Positions 1 through 43,615 of a stretch of 43,615 nt of DNA are shown here, in pieces. The position numbers and the translations under genes are program-made. How positions within the stretch are numbered: the stretch's first letter is position 1; every line of letters starts with the position of its first letter. The notes beneath the pieces are model-generated. The model saw nothing but the letters and a program-made list of their open reading frames with translations. It had not been told where the DNA came from and made no database searches. The stretch is from Candidatus Bipolaricaulia bacterium (GTDB taxonomy: Bacteria > Bipolaricaulota > Bipolaricaulia > JBHIAT01), in assembly GCA_046758705.1 (NCBI GenBank), contig JBHIAT010000009.1:1-43615 (forward strand). The letters run 5' to 3'.

Positions 1-399
1 GGTGATCGCCGCCCGCTCGTCGTCCGTGAGCGCAGTGCTGCTCGGCTCGGTGACCATGTAGATGTCGACGCCTGCCAGGTCGGCGGCGGTGACCGGTGGA
101 CTGGAGAGTTCGATGATAGTGGCCCTCGAATCAACTATGAGCGTCGTCTTAAGTTTGGTGAAGAAGCCTATCATATTCGACCCCGGCCAGCCGTGGACGC
201 CGTCGAACAGGATCGTCTTGGTGGAGAGGTCCGGAGGCGCTTTGGGAAGGATAGTCGGCCGGGAAGCGGAACGGATGGGACCGCTCCTCTCCCGCGAGAC
301 ATCCCCAGCGCCGGGGGCACCGATCTCCTGGATGAGCAGGAACAGACCCATTGAGATCAGGACGGTCAGGACAACCATCGCCCGTCGTCGGAACCGCAT
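1..399 (-). CDS. Secreted/membrane-anchored protein with DUF4350/GldG-like (glutamine-amidotransferase-like fold) domain; runs off the left edge
   Basis: Read manually: ATG at 399 preceded by AGGAGG; MRFRRRAMVVLTVLISMGLFLL signal/TM, then ILFDGVHG...LAGVDIYMVTEP...LTDDERAAI, typical of DUF4350-like domains. Confidence 0.55.
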   Translation of the reverse strand, partial: MRFRRRAMVVLTVLISMGLFLLIQEIGAPGAGDVSRERSGPIRSASRPTILPKAPPDLSTKTILFDGVHGWPGSNMIGFFTKLKTTLIVDSRATIIELSSPPVTAADLAGVDIYMVTEPSSTALTDDERAAIT

Positions 400-452
400 A
401 CGATCCTCCTTCCCTCCCTCACCTCACGTACCAGAGCACCTTCCCAAAGAGC

Positions 453-1391
453 TTAAAACCGCAGACCGAGCGACAGCCGTTGGGCGTCGGGGAGCTGTGG
501 GTGGGCGAGATAGGCGTAGTCCAGCTGGAACATCCTGAATCGAACGCCACCGCCGGCGGTCACCGAGATCCCGGCCGCAGCGTTTCCGTAAATGCCGAGC
601 CGCACAGCGAACATCTGAACCCGGAACTCACCGCCGAGATGGATCGTCCCGTCGCTCCCGTCCTGCTCGTAGTCAACGGCGAAGACCACATCGACGGTCG
701 CCGGTTCGAACGAGGCGCCGACCCGCCATCTCGGGATCAACGGCTCGCTGCGGGAGCCGTAATTGATCGCCCCGAAGGCATCGATGGTCACCCCCAGCCG
801 CAACCGCCCCAATTGAAACTGCCCCGGGTCGACTAACCCCCCCAGACTGATCAGCAACCCCGAGCCACTGGACCCCGGCAGGTTGTTCTGATAGTACCGC
901 AGTTGGCCACCGACGGAGATGCGGACGAAGGGGAGCCTCAACGGCACAGGGATGCCGAGCGCGCCGACTCCGCCGAAGCTGGTGTAGTCGATGTTCCCGG
1001 TCTTCGTGCCGGTGCCATCCCGCTGTGGGATCCCCGTGGAGCTGAGTGTCAACACCGCGACGCCGAACCGCTTCTGGGCGTAGCCGAGGGCACCGTAGTC
1101 AATCGCTCCGAATTGGTTGCTGTAGAGAGAAGCGAGGCCTCGCTCCTCCAGGAACGCCAGACCAGCAGGGTTGTAGAGGAGCGTGGTTTCGTCATCCGCC
1201 AGGCCGACGAACGCCCCGCCCATCGCCAGCGACCGGGCTCCCAGACCGATCTCGAAGATCGGGGCGACATTGGAGAACTGTTGGGCACCCCCCGGGATGA
1301 CCGCCAGCACGATTATCCCCGCCAGTGCTGCTAAGCCAACTACTAATGAGATCGGGTGTCTGGGGTCAGCTCTCAGGCGTTTATCGATCAT
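453..1391 (-). CDS. PorV/PorQ (UPF0164)-family outer-membrane beta-barrel protein
   Basis: Signal peptide; GARSLAMGGAFVGLADD..YNPAGL family motif; amphipathic strands; C-terminal LSLGLRF beta-signal. Confidence 0.8.
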   Translation of the reverse strand: MIDKRLRADPRHPISLVVGLAALAGIIVLAVIPGGAQQFSNVAPIFEIGLGARSLAMGGAFVGLADDETTLLYNPAGLAFLEERGLASLYSNQFGAIDYGALGYAQKRFGVAVLTLSSTGIPQRDGTGTKTGNIDYTSFGGVGALGIPVPLRLPFVRISVGGQLRYYQNNLPGSSGSGLLISLGGLVDPGQFQLGRLRLGVTIDAFGAINYGSRSEPLIPRWRVGASFEPATVDVVFAVDYEQDGSDGTIHLGGEFRVQMFAVRLGIYGNAAAGISVTAGGGVRFRMFQLDYAYLAHPQLPDAQRLSLGLRF

Positions 1392-1477
1392 GGACCAATT
1401 CCTAATTCAATTATACACAAGTTTTGCATGAACCAGAATCCACGATCTGTTCGTGCTTTTCACTGATCCAGACCGGA

Positions 1478-1936
1478 TCACACGGTGGGGACGGCACGTA
1501 GCGGCAGGGCTCTATCCAGGCTGATCCGGGCAAACTCCTTGCTGAGCAGAACCTCTCCCAGGGATTTGCTCCCGTTCCTGACCATTCGCAGTCTCAACCC
1601 CCGGCTCAGCTCCTCCTCCAGGATGACACCGGTGCGCAGGATGATCCCCCGCAGCCCCCGGTACTCCCCTACGCCTGCGACTGTCGGTTGCCTCAGGGGG
1701 TCAGGAAGCAGCTTCGCAAAACCCGCCTGCATCCTCCTGAACTCTTCCCGGATCTCAACGAGCTCATTCCGGCATCGCTTACAGGTGGCCAGGTGAGCTG
1801 AGATCTTACTGGATGCGGGCGGTTCCAGCACATCGGCGGCCAGCTCGAGCAGTAAGGTGAACGACGGATGGACGTCATGCGTGATCGGTTCCAGCTCTCC
1901 TTGGAACACCTGTTTGAACAGATTCATATCTCGCAT
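1478..1936 (-). CDS. Zinc-finger (zf-HC2/ZAS) anti-sigma-like protein
   Basis: HLATCKRC = HxxxCxxC; ATG at 1936 preceded by GAGGGAG (alternative start 1927); directly downstream of the ECF-like gene. Confidence 0.6.
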   Translation of the reverse strand: MRDMNLFKQVFQGELEPITHDVHPSFTLLLELAADVLEPPASSKISAHLATCKRCRNELVEIREEFRRMQAGFAKLLPDPLRQPTVAGVGEYRGLRGIILRTGVILEEELSRGLRLRMVRNGSKSLGEVLLSKEFARISLDRALPLRAVPTV

Positions 1937-1946
1937 TCTCCCTCGA

Positions 1947-3179
1947 TTAAAGCCCCGCCAGAACGCTTTCCAATTGCTTTTTGACCCGGAACGGATTGCA
2001 CTCCTTGCCAAAGATCTGGAACAGGTCGCCCCAGGAGAACCGTCTGCCCCGGATCCGTTCCAGAGTCAGCCCGTCGAGGTTGAGCGCTTCGATCGGCTCT
2101 CCACGGGGGACCGCTGCGCTCGTCCCGTAGTTGCTCAGATAGTAGACCAGGAAGATCCTCAGATCCTCCCGGATCGCCTCCGTCCCGTCCTGTTTCATCA
2201 ACACACAGGCCAAGCACATCTTCGTGTCCCGGATCTGGGCCTCGCTCTGGAGCTGGGACAGGAGCCGACGCAAGTATAGGGTCTCTTCCAGACTGGGAAT
2301 CATGCAGCGGATCAGTTGATCCCAAAATTCCAGGCGGATCTCCCGAACCCAATCCTCATCCGGCTCGCTTCCTATCATATCCAGCCACTTCTCGCCGGAA
2401 AGCCCTTCGTTGTCTTCCTGGGATCTTTCGATTAACCTGCCGTAACTTCCTTTCGGGACGGACCCGCGGTAGTCCAGGATTGTCTTACCGAGGCCCCGTT
2501 CCCGGTAGTGCTCGTTGTAGAACGTGTCAAGCAGCAGCTTCAGGGCGGGATCGCTGCGTTCCAACCGATCCCGGATCGCCGGATACCGGGCCGGGATGAA
2601 CTGCTCGAAGAAGTAATCGGTGATCGAGTCGATATGACGTTCCACATCATCCCGGAGTGCCTGTTCGCCGGCGGGCAGGGAGAGCAGTCGGTCACGAACC
2701 GTCTTCCAGAATCGGGCTTTGGCCTCCCCGATATATCGTTTGACCGTGGTCTGCTTAACGCTGTTAACGATCCCGTCCAGGATCTCCCGCTCCGATCTCC
2801 TCCCCTTACTGATGATATCCAGGAGCTTGTTGCGGACGGTTCCCTTAAGGTATTTGATGAAACCCGATCCGCCTTCATCCCCTCGGTATCGTCTCAGGTA
2901 GTTGCCCACCAAGTTTCCGTTGAAGATCTCATCGTATGTCCTGACGTAAGCCTCTGAGATTAGGTCGATGATGGAACCCTCCTTCACGCGCCGACCGCGG
3001 AGACGGCCTTCGACATGGTTGCGGAGTCTGACCAGATCGGCACCGCTCTCGAGGAAACGGTATCTCGCCAGCAGATAAATAATATAGTTACCGATCTCTC
3101 GATCGTATCGCTCGACAAATTCTCGACGGCGTTCCTCAGTCCATCCATGGTTCTCTATATCCTCCAGGAACGATTCCAT
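1947..3179 (-). CDS. Hypothetical 410-aa protein with ECF sigma-factor-like region 2 and a possible C-terminal region-4 HTH
   Basis: REFVERY...DLISEAY...FIKYLKGTVRNKLLDIISK resembles ECF sigma2; FSWGDLFQIFG..RVKKQL resembles a degenerate sigma4; GAGG RBS upstream. Confidence 0.5.
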   Translation of the reverse strand: MESFLEDIENHGWTEERRREFVERYDREIGNYIIYLLARYRFLESGADLVRLRNHVEGRLRGRRVKEGSIIDLISEAYVRTYDEIFNGNLVGNYLRRYRGDEGGSGFIKYLKGTVRNKLLDIISKGRRSEREILDGIVNSVKQTTVKRYIGEAKARFWKTVRDRLLSLPAGEQALRDDVERHIDSITDYFFEQFIPARYPAIRDRLERSDPALKLLLDTFYNEHYRERGLGKTILDYRGSVPKGSYGRLIERSQEDNEGLSGEKWLDMIGSEPDEDWVREIRLEFWDQLIRCMIPSLEETLYLRRLLSQLQSEAQIRDTKMCLACVLMKQDGTEAIREDLRIFLVYYLSNYGTSAAVPRGEPIEALNLDGLTLERIRGRRFSWGDLFQIFGKECNPFRVKKQLESVLAGL

Positions 3180-3249
3180 CGTCCACTACCTCTTAGAGTC
3201 GTTCAAAAGTCCGCGTTTCTGACAGGGAATCGGCAACACATATCGCACG

Positions 3250-4836
3250 CTAGTACTCGGACCGTTCGTCTTGAATGACCGTCGCCAGGGTCGAGACGAC
3301 TTCCGAGTCGAACTGTTTCCCGGCGTTGGCTTCCAGCTCCTCAACGGCTCGCTGAGCACCGATCGCCTCGCGCCGCTCCACGAAGCGGTCGGCGACAGCG
3401 ATGATCCGACTGAAGCTTGGAATCTCCTCCCCGGCCAGCCGTTCCGGACCGCTCCCGTCGTAATGTTCATCCTGATACCGGACCGCCGGGATCACCAGGT
3501 CGTAGCGCAACCCCTCGATCCGTTCCAGGATCTTTGCTCCGAATCGGGCATGCACCTCGGTGCGCTCTGTCTTCCGGGCCGGCGTTTCGTCCCCGAGCAG
3601 AGCCTGCTCCCGGATCCCGATCTTCCCGATATCGTGGAGGAGTGCGGTGAACCTCAGCACCTGGAGCGCTTCCCCATCGAGTCCCAGCCGCTCTCCGATC
3701 CGGACGGCGTACCGGGCGACCTGGAGAGAGTGGGTCTCCGGGTGACCGTTCCGCCGATCGAGCGCCGCCACGAACGCCTCGATGAAGTTAATGGCGAATG
3801 CCTCCAGATTGGTATAGAGTCTGGATCCCTCGATGGCGAGAGCCGCTTGGTTGGCGAACGCCTTGAGCAACTCCAAGTCGCGCTCCTGGAACGTGGCCCG
3901 CGGGTGGCCGACCCGGTTGACCGCTTCGACCACCCCGATCGTTTCGCCACGAATCTCCAACGGAGCACAGAGGATCGACCTCGTCTTGAAGCCGGTCAAA
4001 TGGTCCGCTTCCTCGTAATGACGGTCGTCGACGGAGACGTCGGGGACGAGCAACGGCTGGTCATAAGTGGCCACCCAGCCAGCGATGCTGCCCTCGATGG
4101 GGACGCGGATCTCCTTGACCTGCTCCCCCCGCTCACCGGTCGCCACCTTGAAGTAGAGCTCGTCACCGTCCGCATCGATCAGCAGGATCGAGCCCGCCTC
4201 CGCCCGCATAACGGTGGTGATGTTGGCGACAATCCGTTCCAAAACGACATCCAGGGCCTGAGTTGAGTTGATCTCCTCGGTCACCTCGATCAGCTTCTGG
4301 AGTTCTTCGATCTTGGCCTCCCGTTCCTCAGCGAGCCAGGCGTTCTCCAACAGCACGGCCACCTGGCCAGCGAGGGTCGACAGGATCTCCAGGTCCCCGG
4401 CGGTGAACCGCCTCCCACCGCGCTTGTTCAATAGCTCAATCGCTCCGACCGTCCGGGCTTTGGATCGGATCGGGACGCACAGCAGGGTCTCCGTGTAGTA
4501 GTCCAGTTGTTTGTCGATCTCCTCGTAGAACCGTGGATCGTCCCTGGGATTTGAGACCAACAGCGGCTCTTCATGTTGGACGACCCAACCGGCGATCCCC
4601 ACATCATCGGGCATCCGCCGGCCCACCAACTCCTCTTCCTTCTCCCCAACGACCACCTTGAAGATGAGTTCATCCCCATCCAGGACGAGGATGGAGCCAG
4701 CATCCGCCTGAAGCAACTCGTCAATCAACCACATGGCCTCCTGGAGGATCTGATCTGACGATAGTGGTCTCTCCATCAGGGTGCTGATCTTCTCGAAGAT
4801 GACGAGCTTCACCGCATCGAGATCGGAATCGGACAT
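3250..4836 (-). CDS. GAF-GAF-HD-GYP signalling protein (degenerate HD-GYP motifs)
   Basis: Two GAF repeats (GIAGWV..LLCVPI..GAIELLNK; SIAGWV..ILCAPL..GVVEAVNR); HSLQVA, LLHDIGKIG, IPSFSRIIAVAD; AGGAG RBS. Confidence 0.9.
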   Translation of the reverse strand: MSDSDLDAVKLVIFEKISTLMERPLSSDQILQEAMWLIDELLQADAGSILVLDGDELIFKVVVGEKEEELVGRRMPDDVGIAGWVVQHEEPLLVSNPRDDPRFYEEIDKQLDYYTETLLCVPIRSKARTVGAIELLNKRGGRRFTAGDLEILSTLAGQVAVLLENAWLAEEREAKIEELQKLIEVTEEINSTQALDVVLERIVANITTVMRAEAGSILLIDADGDELYFKVATGERGEQVKEIRVPIEGSIAGWVATYDQPLLVPDVSVDDRHYEEADHLTGFKTRSILCAPLEIRGETIGVVEAVNRVGHPRATFQERDLELLKAFANQAALAIEGSRLYTNLEAFAINFIEAFVAALDRRNGHPETHSLQVARYAVRIGERLGLDGEALQVLRFTALLHDIGKIGIREQALLGDETPARKTERTEVHARFGAKILERIEGLRYDLVIPAVRYQDEHYDGSGPERLAGEEIPSFSRIIAVADRFVERREAIGAQRAVEELEANAGKQFDSEVVSTLATVIQDERSEY

Positions 4837-4924
4837 GGCCCTATGACTCCTCCTATGGACCTGACATCAGTGCCCGTATCGACGGCCCATTATACCGCAC
4901 CGGAAGAGTGATGTCCAAGATGTA

Positions 4925-5025
4925 AGCATTCAGCCGTCAGCTTTCAGCTATCAGCTTAAGGCCAAAAACTGATTAGCATCTTCCTGATTCCTGACGGCTG
5001 ACGGCTGATCGCTGAGTGCTGACTC
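4925..5025. repeat. Inverted array of 7-bp tandem repeats (AGCNNTC units ... CTGANNG units)
   Basis: AGCATTC AGCCGTC AGCTTTC AGCTATC AGC at 4925-4955 and complementary CTGACGG CTGACGG CTGATCG CTGAGTG CTGACTC at 4991-5025. Confidence 0.8.
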
Positions 5026-5176
5026 CGGAGGCGACCGATGTCAGAGACGGGGCATTTGCAGAGATCTTTACGGGTAGAATGAGAGGGGTAGGATCGCGAT
5101 AGTGTGGATCGCAGAGCATGCTGAAGGACATGGACATGAGGGAGAGGCGTTAACGCTAGCCCCAAGGAGCGCACTG

Positions 5177-6052
5177 ATGGTTAGTCACACAAACCATAAC
5201 AGGTCGTCTCGCAAGCAGGATCTCGTTCAGCTCTACTTCAAGGAGATCGGGCGGGTCCCCCTGCTCTCCCGAGAAGAGGAGGTGGAGCTGGCCAAACGGA
5301 TCGAGGCGGGCGACGAGCTGGCCAAGCAGCGATTCATCCTGGCCAACCTGAGGTTGGTGATCAGCATCGCCAAGGGTTACAACGGTCAGGGGCTGTCATT
5401 CTTGGATCTCATCCAGGAGGGCAACATCGGTTTGATGAAGGCCGTCGAACGGTTCGACTACCGCAGGGGCTACCGATTCAGAACGTATGCAACCCGCTGG
5501 ATTCAGCATGCCGTGACCCGAGCGATCACCAAGCAGGCGAGCACGATCCGGATCCCGGTTCGGACGATCAACACGCTGAGAAAGGTGCACCGGGCCGAGG
5601 AGCAATACATCAAGGAGTACGGTCGGCCCCCCAGCCCCGAAGAGCTGTCCGAGCGGTTGGGGATCCTGCTCGAAGAGATCGAGAGGGCCAAGGAGATCCC
5701 CCGGTATACCGTCTCCTTAGAGAGTTCGGTCCACGGCCAGGACGATGAGGGGGACATGTTCATCAAGCTCATCGAGGACGAAAAGACGCCGTCCCCGATG
5801 AAGGAGGCGCTCAAGGAGCTGCTCCGTGAGGAGCTCAACAACGCCCTCGTCGACGTGCTAAGCGATCGGGAACGGGAGGTCCTACAGCTGCGCTATGGGC
5901 TCAAGGACGACCATTCCCGGACCTTGAAGCAGATCGGGGCCGTCCTGAACATCAGCCGAGAGCGGGTGCGTCAGATTGAGGCAGGCGCGCTCAAAAAACT
6001 GAAGCAGCCTACACTGAAGCAGCGACTCAAACGGTTCAAAGAGTTGATGTAA
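5177..6052 (+). CDS. RNA polymerase sigma-70 factor, RpoD/SigA-like, lacking region 1.1 (alternative sigma)
   Basis: YFKEIGRVPLLSREEE, ANLRLVISIAK, DLIQEGNIGLMKAVERFD, RTLKQIG..SRERVRQIE; ATG 5177 with AAGGAG RBS. Confidence 0.93.
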   Translation: MVSHTNHNRSSRKQDLVQLYFKEIGRVPLLSREEEVELAKRIEAGDELAKQRFILANLRLVISIAKGYNGQGLSFLDLIQEGNIGLMKAVERFDYRRGYRFRTYATRWIQHAVTRAITKQASTIRIPVRTINTLRKVHRAEEQYIKEYGRPPSPEELSERLGILLEEIERAKEIPRYTVSLESSVHGQDDEGDMFIKLIEDEKTPSPMKEALKELLREELNNALVDVLSDREREVLQLRYGLKDDHSRTLKQIGAVLNISRERVRQIEAGALKKLKQPTLKQRLKRFKELM

Positions 6053-6058
6053 GCCTTA

Positions 6059-6934
6059 TCAGAAGCAGCATCCAGGTCCAGCAGAAAAAAAGAACGGTAG
6101 ACCCACTATCGCGTAGATTGCCCTTCGCTGGCGCTTCGTCGCCCGATAGGCCTCAAGGAACGCTGACCCGTAGACAAACGGGGTCTCTGCGATCTGACGC
6201 ATCCGTGCCGCTGGAACTCTGACGGGGGTGAGCAACGCGTGAGCGACGGCAAGCGGCCCGAAAAACATGCCTCCAGGGATATACGATAGGGACGCGTCTC
6301 TTGCACCGGCGACTCGTCCGTCCCGGCGCCCCTGAAACGCGTCGAGCGGCGGGATCGGGGGCGGTGGTGGTGGCTCGAGCCTCTCCGGTGGCAGTGGCGG
6401 CTCGAGCCTCTCCGGCTCCACCCGCTCCCCGGTGAGCTTAGCCAGCACGCGCGCCGACAGCTCGTCAGTCAGCTCGAAGATCTGAGCGCCACGGATCCCC
6501 CCTTGGACCTGCTCGCCGGTGATCACCTCGCCGGTCTCCACGTCGATCAGCCGGGCGTTGATTCGAATCTGGTCACCGATGACCGAGAAGCTGCCGATGA
6601 TGATCGCGGTCGCCCCGACGGCCCGACCGATCTCCGAGGCAGTCCGGGTGTCCACAATACCGCCCAGGCCGAGCTGGATCTCCTCGATCGCCACCTGGAG
6701 CCGGGCGCGCTCGACGATCCGCACCCGCTCCTCCCGGGCAAAGAACGTGAGCATCGACTCGGGGATTGTGCGCTCCAGCTGGTCGAACTCGGCGCGGCCG
6801 CTGGTGTTCTCGAAGTCGACGATCGCGATGACGAGCTCCTGCTGTTGGGCAACGGCCGGGTGGAACGCTGCGACCGATACCAGCACGACGGTGAACCATC
6901 CCACCCCGATCCCGGCAGCCATGCGCAAACTCAT
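6059..6934 (-). CDS. CsgG/HfaB (FlgO/TolB-N-like) domain exported protein, paralog 1, Pro-rich linker and small hydrophobic C-terminal domain
   Basis: Signal peptide (AVA-QQQ); IAIVDFEN...RIVERARL...IGRAVGA..IIIGSF...RINARLIDVETGEV; PERLEPP repeat; GGAG RBS. Confidence 0.8.
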   Translation of the reverse strand: MSLRMAAGIGVGWFTVVLVSVAAFHPAVAQQQELVIAIVDFENTSGRAEFDQLERTIPESMLTFFAREERVRIVERARLQVAIEEIQLGLGGIVDTRTASEIGRAVGATAIIIGSFSVIGDQIRINARLIDVETGEVITGEQVQGGIRGAQIFELTDELSARVLAKLTGERVEPERLEPPLPPERLEPPPPPPIPPLDAFQGRRDGRVAGARDASLSYIPGGMFFGPLAVAHALLTPVRVPAARMRQIAETPFVYGSAFLEAYRATKRQRRAIYAIVGLPFFFSAGPGCCF

Positions 6935-6960
6935 CAAATCTCCTTTTCAAATGGCGTCGT

Positions 6961-7012
6961 GAACCAACCTAAACTGAAGCGGTGACTCAAACGGTTCAAA
7001 GGGTTGATGCAA
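6961..7012 (+). pseudogene. Duplicated relic of the sigma-factor 3' end
   Basis: AACCAACCTAAACTGAAGCGGTGACTCAAACGGTTCAAAGGGTTGATGCAA vs AAGCAGCCTACACTGAAGCAGCGACTCAAACGGTTCAAAGAGTTGATGTAA at 6002-6052. Confidence 0.85.
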
Positions 7013-7027
7013 CCCCGCTATGACCGA

Positions 7028-8032
7028 TCAAAACGAGAACAGCACCCCACCCTCGCCCTCCAAAAAGGTTCCTAGACCGATAATGCTCCAAAGCTTGGCT
7101 TGAGCGAAGACGGAGATCCTTCCTAAATTCAACTGAGCACCGCCTACCCCGTGGAATGAGTTGAAACTGAACCCGAAGACATCCACAAAGACCCCCACTC
7201 CACCACCCAGATACTGTTGGAATATTCGTGGCCGCCCCAGGTAGAGGAAGAGCGTTCCGTCAAGCGCAATCTCCCCGGCTGGATCAGTTGCAACCCTGCC
7301 CCGCAGGCCTATGGGATGCACCCTAATCTCACCTAGGGCTCCAGAAAAGGGCACAGGGACCAACAAGGCGGGGGAGGAAACGCGGGAGATCAACACCCCC
7401 ACTGCAAGACGGCCTGGTCGCCTCGCAGGTGGTCTGGGAGGTCTCGGGGTTGGAGTTGGGGTCGGGATCGGGGTCGGTGGCGGGGTCGAGATCGGCGGTG
7501 GCTCGCGCCGCTCTGGCTCGGCCCGCTCCCCGGTGAGCTTGGCCAGCATGCGCGCCGACAGCTCATCGGTCAGCTCAAAGATCTGGGCGCCGCGGACCCC
7601 CCCCTGGACCACTTCGCCGGTGATCACCTCGCCGGTCTCCACGTCGATCAGCCGGGCGTTGATCCGGATCTGGTCACCGATAATCGAGAAGCTGCCAATA
7701 ATGATCGCGGTCGCCCCGACGGCCCGACCGATCTCCGACGCGGTCCGGGTGTCCACAATACCGCCCAGGCCGAGCCGCATCTCCTCGATCGCTGCCTCAA
7801 GTCGGGCGCGCTCGACCACCCGCACGCGCTCCGCCTGGGCGAAGCGCGTGAGCATCGACTCGGGGATCGTGCGCTCCAGCTGGTCGAACTCGGCGCGGCC
7901 GCTGGTGTTCTCGAAGTCGACGATCGCGATGACGAGCTCCTGCTGTTGGGCAACGGCCGGATGGAACGCTGCGACCAATACCAGCAAGAAGGTGAACCAC
8001 CCCCCGATACCGACGGCTATGCGCGAACCCAT
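7028..8032 (-). CDS. CsgG/HfaB (FlgO-like) domain exported protein, paralog 2, PT-rich linker and putative C-terminal beta-barrel
   Basis: N-terminal domain nearly identical to 6059-6934; C-terminal alternating strands ending GGVLFSF; ATG 8032 overlaps the upstream TGA. Confidence 0.8.
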   Translation of the reverse strand: MGSRIAVGIGGWFTFLLVLVAAFHPAVAQQQELVIAIVDFENTSGRAEFDQLERTIPESMLTRFAQAERVRVVERARLEAAIEEMRLGLGGIVDTRTASEIGRAVGATAIIIGSFSIIGDQIRINARLIDVETGEVITGEVVQGGVRGAQIFELTDELSARMLAKLTGERAEPERREPPPISTPPPTPIPTPTPTPRPPRPPARRPGRLAVGVLISRVSSPALLVPVPFSGALGEIRVHPIGLRGRVATDPAGEIALDGTLFLYLGRPRIFQQYLGGGVGVFVDVFGFSFNSFHGVGGAQLNLGRISVFAQAKLWSIIGLGTFLEGEGGVLFSF

Positions 8033-8520
8033 CAAATCTCCTCTTCCTCTGCAAATGGCGCCGGTGTGATGACCGCTCTTCTCAGCTCTCGCTCGATATC
8101 CCGCTTGTTCACCCGCACCGTTACCGAGCAAACCTCATCGATCCTGTTATAATCGGTCTTGACCGGCGTCAATCCACGGATGAACGCGCTGAGCTGTGTT
8201 TCGACCTCACGGTTCTCCAGGACGAAGTTTCGCACGGTTGTGCCCCCCTCGATCTGGAAGCCGGCGATCTCCTCGGCGGTCTTGGCGTACGCCTCCACCT
8301 TGGCCACCTCACACGACTTAATCTGTCTCAACGCCGGGGAATCCCCCGGGTAGGTGGTCTCATCCCCTGGAGCAAGCCCGGTGAATTCCCAGAACCGACG
8401 GGTCTCCCTGTCTCTAGTGCGATCAACGACGGGTCTACGCGCGCATCCGGCCAACACCACACCAACCAATAGGATCGCGACCACTACAGTAATCTTCCGC
8501 TTCACCCTTTTGCTATTCAT
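8032..8520 (-). CDS. LPP20/FlgP-like lipoprotein
   Basis: ATG 8520 with GGAGG RBS; lipobox LAGC; AEEIAGFQIEGGTTVRNF...SAFIRG resembles the LPP20 motif. Confidence 0.75.
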   Translation of the reverse strand: MNSKRVKRKITVVVAILLVGVVLAGCARRPVVDRTRDRETRRFWEFTGLAPGDETTYPGDSPALRQIKSCEVAKVEAYAKTAEEIAGFQIEGGTTVRNFVLENREVETQLSAFIRGLTPVKTDYNRIDEVCSVTVRVNKRDIERELRRAVITPAPFAEEEEI

Positions 8521-8543
8521 GTTTTTGCCTCCTTCTTGGGAAC

Positions 8544-8573
8544 AGATTAGCACAAGATACGTCGATTTGTCAA
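8544..8573 (-). promoter_or_regulatory. Putative sigma70 promoter of the LPP20-CsgG operon
   Basis: TTGACA-18 nt-TAATCT on the minus strand. Confidence 0.55.
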
Positions 8574-8612
8574 TCCCGATCCGAGGGGCTCTATCCTCCT
8601 TCTCTACATGCC

Positions 8613-9302
8613 TTATACGATCTCGACCTGATCCTTCCGTTCGAACCACCGGACGAGCAGCATGCCCACCGCAAATCCGCCGATGTGGGCCAACCACGCC
8701 ACCCCGCCCGCGACCCCGGCGCTGACTGAGTTGAGACCGTAGAACACCTGGAGGAAGATCCAGAACCCGAGCACGAAGCTCGCCGGCAGGGCAATCACCC
8801 GCACGAAGATAAACCACCAGATAAGCGTCCTGACCCGGGCGCGGGGGAAGAGCCGAAGGTAGGCACCGAGGACGCCAGCGATCGCCCCGCTGGCACCGAC
8901 CATTGGCACGAAGGTGGATACGGAACGCGTATTGAAGCCGATATGAGACAGAGCAGCCACCACACCGGCAAGCAGGTAAAACAGCAAAAACCGTCCGTGG
9001 CCCATCCGATCCTCGATATTGTCCCCGAAGATCCACAGATACAGCATATTGCTAAGCAGGTGGAGCCAGCCTCCGTGAAGGAACATCGAGGTGATCAAGG
9101 TGATGTAGGGAGGAACTGCCTCGGACCCGCGAAGGTTTTGAAAATGGGCGATCTCCCACGGAATCGCTCCGAGCTCCACGACCGCCTCTCGCTCGCCGAA
9201 GGTGAGTTCCAACAGGAAGGCGATCACGTTGACGGCGATCAGCGTCCGGGTCACATATGGCGTCGTCAGCGACGGGTTCTCATCCCGGAAGGGGATAAAC
9301 AT
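8613..9302 (-). CDS. Rhomboid family intramembrane serine protease
   Basis: TSMFLHGGWLHLLSNMLYLWIFGDNIED, GASGA catalytic Ser, AHIGGF catalytic His. Confidence 0.95.
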   Translation of the reverse strand: MFIPFRDENPSLTTPYVTRTLIAVNVIAFLLELTFGEREAVVELGAIPWEIAHFQNLRGSEAVPPYITLITSMFLHGGWLHLLSNMLYLWIFGDNIEDRMGHGRFLLFYLLAGVVAALSHIGFNTRSVSTFVPMVGASGAIAGVLGAYLRLFPRARVRTLIWWFIFVRVIALPASFVLGFWIFLQVFYGLNSVSAGVAGGVAWLAHIGGFAVGMLLVRWFERKDQVEIV

Positions 9303-9390
9303 GATTGTCTATCATCTATCCTTATGGCTTGGGTCTGTCTCTGAGTATGCCTCTCAGCTCAGATCATTATAGAGAGTGGGCGATCACCGA

Positions 9391-10296
9391 TCAAACACGT
9401 ACCGCATCGACAATCACCACGTCGATCTGTGATAGGTCGCCGTTGAGGTGGATCTCGAGCCGCTCGGTCATGCTCTCAAAGTTTTCGGAGAGGTAGAGGC
9501 CAGGCTCCGCCTGTGTTAGTCCCTCGAATCGTTTGAGGCTCAAGTCCGTGTCGACACGGACTCGGACGCCCAGTTCACGCGGGATCTTCATCGTGAGTCG
9601 GCTTACATCCAGATCGATATCAACGATCCCAGAGTGAATGCCGAAGTTGATCTCGATATCGCTCACGTTGGCATCGATCTCCAACCGCTCCACATCGAGC
9701 GTTGTCAGGTCTAACCTCGCCCTGGCGACGTCACACCTGAGTGCGAGGCTCAACGGCAGACCGTCGTGGAATCTGAGATTCCAGTCATTTCGGTATCCAC
9801 GCCTGGATAACCGGCCGCGGGCCCTCCCTGTTTGGATCACCTCCAGCCGACCGATCCCATTCTCGATCCGATATCTTGGGTCCAGATCGAACAGATCCGG
9901 GTGATAGTGGACCGTGCCCTCGACCATCCCCTCACCGCCTCCAGCGATCTCGAGCGAGCCATCATGGAAATCGACGGTGATCTCGGCCCGGTCGATCCCC
10001 GCTACGGGCTGGCTCAACTCCATCAGCTTGATCTCTCCAGGGAGCGGCTCGTAGCGGAGGTCGTAGACGACGACGGCACCGATGGCGATCGCCAGGATGA
10101 TGATCGGAGCCAGGATAGGCCCGATCTGGGTGAACGGGTGCAACAACAGCGAGATCCCAATGGCGATCAGCAACGCCGGCCACAGTCGGACGAGATCCCC
10201 CCACAAGTACCAGGGCAGGTAACCGAACTGATTCAGCAGCAGGATGATTCCGACAGCGGCGATCAGCGAACCGAAGATGGTGCGAACCACGCTCAT
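9391..10296 (-). CDS. LiaF-like membrane protein (DUF5668 TM domain plus toast-rack/DUF2154-like domain)
   Basis: GIILLLNQFG...LWPALLIAIGISLL TM motif; beta-rich C-terminus (LYLSENFE); ATG 10296 overlaps the upstream stop. Confidence 0.7.
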   Translation of the reverse strand: MSVVRTIFGSLIAAVGIILLLNQFGYLPWYLWGDLVRLWPALLIAIGISLLLHPFTQIGPILAPIIILAIAIGAVVVYDLRYEPLPGEIKLMELSQPVAGIDRAEITVDFHDGSLEIAGGGEGMVEGTVHYHPDLFDLDPRYRIENGIGRLEVIQTGRARGRLSRRGYRNDWNLRFHDGLPLSLALRCDVARARLDLTTLDVERLEIDANVSDIEINFGIHSGIVDIDLDVSRLTMKIPRELGVRVRVDTDLSLKRFEGLTQAEPGLYLSENFESMTERLEIHLNGDLSQIDVVIVDAVRV

Positions 10297-10814
10297 TCTG
10301 CCTCTCCCCGCCGGATCGTTTTGGCGATCAGCAAGACCCCAATGGCGATCAGCAGCACCGGCCACAGCCGATCGAACCTCAACCGATCAGGAAAGAAGTT
10401 CTGGACCAGGAATATGATCCCGACAGCGATCAAAATGGCTCCAGCGAAGAACCGCGACTCCCGGGGGCGTGCCTCAGAACCCTCAGAACCGGCTTCACTC
10501 ATCACCGTTACCTCCCTCGAGCTCGATTCCGCGCTTTCTGCTTCTGCATGGCCTTCGCCCGCCTCAACCGGCTCAGGATTTTCGGTCCCCTGACCCTGAT
10601 CGTCCGGTTGGATCTGGATCCGTCGAGGCGCTTCGGGGACGAGGATCCATAGCACAGCGTAGATCAACGCCCCGATGAACCAGGCGAAACACAGAACCAC
10701 GAACGCGACCCGGACGAGCACCGGGTCTATTTCGCAGTACTCGGCGAGCCCGCTGGCCACGCCGGCGATCATACGATCATCCCGGGAACGGTACAGTCTC
10801 TTCGTACTTGTCAT
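10293..10814 (-). CDS. pspC: PspC domain protein with C-terminal DUF5668/LiaI-like TM hairpin
   Basis: KRLYRSRDDRMIAGVASGLAEYCEIDPVLVRV; C-terminal LWPVLLIAIGVLL. Confidence 0.88.
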   Translation of the reverse strand: MTSTKRLYRSRDDRMIAGVASGLAEYCEIDPVLVRVAFVVLCFAWFIGALIYAVLWILVPEAPRRIQIQPDDQGQGTENPEPVEAGEGHAEAESAESSSREVTVMSEAGSEGSEARPRESRFFAGAILIAVGIIFLVQNFFPDRLRFDRLWPVLLIAIGVLLIAKTIRRGEAE

Positions 10815-11989
10815 AACTCATCAACCTCTGTGTTCCAGGCCTCCACCCGATCGGCGACCTCTGCGATTGAGTCACCGCCAAACTTCTCCAGGAAAGCATC
10901 AGCGAGCACCAACGCCAGGATCGCCTCGCCGATCACCGAGGCGGCCGGGACGGCGCAGACGTCAGAGCGCTCCCGGTGGGCTTTGACCGGCTGTTTGGTG
11001 AGCAGGTCAACCGAGATGAGTGGCCGCATTAACGTAGAGAGTGGCTTCATCGCCACCCGGACGAGCACCGGTGCTCCGCTGGTCATCCCGCCTTCGATCC
11101 CACCGGCGTTGTTCGTGTTGCGGTGGAAGCCGTGCTTCTCATCGTAGTAGATCTCGTCGTGAACCTCCGCGCCCCACAGGGCGGCCGCCTCCCTGCCGAT
11201 GCCGATCTCGACCGCCTTCATCGCCGGGATGGTCATCATCGCCTGGGTGATCCGGCCTTCGAGCTTTCGATCCCAATGGACATGACTCCCCAGGCCGATC
11301 GGCACGCCGGTTGCGATCACCTCGAAGACACCACCGACCGAGTTTCCCTCCCGCTTCGCCCGATCGATCCGAGCAATCATCTCCGTCTCGGCGTTTGGGT
11401 CGAGGCAGCGGACCGGAGAGCGATCGGCTCGCTCGTTGAACGAATCGATATCACGGGTGTCATCATCGAGTTCGTTGAACGTCGAGGCGATCACATCCCG
11501 TAGCTGAACCACATGACTGCCGATTGCGACCCCCAATGCTTGGATAAATTGCCGGGCGACCGAGGCGATCGCCACCCGCATCGTCGTCTCCCGAGCGCTC
11601 GAGCGCTCCAGCACATTTCGGATGTCCCTATGTCGATACTTGAGGCTACCGGCGAGGTCGGCGTGGCCGGGGCGTGCGACGGTCACCGGCTTGGGGTTAC
11701 GGGGCGCTTCGAACGGGTCCATCTGCTCGCTCCAGTTCTCCCAATCCCGGTTCCACACAAGCAGAGCGATCGGACTTCCCAACATCTTTCCGAACCGAAG
11801 TCCGGAGAGAATCTCGACCTCATCCTGTTCGATCCTCATCCGGCCGCCGCGCCCATATCCCCCTTGACGACGCCTCAATTGGTGATTGATCGCCGCGACA
11901 TCAATCTTGAGCCCGGCGGGCATCCCCTCCAGGATACCGACAAGCGCCCGCCCATGTGATTCCCCAGCGGTCAGGTAACGCAATGGCAT
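10811..11989 (-). CDS. aroC: Chorismate synthase
   Basis: LRYLTAGESHG, RPGHADL, ERSSARET, NNAGGIEGGMT, RERSDVCAVPAA. Confidence 0.98.
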   Translation of the reverse strand: MPLRYLTAGESHGRALVGILEGMPAGLKIDVAAINHQLRRRQGGYGRGGRMRIEQDEVEILSGLRFGKMLGSPIALLVWNRDWENWSEQMDPFEAPRNPKPVTVARPGHADLAGSLKYRHRDIRNVLERSSARETTMRVAIASVARQFIQALGVAIGSHVVQLRDVIASTFNELDDDTRDIDSFNERADRSPVRCLDPNAETEMIARIDRAKREGNSVGGVFEVIATGVPIGLGSHVHWDRKLEGRITQAMMTIPAMKAVEIGIGREAAALWGAEVHDEIYYDEKHGFHRNTNNAGGIEGGMTSGAPVLVRVAMKPLSTLMRPLISVDLLTKQPVKAHRERSDVCAVPAASVIGEAILALVLADAFLEKFGGDSIAEVADRVEAWNTEVDEL

Positions 11990-12051
11990 AACAGCCTGTC
12001 CCCTTCTCCTTTACTATACAGCTTGCTCTTATGGCAATCAACAGCCGGCCA

Positions 12052-13347
12052 TCACTGGGTCAGCGACTCCAGAAGGTCGAAGAACCCCGGAAATGAGATG
12101 TCGACCCACTCGGCATCCCGGACGGTGGTCTCCCCATCGGTGGCGAGGCCAGCGACGGCGAACGCCATCGCGATCCGATGGTCTGCGAAACTGCTGACCG
12201 TCGTTCCGTGCAGTGGCCGGCCTCCCTCGATGACCATCCCGTCCTCCCGCTCCTCGACTCGCGCGCCCATGCGCCGCAATCCCTCGACCATCGCTCGAAT
12301 TCGGTCCGTTTCCTTGACCCGCAGCTCACCGGCGTCACGGACCGTCGTCTTGCCGTGTGCACACGCGGCAGCGACGGCCAGGAGCGGGATCTCATCGATG
12401 AGCCTCGGGATCAGTTCCCCGCCAATCTCGATCCCGCGAAGCTCCGACGATCTGACAACCAGGTCAGCCCGCGGCTCCAGATTATGCGCCCGTCGGTTTC
12501 TGATTGAGACCTCAGCGCCCATTTCCCCAAGCACGTCGAGGAGCCCAGTGCGGGTTTCGTTGACTCCAACCCCGGGCAACGTCAGCGCCGAGTTCTGGGT
12601 GATCAGTGCTGCGGTGATCAGGAACGCAGCCGAGGAGAGATCGCCAGGGATCGAGATCGGCCGGGCGACCGGTTGTGCTCCTCTGGTAAGGGTGACCTGG
12701 TTGCCGCGTCCCGGGCTGCGACGCTCCTCCACCTCGACACCCAGATAGCGGAGCATCCGCTCGGTATGATCCCGGGAGATCGCCGGCTCGACGACCGTCG
12801 TCCTCCCAGCAGCATAGAGTCCGGCGAGCAACACGCAAGACTTGACCTGAGCGCTGGCGATCCGGGGCCGATAGGTGGTCGCCCGCAGGTGGCCGCCCGA
12901 GATGATCAGCGGAGCAAACCGATCGTCCACCCCGTGGACCTCTGCGCCCATCGCCTCGAGCGGCTCGATGATCCGGTCCATCGGCCGCCGCCTCAGTTGT
13001 TCGTCACCGGTGATCGTCGTCGTAAACCGCTGACCGGCCAGGAGCCCGGCGATCAGGCGGATCGTTGTTCCCGAGTTCCCGGCATCGAGTTCTCGGTCGG
13101 GCTGTTTCAGGCCTCTCAGACTGCAGCCAGCAATGCGGGTTACGTCACCGGCCGTCTCTACGGTCACGCCTAACGCGCTGACGCACTCGGCAGTGCTACG
13201 GAGATCTCCTCCCGATGCCAGCCCGGTGATGTTTGTCTGGTCTCGGGCCACGGCACCAAGCAGCAGTGCCCGGTGGGAGATCGATTTATCGCCGGGAACG
13301 CTTGCCTCACCTCTCAATCCGCCGATCGGTCTGATATGCGCATCCAT
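12052..13347 (-). CDS. aroA: 3-phosphoshikimate 1-carboxyvinyltransferase (EPSP synthase, class II)
   Basis: PGDKSISHRA, DAGNSGTT, ASAQVKS, RDHTERML, LRVKETDRI, DHRIAMAF; start 13347 or GTG 13356. Confidence 0.98.
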   Translation of the reverse strand: MDAHIRPIGGLRGEASVPGDKSISHRALLLGAVARDQTNITGLASGGDLRSTAECVSALGVTVETAGDVTRIAGCSLRGLKQPDRELDAGNSGTTIRLIAGLLAGQRFTTTITGDEQLRRRPMDRIIEPLEAMGAEVHGVDDRFAPLIISGGHLRATTYRPRIASAQVKSCVLLAGLYAAGRTTVVEPAISRDHTERMLRYLGVEVEERRSPGRGNQVTLTRGAQPVARPISIPGDLSSAAFLITAALITQNSALTLPGVGVNETRTGLLDVLGEMGAEVSIRNRRAHNLEPRADLVVRSSELRGIEIGGELIPRLIDEIPLLAVAAACAHGKTTVRDAGELRVKETDRIRAMVEGLRRMGARVEEREDGMVIEGGRPLHGTTVSSFADHRIAMAFAVAGLATDGETTVRDAEWVDISFPGFFDLLESLTQ

Positions 13348-13374
13348 GGGGATCACCGCTCTGGCCAGGCTCGA

Positions 13375-14484
13375 TCAACTGATCATACGGCTCTCAAACC
13401 TGCATCCGTTCAGAATCCGGACGGCACGCTCGGCCTCATCTCGGGACTCCAGGTGGAGATGAAATGTCCCGCCGACGTTCTCCCGGACCTTCAGCAGTTC
13501 GATATCCTTGATGTTCATTCCGGCCTCATAGAGGGCGGTGGTGATCTTGGCGAGGCTGCCGGGACGATCGGGTGCGGTCACCGCGACCCGGTGGAGCGGT
13601 CGGATGATTCCCTTGGATCGTTCGGGGATCTCACCCCGGAACGCTAGGGCGCATTCGAACCGCTCCTGTAGATCCCTCAAGGCCCTCTGGGGCGCTTTGA
13701 GTGCCCCTTTGAGTTCGATCAGGTAACCGATGAGGTCGTCGATCGCTCGGCCGACCGCCTCGTGATTGCTCTTCAGGATGTCTTCCCAAATCGCGTATGG
13801 GGAGGAGGCGATCCGGGTCAGATCTTTAAACCCACCCGCGGCGAGCTCCCGATACTGTTTCTGGTCTTGCTTCTGATTCCCGACCAAGTTGACCAGGGAG
13901 ACGGCGAGCAGTTGGGGCAGGTGACTGACGTAAGCGACGACTCGGTCGTGGAACTCGGGGTCCATGTAGGTCACCTGGGCACCGAGCCGGGCCAGGAAGG
14001 CAGCGAGTGTCTCCAGCCGCTCATCCGGCTCCCCGGCGGACGGTGTCAGCACGTAGACAGCGTTCTCGAACATAAACGGGTCGGCCCCGCTCAGCCCTTG
14101 AACCTCCGAGCCGGTCATCGGATGTCCACCAACGAACTGGGATGGGAGGTGTCGGCGCGCGACCGCACAGATCCGGGCCTTGGTCGAGCCGACATCCGAG
14201 ATGAGAGTCTGCGTTTCGGCTTCGATCCACCGGGGGAGCTGTCTCAAGAGTGCGAGGATTGCGTCGATCGGGGTAGCCAGGAAGATATAGTCAGCGTCCC
14301 GGACCCCGTCGCGGAGTTCGATCGTCCCTCGGTCGATCGCCCCGATCTGGCACGCCTCATCGATGATGGCCGGATCCCGATCGACCCCGACGACTTCGCA
14401 CTCCGGATGGAACCGCTTGACAGCCAGCCCCAGGGAACCGCCGATCAGTCCCACCCCGACGATCGTGACCTTCGTTGGCATCAT
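13375..14484 (-). CDS. tyrA: Prephenate/arogenate dehydrogenase with C-terminal ACT domain
   Basis: GVGLIGGS, DVGSTK, GGHPMTGSE, HDRVVAYVSHLPQL, PDRPGSLA ACT domain. Confidence 0.95.
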   Translation of the reverse strand: MMPTKVTIVGVGLIGGSLGLAVKRFHPECEVVGVDRDPAIIDEACQIGAIDRGTIELRDGVRDADYIFLATPIDAILALLRQLPRWIEAETQTLISDVGSTKARICAVARRHLPSQFVGGHPMTGSEVQGLSGADPFMFENAVYVLTPSAGEPDERLETLAAFLARLGAQVTYMDPEFHDRVVAYVSHLPQLLAVSLVNLVGNQKQDQKQYRELAAGGFKDLTRIASSPYAIWEDILKSNHEAVGRAIDDLIGYLIELKGALKAPQRALRDLQERFECALAFRGEIPERSKGIIRPLHRVAVTAPDRPGSLAKITTALYEAGMNIKDIELLKVRENVGGTFHLHLESRDEAERAVRILNGCRFESRMIS

Positions 14485-15524
14485 GTTGGCGATGGAGAGG
14501 CACGACGGTAGAGCCCCCGACCGATGGCAGCGCTGATCTTCTCGACCTCCTCCGTCATCTCAGCGAACTGCGACGGGTAGAGGGACTGGGCCCCATCGCT
14601 CAGCGCCGTCTCCGGATCGTGGTGGACCTCAACGATCAGACCATCAGCGCCGGCGGCGATGGCCGCCCGGGCCATCGGGACTACCCTGTCCCGGATCCCC
14701 ACACCGTGGCTCGGATCGACGATGATTGGCAGATGGCTGAGCTTCTTCACCGTCGGGACGGTCGCCAGCGGCAGGGTGAATCGGGTGTGGTCTTCGAAGG
14801 TGCGGATACCGCGTTCACAGAGGATGATCCGGTGGTTGCCCTCGGCCATAATGTACTCCGCCGAGGCAAGGAACTCCCGGATGGTGGCCGACATCCCACG
14901 CTTGAGCAACACCGGCTTGTCGATCTCTCCCAATGCTTTGAGCAGGTTGAAGTTCTGCATGTTTCGGGCACCGATCTGAAAGATGTCAGCGTAAGCGCCG
15001 ACGGTCTCGATCTGGTTGACCTCCATCACCTCGGTGACCATGAGCAGTCCGTTGTCATCGGCAGCTCTCCGCATCAACTTCAAGCCTGTCTCTCCCAGCC
15101 CCTGGAAGCTGTAGGGCGATGTCCGGGGCTTAAACGCCCCGCCGCGCAAGATCACCGCCCCCGACTCGGCGACCGTAGCAGCGACACGGCTGATCTGTGC
15201 TTCGCTCTCGACCGAGCAGGGTCCGGCGATCACCACCACCTCTACCCCGCCGATCCTGACATCTTTGACCTCGATCACCGTCCCTGGCGGGTTGAAGGCG
15301 CGGCTGGCCAGTTTATAGGGTTCGGTCACCCGGATGACCTCGCGGACGCCATCGTTCAGCACCTCGATATCCCTTGGGTCGACGCCGCGCGTGTCGCCGA
15401 TGACCCCCAAGATCGTCCGATCGACCCCCTCGGAGGGGTGGACCTTGAACCCCCACTCGACCAACTTGGCCTCTACCTCGCGGATCTGTTCCTCGGTGGC
15501 GTCAGGCTCCATCACAACGATCAT
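14481..15524 (-). CDS. aroF: DAHP synthase type I-beta with N-terminal ACT-like domain
   Basis: MIVVM start overlapping the CM stop; IAGPCSVES, RGGAFKPRTSPYSFQG, QIGARNMQNF, DPSHG, ALSDGAQSL. Confidence 0.97.
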   Translation of the reverse strand: MIVVMEPDATEEQIREVEAKLVEWGFKVHPSEGVDRTILGVIGDTRGVDPRDIEVLNDGVREVIRVTEPYKLASRAFNPPGTVIEVKDVRIGGVEVVVIAGPCSVESEAQISRVAATVAESGAVILRGGAFKPRTSPYSFQGLGETGLKLMRRAADDNGLLMVTEVMEVNQIETVGAYADIFQIGARNMQNFNLLKALGEIDKPVLLKRGMSATIREFLASAEYIMAEGNHRIILCERGIRTFEDHTRFTLPLATVPTVKKLSHLPIIVDPSHGVGIRDRVVPMARAAIAAGADGLIVEVHHDPETALSDGAQSLYPSQFAEMTEEVEKISAAIGRGLYRRASPSPT

Positions 15525-15790
15525 CACAATCCCTCCCCGGACTCGATCCGACGAGACTCCTCGATCACCACCTTGAAGATTCGGACCACCACCTCGTCGT
15601 TTAACGGGCCACGGTTCTCCGCAACGACCCGGCTCAGGATCTCCGCCTCCCGCTCCGGTGCGTGGACCTCCATCCCTCGTTCCCCTTTCAGCCGACCGAT
15701 GTTCCGGGCGCACTCGGCCCGGCGGTTGAGCAACCGGAGGATCTCCAAATCCAGCTCGTCTATCCGGGCTCGCCAACCGTCGATATCCAT
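15524..15790 (-). CDS. Chorismate mutase (AroQ type)
   Basis: WRARIDELDLEILRLLNRRAECARNIGRLK..PERE. Confidence 0.92.
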   Translation of the reverse strand: MDIDGWRARIDELDLEILRLLNRRAECARNIGRLKGERGMEVHAPEREAEILSRVVAENRGPLNDEVVVRIFKVVIEESRRIESGEGL

Positions 15791-15800
15791 GGGTTCAACT

Positions 15801-15830
15801 ATTTTAAAGATTCTCGAGTACATTTGTCAA
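15801..15830 (-). promoter_or_regulatory. Putative sigma70 promoter of the aro operon (near-leaderless first gene)
   Basis: TTGACA-18 nt-TAAAAT, only 10 nt before the ATG, no SD. Confidence 0.6.
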
Positions 15831-15851
15831 TTCCGATGGCTGGGGACCGGC

Positions 15852-15881
15852 TTGAAAATTCCTCTCCCCAGACGATAGGAT
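15852..15881 (+). promoter_or_regulatory. Putative sigma70 promoter driving the HEARO-like element and NDP-sugar synthase
   Basis: TTGAAA (15852-57)-18 nt-TAGGAT (15876-81). Confidence 0.5.
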
Positions 15882-15905
15882 CAGATAATAAAGTACAGTA
15901 CAGAT

Positions 15906-16291
15906 GTCAACGACCCGCCCCCTGAAGGAGGTGGGCTTGCGATGGTGGTAGCAACGCAAGCGTTGACTATGAGGAGTTCCTATGCGAACTAAACGCGGTA
16001 CGGGCTACAAGGACGGCAGGATGCGGACTGAGCTTACAGTCGTCCGAAGTTTGGATGCCCTAGTCCTGCCCACTCCGGCAGAACCACTGAATGTCACGGC
16101 TGCCGATGTTAGCAGACTAAGCCTGTATGGCCACCTCGAAGGGCACGCTACAGGTTTGGCGGGAGCCTGGCCGAATACCGGCACCCAATCCCGCCACGCA
16201 ATTATATCAGGAGGTAGGTACAAGCCCTAACGGGCTTGCGGCCAATTCCCCTCGCCCCCTGACCGGGGCGAGTCCCCTTGGCCGAACTCCT
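15906..16291 (+). mobile_element. Non-autonomous IS200/IS605-family element carrying a HEARO/omega-RNA-like ncRNA, with no IscB/TnpB/TnpA ORF
   Basis: 5' end GTCAACGACCCGCCCCCTGAAGGAGGTGGGCTTG..CAAGCGTTGAC; internal GGATGCCCTAGTCC..CACTCCG and TCGAAGGG; 3' hairpin AATTCCCCTCGCCCCCTGACCGGGGCGAGTCCCC. Confidence 0.75.
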
Positions 16292-17563
16292 ATGGACGCC
16301 ATCAAAGACCTCACCGTGATCCTGCCGGCTGGTGGACAGGGGACCCGGCTGTTCCCGTTGACGATCGACCGGTCCAAATCACTGATCCGGATCGGGAACA
16401 AGCCGATCATCTACCTGATCGCTGAGGAACTGGCCCGCCAGGGCTGCCGTGAGTTCATCCTGGCACTCCAGGGGACGATGAACCGCAGCCAGTTGAAGAT
16501 GGCGTTCGAGCACGGAGAGGGATTCTCACGGATGTTGAACCTCGAGCCGGAGGCGGAGTTCATGATGTCACCACCGTACGAGAACGTCGGAAACGCCGAC
16601 GCGATCCGCATTGTCATGAGGTACTACAACATCACCCGAGAGACCCTGGTCGTCATGGGGGACAGCGTCGTCAACCTCGACCTGGACTCGCTGCTCGAGA
16701 CCCATCATCGCCAGGATGCCCTGCTGACGATCGCGCTGTGGGAGGTCGAGGACACCACCGGATTTGGGGTCGCCCAACTGGCGGAGGACGGGCGCATCGA
16801 GACGTTCGTCGAGAAACCTCCCCCGGAGAAGGCACCGTCCAACCTGGCGAACTCCGGGATCTACGTCCTCTCCCCAGAGTTTTGCAACTACTTCGATGAT
16901 CCTTGGATCCAAGCCCAGATCGAGAGCGGCTTCTTCGATATGGGCTACCACATGATCCCGTTCCTGGTCGAGGAGACGGATCGCGTCTACGGATGGAACC
17001 TCTCTGCCCACAAGAGCCCTTATTGGAATGACGTCGGGTCGCCGGAACGATATCGTGAGACGACCCAAGATATCCTGATGGGACGGATCCAGAACGTCGA
17101 GTTCGGGCCCGAGATCGCACCCGGAATCCACATGGACGAGACAACCCAGCGACGCAACGCCAAGGGCCTCCAAGCCGGGAACATTATCTTTCGGGGCCGG
17201 GCTCTGATCGGTAAACACTCCCTTATCGGCCCGGATGCGGTGATCGAGAACTCCGTGATCGGGGATACCTGCGTCATCGAAGCCGGCTCTGAGATCGTCA
17301 ACTCGACGATCATGGGCCAGACCTACATCGGCCGAGGGGTGAGGGCCCACGGGACGATCATCGGCGCGGTCTGCTCGATCGGTGAGGGCTCTCACCTCCG
17401 CAATGGCAGTGTGATCGGCCATGGATCGATGATCGCTCCCGGTTCGGTGATCGGCGAGCATGAGATGGTCGCCCCCCGGGAGGCAGTCCATACCATCTTG
17501 GAGACGGGTCAGTACAACGTCGTCGGCAGCGATCAGACGAACATCTACTTCTATCGCAAGTAG
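16292..17563 (+). CDS. NDP-sugar synthase (mannose-1-phosphate guanylyltransferase/GlgC-like) with left-handed beta-helix
   Basis: VILPAGGQGTRLFPLT..RSK, GFGVA..FVEKP, ANSGIYVL, YWNDVG, C-terminal hexapeptide repeats. Confidence 0.9.
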   Translation: MDAIKDLTVILPAGGQGTRLFPLTIDRSKSLIRIGNKPIIYLIAEELARQGCREFILALQGTMNRSQLKMAFEHGEGFSRMLNLEPEAEFMMSPPYENVGNADAIRIVMRYYNITRETLVVMGDSVVNLDLDSLLETHHRQDALLTIALWEVEDTTGFGVAQLAEDGRIETFVEKPPPEKAPSNLANSGIYVLSPEFCNYFDDPWIQAQIESGFFDMGYHMIPFLVEETDRVYGWNLSAHKSPYWNDVGSPERYRETTQDILMGRIQNVEFGPEIAPGIHMDETTQRRNAKGLQAGNIIFRGRALIGKHSLIGPDAVIENSVIGDTCVIEAGSEIVNSTIMGQTYIGRGVRAHGTIIGAVCSIGEGSHLRNGSVIGHGSMIAPGSVIGEHEMVAPREAVHTILETGQYNVVGSDQTNIYFYRK

Positions 17564-18366
17564 ATGGAGCGCAGATGCTCAACCGTGGCGTCGATATCTG
17601 CCAAACTGTTGACTTCGATGACTAACGGGAAGGCACACCGATACCTCACGTACTTGCGAAGAAACTCACCGAAGTCGATCGCGCCCCGATCGGTCGGTCG
17701 ATGTTCGTCGACTCGTCCCGAGTTGTTGTGGACATGGCACAACCCGATTCGCTCGTGAACCGTGAACGGATCGGCCGAACTCAGCCTCCGTCGGTTGAGC
17801 AAAAACAGATGGCCGACATCGTAGGTGTACCGGATGTTGTGATGCACGGTATAGTAAGGGTCTAACTCCTCCATCGTCATCGCGACCTGGCGGCGAGTAG
17901 AGCTGGGATCGCCGTTCTCAACACACAAGGTCAGATCAGAGAACTCCTCTGCTAGTGACTCGATCGTCTCTCGGGAAACGATCTGGGCCTCCTGCAGTCG
18001 ATCGGTCTCATCCCACCCCACCCAGCCGGTGTGAATCGCTACATGGATGGCACCGAGGCGCTCAGCCATCTCCAGGCAGCGTCGCGTGCGGTCGACCGCC
18101 TCGGCACGCTCGTCGGTGTCCAGTGCAGCCAGGTTGACTTGCCGGTAAGGGGCATGGAACGACAGGCCGATGCCATGCTGCTGTGCAAATGCTCGGGCTT
18201 CGTCCAGGTCAGAGCCCAAGAGCTTCAAGAACGAGTCCAACGGCTCGGCTTTGACCTCAACCCAGGTCAGCTCGCGCTCCCGGCAGAACCTCAGAAACTC
18301 TGAAACACTTCCCCGATAGATCGGGAACCGGGAGGCACCCAGTGGTAAACCTTGAGACATATCCAT
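17551..18366 (-). CDS. Sugar phosphate isomerase/epimerase (AP endonuclease 2 TIM-barrel) family
   Basis: SFHAPY, IHTG, CVEN, YDVGH, CHVHNNSGRVDEH, LVIE. Confidence 0.88.
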   Translation of the reverse strand: MDMSQGLPLGASRFPIYRGSVSEFLRFCRERELTWVEVKAEPLDSFLKLLGSDLDEARAFAQQHGIGLSFHAPYRQVNLAALDTDERAEAVDRTRRCLEMAERLGAIHVAIHTGWVGWDETDRLQEAQIVSRETIESLAEEFSDLTLCVENGDPSSTRRQVAMTMEELDPYYTVHHNIRYTYDVGHLFLLNRRRLSSADPFTVHERIGLCHVHNNSGRVDEHRPTDRGAIDFGEFLRKYVRYRCAFPLVIEVNSLADIDATVEHLRSIYLR

Positions 18367-18381
18367 ACGGTATTGACTCGG

Positions 18382-18410
18382 ATTGTATCATGACGAGTAT
18401 CTGCTGTCAA
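18382..18410 (-). promoter_or_regulatory. Putative sigma70 promoter
   Basis: TTGACA-17 nt-TACAAT with extended TG. Confidence 0.65.
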
Positions 18411-18435
18411 ACGAATGTTTGCGGTAATATCCACA

Positions 18436-19417
18436 TTAAGGAAGTAGGATCGTCAACCCCAGGAAGTCATGATCGCTGACTCGCCAGCTGGGATCGTCGA
18501 CAGCGGTCGCCGGGATCACGACCGGGGAGCCGGGCACGACCTCGACGTCGCGAACGAAGGCCCAATCGATCTTCTCCCCTCTCGGGGTGGTCGGGACCCG
18601 TATCGGATTTGCCCTCTCATATCGGAACCCCCACTCCAGGAGAAGTCCGAACAGTGGCTCCTCGGCAACCGGGTGGAGTGGATCGAACTTCTGCTGAACC
18701 TTATCAGAATCAGAGGCCGAGTCCGGGTCGGCACGACCCAACGTGTTGAAGTCGCCGCCGATGAGCGCCGGGCCTTCGATCGCCTCCAGTATCCGCTCTA
18801 TCTGGAATCGGCGCCCCTTAGGTGTGGTGAAGTTTTCCAGATGGACGGAGACGACCGTCAACGGTGTCCCGCTGAGCCGAGCAACGACTGCGATCCGTGA
18901 TCCGATACGCTTCTCTCTGTCGTGAAACCAATCGTAGAGGCGAGGCAGACGGACGATACGAATCTCTTCGAGCGGGAAGCGGGATAGGACGGTGTTCCCA
19001 TGGAGGCCAACCGAGTTTTCTCCCGGCAATCGTTGTTCCTGTTCATCGCCCAAAGATAGCTCGACGAACTCGACCCCGAACGCATAGTTCAACCCCAGGG
19101 CGTCGGCAAGCTCTCGGGGGACCGTGACGGTTTCCGGATCGGATCATCCCGATGTCGAGCTCCGAGGCGAGCAGCAGGTCTGGATGCCGCAGCTCAGGGA
19201 TCTCCCGGATCCGCGCAATGATCGCATCGAGATGGGTCCCGCGCATTGCATTGAAGACCACTACCTTGAGACGTCCTCCCGCGATCGGCTGATCTTGGGA
19301 CTCCAGGTACTCGTAATGGGTGAGCACCTCAGCGTCGATCTGTTCAGGATAGGTGGGAAAATCGGCCTGGGCGATCTCTTGAATCGGACTTGTATAGACG
19401 TAGGTATAAGCCTCCAT
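18436..19417 (-). pseudogene. Endonuclease/exonuclease/phosphatase (EEP) family gene split by a +1 frameshift near 19122 (or sequencing error)
   Basis: N-half LKVVVFNAMRG..ASELDIGMIRSGNRH; C-half NYAFGVEF..GNTVLSRFP..VHLE..GGDFN..IDW..SDH; removing one G restores NRHVPRELADALGLNYAFGVEF. Confidence 0.8.
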
Positions 19418-19571
19418 AATATTTTGTTCAGATCTATTGCTATATCACATGGTTAGCAGATTTGCTGAGCAGAGTCAATTAGGTAAAAAGAGAATACCCT
19501 CCAAATCGAGCAATCGATCCAGGCTGGTAGTGAGCTACCACGGGGAATGGGGGTCGTTGCGCTTCGTGCCC

Positions 19572-20735
19572 TCACGACTTGGGGATCTGCTTTTTCGGAT
19601 CGATGAACGGCTTTTTGACCACCGTGGCCGTGGTTTCGCCAGCAGGCGTCTCCACCGTCAGTGCGGTGCCGAGATCGGTATGCTCGATGGACACCATGGC
19701 ATAGCCGATGTTCTTCTCCAATCGCGGCGAATAACAGGCAGAGGTCACCCGTCCTATGTTTGTGCCGTCCCGGAAGACCGGCCAGAAATCCTCCATCGAG
19801 CCATCGGTGTACGCTCCTAGGGGATCGCCGTGAATTTCCACGCCGACCAGCTTTTGCTTTACTCCTTCCGCTTGGATCCGCTTGAGCGCCTCTTTCCCGA
19901 TGAAGTCGGCCTCTTGGTCTTTCACCATCCAACCTAGCCCGATCTCAAAAGGGGTATTCTCCAGCGTCATGTCGGCACCGTAAGCGAGGATGCCACCCTC
20001 TATCCGACGGATGTGTGACGGTCCGATGACAGCGATATCGTAAGGTCGGCCGGTCTCCAGCACCCTATCCCACAGCTTGACAGCGTCACGGCTGGCGTTA
20101 CGGAGGTAGATTTCATAGCCCACCTCCCCCGTATAGCCGGTGCGGGATACGATGACATCCATATCATCCAATTTGGCCTCGAACATGAAATAGTAAGACA
20201 GATCCAGAACACGATCGCCAAACAGCTCCTGCATGACCTGCTTCGACTTTGGCCCCTGGATCTGGACCGGTCCGACGCCAGGCTCCTGAATGTTCACGGT
20301 TAAGCCCGAATTGTAGGCCAAGCCCTTGGTCCACAGCAGCACGTCGCTGTCGGCCACCGACAACCAGAAGTGATTCTCGCCCAGCCGCAGCAACACCGGG
20401 TCGTTGATGATGCCGCCGTCTTCGGCGGTGATGAGCACGTACATACATTGCCCGACCCGGCAGTTGGTTAGGTCGCGCGGCGTGAGCATGTTGGTGAAAG
20501 TGAAGGCATCCGGGCCGGTGATTTCGACTTGCCGCTCCACCCCCACATCCCAGAGCGTGACATCGTTGAGCAGCTTCCAGTATTCCTTGACGGGATCGTC
20601 GTAGTATCTGGGATGATACATGTGGTTGTAGACGCTGTAAGCCTTGACCCCATGGCGTCGCGAGGCATAAAAGTAAGGAGACTTGCGAATCCGAGTATAG
20701 AACAGAATTTCGGGTGCATTATCAGCTTTGGTCAT
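19572..20735 (-). CDS. GcvT-fold THF-dependent demethylase, DmdA-like (copy 1)
   Basis: RIRKSPYF, YSVYNHMYHP, TLWDVGVERQVEITGPDA, NDPVLLRL, SRTGYTGEVGYEIY; ATG 20735 with GGAGG. Confidence 0.85.
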   Translation of the reverse strand: MTKADNAPEILFYTRIRKSPYFYASRRHGVKAYSVYNHMYHPRYYDDPVKEYWKLLNDVTLWDVGVERQVEITGPDAFTFTNMLTPRDLTNCRVGQCMYVLITAEDGGIINDPVLLRLGENHFWLSVADSDVLLWTKGLAYNSGLTVNIQEPGVGPVQIQGPKSKQVMQELFGDRVLDLSYYFMFEAKLDDMDVIVSRTGYTGEVGYEIYLRNASRDAVKLWDRVLETGRPYDIAVIGPSHIRRIEGGILAYGADMTLENTPFEIGLGWMVKDQEADFIGKEALKRIQAEGVKQKLVGVEIHGDPLGAYTDGSMEDFWPVFRDGTNIGRVTSACYSPRLEKNIGYAMVSIEHTDLGTALTVETPAGETTATVVKKPFIDPKKQIPKS

Positions 20736-20745
20736 GGCAACCTCC

Positions 20746-21750
20746 TTAGACACTTGCCTGAATTTCTGGTCTGTTAACCCGCTCTTTCTCTTTCTTGATC
20801 TCTTCGATCAGCGCCGGGACGACCTCGTGCAAATCACCAACGACGGCGTAGTCGGCGCGCGAGAAGAACGGCGCCTCCCGGTCCTTGTTAATCACCAGGA
20901 TCCGCTTCGCCCCCTTACAGCCGACCATGTGCTGGATGGCTCCGCTGATCCCGCAGGCGATGTAGAGATCGGGGGCGATCTGAACGCCCGTTTGTCCGAT
21001 CTGATCGGAGTGAGGCCGCCAGCCGTTGTTGGTGGCCACGCGCGAGCCGCCTACGGCTCCGCCCAAAAGATCGGCCAACGCTTCCAGGAGTTCAAATCCT
21101 TCGGGGCCACCAACGCCGCGCCCGCCGCCGATCACGACCCGGGAATCCCTCAGCGAGATCCCTTCCTCTACTGACTCGACTCGGTCCGTGATCCTGACAC
21201 GGAAATCCTTGTCCTTTAGGGAAGGGATGAACGCTTCAACGGCAAGTTTCCCTTCGGCGGGCGCCTCCTCGGCGGGGACCGCATGCGGGGCGACGGTGAG
21301 CAGCTTCGGATCTCCTTTGAGGACGGCCTCTTCCAAGAGGCTGCCACCCCAGCGCAACCGCGTAACCCGGTAGGGGTCGTCCAGCTGGACCTCCGTGCAG
21401 TTGGCGGCCATGGGAAGATCGGTTCGAGCTGCGACGTGCGCCAACACCTCGTTGCCCCGATCGGTCCCTGCGGCCATTACAGCTTGCGGGTTCGCCACTT
21501 CGATGAGCTGAACGATGCTGTTTGCCCAGGCCTCCGGCGCGTAATCGTCCAGGCGATCGTGCCGGGCGAGGTGGACCGTGGATACGCCGTACACCTTCAG
21601 CCCTTCGGCCAATACGCGTGCATCTTCACCAATCAGGATGGCCTCGAGAGAGGTATTCAGCTCGCTCGCCAAGCCGCGCGCGAACGTGAGCATCTCCAAT
21701 GACGCCTCGTTCAGCGTCCCTCGATCGTGTTCGATGAGCCCGAGCAGCAT
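20746..21750 (-). CDS. etfA: Electron transfer flavoprotein alpha subunit
   Basis: GGGRG, VGGSRVA, QIGQTG, YIACGISGAIQHMVG, INKDREAPFF. Confidence 0.95.
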   Translation of the reverse strand: MLLGLIEHDRGTLNEASLEMLTFARGLASELNTSLEAILIGEDARVLAEGLKVYGVSTVHLARHDRLDDYAPEAWANSIVQLIEVANPQAVMAAGTDRGNEVLAHVAARTDLPMAANCTEVQLDDPYRVTRLRWGGSLLEEAVLKGDPKLLTVAPHAVPAEEAPAEGKLAVEAFIPSLKDKDFRVRITDRVESVEEGISLRDSRVVIGGGRGVGGPEGFELLEALADLLGGAVGGSRVATNNGWRPHSDQIGQTGVQIAPDLYIACGISGAIQHMVGCKGAKRILVINKDREAPFFSRADYAVVGDLHEVVPALIEEIKKEKERVNRPEIQASV

Positions 21751-21753
21751 GGT

Positions 21754-22539
21754 TCAAAGCACCTCCAGCTCTCTGAGGACCTCAACGATCTTCGGCGCCG
21801 CCTGTGGACCTTCTCCGAGGATCTTCACTTGGCCGCCCCGTTCCTCCGGCTCCTTGAGCCTCACCTTCTCAAGCTCAAAGCCGCTCCCGGTCCGCTGCGG
21901 CTCGATCTTGATCCGATCGATCGGCTTCTTCTTGGCCGTGATCATGCCGCGCAGCGAAGCGCGCCGGGGCAAATTGATTCCCTCCTTGACGGTAAAGACC
22001 GCCGGAAGCGAGACCTCGAAGATCTCCCAACCGCCCGAGATCTCTCGCTTCGCGATCGCGGTGCCCTCCCTGATCTCCAGCCCCTTGATCCCGGTCACGC
22101 ACGGCAGATCAAGTGCTTCCGCCACCCGGACGCCTACTTGATAGTCGCCCGTGTCCGCCGCTTCATTGCCGAAAAGCAGGAGATTGAAACCTGATCCTTC
22201 GTCTTGCTGAGCGCGGACCGCCTCGACGATCGCCCGAGCGGTCGCGCTCGGATCCCACTCGTTTCTGTCCGTCTCTAAAAGGACCCCGCGATCCATGCCC
22301 CTGGCGATGGAGTCGCGCAGTTGCTCGACCGCTTCCTCGGGGCCCAGGGTTAGCACGGTTGAGCGGCCGCCATGCTCCCCGATCAGCTGGACCGCTTCTT
22401 CCACCGCGCACTCTTCGTGCGGGCTGATGGTGAACCCCAGGTTGCGCGTCTCGATTGCCTGTTCATCTTCGGTCAGCTCAATCTTTGCGCCGGTGTCCGG
22501 CACCCGCTTGATACAGACGAGCATGTTCATGGTTGCCAC
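21754..22539 (-). CDS. etfB: Electron transfer flavoprotein beta subunit
   Basis: VCIKRVPDT, AVEEAVQL, LFGNEAADTGDYQVG, INLPRRASLRGM; start GTG 22539 or ATG 22530. Confidence 0.95.
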   Translation of the reverse strand: MATMNMLVCIKRVPDTGAKIELTEDEQAIETRNLGFTISPHEECAVEEAVQLIGEHGGRSTVLTLGPEEAVEQLRDSIARGMDRGVLLETDRNEWDPSATARAIVEAVRAQQDEGSGFNLLLFGNEAADTGDYQVGVRVAEALDLPCVTGIKGLEIREGTAIAKREISGGWEIFEVSLPAVFTVKEGINLPRRASLRGMITAKKKPIDRIKIEPQRTGSGFELEKVRLKEPEERGGQVKILGEGPQAAPKIVEVLRELEVL

Positions 22540-22554
22540 CTGACCCCATTTGTG

Positions 22555-25071
22555 TTAGCGTTTCATCCTTTCGTTATCCGGATCGAACAGGGGCGTGCTT
22601 CCGACGATCTCGACGGTGGCCGGATACCGCTCTGCAAAGTACTCTACAAACAGCTTTGTTCCGACCTGTGCGTATTCAGGGGGGAGGTAACCGAGCAGGA
22701 TGTGCTTGCCCACCGAAGGTCCGGCACCTGCACTCGTCACATACGATCGCCTGCCGTTGCGATCCACGATCGACTCGCCGTCCGGGTTCAAGATCGGCTC
22801 ATGACCAAGCATATAGCGAGGTTCGCCGGAGGCAGATCGGTGATTGTCCACCGTGAGCGTGCACAGCAGGGCGGCCGGTTGTTCGTCTCGCGCCCGTAAA
22901 TACGCGTCCCTGCCGATAAAATCCTGGCGTTTGACCTTGGGACGGGCAATGCCGGCCTCAACGGGGTTGTACTCCGTCTCCAGTTCGTGCCCGTAGAGGC
23001 GATATCCTTTCTCAAGGCGTGCCGTGGTGCCGTACACGCCGATGCCGGCGGGCACCACACCGAACGGTTGACCGGCTTCCCATAGGATATCCCACAGGCG
23101 CTGTCCCTGCTCCATGGGCGCATAGAGTTCCCAGCCGAGCTCGCCCACATAAGAGATGCGCAGCGCCCACACCCTTATCTCTCCAATGGTGATGTCCTTG
23201 GCGATTGCGAAAGGGAAGGCCTCATTGGAAACGTCGTCGTCCGTGACCGATCCCACGAGATCACGCGCAGACGGCCCCCAAACCCCGACCGTACACAAGG
23301 CTGAGGTCACATCGTGGAGCTGCACCGAACCGTCGTCGGGAAGGTGGTCTTGAAACCATTTCTTATCTACATTTCCCAAGCCGCCCCCAGTGATCACACG
23401 GAAATCGTTCTCGCCACGCCGCATGATGGTCAAATCGGCCTCCATGCCGCCATGCTCATTCAGAAAGGGCGTATAAACCGCCTTCCCGACGGGGACGTCC
23501 ATGTTTGCCACCGCCATGTGCTGCAGGTAGTCCAACGCCCCGGGGCCGGACACATCGAACTTTGCAAACGCACTGATATCGATCATGGCCACCCGATCGC
23601 GCATGGCCAAGTGCTCGGCATTGATGATGGGCGACCACCATCGCGCGTCCCACTCGGCGGGGCGGTCGAGAACCCGGTCACCGTATTCTTCCAGCAACTT
23701 CTGATTCGATTCATACCAATGCGGCCGTTCCCAGCCTGCGGTTTCAAAGAAGACCGCGCCGAGTTCCTGCTCACGTGCGTAGAACGGGCTGAGCCGCACA
23801 TCGCGGGCAGACTCCCATTGTTCGGCAGGATGGACAGCGTCGTATGTTTTGTTGTATCCTTCGGTGGCGCGCGCGTTGATATACGTCTCGGTCCGGGCGT
23901 ACTCGTAGAAGCGCGCGATGTCCACCTCATGGGGGTCCAGTTCTGGAGCGCCGTCCGTCATCCATTCAGTGATCAGCCGTCCGAACCCGGCGGCCTCTTT
24001 GATCCAGATGGCGGCTGCCGACCACAAACCGCGCACCTCAGGCGTCTCCCCAAGCACCGGCGCGCCGTCAGGAGCCAGCGAGATCAGCCCGTTGACAGCA
24101 TGCTGGATGACCACATTCTCATCGTCCAGGAGGTCGGGCAGAAGCTGCAATGCATGTTCCATCTGCTCTTCAAAATCTTCTTGCGTAAACGGAAGCTCGG
24201 TGGGAGAGAGCTTTGCTTCCTCTATCGAGGGGATATCGTCGGGGGCGTGTAGGATCGGCCGATGCGCATATGAGCCAATTTCCATAGCACTCCCGTTCTG
24301 ACGCTCGTACATCAAGACACTCATGTCTCGTATAATGGGGTACTCAATTTCCGACTTTGTACCGGCAAACTGCTCGATGGGTCCAACGCTGATCATCTGG
24401 TGCACGACGGGTACCAGCGGTATAAACGCGCCCGCCATGCGCGCGATACGGGGGCTCCATACGCCGCATGCGATCACCACGGTCTCGGTGCGTATCTCTC
24501 CTCGATCCGTGTTTACCCCGTGTACGCGGCCGTTCTCCACATCGATTCCTGTGACCTCAGTATTGGCATGGACGCTGAGGGCATCCAACTCTTGGGCCGC
24601 TTCCCGCATCAGGGTCCCGGCCTGCAGCGGATCGACCACACTGACGTCGGGGCTCCACATGGCACCCAGAATCCGCTCGATGTTGACGAACGGTAATAGC
24701 TTTCTGACCTCCCGGGGCGTAATCAGCTCCGCCTCTTCTCCCCAGGATTTGGCTGACGCGATCCGGCGTTTGAGTTCCTGCATGCGCGTTTCGGTGCGCG
24801 CCAGCTCCACTCCTCCGCTCTCTCTATAAACACCTAACGCTTTATACTGCTCCATGCTGTCCCGTGTGAGCTTGGTCATCAACTTGGAGTGATCGATGGG
24901 GAAGATAAAGTTCGAGGCATGTCCCGTGGAACCGCCCGGGTTGGGAAGCGGTCCTTTATCTAACAGCACAATCTCTTTCCAGCCCTTCTTGGCAAGATGG
25001 TAGACCATACAATTCCCCATGATGCCCGCACCGATCACCACGACGTTTGCCTGCTTAGGCAATGTGCTCAT
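22555..25071 (-). CDS. Dimethylglycine oxidase/dehydrogenase-like flavoprotein (FAD domain plus GcvT domain)
   Basis: IGAGIMG, GGSTGHAS (covalent-FAD His position), GWERP, RISYVGELGWELY, RLEKGYR; GGAGG RBS. Confidence 0.9.
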   Translation of the reverse strand: MSTLPKQANVVVIGAGIMGNCMVYHLAKKGWKEIVLLDKGPLPNPGGSTGHASNFIFPIDHSKLMTKLTRDSMEQYKALGVYRESGGVELARTETRMQELKRRIASAKSWGEEAELITPREVRKLLPFVNIERILGAMWSPDVSVVDPLQAGTLMREAAQELDALSVHANTEVTGIDVENGRVHGVNTDRGEIRTETVVIACGVWSPRIARMAGAFIPLVPVVHQMISVGPIEQFAGTKSEIEYPIIRDMSVLMYERQNGSAMEIGSYAHRPILHAPDDIPSIEEAKLSPTELPFTQEDFEEQMEHALQLLPDLLDDENVVIQHAVNGLISLAPDGAPVLGETPEVRGLWSAAAIWIKEAAGFGRLITEWMTDGAPELDPHEVDIARFYEYARTETYINARATEGYNKTYDAVHPAEQWESARDVRLSPFYAREQELGAVFFETAGWERPHWYESNQKLLEEYGDRVLDRPAEWDARWWSPIINAEHLAMRDRVAMIDISAFAKFDVSGPGALDYLQHMAVANMDVPVGKAVYTPFLNEHGGMEADLTIMRRGENDFRVITGGGLGNVDKKWFQDHLPDDGSVQLHDVTSALCTVGVWGPSARDLVGSVTDDDVSNEAFPFAIAKDITIGEIRVWALRISYVGELGWELYAPMEQGQRLWDILWEAGQPFGVVPAGIGVYGTTARLEKGYRLYGHELETEYNPVEAGIARPKVKRQDFIGRDAYLRARDEQPAALLCTLTVDNHRSASGEPRYMLGHEPILNPDGESIVDRNGRRSYVTSAGAGPSVGKHILLGYLPPEYAQVGTKLFVEYFAERYPATVEIVGSTPLFDPDNERMKR

Positions 25072-25151
25072 TGCACACCTCCCTCTGTCTTTGGGTTGAC
25101 AAGGACAACAACAGAATAACTATACTATAAAATAGGATCAAGGAGGAAGAC

Positions 25152-26216
25152 ATGATCGATTGTGATGTCCACAACGACTGGCCGTCGGCCGAAGTGTTGC
25201 TCCCGTACATGGATCCTAACTTTCGCGACTATCTGCAGCGCGGGGAATTGCCCGGTCCGGACGGCTCATTCCCGCATGCGCACCGGCCGTGGCTCCATCC
25301 CGAAGGTTTTATGCGCACTGACGTGAGCGACGACCGACACCCCGGCGCCGATTACGACGCCATGCGGGAAAAACTGCTGGACCGTTACGACATCGATTAT
25401 GCGATTCTGACCAGCGAGGAGGCAATTGAAGTCTCGACGTTGGGGAACCCGTATTATGCTTCCGCGTTGGCGCGCGCCCACAACGACTGGATGATCGATA
25501 CCTGGCTGACCTGGGATCCTCGCCTCAAAGGTTCGATCGTCGTGGCCCCACAAGATCCGACCGGGGCCGCTGCGGAGATCCGGCGTGTCGGTTCCCATCC
25601 CGATGTCGTCCAGGTCTTGATCTCCAGTGGATCGCAGCGACCGTACGGCGATCCGTTCTATCACCCGATCTGGGAGGCGGCGGCCGAAATGGAGCTGGTC
25701 ATCGGTGCTCACCTCGGCGGGCAAGGGGGCGTCAACTTCAATCCCATTGGATGCGGACCGACGACGTTCTTCTGGGAGACCCATGCGCTGTTGTGCGAGA
25801 CGGGCATGGCCCATGTGGCGAGCTTGATCGCGCACGGCGTGTTTGAAAAATGGCCTGATCTTACCTTTGTGCTGATCGAGTGTGGCGTCGCCTGGCTGCC
25901 AGGGATCCTCTGGCGTCTGGATGCCGATTACAAGGCATTACGCAAGGAGACCCCGTGGCTGAAGAAGCTGCCCAGCGAGTACGCGCGCGACCACATCCGC
26001 TTATCCACCCAGCCGCTTGAGCAACCTCAAAACGTTGAGCAGCTGTGGGCCGTGCTGGAAGCCATAGACGGAAAGCACACGCTGTTGTTTGCGTCGGATT
26101 ATCCGCACTGGGATTTCGACGACCCGACCCGGCTGCGACTCCCATCGGATTGGAAAGAGGACATCTTTGACACCAACGCACGGAAGGTGTATCGTCTGCC
26201 CTCGGCAAATAACTGA
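25152..26216 (+). CDS. Amidohydrolase_2-fold metalloprotein, possibly an amidohydrolase-related dinuclear oxygenase
   Basis: IDCDVH, YHPIWEAA, GAHLGG, GVFEKWP, LIECG, FASDYPHWDFDDP; TGATG coupling to a Rieske gene. Confidence 0.8.
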   Translation: MIDCDVHNDWPSAEVLLPYMDPNFRDYLQRGELPGPDGSFPHAHRPWLHPEGFMRTDVSDDRHPGADYDAMREKLLDRYDIDYAILTSEEAIEVSTLGNPYYASALARAHNDWMIDTWLTWDPRLKGSIVVAPQDPTGAAAEIRRVGSHPDVVQVLISSGSQRPYGDPFYHPIWEAAAEMELVIGAHLGGQGGVNFNPIGCGPTTFFWETHALLCETGMAHVASLIAHGVFEKWPDLTFVLIECGVAWLPGILWRLDADYKALRKETPWLKKLPSEYARDHIRLSTQPLEQPQNVEQLWAVLEAIDGKHTLLFASDYPHWDFDDPTRLRLPSDWKEDIFDTNARKVYRLPSANN

Positions 26217-26617
26217 TGAAAGTGAAAGATCAAGAAGATAAACGAGGTAAACGAAAGAGGCCCACCCGATCCTTTGTCTGCAAGGCGACCGATCTCGCGC
26301 CCGGTGAACGCCTCATTCTCGAGGTGAATGGGCGTAGTATCGGCATCTTTAATGTGGAAGGGCGTTTCTTCGCGCTTCTAAATTACTGTCCGCACACAGG
26401 TGGAGCGTTGTGCCAGGGACCGCTCACCGGCACAGCGTTACCTACAGCGGACTACGAGTACGTGTACGGCCGCGAAGGGCGCATTTTACGTTGTGCCTGG
26501 CATGGCTGGGAGTTCGATATCGAGACCGGTCAGGCGCTGGCTGACCCTAGAATCAAAGCGCGGACGTATCAGGTTGTCGTCGAAGACAGCGACGTATTTG
26601 TTGACTTCAAAAACTAG
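26216..26617 (+). CDS. Rieske [2Fe-2S] ferredoxin
   Basis: NYCPHTG...RCAWHGWEFD (CxH...CxxH). Confidence 0.93.
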   Translation: MKVKDQEDKRGKRKRPTRSFVCKATDLAPGERLILEVNGRSIGIFNVEGRFFALLNYCPHTGGALCQGPLTGTALPTADYEYVYGREGRILRCAWHGWEFDIETGQALADPRIKARTYQVVVEDSDVFVDFKN

Positions 26618-26646
26618 TTGAAAACTTAGTCAACGTGTGTTATGAT
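26618..26646 (+). promoter_or_regulatory. sigma70 promoter of the gntR-dmdA-like-phn operon
   Basis: TTGAAA-17 nt-TATGAT with extended TG. Confidence 0.7.
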
Positions 26647-26655
26647 GCTTCTGTG

Positions 26656-26671
26656 ATTGGTATATACCAAT
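26656..26671. promoter_or_regulatory. GntR(HutC/PhnF)-type operator
   Basis: Perfect 16-bp palindrome ATTGGTATATACCAAT just downstream of the -10; half-site GTATACCA at 26681-26688. Confidence 0.8.
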
Positions 26672-26707
26672 AATCCATTCGTATACCATCTTGGATACCG
26701 AACCGCT

Positions 26708-27454
26708 ATGGATCGACTGATAGACCGTCTCACCACGGCTGTACCGATGTACGTCCAAATTGCCGACAGTTTGCGCGATCGGATTGAGTCGGGCGAGCTG
26801 GCGCCGGGCGATCGTTTGCCTTCAGAGCGAGAATTGAGCGAGATGCTGGGCGTCAATCGAATGACCCTGCGGCGAGCACTCGGCATGCTCGAGACGCAAG
26901 GGTTGCTGGTCCGCCGGCAGGGGGATGGCACCTACGTCGCCGAACCCAAGATTGAGCGGGAGGCCGGTCAGCTAGTTCCCTTCACCAAAGGGATGAAACG
27001 CCGGGGGTACATACCGGGCGCCACGGTGATCATGCTCGAACAACGGCCTGTCGAGGCCTCTGTCGCCCGCCATCTGAAATTGCCCGTTTCGTCACCGGTC
27101 TACTCCATTCATCGGCTGCGATTCATCAATCACGAGCCGGTGATGTTGGAAAGGTTCATGATCCCGGTCCATCGCTTTCCTGGATTTGAGAGTCACGATT
27201 TGGAGAAGCGCTCGGCGTATGAAATCATGGAAACGGAGTATGGGGTTTCCATCAGCCAGGCACGGCAGAGCCTGGAGCCGGTCATCGCCACGGAATACGA
27301 GGCCGAATGGCTGGGTATTGAACCGGGCGCGCCGCTCATGTTGGAGCGGCGTCTGGCCTTTGACCAGGACGATCAGCCTGTTGAATATGGCAAGGACCTG
27401 TATCGTGGCGACCGCTTTCGATTCGTTACCGAAATGGCTCCATTAGAGTTATAG
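26708..27454 (+). CDS. GntR family, HutC subfamily (wHTH plus UTRA) transcriptional regulator
   Basis: PMYVQIA..LPSERELSEMLGVNRMTLRRAL..GDGTYV; UTRA ending YRGDRFRF. Confidence 0.95.
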   Translation: MDRLIDRLTTAVPMYVQIADSLRDRIESGELAPGDRLPSERELSEMLGVNRMTLRRALGMLETQGLLVRRQGDGTYVAEPKIEREAGQLVPFTKGMKRRGYIPGATVIMLEQRPVEASVARHLKLPVSSPVYSIHRLRFINHEPVMLERFMIPVHRFPGFESHDLEKRSAYEIMETEYGVSISQARQSLEPVIATEYEAEWLGIEPGAPLMLERRLAFDQDDQPVEYGKDLYRGDRFRFVTEMAPLEL

Positions 27455-27480
27455 GACACTTCAATAGAAGGAGGCCTATC

Positions 27481-28650
27481 ATGACCAAAGATTTCCGCCC
27501 CGCCACCGTTTACTTCTATCCCCGCATTCGCCTATCGCCCTACTTTGAAGCTACCCAACGCCACGATGCCAAAGCGTACAGCGCCTACAACCACATGTAC
27601 ATCCCCAGTTGGTACGGCGACACCGAGGAGGAGTACTGGGCGCTGGTCAACGACGTGGTGATTTGGGATGTGGCCGTGGAGCGGCAACTGGAAATCAAGG
27701 GGCCCGACGGCTTCGCTTTCACCAACATGCTCACTCCGCGGGACCTGACCCAGTGCGAAGTCGGTCAATGTATGTATGTCATGATCACTGATGAGAATGG
27801 CACCATTATCAACGACCCGGTGCTGTTGCGCTTGGATGAGAACCATTTCTGGTTGTCGCTGTCCGACAGCGATGTGCTACTGTGGGCCAAGGGTCTGGCC
27901 TACAACTCAGACTGGGACGTGGAGCTCGGTGAACCGGACGTGTCGCCGGTGCAGGTGCAGGGACCAAAGTCCCCGAAAGTCATGCAGGATCTCTTTGGCG
28001 ATCGTGTCCTCAAGCTGCCCTACTACTATCATTACGAGACCACGTTAGATGACATGGAAACGGTGGTGACGCGCACCGGCTACACCCAGGAACTTGGCTA
28101 CGAGATTTTCTTGAAGAACAGCAGCCGTGACGGCCTCAAGTTGTGGGACACGATGATGGAGGCCGGCAAACCGTATAACATCAGACCGGCCGGTCCTTCA
28201 GTCATTCGTCGCGTGGAGGCCGGCATCCGCGATTACGGTCGGGACATCTTTCGCCTGGAGAGTAACCCGTACGAGGTCGGGTTCGGCTGGACCGTTGATC
28301 TAGACCAAGAGGCCGACTTCATCGGTAAGGAGGCGCTCAGACGGATCAAGGCCGAGGGCGTGAAGCGCAAGTTGGTCGGGGTGGAGATTTACGGTGATCG
28401 AATCGAAGGCTCGAACGAAGATTACTGGCCGGTGCACAAGGACGGCCAACGCATCGGTCAGGTCACTTCCACCATTTACTCGCCGCGCTTGGAGAAAAAC
28501 ATCGGTTACGCCATGGTGCCCATCGAATACGCCGATCTAGGAACGGAGTTCAGTGTCGATGCGCGCGGCACCGAGAGGACGGCCAAGGTGGTCGAAGAAC
28601 CATTCATCAAGGGATCCGAAAAAGGAGATCCCAAAGCAGCCAACGGCTAG
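27481..28650 (+). CDS. GcvT-fold THF-dependent demethylase, DmdA-like (copy 2)
   Basis: RIRLSPYF, YSAYNHMYIP, IWDVAVERQLEIKGPDG, TRTGYTQELGYEIF; clear paralog of 19572-20735. Confidence 0.85.
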   Translation: MTKDFRPATVYFYPRIRLSPYFEATQRHDAKAYSAYNHMYIPSWYGDTEEEYWALVNDVVIWDVAVERQLEIKGPDGFAFTNMLTPRDLTQCEVGQCMYVMITDENGTIINDPVLLRLDENHFWLSLSDSDVLLWAKGLAYNSDWDVELGEPDVSPVQVQGPKSPKVMQDLFGDRVLKLPYYYHYETTLDDMETVVTRTGYTQELGYEIFLKNSSRDGLKLWDTMMEAGKPYNIRPAGPSVIRRVEAGIRDYGRDIFRLESNPYEVGFGWTVDLDQEADFIGKEALRRIKAEGVKRKLVGVEIYGDRIEGSNEDYWPVHKDGQRIGQVTSTIYSPRLEKNIGYAMVPIEYADLGTEFSVDARGTERTAKVVEEPFIKGSEKGDPKAANG

Positions 28651-28741
28651 CTGAAGAGGTGAATTGACACAGTGACTACCAGAATCTCTCAAGTACCGCT
28701 CAAGCCGCTCACGCCGGAGAACGCCAGGAGATAGAGAAAAA

Positions 28742-29860
28742 TTGCAGATTCCAGGATGGAAGGACAAGGTGCTGTTTACGCCGGGGCCGCTGACCACCAG
28801 CCAGACGGTGAAACAAGCGATGCTGCGGGATGTGGGCTCCTGGGATTTCGAGTTTGTTCAACGGGTCAAGGAAGTTCGCCGCAAATTGCTTGACGTGGGC
28901 GGCGTCGCCGAGGGTGATTACATCGCCATCCCGATGCAGGGCAGCGGCACCTTTGGCCTTGAATCCGTCATTTCTTCAACGGTACCGCCGGACGGCAAGC
29001 TGTTGGTGGTCATCAACGGTGCCTATGGCCGGCGCATCGTGAACATCGCCTCGGTGCTGAAGATCGATACCGTTACGTTGACTTACGCTGAGGACCGCCA
29101 GCCCGATCTCCAAGACGTCACCGCTGCGCTGGAAGCCGATGAGGACATCACTCATGTGGCCGTGGTGCATTGCGAGACGACCACCGGCATCCTCAATCCA
29201 GTAGCGAAGATCGGAGCGATCATAAAGCAGTTCGACCGGCGCTACTTTGTGGACGCCATGAGTAGTTTCGGTGCGGTCCCGCTGAATCTGGTCGAATGTG
29301 GGATCGATTATCTGGTCTCATCCGCCAACAAATGTATCGAAGGGGTGCCCGGGTTCTCGTTTGTGCTGGCCAAACGGAACTCGCTGCTGGCCACAGAGGG
29401 CTATGCCCGCAGCCTGAGTTTGGACCTGTTGGCACAGTGGAAAGGTCTGGAGGCCGATGGACAGTTCCGCTTCACGCCGCCCACCCATGCCCTGCTCGCC
29501 TTCCATCAAGCCCTGGTGGAGTTGGAGCAAGAGGGCGGGGTGGAGGCGCGGGCCGCTCGTTATCGGGCCAACTACGAGACGCTGGTGGCCGGCATGCGGG
29601 CCATGGGCTTTGAGGAATATTTGCGGCCAGAAGACCAGGGCTACATCATCACCTCGTTTCGCTACCCGACCCACCCCAATTTTACTTTCGAAGCGTTTTA
29701 TGAGCGGTTGAATCAGAAGGGCTATGTGATCTATCCCGGCAAGGTGAGCAGCGCCGATTGCTTCCGCATCGGCAGTATTGGCCGGATTTTTGAATCTGAC
29801 GTGCGCGATCTGCTGGCGGCGATCCGCGAAACGCTGACCGACATGGAGGTTGAACTGTAA
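28742..29860 (+). CDS. phnW: 2-aminoethylphosphonate-pyruvate transaminase
   Basis: [59 protein letters not shown] start. Confidence 0.96.
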
Positions 29861-29862
29861 CG

Positions 29863-30693
29863 ATGGAGTTCACATATCGCCGGTCATACCGAGGACCTGT
29901 CAAACTCGTCATTCTCGACTGGGCCGGTACAACGATGGACTACGGCTGTTACGCACCTGCGGTGGTGTTCATCGAAGTGTACAGGCGCAAAGGGGTGGAC
30001 GTCACGATGGAGCAGGCGCGCCGTCCGATGGGCCTGCACAAACGCGACCACATCAAAGCGATCAGCCGATTTGACCAGGTGGCACAAAAGTGGCAGGAAG
30101 TGTACGACAGGCCCGTCACAGAACAGGACATTGACGACATGTTTGCCGACTTCCAGCCGCTGCAGCTGCAATGCCTGGCCGATTATGCCGATCTCATTCC
30201 GGGCACGCTGGAGACGGTGGCCGCCTTGCGTGAGCGCGGCATTCTCATCGGTTCAAGTACCGGCTACTTCACCGAGGCGATGGAGCTGCTCAAAGAGGAA
30301 GCGGCCAAGCGGGACTACGTGCCTGACAGCAGCGTGTGCGCCACCCAGGTACCCGCTGGTCGTCCACACCCGTGGATGGTGTTGCAGAATATGTTCAACA
30401 CCGGCGTCTATCCGCCCGAAGCGGTGGTGAAAGTTGACGACACCAAACCTGGGATTGCCGAGGGTCTGAACGCGGGCACGTGGACGATTGGCCTGGCCAA
30501 AACGGGCAACGAAGTGGGGCTGAACCTTGAGGAGATCAACGCACTCGACCCTGAAACCCTGGAGCGCAAGGTTGCCCAGGCACGTCTGGAGCTGGCCAAG
30601 ATGGGCGCACACTATGTGGTCGATGAAATCTTGGAGATCGTGCCGATCATCGACGATATCAATACGAGACTGGCACGTGGCGAACGCCCATGA
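29863..30693 (+). CDS. phnX: Phosphonoacetaldehyde hydrolase (phosphonatase)
   Basis: LDWAGTTMDYGCYAP, ARRPMGLHKRDHI (Schiff-base Lys), GRPHPWM, VKVDDT. Confidence 0.97.
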   Translation: MEFTYRRSYRGPVKLVILDWAGTTMDYGCYAPAVVFIEVYRRKGVDVTMEQARRPMGLHKRDHIKAISRFDQVAQKWQEVYDRPVTEQDIDDMFADFQPLQLQCLADYADLIPGTLETVAALRERGILIGSSTGYFTEAMELLKEEAAKRDYVPDSSVCATQVPAGRPHPWMVLQNMFNTGVYPPEAVVKVDDTKPGIAEGLNAGTWTIGLAKTGNEVGLNLEEINALDPETLERKVAQARLELAKMGAHYVVDEILEIVPIIDDINTRLARGERP

Positions 30694-30720
30694 TTTGACG
30701 GCCAAAAACCGGAGGCGGTC

Positions 30721-32100
30721 GTGATGGATACCAGCCAGGAAGGGCTTTCCAGATTGAAATCCGAAGGAGACATTAACCTTTCGTCCCGCCGGGCCAAGTG
30801 GCAGGCGCAGACGCTGGACGAGAAAACCCGCGCGCTGCTTGAAGAGGACGCACGCTACTTTCTGCATCAATCGCTGTCTACTCCCTGTCTGAACGCGCTG
30901 CGTGCCTGCGAAGGCATCTACATTGAAGACCTGCAGGGCCGACGCTACATGGACTTTCACGGCAACAACGTCCACCAGGTCGGCTTTTCCAACCCGGCCG
31001 TCATCGCAGCCATCAAGGCCCAGCTCGACGAGCTCTCTTTCTGCACCCGGCGCTACACCAACCGTGTAGCGGTAGACCTGGCAAAAAAGCTGGCCGAACT
31101 CGCGCCCGGCAATCTGAACAAGGTGCTGTTCTGCCCTGGCGGAACCAGTGCAATCGGCATGGCACTCAAGCTGGCGCGAGTTGCCACCGGCCGCCACAAG
31201 ACGATTTCGATGTGGGATTCTTTTCACGGCGTCTCGTTGGATGCGATCTCGATCGGGGGCGAGGCCCTGTTTCGAAGCGGGATCGGCCCACTGCTGTCGG
31301 GCACCGAGCACGTGCCACCTCCCGACGAGTATCGCTGCCTGTGGGAATGTCACCTGCGCGGCGGCTGCGATCTAAAGTGTGCCAGCTACATCGAGTACGT
31401 GCTCGAAAAAGAGGGGGACGTCGCAGCCGTGATCGCAGAGCCGGTGCGGACCACACCGTACATTCCCAAGCCCGAATACTGGCAAGCGGTGCGGGTGGCC
31501 TGCGACCGGCACGGCGCGCTGCTGATCTTCGATGAGATCCCGAATTCCCTCGGCCGCACCGGCACCATGTTCACCTGTGAGACCTTCGGCATGGTGCCCG
31601 ACATTCTGGTGCTGGGCAAGGGGTTGGGAGGCGGCATTTTCCCGCTCGCCGCCCTGATCGCCCGCGAGGACTTAGACGTGGCGGCCGACCGGGCACTGGG
31701 ACACTACACCCACGAGAAAAACCCGGTCGCCTGCGCAGCCGCCCTGGCGACGCTTGAGTACATCGAAAGCCACAACTTAATGGCACACGCCCGTGATCTG
31801 GGGCGCTACGCCTTGGACCGTATGCGGGAAATGATGGAGCGGCATCCCTTAATCGGCGATGTGCGTGGCCTGGGCTTGCTGCTCGGGATAGAACTCGTGC
31901 AAGACCGGGTGACCCGCGAGCAGGCCAGCGACGAAGCCGAGGCGGCCATGTACTGTGCGCTCAGCAAGGGATTGAGCTTCAAACTGACGATGGGCAACGT
32001 TCTCGCACTCACCCCTCCGCTGACGATCACTCGCGAGGAGATGGACCGGGCGCTGGATATCATTGATGATTGCCTGGCATTTGGCAAGAGGAGGCAGTGA
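30721..32100 (+). CDS. pbfA: (R)-1-hydroxy-2-aminoethylphosphonate ammonia-lyase-like PLP enzyme (class III aminotransferase fold)
   Basis: SEGDINLS, YFLHQSLSTPCL, MDFHGNNVHQ, GHYTHEKNP, LGKGLGGG; position after phnWX. Confidence 0.88.
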   Translation: MMDTSQEGLSRLKSEGDINLSSRRAKWQAQTLDEKTRALLEEDARYFLHQSLSTPCLNALRACEGIYIEDLQGRRYMDFHGNNVHQVGFSNPAVIAAIKAQLDELSFCTRRYTNRVAVDLAKKLAELAPGNLNKVLFCPGGTSAIGMALKLARVATGRHKTISMWDSFHGVSLDAISIGGEALFRSGIGPLLSGTEHVPPPDEYRCLWECHLRGGCDLKCASYIEYVLEKEGDVAAVIAEPVRTTPYIPKPEYWQAVRVACDRHGALLIFDEIPNSLGRTGTMFTCETFGMVPDILVLGKGLGGGIFPLAALIAREDLDVAADRALGHYTHEKNPVACAAALATLEYIESHNLMAHARDLGRYALDRMREMMERHPLIGDVRGLGLLLGIELVQDRVTREQASDEAEAAMYCALSKGLSFKLTMGNVLALTPPLTITREEMDRALDIIDDCLAFGKRRQ

Positions 32101-32104
32101 ACCC

Positions 32105-34546
32105 GTGCAAGACCAAGCTCAAGTTGTCATGATCGGCGGTGGCATCGTCGGATGCAGTATCGCCTATCACCTAGCCAAGTTGGGCTGGACCGATGTCATC
32201 CTGGTTGAAAAAGGCGAGCTGACCAGCGGCACGACGTTTCACTCGGTTGGCCTGGTGAGCCAATTCCGGACCTCGCCGACCTCGATGCAGTTGATGAATT
32301 ACAGCATCAACCTTTACAACGAGTTGAAGGCGGAAGTCGGAGCGTCTCTGGGTTGGCAGCAGGTGGGCAGCTTGCGTTTGGCGTCCAGCAAAGACCAGCT
32401 CAAAGCTCTGCAACGAAATGTCAGCCAAGCCAAAGCGCTTGGCCTGACCGTCGAGATCATCTCACCTATCGAGGCGCTGAAGATCTTCCCGTACATGACG
32501 GACAAGAGCCTGTACGGGGCGGTGCACATTCCCGACGACGGCTATCTCGATCCGAACGGCATCACTGCTGAACTGGGCCAGCGCGCCAAACAACTGGGCG
32601 TGGCTATCCACACCAACGTGCGCGTCACCGGAATCGAATGCTCACCGTCCGGCGACGTCACCCAGGTGAACACCGATCACGGCTCGATCAAGACCGAGTA
32701 TGTGGTCAATGCCGCCGGGATGTGGGCGCCGCAAATCGGGGCGATGGTGGGCGTCAATCTGCCGATGGTGCCCATCATGCACCAGTACATCGCCACCGAT
32801 CCGATTCCCGGTTATGAGTTGCCGCTTGAGACGCCGGTCGTGCGCGACCCGGATAACCTGGTCTACATCAAGGAAGAGGTGCGGGGCTTTCTCATCGGTG
32901 GCTTTGAACGGAACCCCAAGGCCTGGTCCGTGGATGGGGTGCCCTGGGAGTTCACCCAGCAATTACTCCCCCCTGAATGGAAACTGTTTTACGAGCTGCT
33001 GGAAGGCGCCATGCGACGGGTTCCCATTCTGAAGCGGGCAGAGGTCGTGCATCGGGTCAACGGACCGGAAGCGATCACGCCCGATGGCCACTACCTTTTG
33101 GGACCGGTGCCTGGCCGGCATGGTTTTTACGTGGCGGCCGGCATGTCTCTCAATGGCATCGCTGGGGCCGGCGGCGTAGGCAAAATCATGGCCGAGTGGA
33201 TCGTCGAAGGGGAACCCTCCCTCGATGTCCACGAGGTGAACGTGCGGCGCTTCGGGCGACACTATGCCGACAAGCACTACGCCACCGAGCGCGCCCGCGA
33301 GGTGTACAAATATTACTACTTCCTCCGTTACCCCGAAGACGAAAACGAGTGGGGTCGCCCGTTGCGGACCAGCCCCCTCTATCCACACTTGCGAGAACTT
33401 GGGGCAGTGTTCGGTGAGAAAAATGGTTGGGAGCGGGTCAACTACTTCGAACCCGGCCGGTCCTGGCGGCGGGCCGGTGCGGATCAACGGGCCTGGGGCT
33501 GGGGCCGTCCACCCTACTTCCAGCAGATCGGCGAAGAGCACCGCGCGGTGCGAGCGCGCGTCGGCCTGTTGGATATGACGTCGTTCGGCAAAATTGACGT
33601 GCGCGGCCCCGGCGCGTTAGCCCTGCTACAACGGCTGGCCGACAACAACATCGACAAGCCCGCCGGCAGCCTGACTTACACCCAGTTTCTCAACGCCCGC
33701 GGTGGTATCGAGAGCGACCTGACCATCAGCCGCCTGGCCGAAGATCACTTCCGGGCGATCACCGGCACCGCCTTTCTAGCCAATGACTTGGGCTGGATCA
33801 AGACACACATGCCGGGCGACGGCTCGGTGACGGTGCGTGATGTCACAGATGATTTGGCCTGCCTGAGCCTGTGGGGACCATATGCCCGGGATGTGCTCCA
33901 AACCGTCACCACTCGTGATGTTTCCAACGAAACCTTCCCCTACATGAGCACCCAAGCCATTGACGTCGCCGGTGTCCCGGTATGGGCACAACGGGTCAGT
34001 TACGCGGGCGAGTTGGGCTGGGAGCTTTACACCCCACCCGACCAAGCCGTCGGAGTCTGGGACGCGCTGATGGACGCGGGCGAACCGTTCGGCATTCAGC
34101 CCGTCGGCTACAAAGCCCTCGAGTCACTGCGCTTGGAAAAGGGATACCGCTTCTGGGGGGCGGATATGACGCCCGACGAGAACCCCTATGAGGCGGGGTT
34201 AGGATTTTGTGTGAAGTTAAAGAAGGGCGAGTTCATCGGCCGGGAAGCGCTGCTAGAAATCAAGGACCAGGGCATCAAACGCAAGCTCTGCGCGCTGACA
34301 CTGGACGACGATGTCTGCATGATTTACGGCGGTGAGTCCGTCTACAGCCATGGCCGTGTGGTCAGCTACGTGCGCAGTGGTGGCTACGGCTATACCGTCG
34401 GGAAGAACATCGCTTACGCCTATCTGCCGCTGGAACTGGCTGAGGTCGGGACAACCGTCAAAGTCGAGTCCTTCGACGAACACATCAGCGCACAGGTGGT
34501 GGCCGAACCGCTGTACGATCCGCAAGGCACACGCTTACGATCATGA
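32105..34546 (+). CDS. Sarcosine/dimethylglycine dehydrogenase-like flavoprotein (FAD domain plus GcvT domain)
   Basis: IGGGIVG, SGTTFHSVG, NGPEAITPDG, GWERVNYF, RVSYAGELGWELY, LRLEKGY; GTG start with GAGGAGG. Confidence 0.9.
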   Translation: MQDQAQVVMIGGGIVGCSIAYHLAKLGWTDVILVEKGELTSGTTFHSVGLVSQFRTSPTSMQLMNYSINLYNELKAEVGASLGWQQVGSLRLASSKDQLKALQRNVSQAKALGLTVEIISPIEALKIFPYMTDKSLYGAVHIPDDGYLDPNGITAELGQRAKQLGVAIHTNVRVTGIECSPSGDVTQVNTDHGSIKTEYVVNAAGMWAPQIGAMVGVNLPMVPIMHQYIATDPIPGYELPLETPVVRDPDNLVYIKEEVRGFLIGGFERNPKAWSVDGVPWEFTQQLLPPEWKLFYELLEGAMRRVPILKRAEVVHRVNGPEAITPDGHYLLGPVPGRHGFYVAAGMSLNGIAGAGGVGKIMAEWIVEGEPSLDVHEVNVRRFGRHYADKHYATERAREVYKYYYFLRYPEDENEWGRPLRTSPLYPHLRELGAVFGEKNGWERVNYFEPGRSWRRAGADQRAWGWGRPPYFQQIGEEHRAVRARVGLLDMTSFGKIDVRGPGALALLQRLADNNIDKPAGSLTYTQFLNARGGIESDLTISRLAEDHFRAITGTAFLANDLGWIKTHMPGDGSVTVRDVTDDLACLSLWGPYARDVLQTVTTRDVSNETFPYMSTQAIDVAGVPVWAQRVSYAGELGWELYTPPDQAVGVWDALMDAGEPFGIQPVGYKALESLRLEKGYRFWGADMTPDENPYEAGLGFCVKLKKGEFIGREALLEIKDQGIKRKLCALTLDDDVCMIYGGESVYSHGRVVSYVRSGGYGYTVGKNIAYAYLPLELAEVGTTVKVESFDEHISAQVVAEPLYDPQGTRLRS

Positions 34547-34760
34547 CTTGGGAATATCCTTCTTCGGATCAACGAAGAGTCTTTTGACCACGGTCGCCTT
34601 GGCCTCGCCGTCCGACGTTTCCACAATCAATTCGGTGCCCAGATCGGCATGCTCGATGGGGACCATGGCATAGCCGATGGTCTTCTTCAGTCATGGCGAG
34701 CAGGCGAACGACCTCAGATCCCCGATGCGTGTCCCATCCCGACTCACCGGCCAGGACGGC
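34541..34760 (-). pseudogene. 3' remnant of a third DmdA-like gene
   Basis: Manual translation WPVSRDGTRIGDLRSFACSP*LKKTIGYAMVPIEHADLGTELIVETSDGEAKATVVKRLFVDPKKDIPKS* aligns to the C-terminus of 19572-20735; internal TGA. Confidence 0.85.
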
Positions 34761-34807
34761 TACTCATTGGGCGCTGGCGGAGGTGTCAAGGCGGATTCCT
34801 CATGGAG

Positions 34808-34845
34808 TTTCCTCCCCATGGATAAATCCAGGGGACTTCTCGGCC
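34808..34845 (+). mobile_element. Solo IS200/IS605-type end hairpin (REP-like)
   Basis: TTTCCTCCCCATGGATAAATCCAGGGGACTTCTC resembles IS605 subterminal hairpins of the TTCCTCCCCATGGCTAAAGCCAGGGG type. Confidence 0.55.
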
Positions 34846-34910
34846 TAACCGTGTTGATAACCTCACCTAATGTGCGTTACACTGGTATTCGGAGGGAGAT
34901 GAGGTAGATA

Positions 34911-35970
34911 ATGGCCCTGCTGACGACCACCATCGGGGCTTACCCCAAACCCGATTATGTGCCGACACCGGACTGGTTCCGAGCGAGAAATCTGAACATT
35001 CCCCATCCTACCGAAGCCTACGATCAGTTCTTACACACCCAGGCAGGTGACGCCGAAGCGCTCGAAGCGCTCCTCGTCCGCGGGACCCACGAAGCGGTAC
35101 TCGACCAGGTGAACGCCGGCATCGACGTGCCCAGCGACGGGGAGATCCGGCGGGAAAACTACATTCACTATCATTGCCGCCATCTCGATGGCATCGATTT
35201 TTCGCACCTTACCCAAAAGACTATGCGAGCCGGGACGTGGGAGGCCGAAGTGCCAACGATTATCGGCCCGATCAAAGCCCGCGACCGATTTCTGCCCCAG
35301 GACTGGGAGATCGCCCAGTCGGTGACCGATCGCCCGATCAAGATCACCGTCCCCGGCCCCTTGACCCTCACCGACACCCTGGCCGACCTCTACTACGACG
35401 ATGAAAAGCGCCTGGGCGCCGACCTGGCCGATGCGCTCAACGTGGAGATACAGGCCCTCGCCGAGGCCGGATGTACCTGGTCAAGTGGATGAGCCGGTGT
35501 TCGCTCGCGAGCCGGAGAAAGCGCTGGCTTTCGGGATCGAAAACCTGGAGCGGTGCTTCCACGGTGTGCCGTCACACGTCGTGTGTGTCGTCCATATGTG
35601 CTGCGGCTACCCCGACAAGCTTGACAACGAAGATTATCCCAAGGCGGATCCGGCTGCCTACTTCATGTTGGCCGATGCGGTTGACGCATCGAGCATTCAG
35701 GCAGTTTCCATCGAGGACGCGTACCGGTACAACGATCTGACCCTATTGGAGCACTACACGAGGACTAAAGTCATCTTCGGCGTGATTGCCATCGCCAGGA
35801 CCAGGCTTGAGCCCGTGGAAGAGATCGCCGTCCGCCTCACTGAGGCACTGAACCACATTGATGCTGATCGGCTGATCGCTGCACCAGACTGTGGCCTGGG
35901 GATGCTTGATCATGCCACGGTGAGGGCCAAGCTGGCCAACATGGTGACCGCCGCCCGCGCTGTGGGCTGA
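34911..35970 (+). pseudogene. Cobalamin-independent methionine synthase II family (core/catalytic-domain-only MetE-like), frameshifted near 35481
   Basis: TTTIGAYPKP, SDGEIRRENY, KITVPGPLT, then frame change at TGG-T-CAA-GTG-GAT-GAG (W[I]QVDEP), HMCCG, SIE, APDCGLG. Confidence 0.85.
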
Positions 35971-35995
35971 GCGGGTCTCTACGCTTGCCAGATGT

Positions 35996-36025
35996 TTGAC
36001 AGCATTGTAAGTTCGGGTTTATAAT
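35996..36025 (+). promoter_or_regulatory. Consensus sigma70 promoter of the ABC operon
   Basis: TTGACA-18 nt-TATAAT. Confidence 0.75.
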
Positions 36026-36135
36026 TTAAACTTGCTTAAGGAGGTGATATCTTAGGAGAAGGTCTGGAGGTTTGAGACTTGAGACTATGGTACCTTGCAT
36101 AGCTCAAGTAGAAAAAAAGAAAAGGAGAGAACACC

Positions 36136-37686
36136 ATGTTATCCACCAAGAGGATCCAGATTATCTTGAGTCTACTGGTTGTCACCGCGATGACATTCGC
36201 GGCCTATGTACCGGCACTAGCGGAGGAACCGACGGGCACCCTGGTGAGAGCCATCTCAACCTTCCCCAACTCTCTGGACTTGCCGATAGCCGCGGAACGG
36301 CAGGCCAGCACCACTGCCTGGATGCTGTATGACACGCTCGTTTGGGTAAACGATGCGGGCAGAGTCGTGCCCGCGCTGGCCAAGAGCTGGGAGATCTCCG
36401 AGGACGGCGCGGAGTACACTTTCCACCTGCGCCAGGACGTCGTTTTCCACAACGGCGAGCGGTTCACCGCCGATTCGGTGGTCTTTTCCTGGGAACGCGG
36501 AAAAAACCCCGAGATGCAATGGTCCGAGAAATGGGCGCTGGCCGAGTCGGTGAAGGCGGTTGACACTTACACCGTCAAGGTCTCAACCGGGCAGCCCATG
36601 CCGCTCTTTTTGAGGATCATGGCCGACAACTGGGCGATCGTGCCCCCCAGATACATCGCTGCAGTGGGCGAGGAGGGCTTCGCCAAGCGCCCGATCGGCA
36701 CCGGGCCGTTCATGTTTGTCGAGTGGGTGAAGGGCGACCGCATCGTCATGGATGCCAATCCGAACTACTGGCGGGAAGGAGTGCCCAGGATCCAGAGGCT
36801 GATCTACCGGCCCATCCCAGAGTCCTCCACGCGCGTGGCCGCCATCCAGACGGGCGAGGTCGACATCGTCACCCGTCTGAGTGCAGAAGAGGCGACGAGT
36901 CTGCTGGGTGTGCCCGGCATCAAGATCATCAAGTATCCGCTTGATCGTGTCTGGTACGTCGCTTTCAACAACCTGACCAGCGGTGTAGGCCAGCCGACCG
37001 AGGACGCTCGCGTCCGACAGGCTATGAACTACGCCGTTGACGTTGCGGCGATTATTGACGCGCTGTTTGAGGGCTTCGCTCGGGAGTCCACCGGCTACGT
37101 CACACCGGCCAATTTGGGCTACGACGAAACCCTCATGCCATTTGGCTACGACCCGGAAAAGGCGCGCATGCTGCTGGCCGACGCCGGCTATCCGAATGGG
37201 TTCGCTATAGACTTCGCCTGCCCGATTGGCGCCTATACCCACTTTGAGGAGGTCTGTGAGGCCATCCAGGGCTACCTGGGCGAGGTGGGGATCGAGATCG
37301 ATCTCGAGTTCATGGAGTCCGGTCATTACTGGGACCTGGAAGCCAACAAACAGCTTCCGCCCCTGTTCGGCGACAGTTGGTCCGAATCCACCGGTGAGGC
37401 GTTCCCCCGCTTGCAAGGCGCGCTGGGGGGGTGGGACGCCAGCTTCTCCTCCTGGTCCGATCCGGAAATCGACCGGTTGCTCGATGCGATCTCGGTGACC
37501 GTGGATCAGGACGCCCGGGCGGCACTGTACGTCGAGCTACAGCGTTACATGCACGAAAACCCACCCTTCATCTACCTCTATGAACCGTTTACCTTCGAGG
37601 TCATCAGCACCCGCGTGCAGAACTACAACCCGCGTGCGGCTGAAAACTACTTCCTCTTTGATACCTTCGTCGTTGCAGAGAATTAG
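36136..37686 (+). CDS. ABC transporter substrate-binding protein, family 5 (Opp/Dpp/Nik type)
   Basis: Signal peptide (ALA-EE); PALAKSWEISEDG..YTFHLRQDVVFHNG, PIGTGPF, VRQAMNYAVD. Confidence 0.95.
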   Translation: MLSTKRIQIILSLLVVTAMTFAAYVPALAEEPTGTLVRAISTFPNSLDLPIAAERQASTTAWMLYDTLVWVNDAGRVVPALAKSWEISEDGAEYTFHLRQDVVFHNGERFTADSVVFSWERGKNPEMQWSEKWALAESVKAVDTYTVKVSTGQPMPLFLRIMADNWAIVPPRYIAAVGEEGFAKRPIGTGPFMFVEWVKGDRIVMDANPNYWREGVPRIQRLIYRPIPESSTRVAAIQTGEVDIVTRLSAEEATSLLGVPGIKIIKYPLDRVWYVAFNNLTSGVGQPTEDARVRQAMNYAVDVAAIIDALFEGFARESTGYVTPANLGYDETLMPFGYDPEKARMLLADAGYPNGFAIDFACPIGAYTHFEEVCEAIQGYLGEVGIEIDLEFMESGHYWDLEANKQLPPLFGDSWSESTGEAFPRLQGALGGWDASFSSWSDPEIDRLLDAISVTVDQDARAALYVELQRYMHENPPFIYLYEPFTFEVISTRVQNYNPRAAENYFLFDTFVVAEN

Positions 37687-37705
37687 GAGTAGAGAAGTAG
37701 TTAGG

Positions 37706-37745
37706 AAGGGGGAGGGCGCTCTAAGCGTCCTCCTCTTATTTTCTT
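37706..37745 (+). terminator. Hairpin after the SBP gene (partial terminator or 3' stabiliser)
   Basis: AAGGGGGAGGGCGCT-CTA-AGCGTCCTCCTCTT followed by a T-rich tract. Confidence 0.6.
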
Positions 37746-37794
37746 CTCTATTCTGGATTCTGGATCGTGAAGTACCTGATAGCTGGGGGTCCGA

Positions 37795-38715
37795 ATCCAA
37801 CGTTACCTGCTTTCACGTTTTGCCCAGTCGATCTTGGTTCTTTTCGGGGTCCTGATCCTGGTCTTCACCATGGTCCGTCTCACCGGCGACCCGGCGGCGT
37901 TGATGGTTTCACGCCAGGCCACTCCGGAGCAGATCGAAGCGTTTCGGGAGGCCATGGGCTTCAACCGTCCACTCCTCGTCCAGTTTGGGGATTTCATCAC
38001 TGGAGCGGTGAGGGGGGATTTCGGCAATTCGCTGCACTATCGAATACCGGCGATGCCCCTGATTCTGGAACGGCTGCCCGCGACGATCCAGTTGGCCAGC
38101 ATAGCACTGTTGATGGCGATGGTGATCGGCATCCCGTTAGGAGTGGTCGCCGGTTCCAATCCGGGCAGCATATGGGATTCGATTGCGCGGGGTCTGGGTC
38201 TGTTGGGCCAGAGCATCCCCAACTTCTGGCTCGCCCTACTGCTTATCACTTTCTTTGCAGTGAACCTGGGGTGGTTCCCGTCGTTTGGCCGGGACGAGCT
38301 GAAATCGGTGGTCTTGCCCGCGTTCGCGCTCAGCGTGTTTACCATGGGCCAGTTGGTCCGCTTGACACGCTCCGCCGTATTGGAAATCAGGGGGGAGGAC
38401 TACATTCGCACTGCCAACAGCAAAGGGTTGGCGGCCAGGAGGATCTACATCCGGCATGTGCTCAAGAATGCAGCCATCCCGTTGGTGAGCGTGCTGGGCG
38501 TCCAGTTCGGTTACCTGCTCAGCGGTTCCATCTATATCGAAACCATCTTTTCCTGGCCTGGCCTCGGCCGACTGCTGGCCGACTCGATCGGTGTGCGCGA
38601 TTTTCCACTGATACAGGCCATCGCCTTTTTCACCAGTGTGGTCGTCATCGCGTTGAGTTTGTTAACGGATGTTGCCTATGCTGTGATCGATCCACGCATC
38701 AGGTACGGGAGATAA
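37795..38715 (+). CDS. ABC permease, OppB/DppB-like (apparent ATC start)
   Basis: (I)QRYLLSRFAQSILVLFGV.., GDFGNSL, EDYIRTANSKGL, ETIFSWPGLG, DPRI. Confidence 0.9.
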   Translation: MQRYLLSRFAQSILVLFGVLILVFTMVRLTGDPAALMVSRQATPEQIEAFREAMGFNRPLLVQFGDFITGAVRGDFGNSLHYRIPAMPLILERLPATIQLASIALLMAMVIGIPLGVVAGSNPGSIWDSIARGLGLLGQSIPNFWLALLLITFFAVNLGWFPSFGRDELKSVVLPAFALSVFTMGQLVRLTRSAVLEIRGEDYIRTANSKGLAARRIYIRHVLKNAAIPLVSVLGVQFGYLLSGSIYIETIFSWPGLGRLLADSIGVRDFPLIQAIAFFTSVVVIALSLLTDVAYAVIDPRIRYGR

Positions 38716-38743
38716 GCCAGGAGTAAAGACAGGAGATAAACCC

Positions 38744-39670
38744 ATGGCTGAAGTCACAGATCCGCGCGATTCTGCATGGGAGGACATCGAAGAACGGGGT
38801 TTCCGATATCAGATGCGCTATGTGGGTCGGTTGCTTTTGCGCGATCGGTCCGGCATGCTGGGTCTGGCCCTGTTTCTGCTGGTGGTCATCGCAGCGGTCT
38901 TTGCCCCGTGGATCGCCCCACACGATCCGCTCAAACAGAGTTTACGCGTGGCCAAGCAGCCCCCCGCCTGGTCAGAAGGGGGCAGCTGGGAGTACCCGTT
39001 AGGGACCGATAATCTGGGTCGGGACCTGTGGAGTCGGATCATCTATGGCACGCGAGTCTCGTTGACCGTGGGCTTTTTCGGAGTTCTGATTGCCAGCAGC
39101 CTTGGCCTGGTCATAGGATTGGTCGCTGGTTATGCGGGCGGCCGAACCGACAGCATTATCATGGGCGGGGTCAATCTCGTGCTGGCGCTCCCTTATCTTC
39201 TGTTCGTCGTGTTTATCGCTGCAATTCTGGGACGGAGTCTGATCAACGTGATCCTGATTTTTGGCATCACCGATGCACCCGTCTTCGCGCGTGTGACGCG
39301 AGGCGAGGTGCTACACATGCGAGAATCCGGGTTCGTCGAATCGGCGAACAGCGTCGGCTTTCGCACAAGACATATCCTGTTCGATCACATCATGCCCAAT
39401 CTGATCGGCCCGTTGATCACCTTGGCGACCTTCGAGATGTCGGCCATGATCTTTTACGAAGCCGGGCTGGGCTTCCTCGGTCTGAGCGTGCCGCCCACGG
39501 TGCCCAGTTGGGGCAACATGCTGGCGAACGGTCGCAAATACCTGTCCATCTATCCCTGGATCGCCACCTTCCCCGGTCTGGCGATCGTATTCACCTCGCT
39601 GGGGATGAACTTGATGGGCGATTGGCTGCGCGATGTGCTTGACCCGCGTCTGCGACGATCCAGAAAGTGA
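38744..39670 (+). CDS. ABC permease, OppC/DppC-like
   Basis: LGTDNLGRD, EAGLGFLGL, PSWGNML, GDWLRDVLDPR. Confidence 0.95.
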   Translation: MAEVTDPRDSAWEDIEERGFRYQMRYVGRLLLRDRSGMLGLALFLLVVIAAVFAPWIAPHDPLKQSLRVAKQPPAWSEGGSWEYPLGTDNLGRDLWSRIIYGTRVSLTVGFFGVLIASSLGLVIGLVAGYAGGRTDSIIMGGVNLVLALPYLLFVVFIAAILGRSLINVILIFGITDAPVFARVTRGEVLHMRESGFVESANSVGFRTRHILFDHIMPNLIGPLITLATFEMSAMIFYEAGLGFLGLSVPPTVPSWGNMLANGRKYLSIYPWIATFPGLAIVFTSLGMNLMGDWLRDVLDPRLRRSRK

Positions 39671-39686
39671 TTGGAAAGTGACCGGA

Positions 39687-40700
39687 ATGCAGGTGCAACC
39701 CATTTTGCAGGTCAGAGACCTGATCACGCGCTTCGACACGCTGGACGGCGTTGTCCACGCAGTGAACGGGGTCAACTTCGACCTTGAAGAGAGCGAAACG
39801 CTGGCCATTGTGGGCGAAAGCGGGAGTGGCAAAAGCGTCACCGTGATGTCGTTGCTGGGTCTCATCCCTCAGCCGCCCGGTCAGATCGAGGAGGGTGAGG
39901 CGATCTTTTTCGACGGTTCTGCCGAGCGAGATCTGCTCCAACTGTCCCCGGCGGAAGTCCGTCAGGTTCGCGGCGGACAAATTGGCTTTATCTTCCAAGA
40001 TCCCTTGACTTCCCTGAACCCGGTGATGACGATCGGTCAGCAGATCGCCGAGTCCATCGTCGAGCATTTGGGGCTCAATCGTAGAGAAGCGCGCAAGCGC
40101 GCGGTCGAATCGCTTGAGCATGTGGGCATCCCCGGGGCTCAAGAGCGGTATAACAACTATCCGCACCAATTCTCTGGCGGGATGCGACAACGGGTGATGA
40201 TTGCCATCGCCATCGCTTGTACCCCGAAGATTGTGATCGCCGATGAGCCCACCACGGCCCTGGATGTCACCGTTCAGGCACAGATCGTCGACCTCATGTT
40301 ACGCCTGAGAGATGAACTTGGGGTGGCGGTGATTTGGATCACCCATGATTTGGGCGTCGTGGCCGGATTGGCCGATCGGGTCCTGGTGATGTACGGGGGC
40401 ACGGTCGTTGAACGCGCCCGCGTGGACGATCTGTATGAACGGCCCCAACATCCCTACACGCTGGGTTTGTTGGGCGCGCTGCCTCGTCTGGATGACACCG
40501 GGAAACGTCGACTGGTGAGCATCGAAGGCACGCCACCGGATCTATACGAGGAGCTGAGTCACTGCCCGTTCGCGACGCGCTGCCCCTACGCTTTTGAACG
40601 CTGTTGGCAGGAAGTTCCGCCGTTAATCTCGGTGGGAGAGCACCACGAAGCAGCCTGCTTCTACGACATCGATGCCGGGAGGTCCAGAGATGACGTCTGA
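39687..40700 (+). CDS. ABC ATP-binding protein, OppD/DppD-like
   Basis: [25 protein letters not shown]-terminal Cys cluster. Confidence 0.95.
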
Positions 40701-41718
40701 CGATTCCAAGGTCCTGGTCCGCGTCGAGAATTTAGAAAAGCACTTCCCGATCTTTCGGGGCGTGATCGTCAGTCGTAAGGTCGGTGCTGTCAAGGCGGTC
40801 GATGGTTTGTCATTTGAAATCAAGCAGGGGGAGACCCTGGGCCTGGTCGGTGAGAGCGGCTGTGGCAAATCGACCACCGGTCGGGCCATCCTGCAATTGC
40901 ATAAACCCACGGGAGGCCAGGTGTTCTTCGAGGATGTGGAGTTGACCACACTAGACTCCGAAGAGTTGCGCCAGTTGCGTCCGAAAATGCAGATGATCTT
41001 CCAGGACTCTTACGACTCTCTCAATCCGCGCCACTCGGTGGGCAAAATCATCGGCAAACCTATGGAGATCCATGATGTAGCAGATGGGAGTCAGATGAGA
41101 CAGCGGGTGGCAGAACTGCTTGAACTGGTGGGCCTCAACCCCGCACACTCCAAGTGGTTCCCCCACGAGTTCTCGGGGGGCCAGCGGCAGCGCATCAATA
41201 TCGCGCGTGCCCTAGCCCTCGATCCAGACTTTATCGTCTGTGACGAGCCGATCTCCGCCCTCGACGTCTCCATCCAAGCCCAGGTGGTCAATCTGCTCCA
41301 AGACCTCCAGAAGGAGTTCGGCTTAACCTACTTATTTATCGCCCACGACCTGAGCATGGTGCGCCACATCTCCAACCGGGTGGCGGTCATGTACCTGGGC
41401 AAGGTCATGGAACTGGCCGACCAGCACGATCTGTTTGAGGATCCACTCCATCCCTATACCCAGTCGCTGATGTCAGCCGTTCCATTGCCCGATCCCAAAG
41501 TCGAGAGGCAGCGCGAGCGGATTATTCTCAAAGGGGAGGTGCCCAGTCCGGCAACCCCCCCCAAGGCTTGCGTGTTCAATACCCGCTGCCCGCTAGTGCA
41601 GGAGGTATGCTTCCAAGTCGTGCCTGAGTATCGCCAAGTGCGACCCGGGCATTCTGTGGCGTGCCACCTCGTCGATTCTGGTCTGGGCAGCATTGGACAC
41701 TCCCCGTCGCTAAAGTGA
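40690..41718 (+). CDS. ABC ATP-binding protein, OppF/DppF-like
   Basis: [29 protein letters not shown]. Confidence 0.95.
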
Positions 41719-41759
41719 ACGATACGCTCCCCATTACTCAACGCCTGAACAGAACTGGC

Positions 41760-41993
41760 TCAGATGAGCTGAGCGTGAACTGCGCGGATGGCTGCTTCAA
41801 CATCCTGGCGGTCCGCGACCGAATTGATGCGGTACTCGGCGTAGGCGGATCCACTCTCCAGTTCATGTTGGATCAGCTTCTTCATACGAGCCTTTGGCGG
41901 CAATTCAGAGAGTATAGATTCACCAAGCTTGCCCGAAATTGGCATTGTCACCGAGATGAGGTGGTGAGAGTTGTTTTCTATGCCTCCACCCAT
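41760..41993 (-). CDS. Possible small hypothetical protein downstream of hsdR
   Basis: 77-aa ORF overlapping the hsdR stop; no recognised motif. Confidence 0.3.
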
Positions 41994-43615
41994 TCCTTAC
42001 AAAGCACCTCAGCTTGTTCCAGAACCGTTTGTGTAGCCTTTTCTTGCTTGTCAGGGGGATAGCCGTATTTTCGAAGGATACGTTTAACTATTACCCGGAT
42101 CTTGGCGCGCGCATTTTCTCGAACAGACCAGTCGATGGATATGTTGCGTCGAACGGTGTCTACGAGCTCTTGCGCAATGGTTTTCAGCGTCTCATCCCCC
42201 AACACCTTTACGGCGCTGTCATTGACCTCAAGCGCGTCGTAAAAAGCAATCTCATCGTCGGTCAGGCCGAGTTCTTCACCTCGCTGATGTGCTTCACGCA
42301 TTTCCTTAGCCAACTTAATGAGTTCTTCGATGACCTGAGCAGCTTCGATTGCGCGATTCTGATACTTGCGTATGGATTTCTCCAGCATTTCTGCAAAGGA
42401 TCGTGCCTGAACAACATTCTTCCTAGATTTCGTTCTGATCTCATCGTTCAAGAGCTTCCTAAGCAATTCCACGGCAAGATTTTGATGTGGAAGTTGCCGA
42501 ACCTCCTGAAGAAAATCATCTGAAAGGATGGAGATATCGGGCTTTTTCAGGCCGGCCGACGCGAAGATATCAACAACCTCATCAGACGCAACAGCGCGTG
42601 AAACTAATTGTCGAATCGCAGAATCCATTTCTTCCGGTGTTTTCCCCTCACCCTCCACGGTTGCCTTAGCCAGACCGCTACGGACTTCTTGAAAGAAGCC
42701 GACTTCGTCTCGAATCTTGAGAGCGTCTTCGTGCGGCACAGATAGGGCAAAGGCCTGCGATAAAGCTGTCACCGCTGGGAGATAGCGTTTCTTTCCGCCC
42801 TCAAGCTGGAGGATATGTTCCATGGCTGCCGCAATACCGGCAATCCGTTCTGCAGGCTCTGCTTGAAGCAGGGAAGTATAATCGAATCCGTGGAACATTG
42901 AGACGACAATTTCATACTTCTCCAGCATGACTGCAACTGCTTCTTCCTGGTTGATCGCTGCTTCGCCACGGCCTCCAGCTTCGGTGTAGTCCGCCAAAGC
43001 CTGTTTAAGCTGATAAGCAAATCCAATGTAGTCCACAATTAACCCACCCGGCTTATCTTTGAACACACGATTTACACGGGCTATGGCCTGCATCAATCCG
43101 TGGCCCCTCATCGGCTTATCGATATACATTGTATGCAGCGGCGGACAATCGAAGCCGGTCAGCCACATGTCCCGCACAATAACCAACTTCATTGGATCAT
43201 CGGGATCTTTGAAGCGTTTGGCCAGGGCTTCACGCCGGAGTTTGTTACGAATGTGTGGTTGCCATTCGGAACGGTCCGATGCTGATCCGTACATCACAAT
43301 CTTCAGCACGCCTTTGTCGTCATCATCACTGTGCCAGTCGGGCCTGAGTTTTATGATAGCGTTGTACATATCGACACAGATGCGGCGGCTCATGCAGACA
43401 ATCATGGCTTTTCCGTCCATAGCCTCAAGCCGTCCCTCAAAATGATTCACCAGATCTTCTGCCACAAGAGCAATGCGTTTACCCGTGCCAACCATAGCTT
43501 CAAGCGCAGCCCATTTGGTCCGGAGTTTTTGCTTTTCAGACTCTTCTTCACCTTCCGTGATCTCTTCGAACTCCGGGTCAATTTTAGGTTTTTCCTCTTC
43601 AAGTAACTCTATCTT
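41978..43615 (-). CDS. hsdR: Type I restriction endonuclease subunit R, C-terminal part (helicase C-term plus DUF3387); 5' end beyond the window
   Basis: Open frame to the edge; [55 protein letters not shown]. Confidence 0.96.

Follow-up and report, generated by a model that had tools for sequence, protein, structure and literature searches.

The element and its genomic context

The window analysed here, a stretch of 43,615 nucleotides, is contig C9 of a 3.70-Mb, 319-contig assembly of a Candidatus Bipolaricaulia bacterium. Within it, an element of about 390 bp (15906-16295) lies between a gene for a chorismate mutase type II (88 aa; 15524..15790, minus strand; Pfam CM_2, 8.2e-26), which is transcribed away from it, and a plus-strand gene for a 423-aa sugar-phosphate nucleotidyltransferase with a hexapeptide C-terminal domain (16292..17563; Pfam NTP_transferase, 1.1e-37, residues 9-261 matching profile positions 3-242). 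Two promoter-like sites, defined by consensus matching only, were found against 0.3 expected in shuffled sequences: one on the minus strand at 15830-15801 (11/12 consensus matches), and the other, TTGAAA-18-TAGGAT, in the host intergenic region on the plus strand at 15852..15881 (9/12 matches). The latter is probably the downstream host gene's own promoter and, since the upstream gene points away, it is the one promoter-like match on which the predicted transcription across the element rests. No terminator-like site was found in 15700-16450.

The anatomy of the element shows it to be a non-autonomous member of the IS200/IS605 family that has lost its nuclease gene and retained an omega-RNA scaffold together with both transposon ends, which bears out the core of the original prediction, namely a non-autonomous OMEGA-derived element. 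The first ~288 nt constitute an IsrB-type omega-RNA scaffold (HEARO; 15906..16195, plus strand) and the last ~85 nt the other transposon end, with no nuclease gene between them. A check of the sequence found all the previously named motifs in place: the 5' start GTCAAC (15906-11); the plus-strand hairpin CCCGCCCCC-TGAA-GGAGGTGGG (15914-35), which forms the first stem-loop of the RNA and whose opposite strand corresponds to the subterminal hairpin of the right end in the sense of the transposase TnpA; CTTG..CAAG-C-GTTGAC, closing at 15967; the stem GGCGGGA (16158-64)/TCCCGCC (16189-95); the hairpin CAAGCCC-TAAC-GGGCTTG (16221-38); and the TnpA hairpin CTCGCCCC-CTGACC-GGGGCGAG (16251-72). The scaffold is followed on the plus strand by an approximate deletion junction (16196..16209) and by the left end in TnpA's sense (16210..16291), which combines a relic of the last isrB codons, the hairpins 16221-38 and 16251-72, an outer stem (GGCCAA, 16240-45/TTGGCC, 16278-83) and the linker GAACTCCT. 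A conserved terminal ATGG (16292..16295, plus strand) closes the element, its ATG being the start codon of the next gene. Thus, the left boundary earlier set at 15906 stands, and the right one moves from 16291 to 16295, where the unit common to the window and a second copy on contig C151 ends; the terminal ATGG represents either the target site or half of it.

A long-range complement between AGGAGTTC (15972-79) and GAACTCCT (16284-91) had also been proposed. The pairing exists, and we reject it as a functional feature on account of its lack of conservation: the place of 16284-91 is taken by GAACTTCT in C151 and C18 and by GAATTCT in C73, and 15972-79 is already occupied by omega-RNA helices conserved in 5/5 aligned sequences. 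As one partner sits in conserved helices and the other varies, the complement is probably incidental. The only frames lying wholly inside the structured RNA are of 82 and 72 aa, and the frame open from ATG 16127 simply continues into the host gene; an ORF with the RRXRR domain, present at the homologous loci C18, C73 and C162, is absent from the window element.

The omega-RNA scaffold

The Rfam HEARO model (RF02033) matches 15906-16151 on the plus strand over its full length (1-211 of 211) with 64.8 bits and an E-value of 9.8e-13. The gathering cut-off of this model is 83 bits, under which the window element falls; at gathering thresholds Rfam gives 0 matches in the whole window, and HEARO surfaces with E-value reporting only. 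This cut-off appears to be too strict for the present IsrB-type subfamily, because siblings of the element that are linked to an ORF score even lower, at 54-59 bits (C73 58.9, C162 56.7, C18 54.3). At E<=0.01, HEARO was found in 0 of 14 control genomes and at 8 places in the genome under study (C14, C1, C9, C151, C41, C73, C162, C18), with 4 further places at E 0.07-0.6. Five of the eight are followed within ~100 nt by an RRXRR ORF (C1, C14, C73, C18, C162), and C9, C151 and C41 are not; the covariance-model search called for by the original prediction thus returned both the window RNA and several RNAs directly upstream of nuclease-type genes. Three other, weak Rfam matches in the window (E 0.07-8) were set aside as noise.

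The plus strand folds to -169.4 kcal/mol with z = -4.99 (none of 100 shuffles as good), and the minus strand gives z = -3.18 (1/100 as good). A structural alignment of five sequences (the window copy, C18, C73, C162 and the metagenomic L033) yields a consensus of 87 pairs, 16 of which have at least one sequence changed on both sides with the pair kept. The window copy forms every consensus helix, with a 30-nt expansion in one hairpin and a shorter expansion elsewhere. Compensatory changes also mark the conserved stem-loop at 16158-16195, whose stem 16158-64/16189-95 reads GGCGGGA/TCCCGCC here and CACGGGA/TCCCGTG in relatives. This stem lies outside the Rfam model, which according to a passage of Meers 2023 (PMC10055086) likewise leaves out downstream elements of the RNA. 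The window copy agrees with its four relatives at 168 of the 198 columns invariant among them. Measured against the C18/C73/C162 trio, it agrees at 194/265 columns, which is close to the 198/265 of the L033 lineage, and hence there is no sign of extra decay in the window RNA. L033 has itself lost its ORF, its RNA sharing 98% identity with that of the ORF-linked L031. The compensatory changes may all predate the loss of the ORF.

Copies in the genome and the missing isrB gene

A near-identical copy at C151:1977-2366 matches 15906-16295 at 389/390 bases in pairwise alignment, with unrelated flanks, so that C9 and C151 have this unit in common and nothing beyond it. Contig C301 ends in 52 bases identical to the 5' end of the element, joined to a third, different left flank, and C266 starts with an 89-base 3' end that is 91% identical. 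Near-identical copies are therefore present at at least two, and probably three, different sites, and the expected siblings have materialised. Two to three copies also fits the assembly of sequencing run X1, in whose Logan contigs the element forms a separate 383-nt contig with a depth of 25.9 against 9.2 and 12.8 for its flanks (2-3x, contig depth being a rough guide only).

Searching the genome by blastn with 15801-16400 revealed two blocks of similarity to ORF-bearing loci, which supply the predicted copies still holding a nuclease gene. The scaffold block (15906-16193) matches C18:22978-23262 (67%), C73:14543-14833 (66%) and C162:7280-7570 (66%), and the end block (16210-16298) matches C18:24245-24332 (77%) and C73:15816-15905 (75%). 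The stretch of C18 between the two blocks (23263-24244) corresponds to an IsrB ORF at C18:23262-24296. This shows that essentially the whole isrB ORF, ~980 bp relative to C18, is missing from the window element; the last ~20 codons survive as a relic owing to their overlap with the transposon end. The closest ORF-linked scaffolds are only 66-67% identical, and no full-length parent near this RNA was found. In the ORF-linked copies, the IsrB frame is also open for ~70 codons upstream of its likely GTG start, through most of the omega-RNA (C18:23043-23261, C73:14608-14832, C162:7345-7563; window counterpart 15982-16230, 82 codons); this may be due to chance in a GC-rich structured RNA or may reflect an N-terminal extension.

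As for an empty site, neither the element nor its insertion site was matched in 40 other genomes related only at class level, where the sole foreign match covers query bases 2-144 inside the upstream gene. Contigs from 4 DNA sequencing runs contained neither a joint across the element nor a record spanning the whole stretch. In run X4, from a diverged strain, a contig over 15482-15898 departs from the window 8 nt before the element and then runs for 38 nt, the first of which resemble a further HEARO 5' end (GTCAgcuaCC...); in that strain the site is not empty and may be occupied by a different omega element.

A pattern scan with a 24-nt conserved block gave 0 records in genome contigs and 3 in metagenome contigs, none being a sibling of the window orphan. 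One of these, L031, is full-length and aligns to C18 over 1177 nt with ~73% identity. The others, L033 and L032, carry L031's RNA and have lost the ORF between about codon 9 and a point close to its end, the junction being unlike that of the window element. This looks like an independent ORF deletion in another lineage that spared the whole scaffold too. The left flank of at least 780 nt is 98% identical between L031 (1485-3595, reverse strand) and L033 (65-1229), the two differing right after the terminal ATGG; this switch of flanks between L031 and L033/L032 could result from recombination between copies or from strain rearrangement.

Other omega loci are found in the same genome. A third orphan, C41:13690-14293, belongs to another HEARO subfamily (64.4 bits), retains a short remnant of an IscB/IsrB C-terminus (…DGYEYETKGG…) and ends in an ATGG that opens a 258-aa frame, which from its N-terminus we take to be a short-chain dehydrogenase. 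The IscB element at C1:49379-50997 (HEARO, 96.1 bits) appears to interrupt a gene whose halves read on in frame on both sides, and whose translated flanks presumably belong to an enolase-superfamily-like protein. Two contigs (C7:45032 and C29:27785) end in the same 55-nt HEARO-like 5' end (GTCAACGACCTGTCCCGTAAACAGGACAGG...), which suggests one more repeated omega subfamily, at which the assembly broke.

Transposon ends, target motif and predicted guide

The ten bases CGCCCCCTGA open both end hairpins in the same orientation (15916-25 and 16253-62). The subterminal hairpins (15914-35, 16251-72) thus lie on one strand, there are no terminal inverted repeats, and the flanks of C9, C151 and C301 are without a target-site duplication. 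All copies start with GTCAA after unrelated bases, and the flanks of these three differ right up to the G of GTCAAC. The 3' end belongs to a larger family, recovered at 13 other places by blastn and at 17 by nhmmer (E<=0.01), with end motifs of ATGG at 13 ends, ATGA at 2 and GTGA at 1. In TnpA's sense, the left end runs from 16291 to 16210 and the right end from 15967 to 15906. This assignment follows from the ends beside the tnpA genes on C27 and C43 together with passages of Meers 2023 and Kapitonov 2016, with which it agrees: in the former (PMC10055086) the right end of the transposon is given as the origin of the IscB omega scaffold, with the guide situated 5' of the element and transcription having to begin outside it, and in the latter (PMC4810608) ISC elements have a terminus in common with IS605 elements whose tnpB is antisense.

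The ATGG is either the target of TnpA (CCAT on TnpA's strand), and hence the expected TAM, or the AT of the element followed by the GG of a GT|GG target. Passages of Kapitonov 2016 (PMC4810608) give GT|GG for Ktedonobacter elements with a GTCA...ATGG context and N|ATGA for those of Microcystis. Scarless excision would leave the guide-matching flank followed by ATGG, which would correspond to the 3' TAM geometry of IscB/IsrB; the TAM of DtIsrB is given as NTGA in the portion of Hirano 2022 (PMC9581776) consulted.

With the guide positioned as in the passages of Meers 2023 (PMC10055086), the predicted guide segment of the window copy is the host 5' flank at 15889..15905 on the plus strand. Transcription starting ~7 nt downstream of the 15852-81 site, near 15888, would place a guide of 16-19 nt before the scaffold. 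The predicted 16-mer guide of the window copy finds its own site only, with nothing else in the genome at <=2 mismatches. Among the corresponding 16-mers of six copies examined for retargeting, each matches its own site alone, the next nearest sites having 2 or 3 mismatches with no pattern, a result consistent with homing and without indication of any further target.

Nucleases and transposases encoded elsewhere

The RRXRR domain (PF14239) occurs at 7 places in the genome, with at least five intact-looking ORFs. The protein on C1 is an IscB (434 aa) in which Pfam detects both RRXRR and HNH, and four others have RRXRR without HNH: C14 (363 aa), C73 (346 aa), C18:23262-24296 (344 aa) and C18:5113-6132 (339 aa). 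Compared with the IsrB of PDB 8DMB, the C18 protein gives an E-value of 1.4e-76, and from their sequences the nuclease of the nearest relatives of the window element (344-346 aa, no HNH) is identified as IsrB rather than IscB. The expectation of an IscB-like protein encoded elsewhere is therefore borne out as far as RRXRR ORFs elsewhere in the genome are concerned, and amended as to the type of nuclease. A locus search of genome contigs with the C18 IsrB gave 1 weak, unrelated-looking locus (31% over 49 residues).

With six Y1_Tnp, 7 RRXRR and 23 TnpB-type matches, members of this superfamily abound in the genome. The Y1 TnpA at C27:14325-14684 is a 132-aa open frame (E 4.8e-40) with a TnpB match downstream of tnpA, and that at C43:510-896 has one internal TGA. 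Both tnpA genes lie on the opposite strand, 70-150 nt from matching ends, which are 85-90% identical to 16221-16285. With Y1 TnpA genes beside matching ends elsewhere in the genome, mobilisation of the window element in trans is well supported.

Placement of the family at host start codons

The position of the window element exactly between a host 5' leader and the first codon of a gene in the same orientation recurs across the family. In 11 of the 15 copies examined (9 of 13 ATGG ends and both ATGA ends) the terminal ATG opens a long frame: 16292 in the window, and C18:24326, C171:148, C107:5372 (minus strand), C43:1041, C152:771, C27:14818, C193:5313 (minus strand), C200:52, C18:6185 and C11:90. 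C266 and C10, whose ends are altered, were left out of this count. Pfam assigns host protein families to ten of these frames and to the window gene. In most frames the match to the domain begins within the first 15 residues and at profile position 1-4, so that these are true N-termini: a dihydrolipoyl dehydrogenase type (473 aa; residue 11 at profile position 2), the window nucleotidyltransferase (423 aa; residue 9 at 3), a V-ATPase subunit F (113 aa; residue 4 at 1), an RNase H (216 aa; residue 2 at 2), a formiminotransferase (306 aa; residue 8 at 1) and a small nucleotidyltransferase (111 aa; residue 14 at 4). The URO-D, M29 peptidase, Crp, CcmH-like and ABC-2 frames are less informative on the N-terminus. 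The exceptions have short frames after the ATG (C151, 28 codons; C68, 7; C73, 10; C85, 5). The copy with the GTGA end (C100) lies 9 nt before the start of what, from its N-terminus, we take to be a threonine synthase.

Against the background, in which 28% of 29,315 ATGG sites have at least 100 open codons, the naive probability of 9 or more out of 13 is 0.002. Under a uniform-insertion null in which all 3,219 crude genes are counted as ATGG starts it is 1e-6, and under a survivorship null, based on 512-1,500 genes starting with ATGG and on 3,247 ATGG sites that lie outside crude genes, it ranges from 7e-6 to 6e-3; all these values derive from a crude gene model and from copies in one genome. 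The pattern holds alike for IsrB-type, TnpA/TnpB-type and orphan copies, and the gene-interrupting IscB element on C1 breaks it. Full-text literature searches returned no statement of start-codon insertion by IS200/IS605 elements, and one may still be published. The term 'start codon' has 0 occurrences in the accessible text of Kapitonov 2016 (PMC4810608), and the accessible part of a 2026 review makes no such statement either.

A second regularity is the sequence GGAGGT ~80 nt upstream of the terminal ATG (16210-16216 in the window), present at 11 of the 12 ends that reach this stretch (window, C151, C266, C107, C43, C27, C18, C171, C152, C68 and C73); C10 has GAAGGT, and contig ends truncate C200 and C193. 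The GGAGGT is conserved both where it is coding, as part of the IsrB C-terminus, and where it is non-coding, in TnpA-type elements. It might be a portable ribosome-binding site that the intervening hairpins bring near the ATG, in which case the left end may carry the translation needs of the displaced host gene.

These observations raise the possibility, put forward here tentatively and with more doubt than confidence, that the IsrB/TnpA family including the orphan is a start-codon homing family. Its 4-nt target/TAM would coincide with the first codon of the host gene, the target being N|ATGG, or GT|GG with insertion turning GTG into ATG. Copies would persist almost only there and in the sense orientation, with the host promoter and leader supplying transcription and guide. 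The nuclease would then recognise the 5' leader plus start codon of a vacated gene, and the orphan omega-RNA would be a leader-embedded guide RNA inside a host mRNA. If general, placement at start codons would link the survival of transposons to the transcription and translation signals of their hosts, and would provide a simple rule by which guides and TAMs could be located with nothing but the genome sequence.

Proposed mechanism and alternative explanations

Taken together, the above results are best explained by the window element being a protein-less derivative of an IsrB-type IS200/IS605 (ISC) transposon, in which the isrB ORF was deleted internally and which would rely in trans on TnpA for its movement and on IsrB for the use of its RNA; we consider this joint reading highly probable. 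In this scenario, a Y1 TnpA acting in trans would move the element by peel-and-paste to a position next to ATGG. Transcription from the host promoter at ~15852-81 would then produce an RNA composed of a host 5' leader of ~16-19 nt, serving as guide, and the scaffold. As no terminator-like site follows, this RNA may continue into the nucleotidyltransferase gene. An IsrB paralog would bind the orphan RNA and, after excision, nick the vacated site, recognised as the guide match followed by NTGG, whereupon recombination with a sister copy would restore the element, as in the homing model presented in passages of Meers 2023 (PMC10055086). The orphan would in this way be a parasite of the transposase as well as of the nuclease. 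Movement in trans is the well-supported part of this scheme, and the use of the orphan RNA by IsrB is inferred. Weak points of the mechanism are that IsrB is a nickase and that even the closest ORF-linked scaffolds reach only 66-67% identity.

The alternative that survives best is that the element is an inert hitch-hiker, a parasite of the transposase only: TnpA would require just the two ends, the rest of the omega-RNA was carried through a recent deletion and no nuclease uses it. We regard this as possible and on balance rather unlikely. The near identity of the copies (389/390) means that the orphan state may be young, the nearest IsrB-linked scaffolds are distant in sequence (66-67%), and selection since the ORF loss is not demonstrable because the orphan copies are too alike. 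Set against this are the two apparently independent ORF deletions, in the window lineage and in L033/L032, both of which spare the complete scaffold, the lack of excess change at constrained columns, and the action of such RNAs in trans in other systems, as given in passages of PMC10055086 and PMC9581776; none of these points is decisive.

Much less probable is a co-opted leader, that is, a structured RNA that controls the nucleotidyltransferase gene from its 5' leader. The location of the element between the promoter-like site and ATG 16292, the lack of a terminator-like site in 15700-16450 and the frame open from ATG 16127 into the gene would all suit such a role, but the same element also stands before a 28-codon frame at C151 and at a third site, and its sequence is therefore not tailored to the nucleotidyltransferase gene. 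Finally, a divergent new RNA class, which the original prediction had entertained, or a fortuitously structured, GC-rich intergenic stretch with no relation to OMEGA can be dismissed despite the score under the Rfam gathering cut-off, given the full-length model match (E 1e-12), the homology to RNAs directly upstream of IsrB ORFs and the common transposon ends, which identify an ordinary IsrB-type omega-RNA.

Comparison with known systems

Protein-less IS200/IS605 derivatives with omega-RNAs, as well as stand-alone omega-RNAs, have already been described, and the window element is a further member of this group, of the IsrB type. Altae-Tran and colleagues reportedly described, in 2021, stand-alone omega-RNAs acting with IscB in trans. 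The window element resembles these in having no adjacent nuclease gene and in residing in a genome with several IscB/IsrB loci, and differs from them in that both transposon ends are kept, the copies are mobile and the nearest nuclease is the nickase IsrB, not IscB. That stand-alone omega-RNAs can function with IscB is also stated in a passage of Hirano 2022 (PMC9581776).

In this element a guide RNA has outlasted the nuclease gene that once accompanied it and has stayed mobile, a clean example from nature that supports the published view of OMEGA systems as sets of modules (transposase, nuclease and guide RNA) which can be separated and parasitised individually. The scaffold, of the IsrB type, is also compact, and its TAM (NTGG) may be new. 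The ~288-nt scaffold fits the ~300-nt IsrB omega-RNA and the 262-nt scaffold mentioned in the consulted part of Hirano 2022 (PMC9581776), and shares with the Desulfovirgula thermocuniculi IsrB omega-RNA described there (PDB 8DMB) a multi-helix architecture of ~260-300 nt with the guide in front. The TAM would be 3' and NTGR-like in both, provided that ATGG is the TAM, with NTGA published for the D. thermocuniculi system in contrast to ATGG here.

The ISC transposons of Ktedonobacter racemifer and others, as presented in passages of Kapitonov 2016 (PMC4810608), likewise start with 5' GTCA..., end in ...ATGG or ATGA, generate no target-site duplication, have subterminal hairpins and a 3' terminus in common with IS605 (antisense tnpB), and depend on TnpA in trans; unlike the window element, they bear an ORF. 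The closest parallel in terms of organization is with the PATE-like elements of Geobacillus stearothermophilus, which, in the sections of Meers 2023 (PMC10055086) that deal with them, often encode omega-RNAs needing nucleases, TnpB being named, from other IS elements in trans. Like the window element, these have no protein gene, possess left and right ends in common with ORF-bearing members, carry a guide-RNA scaffold and presumably depend on a TnpA and a nuclease encoded elsewhere. The two differ in that TnpB is the nuclease named there as acting in trans, whereas the window element, known from its sequence, has an IsrB/HEARO-type RNA at the right end with a 5' guide.

Follow-up and report, generated by a model that had tools for sequence, protein, structure and literature searches.

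A Candidate Gene Cluster for Folate- and Flavin-Dependent N-Demethylation of Methylated 2-Aminoethylphosphonates

Introduction

Quaternary trimethyl-2-aminoethylphosphonate is handled by the TmpA/TmpB pathway, in which two iron oxygenases yield glycine betaine and phosphate, and which PMC10590968 gives as the sole known trimethyl-AEP route. According to the same paper (Zangelmi et al. 2023), the flavoenzymes PbfB, PbfC and PbfD are ancillary members of 2-aminoethylphosphonate (AEP) degradation clusters and admit N-methyl-AEP to the PhnW/PhnX or PhnWAY route, where PbfC and PbfD attack the ethyl side and yield phosphonoacetaldehyde. Each consists of a single PF01266 domain, reaches no more than about 31% identity to characterised relatives (Table 1 there) and leaves trimethyl-AEP untouched.

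Oxidative N-demethylation with capture of the C1 unit by tetrahydrofolate (THF) is the chemistry of the dimethylglycine (DMGDH) and sarcosine dehydrogenases and of Arthrobacter dimethylglycine oxidase, and DmdA transfers a methyl group from a sulfonium centre to THF. We know of no GcvT-family enzyme for which a quaternary ammonium is the methyl donor. A literature search found no published account of a folate/flavin-dependent demethylation route for methylated AEPs, in agreement with the original prediction, which had taken the route as undescribed.

Results and Discussion

As shown in Table 1, every gene named in the original prediction was recovered by ORF, domain and curated-model searches at positions 19572-41718 of the window, the whole stretch of 43,615 nucleotides that was analysed. 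The predicted phnW-phnX-pbfA run between a DmdA-like and a DMGDH-like gene, with a GntR regulator ahead, was borne out, with all three phosphonate proteins above curated cut-offs, and the divergent DMGDH-like/EtfBA/DmdA-like unit, the core MetE-like gene and the ABC importer are present as well. The prediction had overlooked an amidohydrolase-related oxygenase (ARO)/Rieske pair, a frameshift in the MetE-like gene, a DmdA-like relic and the generic nature of the divergent unit. The boundaries hold because housekeeping genes (aromatic amino-acid synthesis, sigma factor) lie upstream of 19572 and a type I restriction R fragment lies downstream of the importer. The source organism of the cluster is a hydrothermal-vent bacterium.

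Table 1. Features of the cluster, in order of position in the window.
Feature	Position	Strand	Domains or model score
DmdA-like 2, GcvT-fold folate-binding methyltransferase, last of divergent unit	19572-20753	-	GCV_T+GCV_T_C
EtfA, electron-transfer flavoprotein (ETF) alpha subunit	20746-21750	-	ETF+ETF_alpha
EtfB, electron-transfer flavoprotein beta subunit	21754-22539	-	ETF domain
DMGDH-like 1, four-domain FAD/THF amine demethylase	22555-25071	-	DAO+FAO_M+GCV_T+GCV_T_C
ARO, amidohydrolase-related dinuclear oxygenase, first gene of same-strand run	25152-26216	+	Amidohydro_2
Small Rieske [2Fe-2S] ferredoxin, presumed ARO partner	26216-26617	+	Rieske domain
HutC/PhnR-type regulator	26657-27454	+	GntR+UTRA domains
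DmdA-like 1, candidate methyl-onium:THF methyltransferase of phosphonate context	27481-28650	+	GCV_T+GCV_T_C
PhnW, 2-aminoethylphosphonate:pyruvate transaminase	28742-29860	+	NF010006, 511.9 bits (cut-off 296)
PhnX, phosphonoacetaldehyde hydrolase	29863-30693	+	TIGR01422, 327.2 bits (cut-off 220)
PbfA	30721-32100	+	NF049939, 721.2 bits (cut-off 525)
DMGDH-like 2, candidate N-methyl-(hydroxy)AEP dehydrogenase of the four-domain FAD/THF amine demethylase type	32063-34546	+	DAO+FAO_M+GCV_T+GCV_T_C
Relic of third DmdA-like gene (final 70 codons with in-frame stop)	34544-34753	-	67% identity to DmdA-like 2 C-terminus
Core MetE-like gene (Meth_synt_2 only), split	34911-35970	+	domain and curated-model searches
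Family-5 (Opp/Dpp/Nik-type) substrate-binding protein	36136-37686	+	SBP_bac_5, 317 bits
ABC permease (OppB/DppB type), true start uncertain	37834-38715	+	BPD_transp_1
ABC permease (OppC/DppC type)	38744-39670	+	domain and curated-model searches
ABC ATPase (OppD type)	39633-40700	+	domain and curated-model searches
ABC ATPase (OppF type)	40672-41718	+	domain and curated-model searches

The genes for GntR, DmdA-like 1, PhnW, PhnX, PbfA and DMGDH-like 2 are tightly packed on one strand, with gaps of 26 nt between GntR and DmdA-like 1 and then of 91, 2 and 27 nt; PbfA and DMGDH-like 2 overlap or stand 4 nt apart. The database gene call of DMGDH-like 2 has 813 aa, which places its start near 32105 and not at 32063. 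Both FAO_M-bearing (DMGDH-type) genes of the window's genome and 4 of its 11 GCV_T matches fall inside the cluster, and this clustering of demethylase-type genes exceeds chance.

We tentatively propose, at slightly under an even chance, that the same-strand run serves the catabolism of N-methylated AEPs through folate/flavin-dependent N-demethylation; its substrates may be tri-, di- or monomethyl-AEP and/or the (R)-1-hydroxy forms. An imported quaternary compound would pass a methyl group to THF through DmdA-like 1 in a DmdA-type SN2 reaction, giving 5-methyl-THF, and the DMGDH-like flavoenzyme(s) would oxidise the tertiary and secondary amines at the N-methyl carbon, the C1 unit going to 5,10-methylene-THF and the electrons to ETF. 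PhnW and PbfA would then turn the primary amines AEP and (R)-1-hydroxy-AEP (R-HAEP) into phosphonoacetaldehyde, which PhnX would split into acetaldehyde and phosphate; these two steps are known for the families. As PbfA is strictly specific for R-HAEP and its substrate must be a primary amine (PMC8154272), full demethylation must precede its action.

Both DMGDH-like proteins, which are 38% identical to each other, have the four-domain architecture of the dimethylglycine/sarcosine dehydrogenases and of the Arthrobacter oxidase. DMGDH-like 2 aligns over its full length with rat DMGDH (4PAB, 593 bits), and a His stands opposite the His of 'STWH', the flavinylation position of the dimethylglycine/sarcosine dehydrogenases; as for these enzymes, an ETF partner is encoded, here beside DMGDH-like 1. 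They differ in an identity of about 40% and in the context, which is phosphonate catabolism and not a betaine pathway. In contrast to PbfB/PbfC/PbfD, the DMGDH-like proteins consist of four domains, with a THF-binding GcvT module among them, in an end-to-end DMGDH-type alignment, and judged from this architecture they should take off the methyl group and pass it to folate; attack on the N-methyl group is argued because the flavoenzyme carries the THF-binding domain. The flavoenzyme beside the phn genes probably acts on N-methyl aminophosphonates. Among 20 cluster proteins, no Pfam match to a 2-oxoglutarate dioxygenase or HD-domain family was found.

The original prediction turned on linkage across genomes, and such linkage is conserved in genome G041, in metagenome contigs L084 and L085, at alphaproteobacterial pbfA loci and on Hyphomicrobiales phnWAY plasmids. 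The same-strand cluster of G041 starts with DmdA-like 1 (82%), DMGDH-like 2 (70%), a YitT membrane protein and PbfA (73%, 704 bits), and continues with a 156-aa ORF, an MTHFR-like gene, GntR (66%), a second DMGDH-like gene (65%), a second DmdA-like gene (61%) and MetV-like and MetF genes, an order that differs from that of the window. It thus has two MTHFR-like genes, one of them as a MetV/MetF pair, and it holds 2/2 FAO_M genes and 4/7 GCV_T matches of its genome. L084 and L085 repeat the order GntR/DmdA-like 1/DMGDH-like 2, followed in L085 by PbfA; in L048/L170, as in L085, the DmdA-like 1 orthologue is followed by DMGDH-like 2 and PbfA.

In the Alphaproteobacteria, 23 PbfA loci were found in 22 of the 401 genomes of G042's class, and at three of them a four-domain DMGDH-like gene (815-818 aa) adjoins pbfA on the same strand, in genomes with just 4, 6 and 5 such genes. 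The three proteins and one further paralogue from G904 form one clade (support 100); a joint clade of the Chloroflexota-type and alphaproteobacterial phn-linked proteins was not recovered in a quick tree. Homologues of the three alphaproteobacterial proteins, at 66-69% identity, are encoded no more than 9 kb from phnW/phnA/phnY and genes for AEP transporters in all five genera examined, on Hyphomicrobiales plasmids (Sinorhizobium meliloti pSymB, Phyllobacterium, Shinella, Aminobacter and Ensifer). The S. meliloti gene also abuts a taurine cluster, so that N-methyltaurine is an alternative substrate there.

Of the prediction that demethylation feeds PhnW/PhnX/PbfA, the part on PhnW/PhnX is weakened, since PbfA is the conserved partner in the Chloroflexota-type clusters and PhnW/PhnX are not; no PhnX above cut-off was found in G041. 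Because these clusters pair with PbfA, N-methylated 1-hydroxy-AEP is no less likely than methylated AEP to be a substrate.

The genes may also be neighbours that share no substrate, with demethylases for glycine betaine, dimethylglycine, sarcosine or other osmolytes beside phn genes that form a nutrient-scavenging island. The family of DMGDH-like 2 is very large, with a continuous identity range of 63-75%, and the 70% identity to the G041 copy is therefore no proof of the same specificity. Such demethylase genes are missing at most PbfA loci: G535 and G571 have PbfA and PhnX without them, and 19 of the 23 alphaproteobacterial loci have PbfA without them. Against mere juxtaposition, the genes are interleaved within one operon in two orders in two genomes, the DMGDH-type genes of both genomes all lie at PbfA, the two clusters have GntR and palindromes in common, and the association with phn clusters is found again in another phylum and across three types of cluster. 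We regard juxtaposition as unlikely, with an appreciable chance left to it.

The divergent unit gives this alternative part of its weight. DMGDH-like 1 has its best PDB match in 1PJ5 (595 bits), belongs to a subfamily close to Arthrobacter dimethylglycine oxidase and groups with generic-module orthologues of Actinomycetota (support 98, quick tree). Its orthologues (63-66%) occur with EtfBA and DmdA-like 2-type genes in L063, L072, L076, L104 and L133; EtfA orthologues (49-58%) adjoin them in L063, L072 and L076, and EtfB also in L104 and L133. The unit is thus a widespread generic module (Actinomycetota, Gemmatimonadota and others), which also borders MTHFR-like, FTHFS and choline-dehydrogenase-like GMC genes. 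PhnW/PhnX were found at 0 of 160 generic-module loci, and no operator-like GntR palindrome was found at the divergent unit. It is for these reasons unlikely that, as had been predicted, four demethylases serve one pathway. That the divergent unit works on the substrates of the run is doubtful; it may act on glycine betaine instead and lend only its ETF.

Both DmdA-like proteins have P. ubique DmdA (3TFH) as their closest structural relative, with a common GcvT fold and THF site, and would by analogy likewise move a methyl group from an onium centre onto THF. Unlike DmdA proper, they score under the curated DmdA cut-off of 410 bits (DmdA-like 1, 367.5; DmdA-like 2, 377.9). The top PDB match of DmdA-like 1 is 3TFH at 281 bits, compared with 170 bits for GcvT. 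The DMSP-specific Trp of DmdA, W171 (PMC7487153), is replaced by Tyr201 in the alignment with the DmdA-like protein, for which the proposed methyl donor is a quaternary ammonium and not a sulfonium. MTHFR-like genes occur in 66/160 and FTHFS genes in 17/160 loci anchored on DmdA-like genes, and the MTHFR-like company fits a methyl transfer that would form methyl-THF. DmdA-like 2, 64% identical to DmdA-like 1, is the better match for 77/80 genome loci and 76/80 metagenome loci and is typical of the widespread family.

A pathway in part is a further alternative, in which phosphonates are substrates of the flavoenzyme only, the primary amine being formed from monomethyl- and perhaps dimethyl-(H)AEP, and in which the DmdA-like proteins work on a different onium compound, for example glycine betaine. 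This agrees with the alphaproteobacterial phn clusters, which have the DMGDH-like gene and no DmdA-like gene (0/23 loci; 0/5 plasmid loci), with the apparent betaine link of the wider DmdA-like family, and with the description of monomethyl-AEP as the common natural derivative (PMC12366243). The clade of DmdA-like 1 is nevertheless narrow and separate (29 clusters at 77-82% identity, followed by a drop to 67%) with the specific changes K98M and L250R, and its gene opens the G041 cluster and, in the window as in L084 and L085, is the first structural gene behind the regulator. Two of the five loci with a DmdA-like 1 orthologue, the short contigs L003 and L083, carry no phosphonate genes; the neighbours there are MoaA in L003 and GFA and nitroreductase genes in L083. 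The partial pathway is judged fairly improbable. Demethylation of the quaternary form by DmdA-like 1 is conceivable, at somewhat less than an even chance, and the flavoenzyme step has better support than this step.

The remaining genes bear on control and uptake. The regulator scores 133 bits on the PhnR model, under its cut-off of 297. The window has one perfect operator-like palindrome, TTGGTATATACCAA at 26657-26670, which overlaps the listed start codon of the GntR gene, and G041 has two related sites directly upstream of its GntR and DmdA-like 1 genes (two or more matches in 3/200 shuffles); the window's site is probably where the GntR protein represses the run. The MetE-like gene is frameshifted by a 2-bp deficit near 35480, which is also present in Logan contigs of three runs (X1-X3). 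A relative of about 94% in run X4 lacks the deficit, with two extra bases there, and G041 has an intact 350-aa orthologue (74-76% identity) divergent from PhnW. In the importer (36136-41718), the conserved N-terminus of the OppB/DppB-type permease extends upstream without ATG, GTG or TTG; distant family-5 systems (components 26-41% identical) lie beside L085, the PhnW of G041 (L173) and L178.

The ARO/Rieske pair heads the same-strand run, 39 nt ahead of the regulator gene, and as a predicted O2-dependent oxygenase pair it weakens the claim that the pathway is potentially O2-independent. ARO could hydroxylate the carbon beside the nitrogen of an N-alkylated AEP in an SfbO-like manner, giving phosphonoacetaldehyde and an amine. 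Its PDB matches are close (8SM7, 297 bits; SfbO 8SM6, 260 bits; AibH 6M1W, 188 bits), and in their alignment it shows both motifs that PMC13154177 names, D-x-H and D-x-P-H-x-D; as for SfbO and AibH2 with their Rieske ferredoxins, a small Rieske protein is adjacent, with C-P-H and C-A-W-H motifs. SfbO carries out the dealkylation of 2-aminoethylsulfonate amines, and its cofactor spectrum is disturbed by AEP (PMC10811679). However, the two sulfonate-binding arginines of SfbO, R232 and R235, stand opposite His211 and Leu214 in ARO. The closest ARO orthologues (60-67%, in 3/401 genomes) lie in another conserved module with phn or demethylase genes near 0/3 of them, and the Rieske gene stays with ARO in 2/3; G041 is without the pair. 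An oxygenase route is accordingly very unlikely.

We give even less credence to phosphate-ester substrates, where the demethylases would act on phosphocholine or N-methyl-phosphoethanolamine and the PbfA-like lyase would eliminate both ammonia and phosphate from phosphoethanolamine. In favour of this, ethanolamine-phosphate phospho-lyase is a relative of PbfA (PMC8154272); in Shinella zoogloeoides and Salipiger abyssi, a DMGDH-like subfamily of about 50% identity directly follows a choline/ethanolamine-kinase-like gene, and such a kinase-like gene also adjoins PhnW/PbfA in L179. Against this, the lyase reaches 721 bits with the equivalog model for PbfA (cut-off 525), the reported specificity of PbfA is strict, and phosphonate-specific PhnW and PhnX lie between the demethylase genes.

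Conclusions

Of the original prediction of a stepwise folate/flavin demethylation route, the linkage stands, and the MTHFR-like company of the DmdA-like genes fits its methyl transfer to THF; the involvement of four enzymes, the O2-independence and the partnership with PhnW/PhnX are weakened. If the proposal is true, the cluster would represent an undescribed route by which methylated aminoethylphosphonates lose their methyl groups ahead of carbon-phosphorus cleavage.

Gene content and genomic setting

The original prediction proposed that folate- and flavin-dependent demethylation of N-methylated 2-aminoethylphosphonates (AEP) feeds PhnW, PhnX and PbfA, and every gene named in it was confirmed by Pfam and NCBIfam scans over 20 ORFs of the window. 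As shown in the table, PhnW, PhnX and PbfA exceed their NCBIfam equivalog cut-offs, and the three genes are flanked by DmdA-like 1 and by the dimethylglycine dehydrogenase-like protein DMGDH-like 2. A core-MetE-like gene lies downstream of the run, followed by genes for an ABC importer of the Opp/Dpp type, whose binding protein belongs to family 5, and housekeeping genes lie upstream of position 19572. At the other end, part of a type I restriction enzyme gene runs off the contig.

Features of the window and of the loci compared with it
Feature	Source	Position (strand)	Observation
DMGDH-like 1, EtfB, EtfA, DmdA-like 2	window	25071 to 19572 (-)	divergent unit
ARO	window	25152-26216 (+)	Amidohydro_2 protein
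Rieske protein	window	26216-26617 (+)	133 aa
GntR/UTRA regulator	window	26657-27454 (+)	ahead of DmdA-like 1
Palindrome	window	26657-26670	TTGGTATATACCAA
DmdA-like 1	window	27481-28650 (+)	GCV_T+GCV_T_C
PhnW	window	(+)	equivalog 511.9 bits, cut-off 296
PhnX	window	(+)	equivalog 327.2 bits, cut-off 220
PbfA	window	(+)	equivalog 721.2 bits, cut-off 525
DMGDH-like 2	window	32063-34546 (+)	DAO+FAO_M+GCV_T+GCV_T_C
DmdA-like relic	window	34544-34753 (-)	70 codons, in-frame stop
Core-MetE-like gene	window	35475-35485 (site of deficit)	2-bp deficit, frame broken near 35480
First ABC permease	window	37783-37834	conserved N-terminus reaches upstream of first ATG/GTG/TTG
Type I restriction enzyme R subunit	window	41978-43615 (-)	C-terminal part
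DmdA-like + MTHFR-like module	L076	9560-18015	
DmdA-like + MTHFR-like module	L063	1818-12943	
PhnW, two citryl-CoA-lyase-like genes, acylating aldehyde dehydrogenase	L173 (G041:C3)	7120-13067	
PbfA-like relic	L173	6989-7087	
MetE-like relic	L173	14366-14452	
Choline/ethanolamine-kinase-like gene	L179	7203-8081	
Kinase-like gene, then DMGDH-like	L214, Shinella zoogloeoides	7090-10439	
Kinase-like gene, then DMGDH-like	L215, Salipiger abyssi	2960-14059	
825-aa DMGDH-like locus	L209, Sinorhizobium meliloti pSymB, CP140934.1	1-20442	

The genome has a size of 3.7 Mb in 319 contigs, with a completeness of 93.9% and a contamination of 4.7%, and the window is one entire contig of it. Logan contigs from four runs contain the stretch; all four runs belong to one study and carry the label hydrothermal vent metagenome. 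Within the phylum set of 184 genomes, PbfA was found only in the window's own genome, and DmdA-like 1 had no match at E<=1e-60 in 40 other genomes of the same class. The listed relatives, with genomes of 1.1-2.3 Mb, share only the class with the present genome. The closest matches of the cluster proteins are proteins named from Chloroflexi/Anaerolineae MAGs; either the entire cluster was laterally acquired, or the binning of the contig deserves a check.

The core-MetE-like gene retains a Meth_synt_2 domain, and its frame is broken by a deficit of 2 bp, also overlooked in the original prediction, as judged against the intact orthologue (74-76%) of G041, a second genome with a related cluster. 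The contigs from runs X1-X3 are identical to the window at this site, and a relative of about 94% identity in run X4 has two more bases. A recent inactivation at strain level seems a better explanation for the deficit than an assembly error. For the first ABC permease, either the start codon is unusual or the gene is truncated. A possible frameshift was considered as well; the extra A that the X4 relative carries at 37737 lies upstream of the conserved N-terminus. A short DmdA-like relic in the window, overlooked in the original prediction, and the PbfA-like and MetE-like relics in G041 indicate that the clusters were rearranged repeatedly.

Oxygenase pair at the start of the run

The first two genes of the run, also missed by the original prediction, encode an amidohydrolase-related dinuclear oxygenase (ARO) and a small Rieske protein, whose gene shares 1 nt with the ARO stop and in which both Cys/His motifs are present. 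The best solved relatives of the former are 8SM7 (297 bits), SfbO 8SM6 (260 bits) and AibH (188 bits). According to PMC13154177, the ARO family is defined by an N-terminal D-x-H and a C-terminal D-x-P-H-x-[D/E] motif, and both were found, as DVH and DYPHWD, in the alignments to these relatives; a protein-atlas look-up returned only "amidohydrolase family protein". A small Rieske ferredoxin next to an ARO is a known arrangement, and SfbO with its Rieske partner carries out the O2-dependent N-dealkylation of 2-aminoethylsulfonate amines, with AEP perturbing the cofactor (PMC10811679). The presence of an oxygenase pair in the run weakens the suggestion that the pathway is potentially O2-independent.

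The ARO as a pathway member is not supported. Orthologues (60-67%) were found in 3 of 401 genomes, and none of the three loci has phosphonate or demethylase neighbours. The orthologues lie in a different conserved module (L206, L207), in which the ARO and Rieske genes are joined by an enolase-superfamily gene, a 3-hydroxyisobutyrate-dehydrogenase-like gene and two metallo-beta-lactamase genes. The ARO/Rieske pair is absent from G041.

DmdA-like proteins and the divergent unit

DmdA-like 2 and DmdA-like 1 score 377.9 and 367.5 bits, respectively, below the cut-off of 410 of the DmdA equivalog NF009133, which none of the nine matches in the window's genome reaches. DmdA-like 1 has the GcvT fold with a folate-binding domain and is closer to DmdA (3TFH, 281 bits) than to the best GcvT (170 bits). 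According to PMC7487153, Trp171 is the key residue for the DMSP-specific interaction in DmdA. The comparison of the substrate pocket covered this residue, with a numbering offset of 26 that follows from the alignment of the folate residues E and Y; in the HMMER alignment the Trp of 3TFH "SGWS" is not kept and aligns with Tyr201 of DmdA-like 1. Membership of DmdA fails on two tested features, the score cut-off and the DMSP-specific Trp. Since the analyses of SAR11 genomes, the annotation of DmdA-like aminomethyltransferases has read "unknown substrate" (PMC3160333).

The two DmdA-like proteins share 64% identity, and the two DMGDH-like proteins 38%. The clade of DmdA-like 1 is narrow, comprising 29 protein clusters at 77-82% before a drop to 67%. 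Eight conserved positions, K98M and L250R among them, set it apart from the generic family, an observation that may serve as a lead only.

The query was an alignment of DmdA-like proteins for the genome contigs, and DmdA-like 1 by itself for the metagenome contigs. Each of the two scans gave 80 loci, and these were compared with the window proteins by tblastn. DmdA-like 2 was the better match (56-73%) in 77/80 genome and 76/80 metagenome loci, and the loci best matched by it come from Actinomycetota, Gemmatimonadota, archaea and others. By tblastn, PhnW or PhnX was found in none of these 160 DmdA-like-anchored loci, and PbfA at more than 50% identity in two. A DMGDH-type gene stood beside the DmdA-like gene in 33 loci; an alternative count of 46 is inflated, because the C-terminal half of the query can also pick up the DmdA-like gene itself. 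Orthologues of DMGDH-like 1 (63-66%) together with Etf genes were found at L063, L072, L076, L104 and L133. On these results, the divergent unit belongs to a module that is generic and widespread, and betaine-type catabolism is the simplest reading of it. Its inclusion in the phosphonate pathway, as originally predicted, is weakened by the same 0/160 count.

Of the 160 loci, 66 also contain MTHFR-like genes, 17 contain FTHFS and 5 contain choline-dehydrogenase-like GMC genes; the frequent MTHFR-like partner fits a methyl-THF-forming transfer. Two examples of the DmdA-like/MTHFR-like module are listed in the table; it often adds FTHFS, DMGDH-like and EtfBA genes, and sometimes a choline-dehydrogenase-like gene. 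The module is a candidate for folate-dependent glycine betaine demethylation, and no paper on such a module was found.

Linkage in a second genome

An orthologue of DmdA-like 1 was present in only five of the surveyed loci. In L048, L084 and L085 it is directly followed by an orthologue of DMGDH-like 2 (70-73%), and in both contigs that continue (L048, L085) a YitT membrane protein and then PbfA follow (73%; 704 bits for the L048 copy). The orthologues in L003 and L083 lie on short contigs with other neighbours.

In G041, the genome of L048, one strand encodes DmdA-like 1 (82%), DMGDH-like 2 (70%), YitT, PbfA, a 156-aa ORF of unknown function, an MTHFR-like protein, GntR (66%), a second DMGDH-like protein (65%), a second DmdA-like protein (61%), a MetV-like protein and MetF. 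This cluster holds both FAO_M genes and four of the seven GCV_T matches of the genome; the corresponding values are 2/2 and 4/11 in the window's genome. PhnX was not found above cut-off in G041, and PhnY not in the window's genome, G041 or G042, an alphaproteobacterial genome. PhnW of G041 (508 bits) is encoded elsewhere, with an Opp-type transporter next to it and the intact MetE-like gene in divergent orientation; therefore, the MetE-like gene and the transporter are tied to phosphonate genes in both genomes. The predicted linkage of demethylases and phosphonate genes is conserved in G041, in another gene order.

The genes after PhnW at L173 encode two citryl-CoA-lyase-like proteins and an acylating aldehyde dehydrogenase close to SauS (474 bits, below the cut-off of 600). 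Phosphonoacetaldehyde may have a CoA-dependent fate in G041; we know of no such route among those described.

The GntR protein has the GntR HTH and UTRA domains of the HutC subfamily, whose palindromic operator consensus is of the GT-n-TA-n-AC type. In the window, a perfect palindrome overlaps with the listed start of GntR. With up to 2 mismatches allowed, 30 of 100 shuffles gave at least one site, so that a lone match is not rare by chance. In G041, two 2-mismatch copies lie precisely upstream of GntR and of DmdA-like 1, and at least two matches arose in 3 of 200 shuffles. No copy occurs in the divergent promoter region of the window. The argument for a putative operator rests on position and on the two matching G041 sites.

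DMGDH-like flavoenzymes and their phosphonate neighbours

Both DMGDH-like proteins carry the four domains over the full length; DMGDH-like 2 aligns full-length with 4PAB (593 bits) and DMGDH-like 1 with 1PJ5 (595 bits). The His in "TTFH" of DMGDH-like 2 aligns with the His of "STWH" in rat DMGDH, the presumed site of covalent FAD attachment. The DMGDH-like proteins, with four domains and 815-838 aa, differ from PbfB, PbfC and PbfD, which are single-domain PF01266 proteins. The key difference from PbfC and PbfD is the THF domain; according to PMC10590968, these two oxidise the ethyl side and free phosphonoacetaldehyde directly.

PbfA was found in 22 of 401 sampled genomes of the Alphaproteobacteria, and all 23 loci were examined. 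In three of them (G713, G586 and G904), pbfA has a full four-domain DMGDH-like gene (815-818 aa) as its same-strand neighbour, and the arrangement differs between the three. Another locus (L194) carries a DAO gene with a single domain, and none of the 23 has a DmdA-like gene. These three genomes have only 4, 6 and 5 DMGDH-type genes, respectively; in a quick tree with SH-aLRT support only, the three pbfA-adjacent proteins form one clade (support 100), which also includes another paralogue from G904.

Homologues of the G904 protein were found on 187 plasmid records, of which seven were examined, one per genus, from the top and the spread of the listings. In the 66-69% group (Sinorhizobium meliloti pSymB, Phyllobacterium, Shinella sp. 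WSC3-e, Aminobacter and Ensifer), phnW/phnA/phnY and/or AEP-transporter genes lie within 9 kb in all five plasmids, and a DeoR regulator adjoins each DMGDH-like gene. In S. meliloti, the gene lies between a taurine/sulfoacetaldehyde cluster (tauABC, xsc, pta) and the phnW-phnA-phnY cluster, and its substrate could be N-methyltaurine, N-methyl-AEP or both. Because this homologue stands beside the characterised phnWAY genes, the central claim is testable in a standard laboratory strain.

In the ~50% group, neither of the two plasmids examined has phn or AEP-transporter genes within 9 kb. There the DMGDH-like gene directly follows a choline/ethanolamine-kinase-like gene, which suggests that this subfamily demethylates phosphorylated N-methyl-ethanolamines. 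The Salipiger locus also encodes a betaine-type ABC importer, EtfBA, FolD and PurU. Another choline/ethanolamine-kinase-like gene was observed at L179.

Proposed pathway

The following pathway is proposed on the established gene identities, the conserved linkage and the family-level chemistry of PhnW, PhnX and PbfA. DmdA-like 1 would pass the first methyl group of a trimethylammonium phosphonate to THF, and the DMGDH-like enzyme or enzymes would oxidise the remaining N-methyl groups, with THF taking up the carbon and ETF the electrons. AEP and 1-hydroxy-AEP (HAEP) would then be converted to phosphonoacetaldehyde by PhnW or PbfA, and PhnX would free phosphate from it. PbfA needs a primary amine and is strict for R-HAEP (PMC8154272). 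In the Chloroflexota-type clusters, the partner that is conserved is PbfA rather than PhnW/PhnX; therefore, the substrate is no less likely to be methylated HAEP than methylated AEP.

The original interpretation is thus partly supported: the case for a phosphonate-linked DMGDH-type demethylase is strong and that for the DmdA-like onium step moderate, but the place of the divergent unit in the pathway and the O2-independence are weakly supported. A wider reading, which we put forward tentatively and regard as rather unlikely as a whole, is that the MTHFR-associated DmdA-like GcvT-fold proteins are quaternary-ammonium:THF N-methyltransferases, opening the onium centre independently of corrinoid, homocysteine and O2. 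The widespread clade would serve glycine betaine, and the narrow clade of DmdA-like 1 would have specialised on trimethyl-(1-hydroxy)-AEP. With DMGDH-type "phosphono-sarcosine" dehydrogenases, which also flank S. meliloti phnWAY, they would constitute a complete folate-linked pathway that feeds AEP or HAEP to PhnW/PbfA/PhnX and yields three C1 units per molecule.

According to PMC10590968, an oxygenase pair is the only route described for trimethyl-AEP. The literature searched, including main-text passages of the Pbf papers, yielded no GcvT-domain or DMGDH-type enzyme in AEP clusters, nor any folate-dependent demethylation of methyl-AEP. Methylated AEPs are common in marine invertebrates, and to our knowledge only two uses of them have been published, by single-domain flavoenzymes for the monomethyl form and by an oxygenase pair for the trimethyl form; one of these flavoenzymes, PbfD1, has appreciable activity on the dimethyl form too. 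If the proposal is true, folate-linked demethylation would be a third route, which also gives C1 units and reducing power. It would provide the orphan DMGDH-like paralogues, a very large family, with a first substrate, and the DmdA-like aminomethyltransferases with a testable function.

Follow-up and report, generated by a model that had tools for sequence, protein, structure and literature searches.

The window (the whole 43,615-nucleotide stretch from a Candidatus Bipolaricaulia bacterium that was analysed here) carries a gene of the amidohydrolase family PF04909 that runs directly into a gene for a Rieske ferredoxin and lies among genes for the breakdown of 2-aminoethylphosphonate (AEP). 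The locus raises the question of whether this pair is an oxygenase with its electron carrier or a hydrolase with a chance neighbour and, if it is an oxygenase, which C-H bond of which compound would be attacked.

Class of the oxygenase and its Rieske partner

The pair comprises the following features:

25142..25146, + strand: ribosome-binding site GGAGG of the ARO gene, 5 nt ahead of the ATG at 25152 (sequence reading)
25152..26216, + strand: ARO (dinuclear oxygenase) component P0001, 354 aa (PF04909 Amidohydro_2, E 4.4e-43, Pfam)
26216..26617, + strand: stand-alone Rieske [2Fe-2S] ferredoxin P0002, 133 aa (PF00355, E 2e-14, Pfam)

The motifs D5-V6-H7, H187, E243 and S315-D-Y-P-H-W-D321 were read from the sequence of P0001. 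Across 40 aligned homologues D5, H7, H187, E243, D316, Y317, P318 and H319 were invariant, and W320 and D321 were at least 90% conserved. D-x-H on the first beta strand, providing the metal 1 ligands, is a defining criterion of AROs in section 7 of PMC13154177; the other is a C-terminal D-x-P-H-x-D/E loop, the metal 2 site, with ∼200 or more residues ahead of it. Both motifs are present in P0001, as D5-V-H7 and D316-Y-P-H-W-D321, and D5-V6-H7 lies inside predicted strand E2-6 of the AF2 model (pLDDT 87.7, pTM 0.90). H187 and E243 align in sequence with a His and a Glu of 8sm7 and 8sm6 and are candidate ligands.

The best PDB sequence matches of P0001 were 8sm7 (D3EI84, E 2.3e-87), 8sm6 (SfbO, 3.2e-76) and AibH2 (3.1e-54), and the Foldseek TM scores of the model followed the same order (0.87, 0.84 and ∼0.83), with 0.80-0.87 across five solved AROs. 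LigW gave a sequence E value of 2.7e-18 and a TM of 0.63, ACMSD a TM of 0.61, and the mononuclear PF04909 enzymes among the matches listed a TM of 0.59-0.67. Mononuclear PF04909 enzymes (LigW, ACMSD, gamma-RSD, LigI/J) are marked by an N-terminal metal motif of their own and by lack of the D-x-P-H-x-D/E loop; P0001 has D-x-H and D-x-P-H-W-D. The ESM Atlas matches contained only ‘amidohydrolase family protein’ clusters. In the database 2671 homologues were found at E<=1e-30; the orthologue group of P0001, at 60-82% identity, spans at least four phyla.

Low-potential, Mn-type AROs are described in Table 1 of PMC13154177 by a hydrophobic gamma1, a hydrophilic gamma2, an aromatic gamma4 and a neighbouring Rieske ferredoxin. 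The secondary sphere of P0001 agrees with this description at V6 (gamma1), T87 (gamma2, assigned through alignment to the end of the SfbO ‘AILT’ strand) and W320 (gamma4), with F322 at gamma5. By sequence criteria P0001 is a low-potential (Mn-type) ARO, and in sequence and predicted fold it comes closest to the orphan AROs D3EI84 and SfbO.

The TGA of the ARO gene and the ATG of the P0002 gene share one A (TGATG), a one-base overlap. P0002 has the cluster ligands C58-P-H60 and C93-A-W-H96, of which C58-P-H60 and C93-x-x-H96 were invariant in 21 sequences, and lacks a catalytic domain, as fits a small soluble Rieske-type ferredoxin of ∼100-130 aa with C-x-H and C-x-x-H ligands. Its closest PDB entry was BphF (1fqt, 2.3e-12), followed by NdoA-type and TodB ferredoxins. 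A Rieske gene was present within the fetched locus in 126/137 related ARO loci, so the pairing is not due to chance; in most rows of a set of 79 genome loci it lay ∼1 kb downstream of the ARO gene on the same strand. Complex prediction for P0001 and P0002 gave a median score of 0.59 against 0.00 for the best of 3 controls, with contacts agreeing to at least 96% between runs and partner pLDDT of at least 82. The mark applied to such predictions was passed by 116/157 solved complexes and 2/215 mismatched pairs, and scores of 0.60 or less were seen in just 18/157 solved complexes plus both passing mismatches; the predicted complex weakly supports a partnership.

On sequence and model together, P0001 and P0002 very probably form an ARO monooxygenase with its Rieske partner. 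A non-redox mononuclear Zn or Mn hydrolase or decarboxylase of PF04909, beside the Rieske gene by accident, is highly improbable: it is favoured by the Pfam family name and a distant likeness to LigW and the gamma-resorcylate decarboxylases and by nothing more, whereas P0001 has D-x-H instead of the motifs of characterised hydrolases and decarboxylases, carries a D-x-P-H-x-D loop that section 7 of PMC13154177 gives for no such enzyme, and belongs to loci that keep the Rieske gene. A preliminary description of the DNA had proposed a dimetal oxygenase rather than a hydrolase, from a TIM-barrel reading frame with DxH, H, E and SDYPHWD motifs coupled to a stand-alone Rieske ferredoxin; all of these features were recovered, and the sequence and fold matches to SfbO, D3EI84 and AibH2 bear the assignment out. 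ARO/Rieske pairs are a class already described (Liu et al., JACS 2024 and 2026), and the pair in the window is a further member of it rather than a new class.

D3EI84 (‘G. y4 TruffO’, PDB 8SM7; Geobacillus/Paenibacillus sp. Y412MC10), the top match of P0001 in sequence and fold, shares with it D-x-H, D-x-P-H-W-D and the residues H and L where SfbO has R232 and R235, and has a Rieske ferredoxin neighbour according to the main texts of PMC10811679 and PMC13154177. It is ∼42% identical to P0001, outside the 60-82% orthologue group, and being an orphan low-potential ARO it gives no clue to the substrate of P0001. SfbO, the ‘sulfonate beta-monooxygenase’ of Litorilinea aerophila (Chloroflexota; PDB 8SM6), is likewise an ARO with a Rieske ferredoxin, SfbR, and is 37-38% identical to P0001 in the Foldseek alignment. 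The main texts of PMC10811679 and PMC13154177 describe for it a Mn/Fe-preferring dinuclear site, N-dealkylation by hydroxylation next to N, and an AEP binding signal; no phosphonate cluster is described there. At the proposed ferredoxin interface both proteins have aromatic residues at gamma4/gamma5, W341/W343 in SfbO and W320/F322 in P0001. The anion-binding residues N67, R232 and R235 of SfbO correspond to H44, H211 and L214, so these residues of the SfbO pocket are not conserved in P0001. Residue 280 of the SfbO chain, given as ‘Y280’ in the paper, is an Asp in the alignment numbering, and no P0001 equivalent was assigned. AibH1H2 (2-aminoisobutyrate hydroxylase, Rhodococcus) has the ARO fold, a Mn/Fe cofactor and the Rieske ferredoxin AibG as carrier (PMC10811679). 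It differs in being a heterodimer with a non-catalytic paralogue, where the source genome of P0001 has one ARO gene only, and in hydroxylating an amino-acid methyl group rather than an N-bound carbon.

Genes around the pair and around its relatives

The following features surround the pair in the window:

19572-20753, - strand: DmdA-like GcvTa (Pfam and profile scans)
20746-21750, - strand: ETF alpha (Pfam and profile scans)
21754-22539, - strand: ETF beta (Pfam and profile scans)
22555..25071, - strand: DMGDH1, second DMGDH-like enzyme, divergent from the ARO gene (Pfam)
26618..26646, + strand: promoter-like site TTGAAA-17-TATGAT, TG-extended, at the start of a separate GntR/phn operon (promoter scan)
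26657..26670, + strand: perfect palindrome TTGGTATATACCAA, candidate operator of a GntR/HutC-type regulator
26657..27454, + strand: GntR/UTRA regulator, PhnR/PhnF/HutC-like (PF00392, PF07702)
27481..28650, + strand: GcvTb, DmdA-like GcvT-family folate enzyme (NF009133, 367.5 bits against a cut-off of 410)
28742..29860, + strand: PhnW, AEP-pyruvate transaminase (NF010006, 511.9 bits against a cut-off of 296)
29863..30693, + strand: PhnX, phosphonoacetaldehyde hydrolase (TIGR01422, 327.2 bits against a cut-off of 220)
30721..32100, + strand: open reading frame (NF049939, 721.2 bits against a cut-off of 525)
32063..34546, + strand: DMGDH2, DMGDH-like FAD dehydrogenase fused to a GcvT folate domain (DAO, FAO_M, GCV_T, GCV_T_C)
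34911..35970, + strand: short MetE-like methyltransferase gene in two overlapping frames (frameshift near 35470-35492)
36136..41718, + strand: family-5 ABC transporter with binding protein (36136-37686), two permeases and two ATPases

The profile scan placed PbfA 4 kb downstream of the ARO/Rieske pair. The closest PDB entries were DmdA for GcvTb (3tfh, 1.5e-82) and rat DMGDH for DMGDH2 (4pab, 8.4e-177); GcvTa and GcvTb are 64% identical, DMGDH1 and DMGDH2 38%. A second ETF pair elsewhere in the source genome (C46) is 43-49% identical to the ETF of the window. The regulator scored 133 bits against TIGR03337 phnR, below the cut-off, and its translation probably begins at the ATG at 26708.

The palindrome TTGGTATATACCAA is a probable operator of the GntR/HutC-type regulator, and similar palindromes were found upstream of GntR orthologues in all five related loci checked. 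Within the window one further site, inside GcvTb, was found at up to 3 mismatches. The ARO/DMGDH1 intergenic region contained no such site at up to 4 mismatches; on this sequence reading the ARO and Rieske genes form a separate transcription unit lacking the GntR operator. Regulation of the pair jointly with the GntR operon was considered and found no support, the operator being missing from the ARO promoter region.

Relatives of the cluster had in common GntR (62-68% identity), DMGDH2 (70-79%) and PbfA (73-79%). In these relatives PbfA is more central than PhnW, from which it follows that 1-hydroxy compounds are part of the pathway. A DMGDH1 orthologue (about 70-72% identity) lies beside ETF in L157, where DMGDH1-ETF and GntR...DMGDH2 sit together. 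In L156 the transporter orthologue (binding protein 68%, permease 78%) adjoins a GntR-MttB-corrinoid-DMGDH2 cluster. L156-L159 contain an MttB-family methyltransferase, as do the transporter-bearing loci L186, L201 and L208; an adjoining corrinoid protein was confirmed in L156 (directly before DMGDH2) and L157 (before the MttB gene) only, with tblastn matches in L186 and L201. L161 carries GcvTb (81%), DMGDH2 (70%), PbfA (73%), GntR and one more gene each of the DMGDH-like and DmdA-like types; no ARO or MttB was found in its 17 kb. The cluster relatives possess an MttB/corrinoid methyltransferase or a DmdA-like protein; ARO was absent from all 31 DMGDH2/PbfA-type loci and all 35 transporter loci. 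Among 40 class-level relatives of the source MAG none had an ARO at E<=1e-40, which leaves the gene without vertical context.

Orthologues of the ARO gene were followed in 137 loci, with hosts including Mesorhizobium, Pelagibacteraceae, Pseudomonas, Marinobacterium and Actinomycetota. Their neighbours in these hosts were LysR or IclR regulators, GbcB-like reductases, choline-type OpuAC, BCCT, sulfatase or MttB, without phosphonate genes. Over the 137 loci the neighbour counts were 29 for a GbcB-like reductase, 5 for a ferredoxin-reductase-type NAD(P)H reductase, 9 and 6 for choline-type OpuAC (two queries), 4 for BCCT, 5 for MttB, 7 for DMGDH-like, 2 for GBBH/TmpA-like (L021 by family scan, L024 by tblastn only) and 16 for HIBADH-like genes. 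At least one of MttB, GBBH/TmpA-like, OpuAC, BCCT, DMGDH-like or CaiB-like was found in 18 of the 84 loci that had 8 kb or more of flanking sequence. Greedy ORF calling in the high-GC loci L011 and L014 produced many family-less frames, which contributed little to these counts. PhnW, PhnX and ETF were each found in 0/137 loci, making the phosphonate link unique to the window. A PbfA orthologue was likewise found in none, the nearest being an AptA-type aminotransferase of 28-29% identity in 2 loci, and no recurrent co-location of ARO with phnW, phnX or pbfA was seen outside the window. In L074 and L001 the ARO-Rieske pair abuts orthologues of the window's ABC transporter; with 35 transporter loci lacking ARO, the link between the two rests on these loci only. 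Loops 40-55 and 203-214 of P0001, equivalent to the SfbO substrate-binding residues, were nearly invariant among the orthologues in all contexts, which suggests that all of them act on the same substrate or head-group, not necessarily a phosphonate.

Candidate reaction, electron source and alternatives

Whether P0001 oxidatively N-dealkylates a methylated amine is, in our assessment, evenly balanced. The best single reading, and a tentative one, is an O2-dependent N-demethylase or N-dealkylase of quaternary or tertiary N-methyl-AEP or its 1-hydroxy form (N-methyl-HAEP). For the regiochemistry, the substrate, the link to the phosphonate genes and the electron source we infer the following route. 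The substrate would be imported by the ABC transporter of the cluster. Reduced P0002 would pass electrons to the dimetal site of P0001 (Mn/Fe or Fe2), which would activate O2 and hydroxylate an aliphatic C-H bond, most likely at an N-bound carbon and preferably of an N-methyl group. Collapse of the hemiaminal would give net demethylation, and the adjacent DmdA-like GcvT proteins may take up the released formaldehyde onto tetrahydrofolate. The two DMGDH-like/ETF dehydrogenases would then carry the product on to AEP or HAEP, which PhnW or PbfA would convert to phosphonoacetaldehyde for cleavage by PhnX.

This N-demethylase reading is consistent with the hydroxylation of 2-aminoethylsulfonates by SfbO at the C-H adjacent to N and the perturbation of its EPR signal by AEP (PMC10811679). 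It is also consistent with the recurrence of quaternary-amine genes around ARO orthologues, with the ARO-Rieske pairs beside the transporter in L074 and L001, and with the MttB genes of the cluster relatives, the source genome having no orthologue of that MttB type (closest match 31% identity). Against it stand the lack of PhnW, PhnX and ETF from the 137 ARO loci, the near-invariance of the ARO loops across all contexts, the replacement of the SfbO sulfonate-binding arginines by H211 and L214, and the transcription of the pair apart from the GntR operator. ARO is moreover missing from the DMGDH2-type and transporter loci; L161, with neither ARO nor MttB, implies that the DmdA-like proteins may perform the quaternary step and that the ARO may be an add-on. 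In five loci (L029, L045, L054, L062 and L081) MttB occurs alongside ARO instead of replacing it.

It also counts against the N-demethylase reading that the MAG, 93.9% complete, yielded no cognate reductase. AibH1H2 has a dedicated reductase, AibF. No reductase gene was found anywhere in the window, GbcB-like and ferredoxin-reductase queries gave no tblastn match in the source genome at E<=1e-8, and PF14759 had no match there. The sole PF00175 protein of the genome (C109) was rejected as a partner, being PyrK-like and a neighbour of Oxidored_q6 and 4Fe-4S genes. The two DMGDH-like dehydrogenases account for ETF, which travels with DMGDH1 in L157. As no NAD(P)H reductase was found, feedback of electrons to the Rieske protein from the DMGDH-like/ETF steps was considered and might occur.

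An oxygenase of quaternary amines or osmolytes (for example glycine betaine, choline, carnitine or a related betaine) that is unrelated to phosphonates, and lies near the phn genes through common one-carbon, folate and ETF machinery, would fit the orthologues at 60-80% identity with near-invariant substrate loops among betaine- and choline-type genes, as well as a transcription unit of its own. We regard it as somewhat unlikely, given that the pair lies between two operons forming one conserved unit in L157 and that ARO-Rieske pairs abut the same orthologous transporter in L074 and L001; nor did the queries used recover OpuAC or BCCT homologues in the source genome.

The SfbO-type alternative is less probable still. 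Hydroxylation of C2 of the ethylphosphonate chain would release tri-, di- or monomethylamine and phosphonoacetaldehyde, which would pass straight to PhnX. SfbO has been shown to carry out the same reaction with PIPES and MES, which yield sulfoacetaldehyde and amine (PMC10811679), and the FAD enzymes PbfC and PbfD also yield phosphonoacetaldehyde and methylamine (PMC10590968). PhnX is present in the cluster, and the HIBADH-like genes flanking ARO orthologues in 16/137 loci possibly reduce aldehydes or semialdehydes. Such a reaction would leave PhnW, ETF, both DmdA-like proteins and the two folate-coupled DMGDH-like demethylases with no role on the same substrate. Domain and profile scans found no trimethylamine-handling genes in the window, and PhnX accompanies none of the orthologues.

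C1-hydroxylation of AEP or N-methyl-AEP, a TmpA/PhnY*-like reaction on another scaffold with 1-hydroxy-AEP products ending at PbfA, was the main proposal of the preliminary description and is improbable. PbfA does lie downstream in the window, 1-hydroxy compounds belong to the pathway of its PbfA-centred relatives, and AROs hydroxylate unactivated C-H bonds in the systems described in PMC10401708 and PMC10811679. However, no ARO was found in the 31 PbfA-containing relatives and no PhnW, PhnX or PbfA orthologue in the ARO loci (the two weak matches being the AptA-type aminotransferases), PhnW and PhnX of the window handle AEP without hydroxylation, and L021 and L024 already hold a GBBH/TmpA-like dioxygenase beside ARO. 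Of the functions first proposed for the pair, hydroxylation of an N-methyl group therefore stays the best reading, and C1-hydroxylation lacks comparative support. The suggestion that either would be new chemistry for the family is weakened by the N-dealkylation already shown for SfbO, through hydroxylation of the carbon beside nitrogen (PMC10811679). The absence of an adjacent reductase gene extends to the whole window, and ETF as its substitute finds no support in its 0/137 count against 29 for GbcB-like and 5 for ferredoxin-reductase-type reductases.

Under the preferred N-demethylase reading P0001 would do a job like that of the Rieske-type non-haem iron oxygenases GbcAB/BmoAB, CntAB and Stc2, the O2-dependent attack on a quaternary-N-bound carbon. 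Their catalytic subunit is a Rieske plus mononuclear-Fe alpha subunit, whereas P0001 is an unrelated TIM-barrel dimetal protein with a separate small Rieske; the largest Rieske-domain open frame of the source genome was 261 aa, and no Rieske oxygenase-sized gene was found. The GbcB-like reductases beside ARO orthologues are FNR-type and scored 314 bits against NF058606, below the cut-off of 500. The MttB-superfamily quaternary-amine:corrinoid methyltransferases and MtgC-like corrinoid proteins, which occupy the window-type cluster with the same transporter in relatives, plausibly perform the same first demethylation without O2, with another fold, a B12 cofactor and methyl transfer instead of hydroxylation. 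TmpA/TmpB and PbfB/C/D act on the same substrate class, trimethyl-AEP and mono- and dimethyl-AEP (PMC10590968). The Fe/2OG C1-hydroxylase TmpA and the HD-domain oxygenase TmpB together give glycine betaine and phosphate; there is no ARO among these enzymes, and none of them removes methyl groups one by one onto folate. A search of the source genome for TmpA-like genes found none.

Meaning for the ARO family

Low-potential AROs are a recently defined class, nearly all of them orphans. SfbO, also an orphan, is the main low-potential model besides AibH1H2, and AEP binds near its cofactor. An ARO placed among PhnW, PhnX, PbfA and two DMGDH-like demethylases provides a short candidate list of native substrates. 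Taken with its relatives, the window points to an undescribed route, linked to folate, for the demethylation of N-methylated AEP or HAEP, in which the first-step enzymes (MttB/corrinoid, DmdA-like or ARO) appear interchangeable. A literature search found TmpA/TmpB as the only published trimethyl-AEP route and no paper linking PF04909/ARO or MttB with AEP/PbfA clusters or betaines; the supplements of PMC10811679 and PMC13154177 and Table S1 of PMC10590968 may list such a subfamily or cluster.

A wider and more doubtful suggestion is that the P0001 orthologue group may be a third, unrecognised solution to quaternary-amine demethylation, a Mn/Fe dimetal TIM-barrel oxygenase with a Rieske ferredoxin, next to the Rieske GbcA/Stc2-type oxygenases and the MttB/corrinoid methyltransferases. 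In this organism it would open a folate-coupled route, not described before, that strips trimethyl-(hydroxy)AEP of its N-methyl groups step by step; the resulting AEP or HAEP would go on through PhnW or PbfA to PhnX. If the wider suggestion is true, many ‘amidohydrolase family protein’ annotations beside betaine and choline transporters would be methylated-amine oxygenases.

Assignment of the two reading frames

Two plus-strand reading frames, here P0001 and P0002, encode an amidohydrolase-related dinuclear oxygenase (ARO) and a Rieske ferredoxin.

25152-26216, plus strand: P0001, ARO ORF, 354 aa; PF04909 Amidohydro_2, E 4.4e-43 (Pfam)
26216-26617, plus strand: P0002, Rieske ORF, 133 aa; PF00355 Rieske, E 2e-14 (Pfam)

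The TGA stop of P0001 and the ATG of P0002 overlap by one base (TGATG), and GGAGG lies 5 nt 5' of the P0001 ATG. No NCBIfam model matched P0001. P0001 contains D5-x-H7, H187, E243 and S315-D-Y-P-H-W-D321; D3, D5, H7, H187, E243, D316, Y317, P318 and H319 were invariant among 40 aligned homologues. The P0002 cluster motifs, C58-P-H60 and C93-x-x-H96, were invariant in 21 sequences. Both ORFs and all motifs named in the preliminary description were present where it had placed them. Relative to BphF-type ferredoxins, ARO-associated Rieske ferredoxins have an insert of ~14-15 residues between the cluster motifs (P0002 residues 61-92, window ~26396-26491); they also share two invariant residues, an additional Cys (C66) and the W98 of C-x-W-H-G-W.

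AROs were defined, and found through Rieske-ferredoxin neighbours, in the study that provided entries 8sm6-8sm9 (Liu et al., JACS 2024, PMC10811679). They are a described class: the authors' tally is ~17,000 AROs, and 3,307 candidates have a Rieske association. In the follow-up paper (PMC13154177), AROs are recognised by two motifs: D-x-H on strand 1 near the N-terminus, and, towards the C-terminus, a D-x-P-H-x-D/E loop that its authors report for none of the characterised PF04909 hydrolases and decarboxylases. Mn-using 'low-potential' and diiron 'high-potential' AROs differ at three secondary-sphere positions, and an ARO-Rieske pair like P0001/P0002 is modelled, not solved, in that paper. P0001 D5-V6-H7 is the N-terminal motif, with a hydrophobic gamma1 (V6), and D316-Y-P-H319-W320-D321 is the C-terminal loop, with an aromatic gamma4 (W320). 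Gamma2 is the hydrophilic T87 at the end of strand 2 (position set by alignment to SfbO), gamma3 is A314 and gamma5, a proposed Rieske-partner contact, is F322. Each of these published sequence features (D-x-H, D-x-P-H-x-D/E, secondary sphere) is thus present in P0001.

Sequence comparison of P0001 with the PDB ranked four 'Amidohydrolase 2' entries first (8sm7, 2.3e-87; 8sm6, 3.2e-76; 8sm9; 8sm8), followed by AibH2 (6m1w_B, 3.1e-54), AibH1 and PtmU3 (3.3e-20), with decarboxylases below the AROs (e.g. LigW, 2.7e-18). The AlphaFold2 model from the 40-sequence alignment was confident (pLDDT 87.7, pTM 0.90). Its first Foldseek match was 8sm7 (D3EI84, Geobacillus sp. Y412MC10; TM 0.87, 42% identity), then SfbO (0.84), 8sm8, 8sm9 and AibH2 (~0.83) and PtmU3 (0.75), versus just 0.59-0.67 for the mononuclear PF04909 enzymes listed (decarboxylases, ACMSD, LigJ). 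The preliminary description had called for comparison with PtmU3 and AibH2 and had read the protein as a probable dimetal monooxygenase, not a hydrolase; that reading is borne out. Given the published motifs and the PDB sequence and fold rankings, P0001 is a low-potential-type ARO with its own Rieske ferredoxin, the pair belongs to the ARO/Rieske class already described, and P0001 is very probably a monooxygenase.

Rieske partnership and gene neighbourhood

A database search gave 2671 homologues of P0001 at E<=1e-30; the top 120 share 69-82% identity with it. Loci were fetched from genomes (79) and metagenomes (65), and in 137 of them the encoded ARO shares at least 55% identity with P0001. 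A Rieske gene was present in 126 of these; of the 84 whose flanks reach 8 kb or more, 81 had one. Among the 79 genome loci tabulated it lay ~1 kb 3' of the ARO on the same strand in most rows. Complex prediction for P0001-P0002 gave a median score of 0.59 (best of three controls, 0.00), within the range up to 0.60 that held just 18 of 157 solved complexes and both passing mismatches, and lends weak support to the pairing; 116 of those 157 passed the mark, as against 2 of the 215 mismatched pairs. Contacts agreed between runs to at least 96%, with partner pLDDT at least 82. The conserved gene order, not the prediction, was counted as real evidence of partnership.

In the window, which is an entire contig of a 3.70-Mb MAG (93.9% complete), ARO-Rieske is a bicistronic unit between two operons that encode N-methyl-oxidising folate-coupled enzymes and the end-steps for 2-aminoethylphosphonate (AEP) and its 1-hydroxy form (HAEP).

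Features flanking the ARO-Rieske unit
19572-20753, minus strand: DmdA-like GcvT protein (GcvTa)
past DMGDH1, minus strand: ETF beta, ETF alpha
22555-25071, minus strand: DMGDH-like FAD/folate enzyme (DMGDH1), divergent from the ARO gene
26618-26646, plus strand: promoter-like site 3' of ARO-Rieske
26657-26670: perfect palindrome, overlapping the TTG taken by the ORF finder as GntR start
3' of ARO-Rieske, plus strand: GntR/UTRA regulator gene; ATG at 26708, not the ORF-finder TTG, is probably the real start
27481-28650, plus strand: second DmdA-like protein (GcvTb), 64% identical to GcvTa; best PDB match DmdA (3tfh)
plus strand: PhnW (512 bits, cut-off 296)
plus strand: PhnX (327 bits, cut-off 220)
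plus strand: PbfA (721 bits, cut-off 525)
32063-34546, plus strand: second DMGDH-like enzyme (DMGDH2); best PDB match rat DMGDH, 8.4e-177
34911-35970, plus strand: short MetE-like (Meth_synt_2) gene, frameshifted; overlapping frames 34911-35492 and 35401-35970
3' of the MetE-like gene, plus strand: family-5 ABC transporter

In the MetE-like gene the frame breaks immediately ahead of a '...QVDEP...' stretch, near 35470-35492, which marks either a pseudogene with a frameshift or a mistake in the assembly. Lying after DMGDH2, the gene would be well placed to use 5-methyl-tetrahydrofolate from the DmdA-like proteins. Just outside the cluster lie genes for an NTP-transferase/hexapeptide protein (16127-17563, plus; 52% paralogue on contig C77), a CbiR-like xylose-isomerase-fold phosphodiesterase (17551-18366, minus) and an EEP-family protein (18436-19092, minus; 70% paralogue on contig C87), a trio with a possible role in processing phosphono- or phospho-headgroups. 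At the contig end (41978-43615, minus) a type I restriction enzyme R subunit is cut off, leaving its C-terminal part.

The phosphonate-gene link of the ARO is confined to the window: PhnW, PhnX and ETF-alpha were each found in 0/137 ARO loci. PbfA-like matches occurred in two, at 28-29% identity; the one scanned (L028) is an AptA-type aminotransferase by NCBIfam. Regulators were LysR (53/137) and IclR (28/137). FNR-type reductases occurred in 29/137 and the ferredoxin-reductase type in 5/137. The best family match of the FNR type was to GbcB, the reductase of glycine-betaine monooxygenase, with a sub-threshold 314 bits (cut-off 500). Transport genes comprised family-5 binding proteins (30-32/137), choline-type OpuAC (9/137 and 6/137 with two queries) and BCCT (4/137). 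MttB-family methyltransferases were present in 5/137, DMGDH-like enzymes in 7/137, GBBH/TmpA-like dioxygenases in 2/137 and sulfatases in 3/137; Chloroflexota loci contributed HIBADH-like (16), metallo-beta-lactamase-fold (16) and enolase-superfamily (13) genes per 137. Of the 84 loci with 8 kb or more of flank, 18 encoded at least one of MttB, GBBH/TmpA-like, OpuAC, BCCT, DMGDH-like or CaiB-like. ARO-Rieske directly abuts orthologues of the window's transporter genes in L074 (permease 74%, ATPase 73%, binding protein 49%) and L001 (ATPases 70-72%).

A fused HAD-hydrolase/HD-domain protein is encoded directly 5' of ARO-Rieske in two of the closest relatives (79%), L084 (8659-9978) and L001, and no homologue was found in the window's genome; L084 also has CaiB-like CoA-transferase and acyl-CoA dehydrogenase genes. 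In Plectonema radiosum (L018:128-10075) ARO-Rieske (65%) lies between a PKS module (KR-ER-ACP-TE) and an NRPS module with a MatE exporter, a biosynthetic, not catabolic, context.

Related clusters in Chloroflexota

A DMGDH2 search gave 31 loci, the closest from Chloroflexota (70-79% identity). Marine and sediment Chloroflexota MAGs have a common GntR, DMGDH-like and PbfA cluster with or without PhnW (L156:6969-13647, L157:51-12448, L159:96-5923, L160:9279-20515, L161:3748-17345, L175:921-8628). The window and the closest loci have the GntR regulator in common (62-68%); PbfA (73-79%) is encoded in L159, L160, L161, L164 and L175, PhnW (69%) in L160, DMGDH1 with ETF (~70%) in L157, and the window's ABC transporter in L156 (binding protein 68%, permease 78%). 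GntR orthologues have a conserved operator-like palindrome, roughly (A/T)TGGTnTAnACCA(A/T), at their start or upstream of it; a similar one was seen in 5/5 loci checked (L156:6925, L157:6898, L160:9214, L161:11225, L175:6396).

No ARO was found in the 31 DMGDH2 loci or in 35 transporter-orthologue loci. An MttB-family gene lies ~1-2 kb 5' of DMGDH2 in L156, L157, L158 and L159; the three proteins scanned (L156, L157, L159) scored 346-360 bits with TIGR02369, below its cut-off of 525, as expected of non-pyrrolysine members. An MtgC-like corrinoid gene adjoins MttB in L156 (directly before DMGDH2) and L157 (before the MttB gene). L161 encodes a DmdA-like protein (81% to GcvTb) at the MttB position, with neither MttB nor ARO found within 17 kb. 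These clusters hold either an MttB-family methyltransferase or a DmdA-like protein. MTHFR-like genes stand alongside in L157, L161 and L175, and MTHFR-like, URO-D-type methyltransferase or formate-THF ligase genes often accompany such clusters; that of L160 ends in a SauS-like acylating aldehyde dehydrogenase instead of PhnX. MttB of the L156 type recurs in 3/35 transporter-orthologue loci (65-68%; L186, L201, L208). The window's genome (93.9% complete) has no orthologue of it, the best match being 31% on C180, a 6.3-kb contig with three tandem MttB-family paralogues (C180:138-4480) 24-31% identical to MttB of L081 (by ARO) or L156 (by DMGDH2). The Chloroflexota cluster seems to be a B12/folate-dependent route, so far undescribed, for N-methylated (hydroxy)AEP.

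Proposed role of the pair

SfbO (8SM6) hydroxylates the C-H adjoining N of 2-aminoethylsulfonate buffers and prefers a Mn/Fe cofactor; its EPR signal is strongly perturbed by AEP (PMC10811679). Its sulfonate-binding R232 and R235 align with H211 and L214 of P0001. Loops 40-55 and 203-214 of P0001, which align with SfbO substrate-binding residues, are aromatic-rich and nearly invariant across all orthologue contexts. From these loops, the arginine replacements and the recurrent neighbours, we infer that the ARO orthologues seem to share one target head-group, for which a methylated (quaternary) ammonium is the most plausible candidate.

TmpA/TmpB is the only published trimethyl-AEP route met in the literature consulted, so a cluster with two DMGDH-like demethylases and PhnW/PbfA/PhnX needs a separate first-methyl enzyme. 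In the relatives this step would fall to MttB/corrinoid or perhaps the DmdA-like protein; in the window ARO-Rieske would be an additional first-step enzyme, and on these grounds the pair is proposed as an O2-dependent N-demethylase of tri- or dimethyl-(hydroxy)AEP. The ARO would hydroxylate the N-methyl carbon, a chemistry of the SfbO type, and the one-carbon unit may be handed to folate by the DmdA-like proteins. Dealkylation of a methylated amine is evenly balanced in our estimate, and methyl-AEP as that amine is a tentative assignment, somewhat short of even.

Several observations count against a methyl-AEP demethylase: the phosphonate link is seen in the window alone, the L161 cluster works without an ARO, the GntR palindrome was sought and not found in the ARO promoter region, no cognate reductase was found in the MAG, and in five loci the ARO co-occurs with MttB, not replacing it. 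A non-phosphonate betaine or osmolyte oxygenase merely neighbouring phn genes is unlikely but the foremost alternative. Hydroxylation at C2, the SfbO regiochemistry, which would release phosphonoacetaldehyde and methylamines, is more doubtful, and the C1-hydroxylase feeding PbfA suggested in the preliminary description is improbable. A non-redox hydrolase is hardly credible given the motifs and rankings. ETF, also suggested earlier as electron donor, has no comparative support: ETF-alpha is absent from all 137 ARO loci, and in L157 ETF is found together with DMGDH1. It may still be the donor, since no reductase was found in the MAG.

No literature linking PF04909/ARO or MttB to AEP/PbfA clusters or betaines was found in a search that lay mostly outside subscription journals. 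The placement of an ARO/Rieske pair in an AEP cluster appears to be undescribed so far, as does a folate-linked N-methyl-(H)AEP cluster family with alternative first-step enzymes.
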